In this document: piece after piece, positions 1 to 64,000 of the stretch
Position numbering within the stretch: the first letter of the stretch is position 1
Layout: every line of letters starts with the position of its first letter
DNA from: the human T2T-CHM13v2.0 reference genome, Homo sapiens
Assembly (NCBI RefSeq): GCF_009914755.1
Contig: NC_060942.1
DNA: 64,000 nt
Direction: 5' to 3' (one strand)
Translations under genes and position numbers: made by a program
The notes under the pieces: generated by a model
Told to the model about the DNA's origin: nothing
Seen by the model: the letters and a program-made list of their open reading frames with translations, nothing else
Databases searched by the model: none

Positions 1-160
1 ATAAGGTTCAAAATTTTGCTTCAACTTTTTCTCCAGTTGGATATCCACTTACAGTAACCTTTTTAGTGCATGGATGTGCAGGTTATTCTTTAACTTCAGA
101 GGTAATCATGATATGTTATTTTATTGAGTACTAGCTAAAACTTTCTTTTGTATTATTTAG

Positions 161-1320
<1,160 letters not shown>

Positions 1321-4035
1321 CCTCTGCCCGCCCGCCACCCCATCTAGGAAGTGAGCAGCGTCTCTGCCTGGCTGCCCCGTCTGGGAAGTGAGGAGTGCCT
1401 CTGCCCACCCACCACCCCGTCTGGGATGTGAGGAGCGCCTCTGCCCAGCCACCCCATCTGGGAAGTGAGGAGCGCCTCTGCCCAGCCGCCACCCCGTCTA
1501 GGAAGTGAGGATCGTCTCTGCCTGGCCGCCCATTGTCTGGGATGTGAGGAGCCCCTCTGCCCAGCCACCCTGAATGGGAAGTGAGGAGCACCTCTGCCTG
1601 GCCACCCCATCTGGGAAGTAAGGAGCACCTCTGCCCGGTTGCCACCCCATCTAGGAAGTGAGGAGCGTCTCTGCCTGACCGCCCATCCTCTGGGATGTGA
1701 GGAGCACCTCTGCCTGGCTGCCCCGTCTGGGATGTGAGGAGCACCTCTGCCCTACTGACCATCGTCTGGGAAGTGAGGAGTGCCTCTGCCCGGCCGCCCC
1801 ATCTGGGAGGTGAGGAGCGCCTCTGCCTGGCTGCCCTGCATCTGGGAGGAAGTGAGGAGTGCCTCTGCCCGGCTGCCCCGTCTGGGAAGTGGGGAGCGCC
1901 TCTGTCCAGCCGCCCCATCTGGGAAGTGAGGAGTGCCTCTGCCTGGCCACCACCCCATCTAGGAAGTGAGGAGTGCCTCTGCCCGGCCGCCCTGTCTGGG
2001 ATTTGGGGAGCGCCTCTGCCCAGCCGCCCCATCTGGGAAGTGAGGAGTGCCTCTGCCCAGCCGCCCTGTCTGGGAAGTGAGGAGTGCCTCTGCCCAGCCG
2101 CCCTGTCTGGGAAGTGAGGAGTGCCTCTGCCCAGCCGCCCTGTCTGGGAAGTGAGGAGTGCCTCTGCCCGGCCGCCACCTTGTCTAGGAAGTGAGGAGTG
2201 CCTCTGCCCGGCCGCCACCCTGTCTAGGAAGTGAGGAGTGCCTCTGCCCAGCCGCCCCATCTGGGATGTGGGGAGTGCCTCTGCCAGGCTGCCCTGCCTG
2301 GAAGGTGAGGAGCGTCTCTGCCCGACTGCCCCATCTGGGAATTGAGGAGCGCCTCTGCCCGGCCGCCCCGTCTGGGAGGTGAGGAGCGCCTCTGCCTGGC
2401 CGCCACCCCGTCTGAGAGGTGAGGAGTGCCTCTGCCTGGCAGCCCCATCTGAGAACTGAGGAGCGCCTCTGCCCAGCCGCCACCCCATCTGGGAAGTGGG
2501 GAGCACCTCTGCCCGGCTGCCCTGCCTAGGAAGTGGGGAGCGCTTCTGCCCGGCCACCCCGTCTGGGATGTGAGGAGTGCCTCTGCCCAGCCGCCCTGTC
2601 TGGGATGTGAGGAGCGTCTCTGCCCAGCCGCCACCCCATCTGGGAAGTGGGGAGCGCCTCTGCCTGGCCGCCCCATCTGGGAAGTAGGGAGCGCCTCTGC
2701 CCGGCCACCCCATCTGGGAAGTGAGGAGCGCTTCTGCCCGGCCGCCCCATCTGGGAAGTGAGGAGCACCTCTGCCTGGCCGCCCTGTCTAGGAGGAAGTG
2801 AGGAGCGCCTCTGCCCGGTCACCCTGTCTGGGAGGTGAGGAGTGCCTCTGCCCGGCCGCCCCATCTGGGATGTGGGGAGTGCCTCTGCCTGGCCGCCCAT
2901 CATCTGGGAAGTGGGGAGCACCTCTGCCCGGCTGCCCCATCTGGGAAGTGAGGAGTGCCTCTCCCTGGCCACCCCATCTGGGAAGTGGGGAGCGCCTCTT
3001 CCCGGCCACCCCGTCTGGGAAGTGAGGAGCGCCTCTGCCCGGCCACCCCGTCTGGGAAGTGGGGAGTGCCTCTGCCCGGCCACCCCATCTGGGAAGTGAG
3101 GAGCACCTCTGCCCAGCTGCCCCGCCTGGGAAGTGGGGATCACCTCTGCCCGGCCGCCCATAGTCTGGGAAGTGAGGAGTGCCTCTGCCCGGCCGCCCCA
3201 TCTGGGATGTGGGCAGTGCCTCTGCCTGGCCGCCCATCATCTGGGAAGTGGGGAGCACCTCTGCCCGGCTGCCCCATCTGGGAAGTGAGGAGTGCCTCTC
3301 CCTGGCCACCCCATCTGGGAAGTGGGGAGCGCCTCTGCCCGGCCACCCCGTCTGGGAAGTGAGGAGCGCCTCTGCCCGGCCACCCCGTCTGGGAAGTGGG
3401 GAGAGCCTCTGCCCGGCCACCCCGTCTGGGAAGTGAGGAGCACCTCTGCCCAGCTGCCCCGCCTGGGAAGTGGGGAGCACCTCTGCCCGGCCGCCCATAG
3501 TCTGGGAAGTGAGGAGCGCCTCTGCCCGGCCACCCCGTCTGGGAAGTGGGGAGCACCTCTGCCTGGCCGCCCCGTCTGGGAAGTGAGGAGCATCTCTGCC
3601 CGGCCACCCATCGTCTGGGATGTGAGGAGCACCTCTGCCCTGCCGCCCTGTCTGGGAAACGAGGAGCACCTCTGCCCGGCTGCCCCATCTGGGATGTGGG
3701 GAGTGCCTCTGCCCGGCTGCCCATCATCTGGGAAGTGGGGAGCGCCTCTGCCCGGCCACCCCATCTGGGAAGTGAGGAGTGCCTCTGCCCAGCCGCCCCG
3801 TCTGGGATGTGAGGAGCGCCTCTGCCTGGCCACCCATAGTCTGGGAAGTGGGGAGTGCCTCTGCCCGGCTGCCCCATCTGGGAAGTGGGGAGCGCCTCTA
3901 CCCAGCCACCCCGTCTGGGAAGTGGGGAGCATCTCTGCCCGGCCACCCATCCTCTGGGATGTGAGGAGCACCTCTGCCCCACCGCCCTGTCTGGGAAGCG
4001 AGGAGCGCCTCTACCCAGCCGCCCCATCTGGGAGG
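1321..4035 (+). repeat. SVA GC-rich VNTR (~2.7 kb, ~37-42 bp units)
   Basis: Tandem cctctgcccggccgccccgtctgggaagtgaggagcg variants throughout. Confidence 0.97.
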
Positions 4036-4534
4036 TGTACCCAACATCTCCGAAGAGACAGCAACCATCAAGAATGGGCCATGATGACGATGGTGATTTT
4101 GTTGCAAAGAAAAGGGGGAAATGTGGGGAAAAGAAAGAGAGATCAGACTGTTACTGTGTCTGTGTAGAAAGAAGTAGACATAGGAGACTCCATTTTGTTC
4201 TGTACTTAGAAAAATTCTTCTGCCTTGGTATGCTGTTAATCTATAACTTTACCCCCAACCACGTGCTCTCTGAAACATGTGCTGTGTCAACTCAGGGTTA
4301 AATGTATTAAGGGTGGTGCAAGATGTGCTTTGTTAAACAGATGCTTGAAGGCAGCATGCTGGTTAGGAGTCATCACCACTCCCTAATCTCAAGTACCCAG
4401 GGACACAAACACTGCCTAGGAAAACCAGAGACCTTTGTTCACGTGTTTATCTGCTGACCTTCTCTCCACTATTAGCCTATGACCCTGCCACATACCCCTC
4501 TCCGAGAAACACCCAAGAATGATCAATAAACATT
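4036..4534 (+). mobile_element. SINE-R (HERV-K env/LTR-derived) domain, old SVA_A-like type
   Basis: gtacccaac...gaagagacagcaaccatc...aaaagggggaaatgtggggaaaagaaagagagatcag...cccaagaatgatcaataaa. Subfamily call is from memory. Confidence 0.9.
4525..4530 (+). terminator. SVA polyadenylation signal AATAAA, followed by A-rich tail 4535-4557
   Basis: gatcAATAAAcatt followed by A-runs. Confidence 0.9.
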
Positions 4535-4557
4535 AAAAAAAAAAGATAAAAGAAAAA

Positions 4558-4570
4558 AAAAGATAAGTTC
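4558..4570 (+). repeat. Right target-site duplication AAAAGATAAGTTC
   Basis: Matches 687-699. Confidence 0.95.
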
Positions 4571-4957
4571 CGTAAGACAAGAGATACTCTCAGAAAAAAG
4601 TCATTGGCTTTAGAAACTGTACAAAACGACCTAAGCCAAACACAGCAGCAAATAAAGGAAATGAAAGAGATGTATCAAAGTGCAGAAGCTAAAGTCAGTA
4701 AATCCACTGGAAAGTGGAACTGTGTGGAAGAGAGGATATGTCAACTCCAACGTGAAAATCCGTGGCTTGAACAGCAACTAGTTGATGTTCATCAGAAAGA
4801 GGATCATAAAGAGATAGTAATTAATATCCAAAGAGGCTTTATTGAGAGTAGAAAGAAAGACCTCATGCTAGAAGAGAAAAATAAGAAGCTAATGAATGAA
4901 TATGATCATTTAAAAGAAAGTCTCTTTCAATATGAGAGACAGAAAGCAGAAACAGTA
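4571..4957 (+). pseudogene. ANKRD-like large exon, 3' part (after the insertion)
   Basis: Resumes in frame with LKDKF as RKTRDTLRKKSLALETVQNDLSQ...KAETV; donor GTAAGT at 4958. Confidence 0.9.
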
Positions 4958-5074
4958 GTAAGTATCAAGGAAGATAAATATTTTCAAACTTCTAGAAAGA
5001 AAGTTTAAACATTTGGTTCTGGATACATGTTGAACCTAGTTGAATATAAAAATCAGTAGATAAAAAGTGTGTTT

Positions 5075-5340
5075 ACTATACTGTATAATTCCATTTACAT
5101 GAAGCATCCAGAAAAGAGAAAGGTATAGGTACAAAAAGTAGAATAATGTTTGCGAAGGGCTGGGGCTGGAAGCTGGTAGTGACTGCTAATGGGCGTGAGG
5201 GATCTTGCAGTGATGGAAATGCTCTAAAGTTGGATTGTAGAGATGGCTGCACAGCTCAGAAAATGTACTAAAAATCTTTTAACTTTATGTTAAAACAGAT
5301 ACATTCTATAGTATGTAAATTATATTTCAACAAAGCTTTT
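5075..5340 (+). mobile_element. Old L1M 3'-end fragment
   Basis: tactgtataattccatttacatgaagcatccagaaaag...gtatgtaaattatatttcaacaaagc resembles ancient L1 3' ends; boundaries approximate. Confidence 0.55.
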
Positions 5341-6451
5341 TGGTTTAAAAAAAAAGGAAAAATGTGTTCACTACATCAGCTTAGAAACATAACTTGTTTC
5401 CATAGAGGTGAGAGATGATTTACTTTGAGAGAAGACATTGTGTCACCTATGACATTTTATTAGGCACAGAGTCATATTTTAAGGTAGATAGTCCTGTAGT
5501 GCTGAAATAATAATTTTAATGTCTTTATGTTGCCACATGTTAAGACCATGGTGAAGGTATAAATGGAAATGTTTACACCTGAAATGAGTATTTTCAAATT
5601 AAAATTTAATTAAGTGATTTGCTTCAACACTTAATTCTAGATTTCCCAGATGAACTGAAGTGTATTGCTGTGTCTTGTAATATCTTGCTTTAAGTAGTTT
5701 TTTATATATTTTAGTTGGTATAGCTTTATTATTATTCATATTAATTTAACTTAAATCTGAAAATGTCAGTCTCAAATTACATATTTTAATGACCACGTAA
5801 TGTTTTAAAGGCACCTACTTGTTATAAAATTATAATTTAAGGTAAATGTGGTAAATTTTAGCAAAACTATATTTGATTTAGTCTTCCCACTCGTATTCAT
5901 AATTTACTTTGAATATTTTTATTAATAATTAGCTCATAATTTTTATTTCAAGGCTCAATGACTATCATTTGAATATAACTTTGTCCAGTACAAAGATACT
6001 GTAGCTGCCTGTGATTTATGAGTTAGGCATTAGATCCCCATTTTCAGACTAAAGCGGGGTGGTAGGCTTCACGTACAGTGGGAATGGAGTAATTACAGGA
6101 GGGAGTTGTAGGAGCTTGAAGTCAGAGAGGGAGGTAGAGGCCTGTTTACCTAGGGCCTCAAAGGCCATTGGACTTTTACTTTTATTCTGAGACAGGAATC
6201 TGTTGGAAGGATTTGAACAGTTGATTGAATATGTTAGGAACTTTGAGGTTGAGTTGAGCTTCTAAGATGATTGAATGGTGGGATGAATCTGTTGTATTAA
6301 GAGAATACCAATTTGGCAGGAGGATAACACATTCTGCATCCCTCACTGAATTCAGTAATAAATAAAAATGTGTACCTGTGATGAAAAGAAGGTGAATTGA
6401 TGTGTGTGAGATAATTTTCAAAGTAGGTATGTTAGAGTTAAATGTTCTTAA

Positions 6452-6691
<240 letters not shown>

Positions 6692-7284
6692 TAGCTGGTT
6701 GAATTATATAACATGTTTTAGGATACTAATTTTGGCAGAAGCTTGATTTTGTACTTTCATTATAATTAATTATTTCCATTTTACCATCTTTATAATGTAC
6801 TTTTTTTAAATATTGTGACTTTTGTTCTACCATTTTGAAAAAGGATTGCATACCTTTTCTCTTACAATATGTACCCTTGGAAAAGTTGATAATTATACAT
6901 CATTCCTCAGAGAAAATTGACTTTTTTCCTGTTAAACATATTTTCAAGTAATTTTTGTATTGCTATGATGAGGCAGGCCAGATTAAATCAGAGGACAATG
7001 TTTAATGGAATGTTCCAGAAAATTGTCTTATTTCTTCACTTTTGTGAAAGGACACAGAATCTGTGTCTATTTCACAGATTCTAAGTTAACTTGTATAGAA
7101 AGGCCATTATACTATTCTTTGAAATGTACATGTTTTATGTCAATTTACAAACTATTTGAAAAGTTAGGCATTTTCTTTATTTACCTTTTATTTAAAATAT
7201 AAAAGTATAGAAATATTTAGATCTGATATAGTAGGTACATCAAAAATTGAGAGCTGAGAAAATTTTCTTGATCCTGCCATTGGA

Positions 7285-7785
7285 TTTTAAAAACAGTTTC
7301 ACTGAGATATAATTCATGTATCAGACAGGTCAACCATTTAAAATGTGCAACTCAGTATCTGTTAGTATATTCACAGCATTTTCATCACCCTGAAAAGCAA
7401 CCCCACATCTCCTAGGCATGACTGCAGCCTTCCTCCATGTCCCTCCACCTACCCCTGTTGTAGGCAAACACCATCTATTTTTGTCTCCATAGGTTTGCCT
7501 GTTCTGCATATTTCATATACATAGAGTTAGACAATACATAGTCCTTTGTGACTGGCTTTTTCACTTAGCTTAATGTTTTCAGAATTCATGCATGTTTTAG
7601 CACACATTGGTAGTTTATTTCTTGTTATAGTTAAATGATACTCTATTGCATGGCTATACTGGTTTTCCATTCATTCATCAGTTGATGGACGTTTACGTTA
7701 GTTTCCACTTCTAGCTATTATGAAAAATGCTGCTGCAAACATTCACTTAGAGGTTATTATGTGGACACGTGTTTTTATTTCCCTG
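7285..7785 (-). mobile_element. Old L1M fragment
   Basis: gactggctttttcacttagc, ttccattcattcatcagttgatggac, gtttccacttctagctattatg: typical antisense L1 3' motifs; boundaries approximate. Confidence 0.65.
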
Positions 7786-8886
7786 CCATTGGACTTTATC
7801 CTCAGAGTTAATTGGGCAGATTTCAGCACTTGTCTTGCTCATGCTATCCTTTCTGCCTTCTCAGTTTCTGTTCATCTAGCCTCATTCATTCAGACCTGGC
7901 AGACAATTTTTTTGTTTTTATGAAGCTTTCTCTGACTGTTCTGACTCTCATTGACCTTATGTGTTATGAATTGTTGTCCAGTCTGTGCAGAAAACTTAGT
8001 CCTTAATTTTACATGGCTTTTTCTTTTTTATGGAAGATAATTTTGTCTCAGTATAAATTTGCTTAATGGGGGAATAATATATAATATGTATGGCACCTAT
8101 CCTTGCATAAATTGAAAATATTTTAGCTTAGAAGTTTTTATCATACAATTAAATATTTTATACCATACCAATTATTTGTTCTTTGAGACCTTGACACAGT
8201 AAGGTTTATATTCTAAATGTATTTTTAGCAATTAAATATCAAATCTAAACCAATTAGTCTAATAGAGGAGACTCGTTCAATCACATGTTTATGTTTTTCT
8301 CTCTATGAAAAAGAATCTAAATTGGCCTTTTTTCACTATGCAGCCATTACTGTATTTCTGGACTGCTCCCAGTTTGTCAGCTGAACAGTTCTGGCTGCAG
8401 CTTGTCTGATGACAGATAGCACAGCCCCTCAATCTGAGTGCTCAGCAGAGTGCTTGTGAAGGCAGCACCACAGCAACAGTTGCTCAGAGGGAACAGATTC
8501 AGGAGCCTTGGTTTAGCAATAGAGTCCAGGGTTTTCAGCTCAGTGTCTTTAGCCTGTCTCTGCTGGTCATGTCAGTTATGTACTATTCCATCCAGGAGGT
8601 GCTATTTACATTGTAGTACATACATAGTCATTGCCTACTGAGTCATACACAGAGAAAAGTAAGTTATAAATTATATGCCCCCCATTTGCTGCAACTCTCA
8701 GTGGTGAGAAGAATGATTCAGTGCAGCTATAGGAGACTACTTCCATTGGCATGCCACCTGCCTAACATACACAATTTTGTTAAGATATACAATAAAATTA
8801 TTATGCTACTAGCAAATATTTTATGTAGCTCACTATGTTCCACGTACTCTTGTAAGTGCTTCATGTTAGTCCCCAGTTAAACACCT

Positions 8887-9183
8887 GGTTGGGGGAGGTG
8901 GCTCATGCAAGTAATCCTAGCATTTTGGAAGGCTGAGGCAGGAGGCTCGCTTGAGCCCAGGAGTTTGAGATCAGCCACAGCAATATAATGAGAACCTGTC
9001 TTTAAAAAATAAATAAATAAATACTTAGAGGCATGGTGGTGCATGCCTGTAGTCCCAGCTACCTTGGGAGTCTGTGGTAGGAGGGTCGGTTGACCTTGGA
9101 ATATTGAGGCTGCAGTGAGTGTTGATCAAGCCACTACACTCCAGTCTGGGTAACAGAGTGAGACTCTGTCTCATAAATAAAAC
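8887..9183 (+). mobile_element. Alu (AluJ-like)
   Basis: Dimeric Alu with gcttgagcccaggagtttgag and ggctgcagtgag; highly diverged. Confidence 0.85.
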
Positions 9184-9541
9184 GTTTTGTATAGATTCCC
9201 ATAGAAGTGAGTTAGACATCAGGCATAGTATTATTAGCCACTTTGATGTCTGCCTAGGGAGTAAAACATATAATAAGGGACAGCATTAAACCATCTCAGT
9301 CAGTAGCCTCTAACTTCTCAAGAAGGTTCTTATCTCCTGAATGTCTAAGCAAGAGACTACCTGGATGAAGACATTTGGTGGACACCATTTTGAGATGAAG
9401 AATCTCAAATGGGAAGAAGGGAGATGTCTACTTGACTGGAGCTTCCCAATGATATATTTGAGTGTCCCCCAAAAGAAACTTTAGAAACTTTAGAACAAGA
9501 CTTTCATCATTCCATATCTCTATGGAAAAGGAAACTCTTTA

Positions 9542-9979
<438 letters not shown>

Positions 9980-10266
9980 TCAATATCGTAATGGTGAGAC
10001 TGTCCCCCTTTGAGATAGAAAATAACGGTATACTCAAAGTAACATCAATAAGAACCAACATAAAATAGACAAGATTCACTATCTACAAAAGTAATCTGCA
10101 CCAAGTAGCAATGTCTGAGCGTGTGGTTGAGAATATTGTCTATAATATGTGTACTAGAAGGAAGAGGCCTCAAGAAAAATGTCAGAGCTGGAAATGTAGA
10201 TTAGGGAATCTAGTTCAAAGTTTTGAGATTTTAGGAGTCCTGAGAGAATTTAAAAAGTGGAATAGC

Positions 10267-10619
<353 letters not shown>

Positions 10620-11402
10620 TCAGAGGAGCAGAGGGAACATTTGGTCACTGCTCGCAGCTGCTGCTGAGTAAAGCGGGATAAAGTCCTTCATGACCCTTGA
10701 ACTTTTTTATTGGAATTATTAAAAATCAGATTTCCATATTAAAAACACAATAAGTGATGAAAAATAGATTTCTGGATGAGACCATGTGTCACAGATTCCA
10801 ATGGAAGGGGAGAAACAGGATAATAGAAAAACCACAAAAAGTAGACAAAAGTTGTGTTTTTGTTTATTATAGAAAAAAACTTTATTTAAAGAGAAAGGGT
10901 TAAGAGAAAGGGAAAAACTGAAACGTGTGGGTGAATACTTACAGAGAATGACAGTATTTAGCTCAACCTGAAGACAGATGAGGATCAAAAAGGTAATGGG
11001 AAATAGATAAGAGTTTTCTAAAACTCGTCTTAGTAAGATGTAATTTAAGAAAACTTGGAATATCTTAAACTATTATTAATGACAATGTTTCTAGAGCATC
11101 TTTAAAAAGTAAAATGTAAATATAACTACACATTTTTTACTAACCCTTAGTATTTTATGTGTAAAAACCCTTGTTTGTAACAAACATTTTTGGCAGTTTA
11201 AATTTCAGAAAATATAATGAAAGTATGTATCATTTTTAGCAGTTTTAAGAAAAGTGACTATTTCTGAAATCTGCCCTTATTGGCATCAGGCTTATAAAAT
11301 GCACTTTATACCCATGCCTAAATACATATTACTCATCAACTTATGAGAAATAATATTTTTAAGATAAAAGAGGGTCTCTAGATTTTACAAAAATAATTTT
11401 AA

Positions 11403-11597
<195 letters not shown>

Positions 11598-11828
11598 TAA
11601 AACTGAGATACAAATTCATTTTATGTCTCCATTTTAATAATTAAATGAATTCTATTTTAAAATGTATTTCAGAAACTCACAACAAAACTTTATAGGCATG
11701 TGCATCATGGGGTTGGGAGTCAGCTGAGCTGCTGGGGCAAGGTTGGGATGAAAAAATTTGTATTAAAATATGTATAAAAGAGAAACAACATAATCTGACA
11801 ATTTTTTGAATGCCAAAATATTATACTT

Positions 11829-12129
11829 ATTTATTTATTTATTTTTATTTTTATTTATTATTATTTTTTTTGAGACAGTGCCTCTGTCTCCCAGGCTGGA
11901 GTGCAATGGCGCCATCTTGGCTCACTGCAACCTATGCCTCCAAGCAATTCTCCTGCCTCAGCCTCCTGAGTAGCTGGGATTACAGGCATGTGCAACCACA
12001 CCCGGCTACCTTTTGTATTTTTTAGTAGAGAGGAGGTTTTGCAAAGTTGGTCAGGCTGGTCTCAAACTCCTGACCTCGTGATCTGCCTGACTCAGCCTCC
12101 CAAAGTGGCATGAGCCACTGTGCCTGGCC
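11829..12129 (-). mobile_element. Alu with (TTTA)n tail
   Basis: tttgagacag...ctcctgcctcagcctcc...ccactgtgcctggcc. Confidence 0.9.
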
Positions 12130-13010
12130 GCTTATTCTTTAATGATTTTGAAAACAATGACAAAGCCTTGGACATATAATGTCAAGTCCACTCTTCATTA
12201 TCTAGTTTGAATTTTTATTTCTGAAGATATTTTTGCTGTCTGTGGTCATCTTTTCTTCCTTTTGTAGTATCCTCTGCTGCATTCAAATTCTTTAAAGAAG
12301 ACCTATTGTGTCATTCTTTAACATCAAAATTTATCTTGATATATAGCTTATATTTTGTTTCTGCTTCTTTTTCTTTTAGATATAAAACATGGAAATTTAC
12401 TCATTTTACACAGATACCTCCGTTGTATTCACGAAGTATACATGTTATTAAACTTCTGTTTTACAGCAATAAATTTCATATATATAAAAATATATGTATA
12501 ACTTAAAAGTAAAATGAGCATTCATGTTTTGATCACATATTTTTTTTAAAAAAATGGAATGTGTCTTTGAAGTCCTGAACACAGCTACTTTTCTATTTAT
12601 TTACTGAGCACTTAAATTGGTTTTCTGATTCTAATCTACATTTTTCTGTCATTGCCTTTCTCTACATGGTTTTGTATCTCTTTCATTTTGTTGACATTAT
12701 GTCAGCAAAGATCTCTAGATCTCTTCTTCAAAGTCCTTAAATTGTCACACATCTCTCTGCCCCATTCTTGGTCTTCTCTTTTTCTACATTGAATAATGTC
12801 CTTGATGCTTTTTGTGTGTACTTTTTTTTCTTCTTATAGACTGTGAATGGGTATCAAAATGTAATTTTTTGTCTTTTTCAAATGTATGTGTTTTACTTTT
12901 TTATCTTGGTTACTCATTTCTAGGTTATGGCTTATATTTAGTAATAGGTTATTTTATCTTAGCATACCAACATGGGTATGAATAGTTTATTTACAAAAGG
13001 TGTATGGTTA

Positions 13011-13339
<329 letters not shown>

Positions 13340-13578
13340 CACTGTATGGTTGTAATACCACTTTACCTGCCATATATGCCATAAAATTGTTCTTCATATT
13401 ATTTATCTAAGATTATAATTTCATATACAGTGCTTCCAAACTATGCTCAGTTGAAACTGAAAGGATCATAGTTTATAGATGTGTTTCTTTGATATGCTAT
13501 AACATAATATCTTTTAAACAATTATTAAATATTTACTCTTAAAAATATTTGACTTACTAATTCTGTACATTTCTGCAG

Positions 13579-13716
<138 letters not shown>

Positions 13717-13743
13717 TAAAACAAATTATCTTAAGGTCTAGAT

Positions 13744-14205
13744 TACATGTGTGAGATGTGCAGGTTTGTTACATAGGTAAACGTGTGCCATGATGGTTTG
13801 CTGCACCTGTCAATCCATCACCTAGATATTAAGCCCCGCAGGAATTAGCTATTGATCTTGATGCTCTCCCTCTTGACCCCTACAGGCCCCAGTGTTTGTT
13901 TTTCCCCTCCCCGAGTCCATGTGTTCTCATCGTTCAGCTCCCACTTATAAGTGAGAAAATGTAGTGTTTGGTTTTTTCTTCCTGCATTAGTTTGCTGAGG
14001 ATAACAGCTTCGAGTTCATCCATGTCCCTGCAAAGAGCATGATCTCATTCATTTTTATGGCTCCATGGCGTATATATACCACATTTTCTTTATCCCGTCT
14101 ATCACTGATGGACATCTGGGTTGATTCCATGTCTTTGCTATTGTGAATAGTGCTGCAATGATCATATAAATGCACGTATCTTTATAACAGAATAACTTAT
14201 ATTCC
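13744..14205 (-). mobile_element. Primate L1 (L1PA/L1PB) 3'-end fragment
   Basis: gtgcaggtttgttacataggtaaacgtgtgccatg...cagctcccacttataagtgaga...ttgtgaatagtgctgcaatg. Confidence 0.88.
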
Positions 14206-14889
14206 AACATACGGTAATTTTAAATCAGTTTTGGGATTAAAAATCACGTAATTTGGGAATATATTGATAATGGAAAAACCCAAATTCTGCCAAAATATGT
14301 TGAGAAAATAGAGGGTAAATATATCTTTTCAGACTTTGAATGCATCAGCCTCTTAGTTAATCTTCCCCAGATCTGGGAAGACCTAGAAGGGGACAGATTG
14401 GGCTACATTAATGAGGGCCATTTCAGTCTCTTGGCCCTGCAGCAGCCATTTCAAAATATGTCAGAAAAATATATTTGGGGGTTAAATATTTTGATTTCCT
14501 TCAGCTTCTTCTCTCTGTGATGCTGTACCAGAATCAGGTGAGAAAGGAAGCCACATTATAAGAGTTAATAAAACCCATCTGATGAGATTTAATAGTTTGA
14601 AGTGTGTGATTCTCAGACCCTTTAGATAGAAATTGGGGCCAAAGAAAACAAGTTCTTATTCCTCAATATAAATCTCTCAGTGCTTTAAGCAGTGAAAGAA
14701 AGATTTTTCATTTAATTTTACAGAATTGATACTAATGAAAAGGATAGTTTTAAAAATATAAACCTTTTTTCTATAAAAAGGACATGCTGTTGATTCTCTT
14801 ATGTCTTTAACTCTGGCCAGTGATCTGAAACCAAGCAGTACCTGTCTCCAGACCACTAGTACCAAATTAATTTGGGGGGGGGGCTGGGT

Positions 14890-16700
14890 AACCGGTTTAT
14901 TGAGAAATAATGAACACACCATGCAAGTCACTCATTTAAAATATACGAGTCATTGACTTTAGTATTTTCAGAGAGTTATGCAGTCATAATTACAATCAAT
15001 TTTAGAATATTTTCATCACCCTGAAAACAAACCCCACATCACTTAGCCATCTTCACTAGTTTTCCCTTCCTCCCCCAGCCGTAGGGAACCACCAACCTCC
15101 TTTATATAGATTTGCCTATAAGCCTCTGAAATAAAAAGCAAGTGGTCTACTGTGACTGGCTTATTTCACTTAGCATAATTTTTCATGCTGCATCTGTGCT
15201 GTAGCAGGTATTGATGTGGGGTTTTTCTCATTAGTTCAGCTACATCTGGGTTCTTCTCTCATGACCAGGAAAAATTAAGCACGCAGACACATTGAAGGGT
15301 GAGGAGGACAGAATTTATTAAGTGAAAGGAAAGCTCTCAGTAAAGAGAGTGGTCCTGCAAACAGGTTTCCACCTCACAATTGAATACCAGGAGCACATGA
15401 GTTGAAGCAGCCAGGCTCCTCCCCTGCATAAGGCATGAATTTCTGGTGGCTCCACCTCATCCCCCCAGTGCATGTGGGCCTCTGGTCTGCTGCAGGCATG
15501 TCCAGGCAAGACAAGTCCAGGTTCCCTTATCTGCACTTAACATCTGGTATAAACACTTGTGGGGCTGGTTGGAGATTCTCCAGGGACCCTTCCATATCTG
15601 CCTAGGCATTTTGCTGTCTCCTCCTAATACAGTATCAGTACTTAATTTCTTCTTATTGCTGAGTGATATTCCATTGTATGGATATATCAAACAGTTTATT
15701 TATCCATTCACCAGGTGATGGACCTTTGGGTTCTTTCCCACCCAAAGGTGATGGACTTTTTGGTTCTTTCCACTTTTTGACTCATATTAGTAACGCTGCT
15801 GTAAACATTTATGTATGAGTTTTTGTGCTTGCATGATTTTTGTTTTTCTGGAGTATATACTTATGACTGGAATTTCTGGGTCATATGGTAACTTCATGCT
15901 TAACCTTTTGAGGAGCTGCCAGTTTGTTTTCCAAAGCGGCTGCATCACTTTACATCCCCAGCAGCACTGGATAAGGGTTTTAATTTCTTTACATTTTTCC
16001 TAACACTTATTTTCTCTTTTTTATTGAACAAAGATTTTATCCTGTGGTGTGAAGTGATACCACATGTGGTTTTGATTTACATTTTCCTAATGACTAATTA
16101 CATCAAGCATCTATTAATGTCCTCATTATCCATCTTTACATCTTCTTTGCAGATACATCTATTCAAAATCTTTGCCCATTTTTAAAATTGAATTATCTTG
16201 TTACTCATGAATTGCAAAGGTTCTTTACATATTCTATGTATGTAAGTCGCTTATCAGGTATATGCTTTTCAAATACTTTCTTCTACTTAGTGTCTTGCCT
16301 TTTCACTTCTTGATGCTGTCTTCTTAGGCACAGCAGTTTTCAATTTTGAAGTCCATTGAGTCCATTTTTCCTTTGGAGTCATAGCTAAGAAAACACTGCC
16401 AAATGCAGTCACAAAGATTTATGCCTGGGTTTTCTTCTGAGAGTTTTATAGTTTTAGCTGTTACAGTTAACTGTTTTATTTTGAGTTAATTTTTTAAAAA
16501 GATATTTGGTCCTAATTTATTTATTTTTTGCATATGGATACCCAGTTGTCCCAGCACCATTTGTTGAAAAGACTCTTCTTTTCCCATTTTGTTCTTTTGT
16601 TAACTTTATATAAAATCAATTGACTGTAAATGCACAAGTTTATTTTTAGATTATCAATTCTTACTTTGTTTATGTCTATTATTATGCCAAGGCCAAAATG
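14890..16700 (-). mobile_element. Old L1M fragment, interrupted by an LTR
   Basis: Antisense L1 3'UTR/ORF2 motifs (gttttccaaagcggctgcatcactttacatccc, cagttgtcccagcaccatttgttgaaaagac); boundaries approximate. Confidence 0.75.
15212..15631 (-). mobile_element. ERV1-class solo LTR (MER4-group-like)
   Basis: TG...CA termini, 4-bp TSD GTAT (15208-15211 / 15632-15635), minus-strand AATAAA at 15314-15319. Confidence 0.8.
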
Positions 16701-17979
16701 AATTTACTGAGAAGTTTTTTTTCAATCATGTTGCATATTACCAGTTGTCTTATGTCATAATAAAAATTAAATTTAGTGGAATATCTTTAATTTCACCTTT
16801 TGTGTCTCAAAGGAGTCTGTGGCCAGCTTATACCTTACTTACTCTAAGACATGATGGGAAGCCAGGCCTATAAGACACACTTTATTTCTTTTTTCTCCCT
16901 TCAAATCTTTAGTCTCTTTTCCATTGCCTCCCACTATAGTTTTGTTTTCAGTAAGTTTTGGTCACAGGATCTGCTGACATAGTCTAATATTTAGTGCATT
17001 ATGTTTTGCTAACTCATTATAATTCATAGAATCTTCCATAGATGTTTACCATCCAGGAAGGAGAAGTTTAAGTCTGAGCCACCAGCTTTCCTCAGTGGAA
17101 ATCAAGTGAAGTCATCATCTTGCAGTTCACAGATCCTCTTTCCACCTGGTAGCTGGTTCTCTTGGGTAGCACTGTGGCTAATCCTTTTCTTGGTGCAGAT
17201 CTTGCATTCTCAGAAACCACAGTTAGCTGTATTGACCGCCTTTTACTGAAACAGAGATGCACAGCTCTGCTTTCTAGCTCAGTAGAGGATTCTTGGAATA
17301 TAAAGTTTAACTCATTCCAAGAAAAGGTCTTAGGAGTGCAGCACTTCAAAATCAGGTAATGTTCAGGCATTTTATCAGAGACACATAGTAGATTAGTATT
17401 TTGACTTTCAAAATTTCAGAGCCAAGTTGTGTGCTATAGAGAAGTCTTGTGGTATAGCATAGAGATGGGATGGTCTTAACTTCTCCAAACAAACAAGCTT
17501 GAAGTAAAGTAAAGGAGAAATTGCATTTGATTGCTTAACACTCAAAGCACTCTATGTTTATTTTACTTCTGTGAAGACTAAAAATCACTTCATAATGTTC
17601 TCCTTATTTCCTCATTGAGAAAAGGAAAATAAAAATTAAATACTAGATTGATTAATAAATACTGAAAGCTTATCTTTTAGAATTTTAGTTAATTCAAATC
17701 AGGTAAATATCTGATTTTGATTGTATAACCAAGTATTTCTAGTTTTTTTTCATACCATATGTCTTCTTCTTGCTTCCCAGTCTTATTTCCTAACTTGAGG
17801 GGAAACCTTAAGGAGACACCCTTGCCTTGTTATCAGAGTTCATAATTGAAGGAGTTTTAGGAAAAGTTTCTCCTCAGCAGCTTATGTCTCTGTCCTGGTT
17901 ATCTGCTGCTTCTCAATAATGTTTGCCATCAATAAATTAACCTCAACATTTATTAGATCCTACTTTAAAGGAGACTCTT

Positions 17980-18420
17980 TTCTGCTGCATAAGTTATGTT
18001 TCCTGTTGTCTCTTTTTAAAACTTATTTTTCTAACAATTACCCAGAGTTTTGTGGCTTAAAAGAAAAATATTTATTTTGTTAATGAACCTGTGGTTTGGA
18101 AAAATCTTGGCTGGGACAGCTCATCTCTACTCCCCTCAGCTTCCCTAGGAACAGCTATCAGTTGGGGAAATGGAATCCTCTGAAGCGTTGCTCACCCACC
18201 TGTTTGATGGTTGATGCTGGCCATTGGCTGGAACCTTGGTTGGGACAGGCAGCATGAACACTGACACTGGCACTGCCAGGTTCTCTTTGTGGCCTGAGTG
18301 CTGTCACAATCTGGTGGCTGGGTTCCAAGGGAAAACAGTCTGAGATAGGTAAGCCACATGGTATCCCTTTTACTGCATTCTATTTATTAGGAGGAAGTCA
18401 GTAAGGTTGGCCCATATTCT
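17980..18420. mobile_element. Possible old MLT1-type LTR
   Basis: ctgctgcataa...acaattacccagag...gtggcttaaaa...ttttactgcattctatt motifs; very diverged. Confidence 0.4.
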
Positions 18421-18449
18421 GTTTTTTTAAATGGGATCAATGTAACTTC

Positions 18450-20185
18450 TCTTTTGTTTTAATTGACACACATATACATAATTATGGGTTATAGAGTGAT
18501 ATTCTGATACATGTAAATAGGGTGTAATGATCAAGCTAACTAGCACATTTACTACAACCATTTTTCATTTCTTTGAATTGTGAACATTCACAATCTTCTG
18601 GCTTTTTAAAAATATACAATAAATCATAGTTAACCATATTCACCCTACAGTGCCGCAGAACACCAGAACTCCTTCTTATCTAACTGTAATTCTATATCCA
18701 TTAACCAACCTACCTTCCCCTACTTCTTTGAGATTTTTGTTGTTGTTAAGAGACAGGGTCTTGCTAGTGTAGTCTGGGCTCTGGGCAACTGTAGTCACCC
18801 AGACGGGAGACAGTGGTTTGATCATAGTTCACTGCAGCCCCCAACTCTTGGGCTCATGTGATCCTCACACCTCAGCCTCCTGAGAAGCTAGGATTATGAG
18901 CATGCACCATTGCACCAGTCTGATTTTTGACTTTATAGAAATATCTCCCTATGCTGCCCAGATGCTCTGGAACTTTTGGCCTCAAGTGACTCTCCTGCCT
19001 TTGTCTTTCTAAGTGCTAGGAAATTACAGGCATCAGCCATGTTGCCCAGGCCTCAATTTTTCTTTAGCTCCCACACAGGAGTGAGAATGTGCAGTATTTA
19101 TCTTTCTGTGTCTGCACTTAACATAACATCCTCCAGACTGATCCACGTGGCCACGATGACAGGATTTAATTCCTTTATATGGTGAATAGTATTCCATTGT
19201 GTATGTGTGCCACAGTTTTTTGTCTTTTCATTTGGTGATGGATATGTAGGTTGATTCCATACATTAGCCGTTGTGAATAGTGCTACAATAAACATATGAG
19301 GACAGGTATCCTTTTGATCTATTGTTTTCTTTTCTATTGCCTGAATACCCAGTAGTGGGCTTGCTGGATCCCTCGGCAGTTCCATTATTAATTTTTTGAG
19401 GAAACCTCGTGTTGTTTTCTATAGTGGCTGCACTAATTTACCTTCCCACCAACAGCACGTAAGAGTTTACTGTTCTCTGGAACCTCTCCGGCATTTTTTT
19501 TTTTATCTTTTCAATGATAATAGTTTATTCAAGTTGAAGCAAGATTATATCATATTGTAGATTTGATTTGTGTTTCTCTGAGGGTTAGTGATCCTGAGCA
19601 TTGTTAAATTTATTTATTGGCTATTTGTATTTCTTTTTTCTAAAAAAAAGTATAGTTAGATATTTTGCCCAATTTTGAACTCAGATTTTTTTTCACTGTC
19701 AAGTTGTTTGAATTTCTTGTACATTTTGGATATTAGTCCCTTATTAGATTAATAGCTTGATGATATTTTCTCCCATTCTACAAGTTTTCTCTTCACTCAG
19801 TTGTTAGCTGGACAGAAGCTTTTTAGCTTAATGTAGTACCATTTGTCTATCATTTGTTTTTTGCCTATGATTCTGATATCTTACCCATAAAAATCTTTGT
19901 GCAGACTGTCCTCAAGAATTTTCCCTGTTTACTTATAGTAGTTTGATAATTTTGGGCCTTACATTTCAGTCTTCAATTGATTCTGAGTTTATGTTGTTAT
20001 ATGGTGTTACATAGGAAGCTAGTATCATTCTTCTCCATATGGATATTTAGTTTTCCCGGTGCCATTCATTTGAAGAGGCTGTCCTTTCCCCAGTGTATGT
20101 TCTTGCCACGTTCATCCAAAATCACTTGGCTGGAAATATGTGGATTTATTTCTGGGTGCTGTATTCTATGGCATTTACCCCAAGA
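18450..20185 (-). mobile_element. L1 (L1MA/PB-like) fragment with a nested Alu
   Basis: Antisense L1 3' and ORF2 motifs; ORF 19098..19385 gives an L1 ORF2 C-terminal-like peptide (DTCPHMFIVALFTTANVWNQP). Confidence 0.8.
18735..19052 (-). mobile_element. Alu (AluJ-like)
   Basis: gagacagggtcttgct...cactgcagcc...ggcctcaagtga...ttacaggcatcagcc. Confidence 0.8.
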
Positions 20186-20283
20186 ATCATTACTTCTTAA
20201 AATGCAACTCAAATTAGCATGAAACATTTGCAGTTTAAGGAAAGGCTTATGGCATCAGAATACTTATTTATAGGATTCATTAT

Positions 20284-20578
20284 TTTGTGTTTTTTTGAGA
20301 TAGGGTCTTTGTCTGTCATCCAGGCAGAAGGGCAGTGATGTGGTCATAATTCACTGCAACCCTGAACTCTGGTACAAGCTATCCTTTTGCCTCAGTCTCC
20401 TAAATAGCTGGGTCTTCAGACATGAGCCACCATGCCTGGCTAATTTAAAAAAAATTTTTTTTGTAGAGATGGGGCCTCACTATGTTGCTCTGGCTGATCT
20501 CAAATTCCTGGCCTCAAGTAATCTTTCTGCCACAGCTTTTTAAAGTGCTAGGATTACAGGCATGAGCCACCATGCCTA
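20284..20578 (-). mobile_element. Alu (AluJ-like)
   Basis: tttttgagatagggtct...ttttgtagagatgggg...ggattacaggcatgagccacc. Confidence 0.85.
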
Positions 20579-20928
20579 GTATAGAGTGTTATATTATTTT
20601 CAAAGTCTTATTCCTAGAGCCATTTATTGACTTTGGCTTAAATAACTCAATGTGATATTTCTGAAACTTTTTTTGACATATTATGGGGAATGATAATGAG
20701 GGAAGGGGGATAGACACTTTTTACTAAGAGATAGCTTAGTGCCACTTAAGGAGGAACAAAAATAAATTATCAGAAAAATAAAAGTAAAATGAAGTGCAAA
20801 AGTTCTGTGGCAAAGATGATGATAGTTAAATAATGTATTTTTGTGACTCATGGTAGCTTTAACTTTGTTCTTAAAATTCTGAGTAATTTAAGGGTTCACA
20901 TTTGAAGAATCTACTGCACTACACATAA

Positions 20929-21415
<487 letters not shown>

Positions 21416-21902
21416 TAGCAATTTACTTTGTAGAGTTTTAGAAAAAAAAGGCATCTGTTTTTTCTTTTAAATATTTAAATTTCCATTATTATTATAACAA
21501 AATCAACCTTTCAGAGTAATGATTCTTACTATGGAGTCATTTGATGATTAAGACCAGTTGGCATAAGAAAAAGTTGTGATTTAGAAATTATGTGATACTT
21601 TTGAATTGGTCTTAAGCTACATTGTTCGTTGATCACTTTTTAAAATTATGAATGGATTCTATTGCTTTTTTTATGACCAGATTACATTAATACTAACATA
21701 ATTATGATTTCAAATTTTTATGAATCAGACTTAATTCTGAATTCAGTTATTAGTTTTGATACTACTGATAAACATTTTAAGCTTCAGCCTCTTTTTTTAA
21801 CAGATTCAAAATTGCTCTTTGAATCACTGGCTCAAAATGAAAGACAACAAACATATAATAATTAGGTTATAATTGTTTTAAAAGTATATTCATTTGTTTT
21901 AG

Positions 21903-22115
<213 letters not shown>

Positions 22116-23380
22116 TAAGTCCAAACATACACTCATAGAAAATGAATTCAGCTCATTAATTTGTTTTGAAAGCATAATTTTTAGTGAGATGGCTTCAGGA
22201 TATTAGTAGGAAGTGAATGCTAATTTGACAATGTAATTTTGGAAAATAATGTTAGTAAGTAATCTTACCTTTAAAATGTTAGTCAAGGATAGTTTCTGTC
22301 TCTCCTCTCATTTTTTTTTTTTTTTTGCTTTTGTATGGCTTTTTTCCCCTGAAAAGTCTCTTGTAGTTAATCTGTTAGTTTTTTTTACTAAGTATTTTTG
22401 AAGCTTTATAATTAATAAAGTGATCTTGTTTTAAATTACTTGTCAGAATTTCCCTAAATAGTAATATTAATGAGTTTATTTTTCAGTAGATCACGACCTA
22501 AACCCAAGTGTCAAGTGGTACTGCTACTCTGGGCACAATCGTTTTTGATTGTGATCTTTAGTATTATCAATAGAAGGTGCCTCAAGAAAGACTATTTGTG
22601 TAACATATTCAAGATGTTATAGAAAGGCATCCTTATGAAATAGGGAACAATTATCACAGGAATTTAAAGAAGTGTAATTCACAAAGTGGTTAAAAAATAA
22701 CACCTTGTTCAGTCTGAAGGGGTGTGTGGAAGGCAAAAAGAACAAGCCCCACCTCCAGTGCCTTGGTCACAGTGCTGGGGGCTAATTGCCTTCAGAGATG
22801 CTTTAGTTCTTTTTGATCAACAACCAAACAATCTAGTTCTCCCCTAGGAGTTGTTGCTCTGAATTATTCCTCATTACCAAATGTTTAATTGGTCCTAGAT
22901 AATTGGTGAAATGTACAGGGGTGAAACCTAAAACTGGTTTACTAAACACAAGTATTCCTAGATTTTTTTTGTTCATTTTAGTTTTGTTAACCTACATTAA
23001 GGAGTACAACATGATGTTTTGATATAATTATTTCTAGTGAAGTGGTTCTTATAATCAAGCAAATCAACATATTCCTTTTCCCATGTTGTTACCCTTTAAA
23101 TACAAGTATTTCAAATGGAATCTTCAGAATCTTACAAGTAGAGCCATTTTAGAAGGCAGCAAGTTTTATCTGTTGAGCCATACATCACTGGTAGCCATTT
23201 CTCTTCCCTGTCTACTTTGTTTGAGCTGCTTGTTCAGTATAAATCACCTTAGAAACAAAGGTGCTTCTTTAGAATGATTTTCAAAGTATAATTCCTTACA
23301 ACAGGTATGCTCTCACACATCTTCAGTGTGAAAACACTGTTTAGTGGGTAATTTGGTTTACTCTCAGGGCAAGTTTTTAA

Positions 23381-23698
<318 letters not shown>

Positions 23699-24030
23699 TA
23701 GGGTTTCATTTCTCTAGTGTAATTCTTGTTTTTAATTTGGTGAAATACTCAGTTGTTCTGTTGACTTTTGCATGTTAAGTAAAGATCATAATTAGCTGTG
23801 TTAACACAGAAAGGAAATGGGAACTTTACATTTTTTAATTCTCTGGAGCTCTCATTTTTGAGAGATATCCATTTGCTAACTTTATTCAATAAATGTGACT
23901 AAACTGACACATTTAAAATGTCTTTAAAAGCTGCATTTAAGTTAGGTTTTAGAAATTGCATGTTATTGTCTTATAACTGATGATATACTTTGAGATACTT
24001 TGGCTTACTCTCTAGTTGATTGTAGTTTAG

Positions 24031-24689
<659 letters not shown>

Positions 24690-24867
24690 GTTTATTTGCA
24701 TCATCTCAACTCTTCCCACCCATAATCACAACTGAATGATTGACATCCAAACACTTTACCACATATGGATGTTTATTATTTAGTAGAATCCAAAATAATT
24801 GCATTTTATGAATTAAACCAAACACTAAAATGTTCATTTCCATTTTTATGTTAAAAGCTTTGTGCTT

Positions 24868-25168
24868 GGCCAGGCACGGTGGCTCACACTTGTAATCCCA
24901 AAATTTGGGGAGGCTGAGGCAGGTGAATCACCTGAGGTCAGGAGTTTGAGACCAGCCTGGTCAACATGATGAAACCTGTCTCTAGTAAAAATACAAAAAT
25001 TAGCAAGGCATGTTGGCAGGCATGTGTAATCTCAGATACTCAGGAGGCTGAGGCAGGAGAATCACTTGAACCCAGGAGACAGAGGTTGCAGTAAGCCAAG
25101 ATCATACCACTGCACCACAGCCTGGGTGATGGAGACTCCGTCTCAAAAAAAAAAAAAAAAAAAAAAAA
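24868..25168 (+). mobile_element. Alu (AluS-like)
   Basis: Full dimer plus polyA; flanked by ...ttgtgctt TSD-like repeats. Confidence 0.92.
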
Positions 25169-25204
25169 GGCTTGTGCTTTTCTTACATAAGAGTACATCT
25201 TCTG

Positions 25205-26350
25205 ACTATAAAAATCCTGGAAGAAAACCTAGGAAATACTCTTCTAGACATCATATTTGTCAATTTATGGCTAAGTCCTCAAAAGCAATTGCAAGAATAA
25301 CAAAAATTGACAAGTGTGATCTAATTTAGCTAAAGAGCTTCTGCACAGCACGAGAAACTATCACGGGATTAAACAGACAGCCTAAAGAATGGAAGAAAAT
25401 ATTCACAAACTATGGGTATAGCAAATGCCTATTATCCTATTATCCAGAATCTATAAGAGACCTAAACAAATCAACAAGCAAAAAATAAATAACACCATTA
25501 AAATTGGGCAAAGGACATGAACAGACACTTCTCAAAATAACACATGTAAGTGGCCAACAAACATTAACAAATGCTTACCATTGCTAATCATCAGAAAAAT
25601 GCCAAACAAAACGTCAGTGAGATACCATTTCACACCAATCAGAATGACTTTTATTAAAAAGTAAAAAAAAAAAAAAAAAAAAAGATGTTGGGGAGGCTGT
25701 GGAGAAAAGGGAACACACACCGTTTGTGGCAATGTAAATTAATTCAGCTACTATGGACAGCAGTTTGGAAATTAAGAACTAAGAATGACCATTGGATGCA
25801 GCAACCCCGTTACTATACTAGGGGTATACTGAAAGGACAATAAATAATTGTAACAAAAAGATGCATGAACATGTATGTTCATTGCAGCATTATTCACAAT
25901 AGCAAAGACATGGAGTCAATCCAAGTGCATCCAAGGTAGATTGAAAATCCAAGGTAGATTGGAAAATTCCATATATACCATGGAATATTAAGCAGCCATA
26001 AAAAGAACAAAATCACATCATTTGCAGCAACATGGATACAGCTGGAATCCACTCTCCTAAGCAAACCAATGCAGAAACAGAAACCAAGTATCTCATGTTT
26101 TCACTCATGTGGAAGCTACACATTGGGTGCACATTGTCATAAACATGGGAATAATAGACACTAGGAAATAAAAGCAGGGAGGGACAGAGTGGGCCAGGGT
26201 TGAAAAATTACTTACTGGGTCCTACGCTTACTACCTGTGTGATGGGCTCAACTGTACTGCAAACCTCGGCATCCCTCAATATGCCTTTGGAAGAATCCTA
26301 CAGAGGTACCACCTAAATTTAGAATACAAACTAAAAAAAAAGAAAAGAAA
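25205..26350 (+). mobile_element. 5'-truncated primate L1 (ORF2 end, 3'UTR, A tail)
   Basis: caaaagcaattgca...aaaattgacaag...aaagagcttctgcacagca...gtatgttcattgcagcattattcacaatagcaaagacatgga; ends in an A-rich tail. Confidence 0.88.
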
Positions 26351-26402
26351 AGTTTACTATAAGTAGAGAATAGAAATTTCTTTTTAAGATAAAATTTATT
26401 GA

Positions 26403-26801
<399 letters not shown>

Positions 26802-27107
26802 ATTGTTTAACCTTTGTACTAATAAAACACTACCTTTCTAAAATCATGTATATGCAATAGATCAATATTAACTGTATTTTTGTCCGATTACTCTAAACAG
26901 CATTACACATATACATCCTCTGTTACCTAAACTTAAAATAAGTAGAAATTTTACTTTATTTATGTGATTATTTTTCTATTTAAGCAAACTTCAAGTTATG
27001 TCTAGTCACTAAAAATACTAAAGGCCACATTTTGTAAATGATACATTATTTTCATGATAATGTTTCTTGTTTAACTTAAACATTATTATTATTTTTACTT
27101 ATTTTAG

Positions 27108-27179
27108 ATGGAGCTGGACTGTGTAGAACAAATAATTAGAGAAACAAAGAGAAGTATGTTGCCAAAATTTATTAATTAA
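27108..27179 (+). pseudogene. ANKRD-like penultimate or alternative last exon
   Basis: attttag|ATG; MELDCVEQIIRETKR, then donor GTATGT at 27154, or read-through SMLPKFIN* with AATAAA at 27198-27203. Confidence 0.8.
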
Positions 27180-28320
27180 ATTTAGGTTTATTTTAGAAAT
27201 AAAGTGTAAATAGCAAATGGCATTCCTTTTCATTCTTGGGTTAGTAGATACTACGTCAAGTATTTTTTTTCTTACACACATCTAATGAAAGATGTGAAAA
27301 CAAAAACTTTCACAGAGAAGACTGTACTTATGCACCATAAATTCATCATGTTCTGTAGCTTAAAAAATTCCCAAGAAGTCTGTGCATCTCTTTTTCACTG
27401 GCTCTACACTTTCTTAAGTTTTGCCATCCTCATGGAACTGTCAGCCAGCACACCGAAACGATTCTCAGAAAACACAGGCATCATCAAGTTCTCAGGGTTT
27501 TGGTAGAAATTGAAGGTCAACAGACCTCAGACTCATTCAGAAATGCTTAGTTGAGCCATAACCCTTCATAAGCAGTCACTTGACAGGTGACATTTTAAAT
27601 CTCCTGTCATTTACTGTGTCATTGGCTTACACTTGTTCTCAGGAAACATTCCAGATTTTTCACCATGAAATAAAAACACCCATGTCAATGTAATTCTTGT
27701 CAAGTTACTCAGCCTTGTCTCTCACCACTTACTGCACTCTGCCCTTTGCTCTAGCCCAAACTGGATGGAGTGGAACTCTGCAGGGCTCTTCCTCACCTCA
27801 GGCTCTTTGCCTTTGCCTCTTCCCTCTATCTGGCAAGCTTTTCCTTGTCTTTCAGGTATCAACCTATGTTATCTCCTCCATCAGAAAGCCCATGATATTG
27901 ACATAAAAGTGGGTAGGTGTCCCTTCTGTGTTTTCCAGCAGTGCCCTGCTGTATACATGTCGTGGTATCTATGACTCTATATGGACATTACCTGCCTGTC
28001 TGTTTTTTTAGGTTATAGCATATGACTGTTGAGAGGTGGACCACACCATCTTCATCTTGTAATTCCAGTGCTGGTTCTAGTACCTTGGCACATGGCTGTT
28101 GATTACATGAATGAAGAATGAAAAAGCTCTGATGTTTAAACACAATTAGAATTAATGCCATGTGTAAATTATTAAATAGTAATTTTGTATTGTAAATGTA
28201 CATACATATTTCTCATACTTATTAACTCTGATAAAGTTCACAACTCTTTAGTTTTTAAACTCACACTAGTTAACTGAAGTGTTTTAGGTAAAGGACATAA
28301 TTCTTTATTTTTCTTTCTAG

Positions 28321-28439
28321 CTGTTGCTGTGTTGGACACTTGCTCCCATCTATTTTCTTCTCTAGAATCCACTGGTAAGCCACATCTAATGAAGAGAATA
28401 TTTAACCATAAAGTTTTAAGGAAAAATTGTATGATTTAA
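28321..28439 (+). pseudogene. ANKRD26-like terminal coding exon
   Basis: ttctttctag|CT in the phase left by the 27153 donor; TVAVLDTCSHLFSSLEST...KVLRKNCMI* resembles the ANKRD26 C-terminus I recall (VLKKNYMI). Confidence 0.7.
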
Positions 28440-29759
28440 AAGATTATAAAACTTTATTACTGGGCTATTTACACATTTTAATTGTTTCTCATAAAATATA
28501 TAACATTACAATATTTATGGAAGTAGGATATTTTTGTATCATATGTACGATGATAATTTATAGGGTATTTTAAATGATGTTTTTTAGCCTCCTTAAGTTT
28601 TAAGTGGATCTTGCAAATGAAAACAAGTATTATTGAGTTTGACATACTCAAATTGCCCAAATATCAGCTGTTTAAACAACCAAGTCATCATTGATACTTT
28701 AGTAAAGGTTAGTAAATGTCATCAAAGGCTTATTTGCAGTTTACAGTTTTTATTACTTAGGAGACTTAAGGAGTACCTGCCAGGTTTGTCCATGCTAATG
28801 CTACGATTTTGTTTTTGTAGTTCAACCATATTTTGTATGGAGATACTTTGAGGCTCTGTAAATTTCTGGTTACTCCTCAGAACCCACTAGATTTAGCATT
28901 TCATGGATGACTTGTGTTTGAACAATTATTACTATAATGGTTGCCAGATGATTATTTTCTTATTCTCTTCTTTGTTCTACATGGAGAAATAAAACCAATA
29001 AATAAGGGAGAAGGAAAGCTCATGATTCTGATGCTCCAATTCCCCAAGATTAGGCCAGTGGTAGACATTCCAAGCTGACTTGATGTGTTTTTGATTTGTC
29101 TCCATTACTCTGTCAGCACTTTTTTACTTTCTGGCACAAGATGTTCTAAGCTAATCTTGTATTTTCTCTGCCACAGCCCTGGAATGAGTCATTTTTTTTA
29201 GAAGCAGAGGTGGAGCCACTGAGGAAGCACAGGCGAGCCCTCCCCAGCGTGTACTCACTGGTCCCCAACAGAAGAACAGCTGCCGCATCCACTGAGGTAC
29301 CAAGAAACTAGCAAAGGGCCTTCTGGCTGTCTGGGGACAGTCCTCATGTGGTCCCTGGCTCAGCCTCAGAGGTTCTGGATTAGTCTTCCTGTAGCCTCTG
29401 TGCTGTCTTTAGATCGGGGCTCTGTGGGAAGGGCCCTGGGAGACCCAACAGCACAGGGTGTCTCATCTGCCAAATGTCCCTCCCTTCCTAACACTCTGAC
29501 ACTCAGGAATAGGGTAGATGGCGTGTCCAGGCAGTGCCAGGCCACCTCACTGTCTCCTTTGAGATGGGCCCAGAGGGCCTTTAGGGTGAGTGTGGAGCTG
29601 GGAACCTGGAGCCTGAGGCTGACTGTCTCTCCCTGTGTCTTGGAGGAAAGGCCATTTCCCAAAACAAACCGCAGGGCCTGACCTCTGAGCACACATGCAG
29701 GGAGGGAGGGTCTGTGAGCTGAGGGGGACATTGTAATAAGACTTTGAGCATGACTGCTC

Positions 29760-30370
29760 AGGGGCCTGGTCAGTGGCCCATGGTCAGAGGTGACCTGGTC
29801 ATCAGGACCTAGTCATTTGGGACCTCATCAGCAGGTGCCTGGTTAGTGGTGGGCTCCTCAGTAAAGGCCTCATCAGTGGGGACCTGGTGACCTAGTCATT
29901 GGAAGCCTGGTCAGTGGGGGGACCTAGTCAGTGGTGGCCTTATTAGTGGGGCCTGATTGGTTGGAACATAAACAATGAAAAACTGGTTGGTGGGGCATAT
30001 ATAGTATACCAGGGGCCTGGTCAGTGTGGGGCCTTGGTGGCTTGGAGCCTGGTCAGTGAGGGCCTGGTCAGAGGTGGCTTGGTCAGCTGGGGTCTCATCT
30101 ATAGAGAATTGTTCAGTGGGGGGTCGGCTGAGCAGCAACCTGGTAAATAGTGGTCTTGTCAGTGGGAACCCGGTCTTGTCACTGGGGACCAGGTCAGTGG
30201 AAAATTGGTCAGTGGAGTCTGGCCCATGAGGCCTATTAAGTGCGGGCCTGGTTAGGAAGACATGGTCAGTGGGGACTTGATCAGTGGGACCTGGTCAATG
30301 GAGGAGTGGTCATTAGGGGCCTCATCACTGGGAACCTGGTCAGCGGCGGTTGGTCAGTACCTGGCCCGCT
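29760..30370. repeat. Degenerate ~15-bp tandem repeat (ggggcctggtcagtg)
   Basis: Dozens of diverged cctggtcagtggg copies in about 600 bp. Confidence 0.75.
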
Positions 30371-30730
30371 GGCCACTGTGTGACCTCAGGTAGGGGGTTT
30401 GTCTGTGGAGCCTCATGTCCATCTGCAGGGAAGGTGAGTCAGGGCACCCTGGAGGGTGGCTGGAAAGAGAAGGTGAGAAGATGTGTTGAATCCAATACTG
30501 CTTGGCAGACCTACAACTTTACAAATGACCTGTGTTCCACCTAGAGAGGGTGCCAGCCCTCTCAGCATTATGCAGTGCCCCTCCTCTGTCTGCATCCCCA
30601 GGACCACCATGGGTGGGGAGGTCAGAGATTGGGGAGCACCTATAGAGGCTCTAATGCTCTAAGGTGACAGTGATGAGGACCTGGGTGCACCCATGAGTGG
30701 AGAAGCTAGGCCTGTCCAGAGAAGCAAGAC

Positions 30731-30804
30731 AAACACACACATATGTGCGCGCACACACACACACACAGGCACACATGCATACACAAACACATTGCATGCA
30801 CACA
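30731..30804. repeat. Imperfect (CA)n microsatellite
   Basis: Direct reading of the sequence. Confidence 0.85.
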
Positions 30805-31757
30805 TGTCAGTTCAGGGGATAGAGGACACTGACTCTGGGCCCTGTTGACCCAAGCAGGCTTCCATTGTGGTGGGTTGTGTCACCCCACAATGTCACTGTT
30901 GCTGAGTCTCCATCGCCTCTGTGTTGTGGAGCAGTTAGAGACACACAGCAGTGTCTGTGAGTGGCTCTGTTGAAGGACCGTTTTCTAGATGAGAGGCACA
31001 TCTCAACACAGCTCACTGATCAGACTCAGGTGAGTGGGACCTGCTCTCTTCTCTTTCTCCTGGCTTGGGGACAGTCACTATCAGGTGGGTGGTTTTGGCC
31101 TCTGGGCAGCTACTGAGGGGAATCCCTGAACACTCACCGGGTGCCTGTTCTGTGCTGACGGTCATCTCATTCATCCTCGCAGCAATTCCATTCTGCATCT
31201 TTTCTCATCACCTCCGTGACCACCCAGGACAACCCCATCAGGGCCCTGTCACCAGGCCCAGTCCAGCTCCATGATAACCAAGACACAGGTCCAGAGACAA
31301 CCGTCCTGCATCATGCCTGCATCTGAACCCCCTTGGTGGGTAGTGACCAGCATAACATGGAAGAAGCCAGGGCAGCATGCGGCCAGCTGCTCTGCAGCCC
31401 CAGATGGCTCCTGGGCCTTGGGAAGTCATTCTTAAAGGGGAAGCTGGTCACTTTGAGGTCCCTGAAGGGAAGGGTGAATGTGCATCCCAACAGCCCTGGC
31501 AGCCAGCAGCATGCCATACATCTTCTCACCCAACCTGTGTGACAGAGGGCCCCTCCTGGGGCACAAGTCCCATACCTAAAGCATCCTGTCCCAGTTGGAC
31601 CTCATCCTGAGCCCTGGGAGGGGAGGGGCATCATGGGCCCCCCTGCAGCAGCCAGGATTACCACCCAGGGGACTTGGCCTTCTGTGGCCCTGGCCAGACT
31701 TAGAATTTGGCCCAAGACAAGACAAACTCACTCGGAGCAGCTTTTCAGTACCCGGGA

Positions 31758-32097
31758 CCTGTGCATGCCAGGCGAGGCCAAGCTGGCTCAAAGAGCAACC
31801 AGCCACCTCTGCAAGGGTGTGCCAGGAGCAGGTGGACTAGCCACCAACCTCCCCCACTCAGAGGAAACAGGGATGGCCAGGTTCCCACAGCCTGAGCGAC
31901 CACCACCTGACAGCTGATGGAGCAGAGGCCTGAGGAAAAGCAGATGGCGCTGGGGCTCTACCTCCAGGGCAGAATAACTGATTTATCCTGACTGGCAGGG
32001 AGTGAGGTTGGTGGCTGGTCCACCGGCTCCTGGCACACCCTTGCAGAGGTGGCTGGTTGCTCTTTGAGCCAGCTTGGCCTCGCCTGGCATGCACAGG
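31758..32097. repeat. Inverted repeat with 94-bp arms (31758-31851 / 32004-32097)
   Basis: Arms are reverse complements with 2 mismatches by eye; ORFs on opposite strands give the same peptide HARRGQAGSKSNQPPLQGCARSRWTSHQP. Confidence 0.92.
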
Positions 32098-32231
32098 CCT
32101 CAGTGCAACAAATGTGCTGCAAATGGAGCCACACAGAGGAAATGAGCAGCAGGCTCAGGAGCGGGGTGTGCGCTGCCTTTGGGGCTCCATTCCATGCATC
32201 AGGGCTTCTACAGCACCGTGGGCTTCTTGGA

Positions 32232-33200
32232 TGCCAAGAGGCAGACCACAGGCCATCTTGAGAAGGACTCTGGTAAGAGCTTACTTGGGTATGTGGATGA
32301 TGTCCAGGGTGTTGGCCTGGTGTCCCTGAGACAGCATTAACAGGTCCATGACTGGGTCCAGGTCCTGCCTGGGCTGATTGGCAAAGAGCTCACTGACAAT
32401 GTGGAAGGCATCTATGGTGAAGTAGTGTCTATGTTCAAGTGCAGAAAGGGCCCAATCTGGTGGATGAACCACACGGCCAGCTTCTGGATGCAGGCACAGT
32501 GCCACATTTTTTGTCACTTCTGATGCGCCCCACCAGCACCGAAGAGACAGCCTGGAGACAGGGCAAGAGGAAGGCTGAGAAGGATGAGTTGGTGAGTGCC
32601 AGATTCTTCCTGGCCCTGAGCCCACCCCCAGGGCGACACTCAACCTTTAGGAGTGGGAGAGCAAGATTGACGGCTTCCAGTGCTTCACCAAGAAGATGGA
32701 CAACAGGGCACTCAGCTCAACTTCACAGCCAATGAGTGGTGACAGGCCTTAAGAAAGAGCATCAGAAGGCCGCCAGTTCTTCTTCAGCCTCAGCCAGGCC
32801 TTGGAGCTGGACCAGGCCATTCACTTCAGTATAGAGATCTTCCACACTGTCAGTGAGGTCTTTGCCAATCAGTCCAGGCAGGACCTGGACCCAGCCATGG
32901 ACCTGTTGGTGCTGTCTCAGGGACACCAGACCAATATCCTGGACATCATCCACATACACAAGGAAGCTCTTACTAAAGTCACGGAGAGCAGACAACAAGT
33001 GGCAGAAGGGAAGATAGACGTGCAGAGGCTGATGATGTCAGAATCACAGGAACAGGATTTCTTTGGCCACTTTGGCTGAAATTCACCACTTCCATCCAAT
33101 TCCAGTGAGAGACATGGACTCACAGATGCAGCATTTCTTGCAACAAGAGATACTACTTTTTCAAAAAGTCACCCAGGAATTGATAGTGTTGAATGACTCG
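32232..33200 (+). pseudogene. SNX18: SNX18-like processed pseudogene fragment (end of PX domain plus BAR domain)
   Basis: Frameshifted peptides [63 protein letters not shown] and ATLAEIHHFH...SQMQHFLQQEILLFQKVTQ match the SNX18 PX-BAR sequence as I recall it; no introns. Confidence 0.88.
32266..32424 (-). pseudogene. Inverted duplicate of the SNX18 BAR segment (copy of ~32822-32980)
   Basis: Minus strand reads [46 protein letters not shown]. Confidence 0.88.
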
Positions 33201-36200
33201 ATACTCCATCGTGGACTGTTTCCAGTTCAAAGGTACTTTCTACAGCATAATAATAACACTAGCAAAGAGCTAGTACAAGGATGGTTTTGTGCTCAACTGA
33301 AATCCAGCTGAATACAGAATTGTATAGGAAACAGTTAATATGGTGATAGAATAGAAACAGTAGCAAATGTGAACTAAATCATGCTATGAATGCCTAAACT
33401 ACGCTGTAACTTTTGGAACAATGATAATACCACTTTATTGCGTTTTGAAGTATGAATATTTTAGTGTATGTACTCTAGACCTCAAACCCTATAAAGAGTC
33501 TCAAAGAAGTTGGCTGGATAAAGCCTGCTGTGGACGTCTTTATATTCAAAGATTGATGATGCATTTCGAATATGTGTCCACACCGAATCTCATGTTGAGT
33601 TATATTTCCTAATGTGGAAGGTGGATCCTGCTATAAGGTGATTGAATTATGAAGGCAAATTTCTCATGAATGGTTCAGCACCATCCCCTTGTACCATCCT
33701 CACAATAATGAGTGACTTCTCATGAGATCTGGTCACTGAAAACTCTATGTCACATCCCTACTCTCTGCGTTTTCCCCTTGCCATGTGAGACAACTGATTC
33801 TTTCTTTGCCTTCCATGATTATTGAAAGATTTCTGAGGCCTCCTAGAAGCAGAAGCACTGTGCTTAGAACCATGGGACAATTAAACCTCTTTTTCAAAAT
33901 AAATCATACAGAAAATGGCAAATGAAGACTGGAGCTTGCTATAAAGATACCTGGAAATGTGGAAGCAGCTTTGGAACCAGGTAATGGATGGAGGTTGGAA
34001 GAATTTGGAGGGCTCAAAAGAAGATAGATAGATGAGAAAACTTTTGGACCATCCTAGAGACTGGTTCAATGGTTGTGACAAAAATCCTGACAGAAACATG
34101 GACAGTGAAGGCCAGGCTGAAGAGGTCTCAGAGAGAAATAAGAAGCTTTCTGGAAAATGTCTTCCTTTTGGATATGGAAAGCTTACACAATGCCTGTACC
34201 ATCATTGTACCTTAGAAGCAGTGAACTTGCTTTTTATTTCAGAGACTCATAGGCAAAAGAGACTGTAGCCTTGATCCAGATGACACTTTGGACTTCGTAA
34301 CTTTGAGTTAATGCTGAAGTGAGTTAAGACTTTGGGAGACTGCTGGCAAGGCATGATTGTATTTTGCAATGTGAGAAGGATATGAGATTCGTGGGGTCAG
34401 GGACAGAATAATATGGCTTTTCTCTATGTCCCTACCAAAACTCATGTGGAATTATATTCTGTAATGTCAGAGGCGGGGCCTAGGTGGAAAAAGATTTAGT
34501 CATAAAATGGTGCAGGTAGATCCTTCACGAATGATAAAGGACCATCACCTTGATAAAGGACCATCACCTCCTGATAGTGAGTGAGTTCTCATGAGATCTG
34601 ATTCCTTAACAGGCTGTGGAACCTCTTTCCTCACTCTGTCTTCCTCCTGCTCCTGCTTTAGGAGGCATCTCATTTTCCCTTGGCTTTCTGATATAATGAG
34701 GAGGCTTCCTGATTCCTCCCAGAAACAGAAGACACTATGCTTTCTTCACAGCTTGCAGAACCATGAGTCAATTACACCTCTTTTATTTACAATAATACAG
34801 AAAATTAGAACTGCAGAGAAGAGCTGTGAAATGTCTTCAAGGCCTTTTTCCCTTTGTGTTGGCTATTAGCACAGGGCTTCTTTATATGCAAATTTCTGAA
34901 ATCTTCTTGAATTTTTCCCCTTAAATGGGATTTTTGTTATTGCTACATAGCCAACCTGCTAAATAAATATCTGAAAAAGTAAAAGCAGGCTCAGTAGTGG
35001 GTAGCAAACAAAGATTGGAAGGGTTTGGAGGGATAAGAGTATGAGAGGGAGTGGGAGGGAGTGATTTAATCATGGATGGGTGGGGGTGGATGTGGAAGGG
35101 AAAAAGGGGTGGTAGGGTGGGAGGGAGTAGACTGGCTGTAGGGTGGTGGGAGGGTGGTGGGTAGTAGGAAGGGGGAGTAGCCTGCTGCAGAGCAGAGCCT
35201 CATGGAAAACCCCTACTAGGGCAGTGCACCTGTGGCTTTGCAGGTTTGAGACCCATGGCTGCTCTCATGGACTGGACTAGTGTTGAGTGACTGTAGATTT
35301 TCCACACAGAGAGTGCAAGCTGTTGGTGGGTCTATGAGTCTGGGGTCTGGAGGGTGGTAGTCCCCTGTGTGGGGGCTCCAAGTCCATATTTTCCTAAAGC
35401 ACTGCCCTAGTAGAGGTTTTCCAAGAACTCTGCGTCTGCAGCAGGCTTCTGCCTGGAAACATTGGGAGGTGGGGGTGGGAGGCAGATCCTTCACCAATGG
35501 TTAGGCAGCATCTTCTTGGCGCTGTCCTCATGATAGTGTGTTCTCATGAGATCTGGTTATATAACAGGGTGTGGCACCTCTTTCCTCTCTCAGTCTTGCT
35601 TCTACTCCTGCCATATGAAACATCTCCTTGCCCCTTGGCCTTCTGGTATGATTGGGAGGCTTCCTGATCCTCCCAGAAGCAGAAGCCACTATGCTTCCTT
35701 TACAGCCTGCTGAACCATAAGCCAATTAAACCTCTTTTCTTTATGATCATACAGAAAATTAGTGCTGTGAAGTGGAGCCATGAAATGCCTTCAAGGCCCT
35801 TTCCCCTTTTTCTTGGCAACCAGCACTCAGCTTCTTTTCATGGAAATATCTGAAGCCTTTGTGAATTTTCCCCCTGAAAATGGACTTTTCTCTTTTACCA
35901 CATTGCCAGGCTGTGATAAAGATTGCTGACAATGTAGAACCAGGTTCAGAAGTGGGTAAAGGACAGAGGTAGGAAGACTTGGGAAAGCTTAGAAGACAAC
36001 AAGATGAGGAAAATATTGGACCACTATAGAGAACTGTTAAATACTTGTGATCAGAAGGCTGAGAAAAGGGTAAACACTGAAGTCCAGACTTAGAAGTTCT
36101 CAGATGAAAATGAGGAATTTCCTATAAACAGGGGCCAAGATTACATTTGATTGGCCTTAGCAAAGGACGTGGCAGCACAGGGACCCTGCCCTGGAGATCT

Positions 36201-39200
36201 GTGAAACTATGAACTTGGGGGTGATGATTTAGGATGTATCTGGTGAAATGAACATCTAGGCAGCATAGCACAAGAGGTGTCCTGTCTGCATTGAACAGCC
36301 TGTGTTCTTATGTGTGACCTAAGAAATAACTTCAAGTTGGAACTTCAAGTGGAGATCTAAAATTTGGAAAATTTGGAGCCTGGCCAAGTGGTCAAAAAGA
36401 AAAGCCGATTTTGAGGGGGAAAATTCAAGAAGGCTTAGGTTATTTCCATAAAAAGGAACGCAGTGCAAACAGCCAAGACAGTGGGAAACTGGCCTTGAAA
36501 GTATTTTAGAGACCTCTGCAGCAGCCCTTGCTGTCACAGACCATGGGGTCTAGGAGAGAAGAATGGTTTCCTGGGCCAGTCCCATGGTCCTGCTGCTGTG
36601 CTCAACCACAGGACACTGCTGCCTGCATCCCTGCAGCTCCAGCACCAGCCGTGGCTGAAAGATGCACAGGTACAGCTTGGGTCATTGCTTCAGAGGTGGC
36701 TCAAAGCCTTGATGGTTTCCACATAGTGTTAAGCCAGTAGGTGCACAGAGAAAGAGACTAGAGGCTTGGGAGCTCCTGTCTAGACTCCAGAAGATGTACA
36801 GAAAATCCTGGATGTCCAGGAAGAAGCTTTTCCAAGAGGCATAACCTCATGGGGAACCTCTACTAGGGGAGCAAAGAAGAGACTTATAGGGTTAAAGCCC
36901 CCACAGAGGGAGGCATCATTCTCCAAACCCCAGATTCATAGACCCACAAACAGCTTGCACCCTCAGTGTGGAAAAGCTATGGGCACTCAACAAGAGCCCT
37001 GTCCATGAGAGACAGCCGTGGAGGCTGAACGCTGCCAAGCCACAGGTCAGATCTGCCCAAGGCCTTGGGAGCTCAGCCCTCACAGCCCTGTGCCATGGAT
37101 GTGGGACAAGGATTCAAAAACGATGATTTTGGAGCTGTAGGATTGAGTCACTGGTCTGCTGGGTTTTGGACATTTATGTATCCTATGAGTCCCATCTGTG
37201 TTTTGGGCTTCTTTCTAGCAATTTTTTTTTCTGATGCCTGGGAATGCTTACCCATTGCCTGTACAATCATTTACCTTGGAAGTAGTAAACGTGCTTTATA
37301 ACTCAGTGGCTCATGGGCAGAAGGGAGTGTAGACTTGTCTCAGATGAGACTCTGGGCTTTGGGCATTTGAGCAAATGCTGGAATGAGTTAAGATTTGAGA
37401 GACTCTAGGGAAGGCATCATTGCATTTTGCAATGTGAGAAAGACATGAACATTGGGGGACCAGGGACAGAATAATATGTTTTGGCTCTCTGTCTCTACCA
37501 AAGCTCATGTGGAATGTTAATGGGAAATGTTAAATGTGGGGGCTGGTGGAAGGTGATTTAATCATGATGGAGAGAGGAGGTTGGATGGTGGGGGTCGGGG
37601 AGGGTTGGGGGTGATTGGGTGGTGAGGAGGGTTGGAGGGGATTGTGGTGGGGTTGGGGGTATAAGGCGGGCTGGGGTGCATCCTTCACAAACGGTTAAAC
37701 ACCATCTCCTTAATGCCGTCCTTCTGATAGTGAGTTCTCTTCATGATTTTGGAGCTGTGAGATTGAACGAACACTGACCTGTGGGATTTTGGATGTCCAT
37801 TGGGCCTGTGGTCCCATTTGTGTTATTTTTCTTGGAAATTTCTTCCCTTTGGATTGAGAAAGGTTACCCAATACGTGTACCATCATTGTACCTTGAAAGA
37901 AACGAACACCCTTTTAACTTCAGGGACTCATAGGCAGAAGAGACTGTAGTCTTGTCTCAGATGAGACTTTGAACTTTTTACATTTGAGTTAATGCGGGAA
38001 TGAGTTAAGGCTTTTGGAAACTTTGAAAAGGCACAATTGTATTTTCTTCTGTGAGAAGGATATGAGATTTGGGGGGGTCAAGGTCAGCATAATATGATTT
38101 GGCTGTGTGTCCCTGGAAAATCTCATGTGGAATTGTAATCCCAAATGTTGGAGGTGGGGCCTGGTGGGAGATTATTTAATCATGGGTGGGAGGGTTAGGG
38201 GTGGAAGAAAAAAGGGGTGGGTAGGGTGGGGAAGAGTAGGCTGGCTGTAGGGTGGTGGGAGGGTGGTGGGTAGTAGGAAGGGGGAGTAGCCTGCTGCAGA
38301 GGCAGCGGCTCATGGAAAACCTCTACCAGGGCAGTGCGCCTGTGGCTTTGCAGGCTTTAGCCCCCATGGCTGCTCTCATGGGCTGGGCTGCTGTTGAGTG
38401 CCTATCACTTTTCCATACTGAGGGTGTGAACTTTTGGTAGGTCTATGAATCAGGGATCTAGAGGATGGTGGCCTCCTGCATAGTCACTCAAAGCCCTTAT
38501 TTTCCTTGTGCACTGCCATAGTACAGGATTTCCAAGAGCCTCTGCCTCTGCAGCAGGTTTCTGTCTGGAAAGGTAGGGGGTGGAGATGTGTTGGGGGGCG
38601 GATCCTTCACCAATGGTTAAGCACCATCTTCTTGATGCTGACCTAGTGATAGTGAGTTCTCATGAGATCTGGTTATAGGATGGTGTGGCACCTCTTTCCT
38701 CTCTCAGCCTTGCTCCTACTCCTGCTTAATGAAACATTTCATTGCTGTTTTCCTACTGGTATGACATTTCCCCATCGTCTTGGCTATTAGCACTCACTTC
38801 TTTTTAATGCAAATATCTGAAGGCTTCTTGAAGTTTCCCTCTGAAAATGGACTTCTTTTTCTTCTGCATTGCCAGGCTGCAACAAAGATAGCTGAAAATG
38901 TAAAGCAGGTTCAGAAGTGGGTAACAGCCAGAGGTTGGAGAGTCTGGAGATCTTGAAAGAAGACAGGAAGATGAAGGAAAGTTTGGACCATTGTAGGCAC
39001 TTGTCAAATAGTTGTGATTAAAAGGCTGGCAGAAGGATGGAAGTGAAGGCCAGGCTTACAAGGTCTCAGATGAAAATGAGGAACTTACTGGGAACGGGAG
39101 CCAAGGTTACCTTTTGTTTTGCTGTAGCGAAGAACATGGCTGCAGGACGACCTTGCCCTCAAGATCTGTGAAACTTTGAACTAAAGGGTGACGATTTAGT

Positions 39201-42200
39201 GCATATCTGGTGGAATGAACTTCTAGGCAGCATAGCACAAGGGGGGGTCCTGTCTGCATCAAACAGCCTGTGCTCTTACGTGTGACCGAGGTTATGTGTG
39301 ACCGAGGAAATGACCTCAAGTTGGAACTTATATTTAAATGACAAGCAGAGCTCAAAAGTTTGGAACATCTGCAACCTGGCCAAGTGGTCAAAAAGAAAAG
39401 CTGATTTTCAGGGGGAAAACTCATGAAGGCTCCAGAAACTTGCATAAAATGGAGGCCAGTGCTAATAGCCAAGACAATGGGGGAAAAAGCCTTGGAGACA
39501 TTTCAGAGATGTCTGCAGCAGCCCTTGCTGTCAGGCCCTGGGTCCTAGGAGAGAAGAATGGTTTCTTGGGCGAGCCCCATGACCCTGCTGCTGTTTGCAG
39601 CCTCAGGACACTGCTGCCTGCATCCCTGCAGCCCCAGCTCCTGCTCTGACCTTGGCTGAAAGATGCACAGGTACAGATTGCATCACTGCTTCAGAGGGAA
39701 CAGGCTATAAGGCTTCATGGCTTTCACATAGTGTTAAGCCCGCGAGCGCACAGAGCACTAGCCCAGAGGCTTCTGAGCCTTCATATAGATTTCGGAAGAC
39801 GTATGAAAATGCCTGGGTGTCCAGACAGAAGGCTGCCAAAAAGCAGAGCCTCCTGGGAAACCTCTACTAGGGCAGTGCAGAAGGAAAATATGGGGTTGGA
39901 GCCCCACAATGGAGGCCAGCATCATGCAGACCCCAGATTCATAGACCCACCAAGAACTTTGTACCCTCTGTGGGTAAAAACTACAGGCAGTCAACACCAG
40001 CACAGCCCATGAGGGCAGCTGTGGGGATGGAACACTGCGAAGCCACAGGTAGAGAAATGCCCAAGGCCTTGGGAACCCCGCCCTCATACCCTTGTGTCCT
40101 GGATGTGGGACAAGGATTAAAAAAGGATGACTTTGGAGCTGTAGGTTTGAATAACTGGCCGGCTGGGTTTTAGATTTTCATGGGACCTGTAAGTCCCTTT
40201 TCTGTTTTGTTCTTCTCTCTGGCAAAAATCTTCCTTTTGGTTGGGAATTCTTACTCAATGTCTGGACAATCATACCTTGGAAGTAGTTAACTTGCTTTGT
40301 ATTTCAGAGGCTCAGGAGCAGAAGGGACTGCATCTTTGTCTCAGATGTGACTTTGGCCTTCAGACATTTGAGTAAATGCTGGAATGAGTTAAGACCTTGG
40401 GGTTCTTAGCCAAGATGATGGGGAAAAGTCATTGAAGGCATTTCATAGCTTCACTTCACAATACTAATTTTCTATATGATCATAACAAAAAGGGGTTTAA
40501 TGGGCTCATGGTTCTGCAGGCTGTAAAAAAAAAAGCACAATGGCTTGGGGAATGGTAAGTAAGGCATCATTGTATTTTGCAAAGTGAGAAGGACATGAGA
40601 TTTGTGGGGCAGGGACAGAATAATAAGATTTGGCTGTGTGTCCCTATGGAAACTCATGTGGAATTGTAATCAGAAATGTTTAAATTGGGGCCAGGTGGAA
40701 GGTGATTTAATCATGGAGGGCAGTTGGTATTGGAAGGTGGGGATTGGGGAAAATGGGTGGATTATGGTGGGGGTGAGTGGTGAAACGTGGGAGTGGGTGG
40801 AGGATCCTTCACAAATGGTTAAACACCATCTCCTTAATTCTTTCTTCATGGAGGTGAGTTCTCGTGATGTTTTGGAGCCGTGAAATTGAATGGGGATAGT
40901 GGCCTCCTGGGTTTTGGACTTGCATTGGCCCTGTCATCCCATTTGTGTTATTTTCCTGGCAGACCTCTCCCCTTTGGATTGAGAAAACTTACCCAATGCC
41001 TATACCATCTTTGTACCTTGAAAGAAAAGAAATCCCTTTTAAATTCAGGAACTTATAGGCAAAAGGGACTGTGGCCTTTTCTCAGGTGAGACATTGAACT
41101 TTTTACATTTGAGTTAATGCTGAAATGACTTAAGACTTTCCGCAACTTTTGAAAAGGCCTGATTGTATTTTACTGTGTGAGAAGGATACGATATTTGGGA
41201 GATCAGGGTCAGAATAATATGGTTTAGCTGTGTGTCCCTACCTAAACTCACATGTAATTGTAATCCCGAATGTTGCAGGTGGGGCCTGGTGGGAGGTGAT
41301 TTATTCATGGATGGGAGAGGGGTGGGATTGGACGTAAAAACAGGTGGGTAAAGTGTTGAGGAGTAGGCTGGCTGTAGGGTGGTGTATAGCAGGAGGGGAG
41401 TAGCCTGCCGCAGAGGCAGAGGCTCATAGAAAAACTCTACTGATGCAGTGCACCTGTGGCTTTGCAGGGTTCAGCACATGTAGGTGCTCTCATGGGCTGG
41501 GCTGGTGTTAAGTGCCTGTAGCTTTTCCGTACTTGTGGTGTGAGCTGTTGATGGGTCTATGGGTCTGGTGTCTGGAGGATGGTGGTATTCTCCATGGGGG
41601 CTCCAAGCCCGTAGTTTTCCTCTAAACAGCCATAGTAGAGGTTTTCCAAGAGGATCTGCCTCTGCCTCAGGCTTCTGCTTGGAGACAGTGGGTGGTGGAT
41701 ATGAGGTGGTGGGCGGATCCTTCACCAACAGTGAAGCACCATCTTCTTGATGCTGATCTCCTGATACTGAGCTCTCATGAGATCTAGTTGTATAACAGGA
41801 TGTTGCACCTCTTTCCTCTCTCTGTCTTGCTTCTACTCCTGCCATATGAAACATTTCATTGCCGCTTGGCCTTCTGGTATGACTGGGAGGCTTCCTGAGT
41901 CCTCCTACAAGCAGAAACCACTATGCTTTCTTTACAGCCTGAAGAACTGTGAGTCAACTAAACCTCTTTTCTTTATGTACATACAGAAAATTAATGCTGC
42001 GAAGTGAAGCTATGAAATGTCTTCTAGGCCTTCCCCCAATCTCTTGGCTATTAGCACTGAGCTTTTTCAATGCAGATATTGGAGGCCTTCTTGATGATTC
42101 CCCCTGATAATGGAATTTTCTTCTTTTACCACATTGCCAGGCTGCGAAAAAGATAGCTGACAGTGTAGAAGCAGGTTCTGAATTAGGTAATGGCCAGAGG

Positions 42201-45200
42201 TTATAGAGTTCGGAGGGCTTGGAAGAAGACAGGAAGATGAGGGAAACTTTGGACCATTGCAGAGACTTGTTAAATAGTTGTGATTGAAAGGCTGACAGAA
42301 GGATGGACAGTGAAGGCCAGGCTTATAAGATCTCAGGTGAAAATGAAGGACTTACTGGGAAGAGGAGCCAAGGTTTTTTTGTTTTGCCTTAGCAAAGTAA
42401 TTGACTACACAGTGACCCTTCCCGGGAGATCTGTGAAACTGAACTTGAGGGTGATGATTTAGAGTGTATCTGGTGGAATGAACTTCTAAGCAACAATGCT
42501 CAAGAGTTCTCTTACCTACATTGAACAGCCTGTGCACCTATCTGTGATCAAAGAAATGACTATAAGTTGGAACTTATATTTAAATGAGAAGCAGAGCTTA
42601 AACATATGGAAAATTTGTAATCTGCACAAGTGGTCAAAAAGAAAAGCTGATTTTCAGGGGGAAAGTCAAGAAGGCTTCAGATATTTGCATAAAAAGGAGC
42701 CTAGTGCTAATAATTCAAGACAATGGGAAAAAGGCCTTGAAGGCATTTCAGAGACCTTTGTAACAGCCCTTGCTGTCACTGGCCCTGGGGCCTAGGAGAA
42801 AAGAATAGTTTCCTGGCCCAGCCCCATGGCTCCACTGCTGTGTGCAGCCTCAGGACACTGCTGCCTGCATCCCTGCAGCTCCATCTCCAGCTCCAGCCAT
42901 GGATGAAAGGTGCACAGATCCAGCTTGCCTCACTGCTTCAGAGGATGCAAGCTCATAGACGTGGTGGCCTCCACTTGGTATTAAGCCAGCAGGTGCATAA
43001 AGCAAGTGCTAGAAGCTTCAGAGCCTTCACCTAGACTCCAGAGGATGTATCAGACAGCCAGAGTGTCCAGCCAAAAGCTTTTCCAAGAGGCAGAGCCTCA
43101 TGGTAAACCTCTACTCAGGCAGTACACAGGAGAGTATAGGGTTGGAGTCCCCATACAGGGAGGCACCATTTTCCATTCCCCAGTTTCATAGACCCACCAG
43201 CTGCTTGCACCGTTAGTGTTGAAAAGCTACAGGCACTCAACACCAGCCTAGTCAATGAGGGCAGCTGTAGGTGAAAGATTCTGCAATGCCACAGGTGCAG
43301 AGCTGCCCAAGGCCTTGGGATCCCAGCTGTCACACCACCCTGTGCTCTGGATGTGGACATAGATTCCAAAAAGATGATTTGGTGGTGTATGATGGATGAC
43401 TGGCCTGCTGGGCTTTTGACTTGCAGGGAGTTTCTAAATCCCATCTGTATTTTGTGCTTCTTTCTAGCAAATGTCTTCTTTTTGGCCGTAAATGCTTACC
43501 CAATGCCTGTACAATCATTGTACCTTGGAAGTAGTTAATTTGCTGTGTATTTCAGAGTCTCAGGGTAGAAGGGACTGCAGCCTTGTCTCAGAAGAGACTT
43601 TGGGCTTTGGATATTTGAGTAAATGCTGGAATGAGTTAAGATTTGGGGACTCTAGGGAATGCATCATTGCATTTTGCAGTATGAAAAACACATGAGATTT
43701 GGGGGACCAGGGACAGAATAATATGTTTTGGCTGTGTGTCTCTACCAAAACTCATGTGGGATTTTAATGTGAAACGTTAAAGGTGGGGGCTGGTGGAAGG
43801 TGATTTAATCATGGTGGAGCTTGGAGGGTGGATGCTGGGGGTGGTGGGGAGGGTTGGGGCTACAGGCGGGTGAGGAGGGTTGGGGGATTGTGGTGCAGTT
43901 GGGGCTGAAAGCCAGGGGTGGGGGGTGGATCCTTCACAAATGGACATTTGAGTAAATGCTGGAATGAGTTCAGACATTGGGGGACTATAAGAATGCATCA
44001 TTGTATTTTGCAGTATAAGACGGACATGAGATTGGGGACCAAGGGGAGAATAATATGATTTGGCTCTGTGTCCCTACCAAAACTCATGTGGAATTGTAAT
44101 GGGGAATGTTAAATTGGGGCTTGGTAGAAGGTGATTTAATCATGGTAGAGATTGGGGGTTGGAAGGTGGATGTGGGAGAATGGGGGTGCAAGGTATGAGT
44201 GGGGGCGAAACGTGGGGATGGGTGGCAGATCCTTCACAAATGTTTAAATACTATCTCCTTAATGCAGTCTGTGCGATAGTGAGTTCTCATGATAAATGAA
44301 TGCTGTCCTGCTGAGTTTTGGACTCGGATTTGGCCTGTGTCCCAATGTGTTATTTTTCAGGGAAAATCTTCCCTTTGGATTGAGAAAGCTTACCCAGTGC
44401 CTGTGCCATCGTTGTAACTGGAAAGAAAAGAATTGTCTTTTACATTCAGGGACTCATAGGCAGAAGGGATTCCAACCTTGTCTTGGATGAGACTTGAACT
44501 TACTACATTTGAATTACTGCTGGAATGAGTTAAGACTTTTGGAAACTTTTGAAAAGGTATGTTTGTATTTTTCTGTGTGAGAAGGACATGAGATTTGGGG
44601 GTGTCAGGGTGAGAACAATATGGTTTGACTCTGTTTCCCTACAAAAACTCAAGGGGTATTGTATTCCTGACTGTTGTAGGTGGGGCCTGGTGGGAGGAGA
44701 AATTAATTGGTAGAGGTGGAAGTGAAAACAAGTGGGTAGGGTGAGGAGGAGTAGGCTGGCAGTAGGGTGGTGAGAGGGTGGTGGGCAGTAGGAAGAGGGA
44801 GTAGCCTGCTGCAGAGGCAGAGCCTCATGGAAAACCTCTACCAGGGCAGTGCACCTGTGGCTTTGCAGGGTGTAGCCCCCATGGCTGCCCTCGTGGGCTG
44901 GGCTGGTGTTGAGTGCCTGTAGCTTTTCCATACTGAGAATGCAAGCTGTTGGTGGGTCTATGAATCTGGGGTCTGGAGGATGGTAACCTCCTGCTTTGGG
45001 CTTCCAAGCCCATATATTTTTTCTGCACTGCCGTAGTAGAGGTTTTCCAAGAGGCTCTGCCTCTGCCTGAGGCTTCTGCCTGGAAACAGTGGGTTGTGGG
45101 GGTGGTAGGGGGCAGATCTTTCACCAATGGTTAAGCAACATCTTCTTGATGCTGACGTTGTAATACGGAGTTCTCAGGAAATCTGTTTGTATAACAGGGT

Positions 45201-48200
45201 TATACAACGTGTGGCACATTTTTCCTCTCTCTGTCTTGTTTCTACTTCTGCCGTATAAAACTTCCCATTGCTGCTTGCTCTTCTGGTATGATTGGGAGGC
45301 TTCCTGAGTCCTCCCAGAGGCAGAAGCCTCTAGGATTTATTTAAAGCTTGCAGAACCATGAACCAGTTCAACCTCTTTTCTTTCTGATTATACAGAAAAT
45401 TAATGCTGTAAAGTGGAGCTATGGAATGCCTTCAAGACCTTTTCCCTATTGTCTTGGCAATCAGCACTCAGCTTCTTTTCAGGCAAATGTCTGAAGCCTG
45501 CATTAATTTTTCTCCTGAAATGGACTTTTCTTCTGTTACCACATTGCCAGGCTGTGACACATGTAGCTGAAAATGTAGAAGCAGGTTGAGAAGTGTGTAA
45601 TGGCCAGAGGTTGGAGAGTTTGGAGGTCTTGGAAGAAGACAGGAAGATGAGGAAAAGTTTGGATCAGTGTAGAGACTTGTTAAATAGTTATAAATAAAAA
45701 GGTGACATAATGATGGACAGTGGCCACCAGGCTTACAAGGTCTCACATGAAAATATGTGACCAAAGAAATGACCTCAATGTGAAACATATTTAAATGACA
45801 AGGAGAGCTTAAAAGTTTGGAAAATTTGCAGCCTGGACAAGTGGTCAAAAAGAAAAGCTTATTATCAGTGGGAAAGTTCAAGAAGGCTTCAGAAATGTGC
45901 ATAAAATGGAGTTCAGTGCTAATAGCCAATACAATGTTAAAAAGGCCTTGAAGGCATTTCAGAGACTTTTGTAGCAGCCCTTGCTATCGCAGGCCCTGAG
46001 GCCTGGGAGAAAAGAATGGTTTCCTTCTCCAGCCCCATGGCCCCACTGCTATGTCCATCCTCAGGACACTGCTGGCTGGATTCCTGAAGCTCCAGCTCCA
46101 GCCATGGTTGAAAGATGCACAGGAACAGCTTGGGTCACTGCTTCAGAGGGTGCAAGCTGCAAGCCTTGGTGGCTTCCACATAGTGTTAAGCCAGCAGGTG
46201 CGCAGAGCACAAAACTGGAGGCTGGGAATCCTTTGTCTGGACTCCAGAGTATGTATGGAAAAACCTGGGTGTCCAGGTCGAAACTTTTCCAAGAGGCAGA
46301 GCCTCCTTTACTAGGGCAGTACAGAAGGAACATATAGGGTTGGGACCGCATACAGGGAGGCACCATTCTGCAAACCCCAGATTCATAGACTCACTAGCAG
46401 CTTGCACCTTCATTGTGGAAAAGCTATAGGTACTCAACACCAGCCTAGCCCATCAGGGCAACTGTGGAGGTTAGACCCTGCAACGTCACAGGTGCAGAGC
46501 TGCCCAAGACCTTGGGAGCCCAGGCCTCATACCCTTGTGCTCTGGATGTGGGATCTGGATTCAAAAAAAGGGATTTGGAACTGTGGGATTCAATGACTGG
46601 CTGTTGGATTTTTGACTCCTATGGGGTTTGTAAGTCCCATCTGTGTTTTGTGCTTCTTTCTGGCAAATTTCTTCCTTTTGGCTGGGAATACTTACCCAAT
46701 GCCTGTACAATCATTGTACTTTGGAAGTAGTTAACTTGCTTTGTATTTCAGAAGCTCAGGTAGAACGTATGGCAGCCTTGTCTCAGAAGAGACTTTGGGC
46801 TTTGGACATTTCAGTAAATGCTGGAATGAGTGAAGACATTGGGAAACTGTAGAGAAGTCATCATTGTATTTTGCAGTGTGAGAACAACATGAGATATGGG
46901 GGCCAGGGTCAGAATAATATGATTTGGCTCTGCATCCCTACCAAACTCATGTGGAATTGTTATGCGGAATGTTAAAGGTGGGGCCTGGTGGGAGGTGATT
47001 TAATCATGGAGAAGCATGGGGGTTGGAGGTAACGGTGTGGAGAGAATGGGGAGATTATTTCGTGGGTGGGAGTGAAAGATGAGGGTGGGGGGCAGATCCT
47101 TCACAAATGGTTAAGCACTCTCTCCTTAATGCTGTTCGCATGATAGTGAGTCCTCTTGATGATTTTGGAGCTGAGAGATTGAGTGAGTACTCTCCTGCTG
47201 GGTTATGGACTTGCATTGGGCCTGTGGGCCCATTTGTGTTATTTTTCTGGGAAATTTCTTCCCTTTGGACTGAGAAAGTTTACACAATGCCTGTACCATC
47301 ATTGTACCTTGAAAGAAAAGAACTCCGTTTTAAATTCAGGGACTCATAGGCAGAAGGGACTGTGGCCTTATCTCAGATGAGACTTTGAATTTTTTACATT
47401 TGGAATGAGTTAAGACTTTTCAAACTTTTGAAAAGTCATGATGGTATTTTGCTCTGTGATAAAGACATGAAATTCTGGAATATCAGGGTCAGAGTTATAT
47501 GGTTTGCCTGTGTGTCCCTATGAAACTCATGTGGAATTGTAATCCCTAATGTTGAAGCAGGTGACTTAATTATGGACAGGAGGTTGGTGCTGCTGGAAGG
47601 TAAAAGGGATGGGTAGGATTGGGAGGAGTGGGTTAGCAGTAGGGTGGTGGGAGGGTGGGGGTTAGTAGGAAGGAGGAGTAGCCTGCTGCAGAGGTAAAGC
47701 CTCATGGAAAACCTCCACTAAGGAAGTGCACCTGTGGCTTTGCAGGTTTTTGCCCCTCAGCTGTTCTTGTGGGCTGGGCTGGTATTGAGGGCCTATAGCT
47801 TTTCCACACTAAGGGCGTGAGTTGTTGGTGGGTCTATGAATCTGGGAACTGGAGGTTGGTGGTCACTTGTGTGGGGGCTCAAAGCCCATATTTTCTTTCT
47901 GCACTTCCATAATACATGTTTTCCAAGAGGCTCTGCGTCTGAAGGAGGCTTCTGCCTGGAAACAGTGGGAGTCGGGGGTGGGGGGTGGATCCTTCACCAA
48001 TGTTTAAGCACCATCTTCTAGATGCTGACCCTGTGATAGTGACTTCTCATGAGATCTGCTTGTTTAATGGGGCATGACACCTGTTTCCTTTCTCTGTCTT
48101 GCTCCTACTCTTCCCATATGAGACATCTCCTTGCCCCTTGACATTCTGGTATGATTGGGAGGCTTCCTGAGTCCTGTCAGATGCAGAAGCCACTATGCTT

Positions 48201-50539
48201 CCTTACAGTCTGCAGAATCATTAACCTATTAAACCTCTTTTCTTTATGATCATGGAGAAAATTATTACTGCAAAGTGGAACTGTTAAATGTCTTCAAGGC
48301 CTTCTCCCTAATGTCTTGGCAATCAGCAATGGGCTTCTTTTTATTCAAGTATCTGAAGCCTCCTTGAATTTTTCCCCAGAAAATGGGCTTGTCTTCCATT
48401 ACCACACTGCCAGCCTGTGACAAAAATAGCTGATAATGTAGAAGCAGGTTCAGAAGGGGGTAGCAGATGGAGTTCAGGAGAGTTTGGAGGACTTCAAAGA
48501 CAGGGAGATGAGGGAAAGTTTGGATCTTTGTAAAGAGTTGTTAAATACTTGTGATCAGAAGACTCACAGGAAAATGGACAGTAAGGATCAGATTGAGAAG
48601 CTCTCAGATGAAAATGAGGAACTTACTGCAAACAGGAGCCAAGGTTACTTTTGTTTTGCTGTAGCAAAGAACGTGGATGTACAGTGACCCTGCCCTGGAG
48701 ATCTGTGAAACTTTGAACTTGAGGGTGATGACTTACTGCGTATCTGATGGAATGAACTTCTGGGTCGCAAAGCTGAAGGGGTGTCCTGTCTGTATCAAAC
48801 AGCCTGTGCCCTTATGTGTGACCGAGGAAATGACATCTGGATGGGTCTTACATTAAATGAGTCCGAACTCTTATATTAAATGAGAAACAGAACTCAACAA
48901 TTTGCAGCCTGGCCAAATGGTCAAAAAGAAAAGCTGATTTTCAGGGGAAAACTGAGGAAGGCTTCAGAAATTTGCATGAAAAGGAGCCCAGTGCTAATAG
49001 CCAAGACAATAGGGAAAAGGCCTTGAAGCCATTTCAGAAACCTTTGTAGCAGCCCTTGCTAATATAGGCCCTGGGGCCTAGGAGAGAAGAATGGTTTCCT
49101 AGGCCAGTTCCATGACCCCCCTCTATATGCAGCCACAGGACACTGCTGCCTGCATCCCTGCAGCTCTGGTTCCAGCCGTGGCTGAAAGATGCACAGGTAC
49201 AGCTTGCATCACACTTCAGGGGTGCAAGCTTCAAGCTTTGGTAGCTTCCACATAGTGTTAAGCCAGCAGGTGCACAGAGCACAAAACAAGAGGCTTGGGA
49301 GCCTTTGTCTAGACTCCATAGTATGTACGGAAAAACCTGGGTGTTCAGGCAGCAGCTTTTCCAAGAGGCAGAGCCTCATGGGAAACCTTTACTAGGACAG
49401 TACAGAAGGACAATATAGGGCTGGAGTCCCTAAATATGGAGGCACCATTCTCCAGACCCCAGATTCATATACCCACCAACAGCTGGCACACTGAGTGTGA
49501 AAAGCTACAGGCACTCAACACCAGCCCAGCCCATGAGGGCAGCTGTGGGGGATAGACCCTGCACAGCCACAGGTGCAGAGCTGCCCAATGCCTTGGGAGC
49601 CCAGGCATCACACACCTGTGCTCCAGATGTGAGATGTAGATTCAGAAAAGATGATTTGGAGCTGTAGGATTCAATGACTGGCCTGCTGGGTTTTTGACTT
49701 GTATGGGGTCTGTAAGTCCTTGTACATTTTAGTAAATGCTGGAATGAGATAAGTCATTGGGGGACAGTAGAGAAGTCATCATTGTATTTTGCAGTGTGAC
49801 AAGGATACAAGATTTGGGGAGCAAGAGCCAGAATAATATGATTTGATTCTGTGTCCCTACCAACACTCATGTGGAATTGTAATAGGGAATGTTAAAGGTG
49901 GGACCTGGTGGGAGGTGATTTAATCATGGAGAAGAGTGGGTGTTGGAGATAGTGGTGTGGGGAGAATGGGAGAGATCATCTTGTGGGAGTGAAAGATGAG
50001 GGCAGGGGGCAGATTTTTCACAAAGGGGTAAACACTGTCTCCTTAATGCTGTCCGCATGACAGTGAGTTCTCTTGATGATTTTTGAGCTGTGAGATTGAG
50101 TGAATACTGTCCTGCTGGGTTATGGATTTGCATTTGGCCTGTGGGCCCGTTTGTGTTATTTTTCTGGGAAATTTCTTCCCTTTGGATTGAGAAAGCTTAC
50201 ACAACGCCTGTACCATCATTGTACCTTGAAAGAAAAGAAATCTCCTTTAAATTCAGGGGCTCATAGGCAGAAGGGACAGTAGCCTTGTCTCAGATGAGAC
50301 TTTGAACTTTTTACACTTGGAATGAGTTAAGGCTACTGGAGCTTTTGAAAAGGCATGATTGTATTTTGCTCTGTGATAAGGACATGAGATTCTGGGATAT
50401 CAGGGTCAGAATAATATGATTTGGCTGTGTGTTCCTATAAAAATAAATGTGGAATTGTAATTCCAAATGTTGAAGGTGGGGCCTGGGGGAGGTGATTTAA
50501 TCATGGATCGGAGGTGGTTGGGGGTGGAAGGAAAAGGGT

Positions 50540-51088
50540 TGTAACCAAGCGAGTGGTAGAGAAACCCCACACTATGAGACGAATTCAGGAGTCCTTTATT
50601 GCTGGCGACTGAGAGAGCGCTAGTGCTCAAACTTCTCTCGGCCCCTAAGAAGGGGCTAGATTTTCTTTTATACTTTGGTTTAGAAAGGGGAGGGGGAGCC
50701 TAGCTGAAGGAATCTCACAGCAGCAAAACAGGCAAAAAAGTTAAAAAGATAAATGGCTACAGGAAAACAAACAGTTCCAGGTGCAGGGGCTTTAAATCCA
50801 TCCAAAGGTGATAGATGTGGGGGCTTTGGGTGCTATCAACTGGACACAAATGTGGGGGCTTTAGGTACCATCAACAGGGTGAATTCCTGGGAATTGTGGA
50901 TATAGCTTGCCAGAGTATCTTATCAGTAATTGCATTCTTTGATGTGCTGGGAGTCAGCTTGCACAAGTTAAGTCCTTGAGGAAGGGGTGTGCGTAAAGGA
51001 GCTGCAAATGAAGGTGCGAAGATGGAGTCTGTCTGGCTCTCTCAGCTAAGGGAGAGTCGACCAGGTTAAAACAAGGTAGGGTATCACA
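50540..51088 (-). mobile_element. Solo ERV LTR (549 bp; tentatively LTR6/HERV-S71-like) inserted in the array
   Basis: TG...CA termini; flanking direct repeat AAAGGGT (50533-50539 / 51089-51095); minus-strand TATAAAA at 50666-50672 and AATAAA at 50595-50600; absent from other monomers. Confidence 0.8.
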
Positions 51089-54000
51089 AAAGGGTTGGTT
51101 AGGGTGGGGAGGAGTAGGCTGGCAGTAGAATGGTGGGCAGGTGGAGGGTAGTAGGAAGGGGGAGTAGCCTGCTGCAGAGGCACAGACACATGGAAAACCT
51201 CTACTAGGGCACCGCACATGTGGCTTTGCAGGGTTGAGCCCCTGCAGCTGCTTTCATGGGCTGGGTTGGTGTTCAGGTTTGGAAAAGCCTGTAGTTTTTC
51301 CACAGAGGGTGTGAGCTGTTGGTGGGTCTATGAATCTAGGGTCTGGAGGTTGGTGGCCATCTGCATGGGGGCTTCAAGCCCATATTTTCCTTCCACACTT
51401 CCCTGGTAGAGGTTTTCCAAGAGGCTCTGCCTGTCCAGCAGGCTTCTGTTTGGAAACAGTGGGAGTTGGGGGTGGGTGGTTTTTCCTTCCTCAATGTTTA
51501 AGCACCATCTTCATGATGCTGGCCTTGTGATAGTGAGTTCTCAGGAGATCTGGTTGTATAATAGGGTGTGGTCTTCTCTCCTCTCTCGGTCTTGTGCCTA
51601 CTCCTGCCACATGAATCATCTCATTGCCCCTGGACATTCTGATATGATTGGGAGGCTTCCTGAGTCCTCCCAGATTCAGAAGCCATTATGTTTCCTTATG
51701 GCCTGCAGAACCATGAGCCAATTAAACCTCTTTTCTTTATGATCATAGAGAAAACTAGTGGTGCAAAGTGGAACCATTAAATGTCAATGTCTTGGCAATC
51801 AGCACTCAGCTTCTTTTCATTCAAGTATGTGAAGGCTTCATGAATTTTCCCCCTGAAAATGGACTTGTTTTCCTTTACCACATTGCCAGGCTGTGGCAAA
51901 GATAGTGATAATGTAGAAGCAGGTTCAAAAGGGAGTAGCGGACAGAGGTCGGGAGAGTTTGGAGGGCTTCAAAGACAAGAAAATGAAAGAAAGTTTGGAT
52001 CTTTGTAAAGAATTGTTAAACACTTGTGATCAGAAGGCTCACAGGAAAATGGTCAGTGAAAGCCCAACTTAGAATGTCTCAGATGAAAATGAAGCACTTA
52101 CTGGGAACAGAAGTCAAAGTTACTTTTGTTTTCTTAGCAAAGAACGTGACTGCACGGTGACCTCGCCGTGGAGATCTATGAAACTTTGAACTTGAGGGTG
52201 ATGATTTACTGAGTATCTGGTGGAATGAACTGGGCAGCAAAGCTCAAGAGGTGTCCTGTCTCCATCGAACAGCCTGTGCTCTTATGTGTGATGGAGAAAA
52301 TGACCTCTGGATGAGACTTACAGTAAATGAGTCCCGACTCTTACATTACATGAGAAACAGAACTCAAAAGTTTGGAAAATTTGTAGCCTGGCCATGTGGT
52401 CAAAAAGAAAAGCTGATTTTCAGGGGGAAAATTGAGGAAGGCTTCAGAAACTTGCATGAAAAGGAGCCCAGTGCTATTAGACAAGACAATAGGGAAAAGG
52501 CCTTGAAGGAATTTCAGAGACCTTTCCAGCAGCCCTTGCTGTTAGAGGCCCTGGGGCCTAGGAGAGAAGAATGGTTTCCTGGGCGAGTTCCATGAACCCC
52601 CTCTGTGTGCAGCCTCAGGACGCTGCTGCCTGCATCCCTGCAGCTCCAGCTCCAGCTCCAGCTCCAGCTCCAGCCATGACTGAAAGATGCACAGGTACAA
52701 CTTGGGTCACTGATACAGAGGGTGCCGGCTAGAAGCCTTGGTAATTTCCTCATAGTGTTAAGCCACTGGTGGACGGAGCATGAGACTAGAGGCTTGGGAA
52801 CCTCTCTACAGATTTTGGAAGATGTATGGAAATGCATGGGTGTCCAGGCAAAAGCATCCCAAAAAGGCAGAGCATTATATGAAACTTCTACTAGGGCAGT
52901 GCAGAAGGAAAACATGGGGTTGGAGCCTCCACACTGGAGGCAACCATCATGCAGACCCCAGATTCATAGACCCCCAACAACTTGTATCCTTAGTGGGGAA
53001 AAGTCACAGGCACTCAACACCAGCCGAGCCCATGAGGGCACCCATGGGCATAAAACCTGCAATGCCGCAGGTGCCAAGCTGCCCAAGGCCTTGTGAGCCC
53101 AGCCCTCACACCACTGTGCCCTGGATGTGGGACAGGGTTTCAAAAAGGGTGATTTTGGAGCAGTAGGATTGAATGAATGGCCTTCTGGGTTTGGAGTTTC
53201 ATGGGGCCGATAAGTCCTGTCTGTGTTTTATTTTTTTCTGGCAAAATTTTTCCTTTTGGCCGGGAATGCTTACCCAGTGCCTCTACAAACATTGTACCTT
53301 GGAAGTAGTTAACTTGCTTTATATTTCAGAGGCTCATGGGCCTAAGCAACTGTAGCCTTGTGCCAGATGAGACTTTAAGCTTTGAACATTTGAATAAATG
53401 CTGTAATGATATAAGATTTTGGGGGATTGTAGGGAAGACATCACTATATTTTGCAATGTGAGAAGGACATGAGATTTGGGGAGCCAGGGACAGAATAATA
53501 AAATTCAGCTCTGTGTCTCTACCAAAACTCATGTGGAATTGTCATCGGAATGTTAAAGGTGGGGCCTGGTGGAAGGTGATTTAATCACGGTGGAGAGTGG
53601 AGGTTGGAAGATGGGGTGTAGGGAGAATGGGGGATTTATGGTGCAGGTGAGGAGTGAAAAATGGGAGTTGGGGGGTGGATGCTTCACAAATGATTAAACA
53701 CTCTCCTAATTGCTGTCCTTGTGATAGTGAGTTCTCTTCATGATTTTGGAGCTGTAAGATTGAATGGATACTGGCCTTCTGGGTTTTGGAGTTGTATTGG
53801 GTCTGTGGTCCCACTTGTGTTTCCTTCCTGGGAAATTTCTTCCCTTTGGATTGAAAGTGCTTACCCAAAGCCTCTACCATTATTGTACCTTGAAAGAAAA
53901 GAACATCCTTTTAAATTCAGAGACTCATAGGGAAAACGTACTGTAGAACTGTCTCAGATGAGATGTTGACTTTTTTATATTTGAGTTGATGTTGGAATGA

Positions 54001-56409
54001 TTTAAGACTTTTGGAAACTTATGAAAAGGCATGAATATATTTTGATCTGTGAGAAGGACATGAGACTGTGGGGATCAGGGTCAGAATAATATGATTTGGC
54101 TGTGTTTCTTTACCAAAACTCATGTGAATTGTAATCCTTAATGTTGGAGGTGGGGCCTGGCTGGAGGTGATTTAATCATGGATGGGAGGGGGCTGGGGGT
54201 GGAAGGAAAAGGGGGTGGGTAGGTTGTTAGTAGGGTGGTGAGAGGGTGGTGGGTAGCAGGAAGGGGGAGTAGCCTGCTGCAGAGGCAGAGGCTCAAGGAA
54301 AGTCTCTACTAGGACAGTGCACCTGTGGCTTTGCAGGTTGTGGCCCCCATGGCTGCTCTCTTGGGCTGGGCTGGTGTGGAGTGCTTGTAGCTGTTCCATG
54401 CAGAGAGTGCAAGCTGTTGGTGGGTCTATGAATCTGCAGTCTGGAGGATGGTGGCCTCCTGTGTGTGGGCTCCAAGCCCATATTTTCCTTCTGCACTGCA
54501 CTCGTGGAGGTTCTCCAAGAGGTTCTGCCTCTGCAGGAGGCTACTGACTGGAAACAGTAGGTGGTGGTGTGGGTGGATCCTTCACCATTGGTTAGTCTTC
54601 CTGATGCTGATCTCCTGATAGTGAGTTCTCATGAGATCTGGTTGTATAACCTGGTGTGGCACCTCTTTCCTCTCTGTGTCTTCTTCCTACTGCTGCCATA
54701 TGGAACATCTCATTGTCACTTGGCCTTTTGCTATATTGGGAGGCTCCCTGAGTCCTCCCAGAAGCAGAAACCACTTGCTGCCTTTACAGCCTGCTAAACC
54801 ATGAGGCAATTAAACCTCTTTTAAAAATAATATTACAGAAAATTTGTACTGTAGAGTGGAGCTATGAAATGCCATCAAGGTTTTTTCCTCTTTTTTTTTT
54901 TTTTTTTACTATTAGCATTTGGCTTCTTTTATATGGAAATATCTGAAGCCTTCTTGAATTTTCCACCTGAAAATGGACTTTTCTTCTTTTACCACATTGC
55001 CAGGCTGCCACAACGGTAGCTGAAAATGTAGAAGCAGATTCAGAAGTGGGTAACGACCGGAGGCTGCACAGTTTGGGGGGCTTGGAAGAAGACAGAAAGA
55101 TGAGGGAAAATTTGGACTCTTGTAGAGACGTGTTAAATTAAAAGGGTGAGAATAGAGACTTGTTACATAGCCATAATTAAAAGAGTGACTGAAGGATGGA
55201 CAGTGAAGGCCAGGCTTAGAAGGTCTCAGATGAAAATGAGCAACTTACTGGGAACAGGAGTCAAGGTTACTTTTGTTTTGCCTTAGCAAAGAACTTGGCT
55301 GGATGGTGTCCCTGCCCTGGAGACCTCTGAAACTTTGAACTTGAGTGTGATGATTTAGGGTATATCTGGTGAAATGAAGTAGGCAGCAAAGCTCAAGAGG
55401 TGTCTTGTCTGTTTTGAACAGCCTGTGGTCTTCTCTGTGACTGAATAAATGACCTCAAATTGAAAGTTATATTTAAATGAGAAGCAGGGCTTAAAAGTTT
55501 GGAAAATTTGCAGCCTGGCCAAGTGGTCAAAAAGAAAAGCTGATTTTCAGTGGGAAAATTCAAGAAGGCTTCAGAAATTTTCATAAAATGGAGCCCAGTG
55601 CTAATAGCTAAGACAATGTTTAAAAGGCCTTGAAGCCATTTCAGAGACCTTTGCAGCAGAGCTTGCTGTCAAGGCCCTGAGTTCTAGGACCGAAGAATGT
55701 TTTTCTCGGTGAGTCCCATGGTCACGTTGCTGTTTCCATCCTCAGGACACTGCTGCCTGCATCCCTGAAGCTCCAGCTCCAGCTCCAGCCATGGCTGAAA
55801 GATGCACAGGTACAGCTTGCATCACTGCTTCAGGGGTGCAAGCTTCAAACCTTGGTGGCTTCCACATAGTACTAAGCCAGCAGGTGCACAGAGCACAAAA
55901 CTAGAGGCTTGGGAGCCTTTGTCTAGATGCCAGAGTATGTACGGGAAAACCTGAGTGTTGAGGCAGAAGCTTTTCCAAGAGGCAGAGCCTCATGGGAAAA
56001 TTTTACTAGAGCAGTACAGAAGGAACATATAGGGTTGCAGCCCCCAAACAGGAATGCACTATTTTCCAGACCCCAGATTCATAGACCCGCCAACTGCTGG
56101 CATCCTGAGTGTGGAAAAGCCAAAGGCACTCAACACCAGCCCAGCCCATGAGGGCACCTGTGGGGGATAGACCCTTCACAGCCACAGATCCTGAGCTGCC
56201 CAAGGCCTTGGGAGCTCAGCCATCCACCCCTGTGCTCCAGATGTGGGATATAGATTCAGAAAAGATGACTTGGGAGCTGTAGGAATCAATGACTGGCTTG
56301 CTGGGTTTTTGACTTGCATGGGGTGTGAAAGTCCCATCTGTGTTTTGTGTTTCTTTCTGGCAAATTTTTTCCCTTTGGGTGGGAATGCTTACCCAACTCC
56401 TGTGTAATC

Positions 56410-59400
56410 ATTGCACCTTGGAAGTAGTAAACTTGCTTTATATACAATTCAGTGGCTCATGGTCAGAAGGGACTGTAGACTTGTCTCAGATGAGACTCTG
56501 GGCTTTGAGCATTTGAGTAAATGCTGGAATGAGTTAAGATATGAGAGACTCTAGGGAAGGCATCATTGCATTTTGCAATGTGAGAAAGACATGAACATCG
56601 GGGGACCAGGGACAGAATAATATGTTTTGGCTCTCTGTCTCTACCAAAGCTCATGTGGAATGTTAATGGGAAATGTTAAAGGCGGGGGCTCGTGGAAGGT
56701 GATTTAATCATGATGGAGAGAGGAGGTTGGATGGTTGGGGGTTGGGGAGGGTTGGGGGTGATTGGGTGGTGAGGAGGGTTGGAGGGGATTGTGGTGGGGT
56801 TGGGGAGTGTTGGGGGTGATTGGGTGGTGAGGAGGGTTGGAGGAGATTGTGGTGCAGTTGGGGGTGTAAGGCAGGGGTGGGGGTGCATCCTTCACAAGTG
56901 GTTAAACATCATCTCCTTAATGCTGTCCTTCTGATAGTGAGTTCTCTTCATGATTTTGGAGCTGTGAGATTGAATGAACACTGACCTGTGGGATTCTGGA
57001 TGTCTATTGGGCCTGTGGTCCCATTTGTGTTATTGTTCTTGGAAATTTCTTCCCTTTGGATTGAGAAAGCTTACCCAATACGTGTACCATCATTGTACCT
57101 TGAAAGAAACGAACACCCTTTTAACTTCAGGGACTCATAGGCAGAAGAGACTGTAGCCTTGTCTCAGATGAGACTTTCAACTTTTTACATTTGAGTTAAT
57201 GTGGGAATGAGTTAAGGCTTTTGGAAACTTTGAAAAGGCACGATTGTATTTTCTTCTGTGAGAAGGATATGACATTTGGGGGGGGTCAAGGTTCGCATAA
57301 TAAAATTTGGCTGTGTGCCCCTGGAAAATCTCATGTGGAATTGTAATCCCAAATGTTGGAGGTGGGGCCTGGTGGGAGATTATTTAATCATGGGTGGGAG
57401 GGTTAGGGGTGGAAGAAAAAAGGGGTGGGTAGGGTGGGGAAGAGTAGGCTGGCTGTAGGGTGGTGGGAGGGTGGTGGGTAGTAGGAAGGGGGAGTAGCCT
57501 GCTGCAGAGGCAGCGGCTCATGGAAAACCTCTACCAGGGCAGTGCGCCTGTGGCTTTGCAGGCTTTAGCCCCCATGGCTGCTCTCATGGGCTGGGCTGCT
57601 GTTGAGTGCCTATCACTTTTCCATACTGAGGGTGTGAACTTTTGGTAGGTCTATGAATCCGGGGTCTAGAGGAAGGTGGCCTCCTGCATAGTCACTCAAA
57701 GCCCTTATTTTCCGTCTGCACTGCCATAGTACAGGATTTCCAAGAGCCTCTGCCTCTGCAGCAGGCTTATGTTTGGAATGGTAGGGGTTGGAGCTGTGCT
57801 GGGGGGGCGAATCCTTTACCAATGGTTAAGCACCATCTTCTTGATACTGACGTGTAGTGATAGTGAGTTCTCATGAGATCTGGTTATAGGACGGTGTGGC
57901 ACCTCTTTCCTCTCTCAGCCTTGCTGCTACTCCTGCTGTATGAAACATTTCATTGCTGTTTTCCTACTGGTATGATTGGGAGGCTTCCTGAGTCCTCCCA
58001 GAAGCAGAAGCCACTGTGCTTTCTTTACAGCCTGCAGAACCATGAGCCAATTAAACCCCTTTTCATTATGATCATACAGAAAATAAAGTACTGCGAAGTG
58101 GAGCTATGAAATATCTTCAATGACATTTCCCCATCGTCTTGGCTATTAACATTGGACTTCTTTTAATGCAAATATCTGAAGGCTTCTTGAAGTTTCCCCC
58201 TGAAAATGGACTTCTTTTTCTTCTGCATTGCCAGGCTGCAACAAAGATAGCTGAAAATGTAAAGCAGGTTCAGAAGTGGGTAACAGCCAGAGGTTGGAGA
58301 GTTTGGAGATCTTGAAAGAAGACAGGAAGATGAAGGAAAGTTTGGACCATTGTGGGCGCTTGTTAAATAGTTGTGATTAAAAGGGTGAAAGAAGGATGGA
58401 AGTGAAGGCCAGGCTTACAAGGTCTCAGATGAAAATGAGGAACTTACTGGGAATGGGAGCCAAGGATATGTTTTGTTTTGCTGTAGCAAAGAACATGGCT
58501 GCAGGGCGACCTTGCCCTCAAGATCTGCGAAACTTTGAACTCGAGGGTGATGATTTAGTGCATATCTGGTGGAATGAACTTCTAGGCAGCATAGCACAAG
58601 GGGGGGTCCTGTCTGCATCAAACGGCCTGTGCTCTCATGTGTGACTGAGGTTATGTGTGACTGAGGAAATGACCTCAAGTTGGAACTTATCTTTAAATGA
58701 CAAGCAGAGCTCAGAAGTTTGGAACATCTGTAGCCTGGCCAAGTGGTCAAAAAGAAAAGCTGATATTCAGGGGGAAAATTCATGAAGGCTCCAGAAACTT
58801 GCATAAAATGGAGGCCAGTGCTAATAGCCAAGACAATGGGGGAAAAAGCCTTGGAGGCATTTCAGAGATGTCTGCAGCAGCACTTGCTGTCAGGCCCTGG
58901 GTCCTAGGAGAGAAGAATGGTTTCCTGGGCAAGCCCCAAGACCCTGCTGCTGTGTGCATCCCCAGGACACTGCTGCCTGCATCCCAGCAGCCCCAGCTCC
59001 TGCTCCGACCTTGGCTGAAAGATGCACAGGTACAGATTGCATCACTGCTTCAGAGGGTACAGGCTATAAGGCTTCATGTCTTCCACATAGTGTTAAGCCA
59101 GTGAATGCACAGAGCACTAGTCCAGAGGCTTTGGAGCCTTCATATGGATTTCGGAAGATGTATGAAAATGCCCGGGTGTCCAGACAGAAGGCTGCCAAAA
59201 AGCAGAGCCTCCTGGGAAACCTCTACTAGGGCAATGCAGAAGGAAAATATGGGGTTGGAGCCCCCACACTGGATGCCAGCATCATGCAGACCCCAGATTT
59301 ATAGACCCACCAAGAACTATGTACCCTCTGTGGGTAAAAACTACAGGCAGTCAACACCAGCACAGCCCATGAGGGCAGCTGTGGGGACTGAACACTGCAA

Positions 59401-62400
59401 AGCCACAGGTAGAGAAATGCCCAAGGCCTTGGGAACCCCGCCCTCATACCCTTGTGTCCTGGATGTCGAACAAGGATTAAAAAAGGATGACTTTGGAGCT
59501 GTAGGTTTGAATAACTGGCCGGCTGGGTTTTGGATTTTCATGGGACCTGTAAGTCCCGTTTGTGTTTTGTTCTTCTCTCGGCAAAAATCTTCCTTTTGGT
59601 TGGGAATTCTTACTCAATGTCTGGACAATCATACCTTGGAAGTAGTTAACTTGCTTTGTATATCAGAGGCTCAGGAGCAGAAGGGACTGCATCTTTGTCT
59701 CAGATGAGACTTTGGGCTCCAGACATTTAAGTGAATGCTGGAATGAGTTACGGCCTTGGGGGTCTTAGCCAAGACGATTGGGAAAAGTCATTGAAGGCAT
59801 TTCATAGCTTCACTTCACAGTACTAATTTTCTGTATGATCATAACAAAAAGGGGTTTGATTGGCTCATGGTTCTGCAGGCTGTAAAAAAAAAGCATAGTG
59901 GTTGATGAATAGTAAGTAAGGCATCATTGTATTTTGCAAAGTGAGAAGGACATGAGATTTGTGGGGCAGGGACAGAATAATAAGATTTGGCTGTGTGTCC
60001 CTGTGGAAACTCATGTGGCATTGTAATCAGAAATGTTAAAAGTGGGACCAGGTGGAAGGTGATTTAATCGTGGAGGGCACTGGGTGTTGGAAAGTGGGGA
60101 TTTTGGAGAATGGGTGGTTTATGGTGGGGGTGAGGGGTGAAAAGTGGGGGTGGGGGGAGGATCCCTCACAGATAGTTAAACACCATCTCCTTAATCCTTT
60201 CCTCATGATGGTGAGTTCTCGTGATGATTTTGGAGCCATGAGAGTGAATGGATACTGGCCTCCTGGGTTTTGGACTTGCATTGGCCCTGTGATCCCATTT
60301 GTGTTGTTTTCCTGGCAAACATCTCACCTTTGGATTGAGAAAGCTTACACAATGCCTGTACCGTCATTGTACCTTGAAAGAAAAGAACTCCCTTTTAAAT
60401 TCAGGAACTTATAGGCAAAAGGAACTGTAGCCTTTTCTCACGTGAGATGTTGAACTTTTTACATTTGAATTAATGCTGAAATGACTTAAGACTTTCAGCA
60501 GCTTTTGCAAAGGCATGACTGTATTTTACTCTGTGAGAAGGATGTGATATTCGGGGGATCAGGGTCAGAATAATATGGTTTAGCTGTGTGTCCCTACCTA
60601 AACTCACATGTAATTGTAATCCCGAATGTTGCAGGTGGGGCGTGGTGGGAGGTGATTTATTCATGGATGGGAGACGGGTGGGGTTGGAATTAAAAACTGG
60701 TGGGTAAGGTGGGGAGGGTAAGCTGGCTGTAGGGTGGCGTGTAGCAGAAGGGGAGTAGCATGCCGCAGAGGCAGAGGCTCATGGAAAAACTCTACTGAGG
60801 CAGTGCACCTGTGGCTTTGCAGGGTTTAGCACCTGTAGCTGCTCTCATGAGCTGGGCTGATGTTGAGTGCCTGTAGCTTTTCCATATTGGGGGTGTGAGC
60901 TGTTGGTGGGTCTATGACTCTTGGGTCTGGAGGATGGTGGCATGGGGGCTCCAAGCCCACATTTTCCTGCTGCACTGTCCTAGTAGAGGTTTTCCAAGAG
61001 GATCTGCCTCTGCCTCAGGCTTCTGCTTGGAAACAGTGGGTGGTGGATATGGGATAGTGGGCGGATCCTTCACCAACAGTGAAGCACCATCTTCTTGATG
61101 CTGATCTCCTGATACTGAGCTCTCATGAGATCTAGTTGTATAACAGGATGTCGCACCTCTTTCCTCTCTCTGTCTTGCTTCTACTCCTGCCATATGAAAC
61201 ATTTCACTGCTGCTTGGCCTTCTGGTATAATTGGGAGGCTTCCTGAGTCCTCCTATAAGCAAAAACCACTATGCTTTCTTTACAGCCTGAAGAACTGTGA
61301 GTCAATTACACCTCTTTTCTTTATGTAGATACAGAAAATTAATGTTGTGAAGTAAAGCTATGAAATGAATTCTAGGCCTTTCCCCCAATCTCTTGGCTAT
61401 TAGCACTGAGCTTTTTTCAATGCAGATATTGGAGGCCATCTTGATGTTTCCCCCTGATAATGGACTTTTCTTCTTTTACCACATTGCCAGGCTGCAACAA
61501 AGATAGCTGACAGTGTAGAAGCAGATTCCAAATTGGGTAATGGCCAGAGGTTCGAGAGTTTGGAGAGCTTGGAAGAAGACAGGAAGATGAGGGAAAGTTT
61601 GGACCGTTGCAGAGACTTGTTAAATAGTTGTGATTAAAAGGCTGACAGAAGGATGGACAGTGAAGGCCAGGTTTGTAAGGTCTCAGATGAAAATGAGGAA
61701 CTTACTGGGAAGAGGAGCCAAGGTTTTTTTGTTTTGCCTTAGCAAAGTAATTGGCTACACAGTGACCCTTCCCAGGAGATCTGTGAAACTGAACTTGAGG
61801 ATGATGATTTAGGGTGTATCTGGTGGAATGAACTTCTAAGCAGCAAACCTCAAGAGCTGTGCTGCCTACATCGAACAGCCTGTGCTCCTATGTGTGATCA
61901 AAGAAATGACCATAAGTTGGAACTTATATTTAAATGAGAAGCAGAGATTCAACATTTGGGAAATTTGTAATCTGGTCAAAAAGAAAAGCTGATTTTCAGG
62001 GGAAAATCAAGAAGGCCTCGGATATTTGCATAAAAAGGATCCCAGTGCTAATGATTCAAAACAATGGGAAAAAGGCCTTGAAGGCATTTCAGAGACCTTT
62101 GTAGAAGACCTTGTTGTCAAGGGCCCTAGGGCTTAGGAGAAAAGAATAGTTTCCTGGCCCAGCCCCATGGCTCCACTGCTGTGTACAGCCTCAGGACACT
62201 GCTGCCTGCATCCCTGCAGCTCCATCTCCAGCTCCAGCTATGGATGAAAGATGCACAGGTACAGCTTGTGTCACTGCTTCAGAGGATGCAAGCTCCAAGC
62301 CTTGGTGGCTTCCACATAGTGTCAAGCCAGCAGGTGCATAAAGCAGGGACTAGAAGCTTCAGAGCCTTCATCTAGACTGCAGAGGATATATTGGAAAGCC

Positions 62401-64000
62401 TGAGTGTCCAGCCAGAAGCTTTTCCAAGAGGCAGAGCCTCATGGTAAAACTCTACTGGGGCAGTACAGAAGAATATAGGGTTGGAGTCCCCATACAGGGA
62501 GGCACCATTTTCCAGACCCCAGTTTCATAGACCCACCAACTGCTTGCACCCTCAGTGTTGAAAAGCTACAGGCATTCAACACCAGGCTAGCCAATGAGGG
62601 CAGCTGTGGGGGAAAGATTCTGCAATGCCACAGGGGCAGAGCTGCCCAAGGCCTTGGGATCCCAGCTGTCACACCACCCTGTGCTCTGGATGTGGACATA
62701 GATTCCAAAAAGATGATTTGGAGCTATATGATGGAATGACTGGCCTGCTGGGTGTTTGACTTGCAGGGAGTTTCTAAGTCCCATCTGTGTTTTGTGCTTC
62801 TTTCTGGCAAATTTCTTCTTTTTGGCTGGGAATGCTTACCCAATACCTGTACAACCATTGTACCTTGGAAGTGGTTAACTTGCTTTGTATTTCAGAGGCT
62901 CGGGGCAAAAGATATGGCAGCCTTGTCTCAGAAGAGACTTTGGGCTTTGGATATTTGAGTAAATGCTGGGATGAGTTAAGACTTGGGGGACTGTAGGGAA
63001 GGCATCATTGCATTTTGCAATGTGAGAAAGACATGAACTTTGGGGGACCAGGGACAGAATAATATGTTTTGGCTCTGTGTCTCTACCAAAACTCATGTGG
63101 AATTTTAATGGGAAATGCTAAAGGTGGGGGCTGGTGGAAGGTGATTTAATCATGGTGGAGAGTGGAGGTTGGATGGTTGGGAGGGTGGGGAGTGTTGGGG
63201 GGATTGTGGGGTGGGGTGGGTTAGGGGGATTGTGGTGGTGGGGAGGTGGGGGATTGGGGGGTGGGAAGGCTTGGGGCAATTGTGGTGGGGTTGGGGGTGA
63301 AAGGCAGGGGTGGGGGCCGATCCTTCACAAATGGACATTTGAGTAAATGCTGGAATGAGTTCAGACATTGGGGGACTGTAGAGAATGCATCATTGTATTT
63401 TGCAGTATGAGAAGGATATGAGATTGGGGGGCCAAAGGGAGAATAATATGATTTGGCTCTGTGTCCCTACCAAAACACATGTGGGATTGTAATGGGGAAT
63501 GTTAAATGTGGGGCTTGGTAGAAGGTGATTTAATCATGGTAGAGAATGAGGATTGGAAGGCAGGTGTGGGAGAATGGAGGTTCATGGTGTGGGTGAGGGT
63601 GAAACATGGGGATGGGTGGTAGATCCTTCACAAATGGTTAAATACTATCTCCTTAATGCAGTCTGTGTGATAGTGAGTTCTCATGATAAATGAATGCTGT
63701 CCTGCTGGGTTTTGGACTCGGATTGGGCCTGTGTCCCATTTGTGTTATTTTTCTGGGAAAATCTTCCCTTTGGTTTGAGAAAGCTTACCCAGTGCCTGTG
63801 CCATCATTGTAACTTGAAAGAAAAGAATTGTCTTTTACATTCAGGAACTCATAGGCAGAAGAGATTGCAGCCTTCTCTTGGTTGAGACTTGAATTTACTA
63901 CATTTGAGTTACTGCTGGAGTGAGTTAAGACATTTTGAAACTTTTGAAAATGCATGTTTGTATTTTTTTGTGTGAGAAGGACATGAGATGTGGGGGTGTC
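56410..64000 (+). repeat. Higher-order duplicate of ~37270-44610
   Basis: Near-identical ORF pairs 38252/57460, 39595/58954, 41114/60470, 42280/61630, 44296/63694; offsets 19.2-19.4 kb. Confidence 0.92.

What the first reader, a model, noticed from the sequence alone, without database searches (positions are those of the whole stretch)
33555..64000. A >30 kb macrosatellite built from one rearranged MaLR (MST-type) retroelement
Seen: nine marker copies spaced 3109, 3114, 3401, 2877, 3486 (includes the LTR insertion), 3105, 3225 and 3261 bp. Monomers share the same odd architecture: LTR 3' end shortened to ...attaaacctcttttctttatgatcatacag (relative to the consensus I recall), a duplicated internal-end/LTR-start block, G-rich tracts and two inversions. 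Inference: these are not independent insertions but DNA-level amplification of one scrambled element into a satellite. Repeat maskers would probably report it only as many separate MST fragments.
Basis: partly seen in the sequence, partly recalled or inferred. Interest (0 to 1): 0.7.

Follow-up and report, generated by a model that had tools for sequence, protein, structure and literature searches.

The report
Known human LTR-array megasatellite, 18p11
This is a real but already described human repeat: an 80-kb head-to-tail run of 25 copies of a ~3.2-kb block of dead retrotransposon pieces, published in 2008 as the chromosome 18 'LTR array', which likely grew and shrank by misaligned recombination.

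Summary
The nine marker copies and all eight spacings are reproduced exactly. The array runs from window 33555 to about 113054 (79.5 kb, 25 marker sites). Warburton et al. 2008 (PMC2588610) list an 'LTR array' at 18p11.21 of 79.5 kb and 25 units, made of MaLR (MSTA/THE1) fragments, with a 6-monomer higher-order repeat (HOR), one LTR6A insertion per HOR and one monomer deleted. Their two probe motifs hit here, and size, unit number, HOR, a 549-bp solo LTR once per HOR and the deletion are all found. Details I did not find in the papers searched: the HOR likely arose by crossover between monomers 1 and 7 of a 7-unit ancestor preserved on C2; 24 of 26 arrays share the SNX18-pseudogene flank (2 unchecked); array-less paralogues look like collapsed arrays; a C9 array holds four 99.8-100% identical 6.2-kb dimers. 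No sign of function. Low interest.

The parts
33555..64000 (+). LTR-array megasatellite, window part; continues to about 113054 in window coordinates (79.5 kb, 25 marker sites)
   Evidence: size and unit number equal Table 3 of PMC2588610
33555..35172 (+). Unamplified lead segment: two LTR-like copies (about 33575-33916 and 34427-34805, 65% alike) around a short internal piece; shared by the other arrays checked
35173..38281 (+). Monomer m01 (unique first unit; its last ~1 kb is 97-100% like class A)
38282..41395 (+). Monomer m02, HOR class B (lacks the LTR-end motif)
41396..44796 (+). Monomer m03, HOR class C
44797..47673 (+). Monomer m04, HOR class D (about 200-bp deletion shared with m21)
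47674..51159 (+). Monomer m05, HOR class E, carries the solo-LTR insertion
50540..51088 (-). 549-bp solo LTR of a dispersed family, TG...CA ends, apparent 7-bp flanking duplication; the LTR6A of Warburton et al. by position and periodicity (name from the paper; strand inferred)
   Evidence: name
51160..54264 (+). Monomer m06, HOR class F
54265..57489 (+). Monomer m07, HOR class A: hybrid with 5' part like the last full monomer (m24) and 3' part like m01; switch near 56473-56480
57490..60750 (+). Monomer m08, HOR class B (94% to m02)
60751..64000 (+). Monomer m09, HOR class C (92% to m03), cut by the window end (runs to 64202)
31000..33554 (+). 5' flank with the SNX18 pseudogene (31600-33182 in the hub annotation), duplicated together with the arrays
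   Evidence: gene name from the hub's annotation

Best explanation
This is the 18p11.21 member of the human 'LTR array' megasatellite family (Warburton et al. 2008): 25 tandem units of MaLR-derived DNA in a 6-unit higher-order repeat, likely built by unequal crossing-over and likely spread by segmental duplication, and probably without a function of its own. Steps: (1) MaLR pieces next to an SNX18 pseudogene were rearranged once into a ~3.2-kb block with two inversions and a duplicated segment (shared architecture shown; number of source elements not shown). (2) The block was amplified to about seven units, now ~80% alike (shown; an age of roughly 45-55 My is inferred from K2P 0.23 and a recalled rate). 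(3) The array was copied with its flanks to many pericentromeric and acrocentric sites (shared flanks shown; process inferred). (4) In the C13/C18/C21 lineage a solo LTR inserted once, and a crossover between units 1 and 7 likely created the 6-unit repeat (hybrid class A shown). (5) Later crossovers removed one unit from one HOR on C18 (D/E hybrid shown), probably collapsed whole arrays elsewhere, and recently expanded a dimer on C9.
For: Paper: 18p11.21, 79.5 kb, 25 units, 6-monomer HOR, LTR6A per HOR, one monomer deleted. Here: 79,500 bp and 25 sites; both probe motifs hit (8 and 9 matches in the window, 0 expected); six monomer classes with support 1.0, ~80% between and 91-97% within classes; four LTR copies on C18 and the same insertion site in 3 C21 and 2 C13 copies; m16 switches from class D to E between 85565 and 85608 (179:1 then 2:55 informative sites); class A units switch from m24-like to m01-like (m07 329:44 then 11:152); the C2 array reads m01, B, C, D, short E, F, m24 at 87-89%; 76 exact marker hits in 26 clusters on 11 contigs. 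An LTR 20-mer of the monomer has 3158 exact hits genome-wide, 0 in the control. Longest stop-free frame 200 codons, CpG o/e 0.13.
Against: No liftover was possible: identity with the hg18 entry rests on band, size, unit count, structure and probe motifs. The paper says the second HOR lost the monomer; from the window's left it is the third (second from the right). Family names (MSTA, THE1, LTR6A) were not tested against a repeat library. The 7-bp duplication at the insertion is longer than I recall for ERV1-type LTRs and was not checked at dispersed copies. The C9:33.6M array fits the 7-unit order only in part (4 of 6 units clearly assigned). m04/m21 (97%) and m03/m20 (94%) are closer than neighbouring HOR copies, so a simple serial duplication does not explain the tree.
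Confidence: 0.96

Rival explanations
1. An insertion hotspot: many independent MST elements landed side by side.
For: The pieces belong to a high-copy dispersed family (3158 exact hits of one 20-mer) and units of different classes are only ~80% alike.
Against: Same orientation in 25 of 25 markers, same inversions and duplication in 24 of 24 units, almost no unique DNA between units, 6-unit periodicity at 91-97%.
Confidence: 0.01
2. The scrambled monomer was amplified through an RNA or rolling-circle step (retrotransposition read-through, circle re-insertion), not by unequal crossing-over.
For: The six classes branch almost star-like at ~80%, which fits a quick early burst of any kind; the unit starts and ends within LTR-like DNA.
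Against: All datable later events are hybrids with sharp switch points in register (m16, class A, array-less LTR). All arrays checked share both flanks, so no unit moved alone.
Confidence: 0.1
3. The array is kept for a function, for example as a cluster of binding sites for DUX-type homeodomain factors or as a heterochromatin or G-quadruplex element.
For: 36 copies of TGATTTAATCA in 79.5 kb against 0 in 44.5 kb of flank; 36 G-quadruplex-like motifs on the + strand against 6 in 39.5 kb of flank. DUX4 binds MaLR LTRs, MSTA among them (PMC3836709, passages).
Against: The DUX4 motif as I recall it (TAAYYYAATCA) occurs only twice; the counts reflect copying of one ancestral site; no RefSeq functional element is annotated (hub table); array-less paralogues exist and acrocentric arrays vary between people.
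Confidence: 0.06
4. Array-less paralogues are the pre-amplification state rather than collapsed arrays.
For: A lead-like 5' half and terminal-like 3' half of their single LTR is expected under either direction; the tree root is only a midpoint root.
Against: They lack the ~1.6 kb internal segment that every monomer has, and the most divergent flank (C8, 85-87%) carries an array, which nests the array-less clade among arrayed loci (support 0.88).
Confidence: 0.2

Closest known systems
Human 'LTR array' megasatellite, 18p11.21 member (Warburton et al. 2008, PMC2588610)
   Same: Band, 79.5 kb, 25 units, probe motifs, 6-monomer HOR, one solo-LTR insertion per HOR, one monomer lost in one HOR, sister arrays on 13 and 21, about 25 arrays on 11 chromosomes, set in segmental duplications.
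   Different: Nothing in kind. Mean unit here is ~3.2 kb (paper: '~3.5 kb'). The 7-unit ancestor, the hybrid class A unit, the shared SNX18-pseudogene flank, array-less paralogues and the four-copy 6.2-kb dimer on C9 are not in the passages I read.
T2T 'composite' repeats such as ACRO_Comp, LSAU/D4Z4, TELO_Comp (Hoyt et al. preprint 10.1101/2021.07.12.451456)
   Same: Tandem multi-kilobase units made of transposon fragments, attributed to unequal crossing-over; some spread over acrocentric and pericentromeric sites.
   Different: The main text has 0 hits for MaLR or MST; whether the array is one of the 19 composites in its Table S2 could not be seen. Units here are old (~80% alike) and of one LTR class, with no gene.
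Mouse TR-MTA tandem repeats (PMC3218096)
   Same: Tandem arrays formed from a MaLR element including its internal part.
   Different: Mouse MTA family, low unit diversity, arrays up to about 10 kb, no HOR reported in the passages read; presumably an independent origin.
Dispersed MaLR (MSTA/THE1) elements
   Same: Source of the sequence (3158 dispersed hits of one monomer 20-mer).
   Different: Dispersed copies are single LTR-internal-LTR or solo LTR insertions (recalled); here the pieces are rearranged and copied in tandem at DNA level.

Membership tests
LTR array megasatellite (Warburton 2008) | Array at 18p11.21 of 79.5 kb with 25 units | tested here: met
   33555 to about 113054 = 79,500 bp, 25 marker sites; Table 3 gives 79.5 kb, 25 units
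LTR array megasatellite (Warburton 2008) | Conserved probe-primer sites in the units | tested here: met
   8 and 9 matches in the window at up to 2 mismatches, 0 by chance; 24 and 25 in the whole array at up to 3
LTR array megasatellite (Warburton 2008) | Higher-order repeat of six monomers | tested here: met
   Six classes, each with support 1.0, in period-6 order
LTR array megasatellite (Warburton 2008) | One full-length solo LTR per HOR, shared by chromosomes 13, 18 and 21 | tested here: met
   4 copies on C18, 3 on C21, 2 on C13 in arrays; same site in 8 of 8 copies compared, the ninth
LTR array megasatellite (Warburton 2008) | One monomer deleted from one HOR on chromosome 18 by unequal crossover | tested here: met
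   m13-m17 is a 5-unit HOR with D/E hybrid m16; third from the left, second from the right
LTR array megasatellite (Warburton 2008) | About 25 arrays on 11 chromosomes within segmental duplications | tested here: met
   76 exact hits in 26 clusters on 11 contigs; shared flank at 24 of 26, 2 unchecked
LTR array megasatellite (Warburton 2008) | Units consist of MSTA, THE1 and MSTA-int fragments in both orientations | tested here: inconclusive
   Inverted pieces shown and a dispersed high-copy LTR motif shown; subfamily names need RepeatMasker/Dfam, which is not available
LTR6A solo LTR | Match to the LTR6A family model | not testable with these tools
   Dispersed family with at least 31 other loci at 84-90% among 40 scored of 399 candidates, some in pairs 5-9 kb apart; name only
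T2T composite repeat track (Hoyt et al.) | Listed among the 19 annotated composites | tested here: inconclusive
   0 hits for MaLR or MST in the preprint's main text; its supplementary table could not be seen

The most novel reading that the evidence does not exclude
The family is not inert: it still changes in humans (four 99.8-100% identical 6.2-kb dimers on C9, whole-array collapses) and its 36 tandem TGATTTAATCA sites per chromosome 18 array make it a clustered DUX-type binding platform in early embryos or germline, with copy number varying between people.
Probability: 0.05. Interest if true: 0.55.

Novelty: already known. Interest (0 to 1): 0.14.

Why it matters
As a discovery it does not: the array, its HOR, the inserted LTR and the mechanism were published in 2008. 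It is a neglected family (three searches for 'LTR array(s)' with other terms returned only that paper or nothing). The extra detail found here gives a clean worked example of how a higher-order repeat is born from one crossover in an old diverged array, and offers markers for dating the SNX18-pseudogene/ANKRD20A duplications of pericentromeric and acrocentric regions. A functional role would matter more, but nothing here shows one.

Tried and rejected
Tandem Repeats Finder does not see the 3-kb unit (period limit 500). A whole-monomer genome search returned no scored result; short patterns were used instead. Independent insertions rejected (shared inversions, one orientation). A coding role rejected: longest stop-free frame 200 codons over both strands. 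Canonical DUX4 motif (recalled) rare: 2 in 79.5 kb. Mapping the monomer on an intact dispersed MST copy and checking the usual target-site duplication of the inserted LTR family were planned but not done, so 'one element', 'shortened LTR end' and the 7-bp duplication stay open; a recalled LTR/internal junction motif gave 234 exact dispersed hits, but those loci were not read. Literature: 'LTR arrays + Warburton + T2T' 0, 'composite repeat + T2T-CHM13 + MSTA + tandem' 0, 'SNX18 + ANKRD20A + segmental duplication' 0, 'LTR arrays + megasatellite' from 2009 on 0. Two reviews (PMC7767330, PMC5687341) showed no passage on this family under the terms searched; the centromere preprint had 0 hits for MaLR, MST or LTR. 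The control for the switch-point test (m10) showed no internal switch.

Full report
1. Observation. Self-comparison of the window shows a ladder of 76-84% matches from about 34150 to the end, and one much closer match, 38761-44605 against 58120-64000 at 91.6%, offset 19,359. A 21-base marker occurs nine times on the + strand (35173 ... The region has a strong G skew. Each of 24 complete monomers holds two inverted pairs (about 200-250 bp and 80-140 bp) and a directly duplicated block (69-79% alike); three of four class B units show a third, 89% inverted pair. The quoted LTR-end motif is in 22 of 24 monomers. I could not test 'shortened against the consensus'.

2. Extent. With the next 60 kb of the assembly, the array has 25 marker sites and ends near 113054 in window coordinates: 79,500 bp, chr18:14,417,555-14,497,054 by the hub's coordinates.

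3. Prior description. Warburton et al. [quoted passage not shown] Table 3 lists 18p11.21, 79.5 kb, 25 units. They report a 6-monomer HOR on 13, 18 and 21, an LTR6A in each HOR, one monomer deleted on 18, spread by segmental duplication, unequal crossing-over, and variable arrays on acrocentrics by FISH. Their probe motifs match this window 8 and 9 times. One motif has 76 exact hits in 26 clusters on 11 contigs and 243 hits at up to 2 mismatches, of which 100 were listed. I take contig numbers to follow chromosome numbers, which is given only for C18.

4. Higher-order structure. The 24 complete units form six classes (support 1.0). Of 276 pairs, 239 are at most 86% alike (mean 80.4%, K2P 0.23) and 37 are above (mean 92.8%, including hybrid units); pure within-class pairs are 91-97%. 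Order: m01, B C D E F, A B C D E F, A B C (D/E) F, A B C D E F, m24, partial. m16 is a D/E hybrid switching between 85565 and 85608 (179:1, then 2:55 informative sites), which is the deleted monomer of the paper; the control m10 shows no internal switch. A 549-bp element at 50540-51088 has TG...CA ends and an apparent 7-bp flanking duplication. It recurs once per HOR (4 on C18), at the same site in 3 C21 and 2 C13 copies (91.6-94.4% over the context), and belongs to a dispersed family (31 of the 40 scored hits lie outside these arrays, 84-90%; 399 candidates). The name LTR6A comes from the paper.

5. Origin of the HOR (inference from shown hybrids). Class A units are m24-like for ~2.2 kb and m01-like thereafter (m07: 329:44, then 11:152; m13 and m18 alike). 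The C2:95.3M array reads m01, B, C, D, short E, F, m24, each 87-89% to its chromosome 18 counterpart against ~78-80% for other classes. So a 7-unit array likely predates the dispersal, and one misaligned crossover between units 1 and 7 gave the 6-unit repeat. Against a simple story: the C9:33.6M array assigns clearly for only 4 of 6 units, and HOR1 and HOR4 are closer in classes C and D than neighbours are, which points to conversion or further exchanges.

6. Surroundings. The 660 bp before the array, the end of the SNX18 pseudogene, lies just upstream and in the right orientation at 20 of the 26 clusters among the 40 hits scored of 86 candidates; 4 more were confirmed from fetched sequence; 2 were not checked. 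Four other loci checked share the 3' flank. One small array (C2:130.48M) has a rearranged flank without the lead. Of 18 flank hits at 85-86%, I read 3; all three lack the array and join the lead at about 34704 straight to the 3' flank. Their LTR is mostly lead-like up to alignment column 212 (2 sites terminal-like) and terminal-like at 7 of 7 diagnostic sites from column 225 to 297. They lack the monomer's internal segment, and in a midpoint-rooted tree they nest among arrayed loci (support 0.88), so collapse by LTR-LTR recombination is likelier than a pre-amplification state, but not proven. The C9:77.8M array (45.9 kb, 15 markers) holds four 6,208-bp dimers at 99.8-100% identity; with one dimer it would be 27.3 kb, close to the paper's 27.2-kb, 9-unit chromosome 9 arrays. 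A recent expansion or polymorphism is inferred; collapse in the older assembly is also possible.

7. Function. No stop-free frame exceeds 200 codons and CpG is depleted as in the flanks (0.13 against 0.14 and 0.10). TGATTTAATCA occurs 36 times in the array and 0 times in 44.5 kb of flank, while the DUX4 motif as I recall it occurs twice. PMC3836709 (passages only) shows DUX4 binding MaLRs but says nothing on these arrays under the terms searched. Most likely the array is neutral pericentromeric DNA that turns over by recombination.

8. Ages are rough inferences with a recalled primate rate: units ~45-55 My, HOR ~10-30 My, C9 dimer within the human lineage.

9. Later annotation. The T2T repeat preprint and the centromere preprint (passages) have 0 main-text hits for MaLR or MST; their supplements could not be seen and may list the family.

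10. Verdict. Observation confirmed; amplification supported; 'one element' open; already known since 2008; interest 0.14.

Noticed in passing
window 1320-4037: A 37-bp GC-rich tandem repeat, 71.8 copies, 81% matches; it looks like an unusually long SVA-type VNTR (family label recalled).
   Followed up: no
L027-L031 (G000:C9:77,815,000-77,841,000): Four 6,208-bp two-monomer repeats at 99.8-100% identity inside a sister LTR array: a very young higher-order repeat in an old array.
   Followed up: partly
L015 697-1854, L016, L033: Array-less paralogues: SNX18-pseudogene flank and lead joined straight to the array's 3' flank through a hybrid LTR.
   Followed up: yes
L015 3068-6975: A 48-bp satellite (81.6 copies) follows the array-less locus; the 48-bp period equals that of CER in Table 1 of PMC2588610, identity not tested.
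   Followed up: no
window 50533-50539 and 51089-51095: The solo LTR has an apparent 7-bp flanking duplication, longer than I recall for its class; not checked at dispersed copies.
   Followed up: partly
window 29889-30195 and just after the array end (L005): A degenerate 14-15-bp GGTCAGT-type repeat lies upstream of the SNX18 pseudogene and seems to recur in the array's 3' flank, so the array may sit between two copies of one minisatellite-like tract.
   Followed up: no
window about 32270-32425: A 158-bp piece of the SNX18-pseudogene flank is inverted on chromosome 18 relative to six paralogous loci.
   Followed up: no
L032 (G000:C2:130.48M): A two-marker array with a 1907-bp unit and a rearranged 5' flank; three similar pairs lie at C2:130.88M, 131.11M and 131.72M.
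   Followed up: partly
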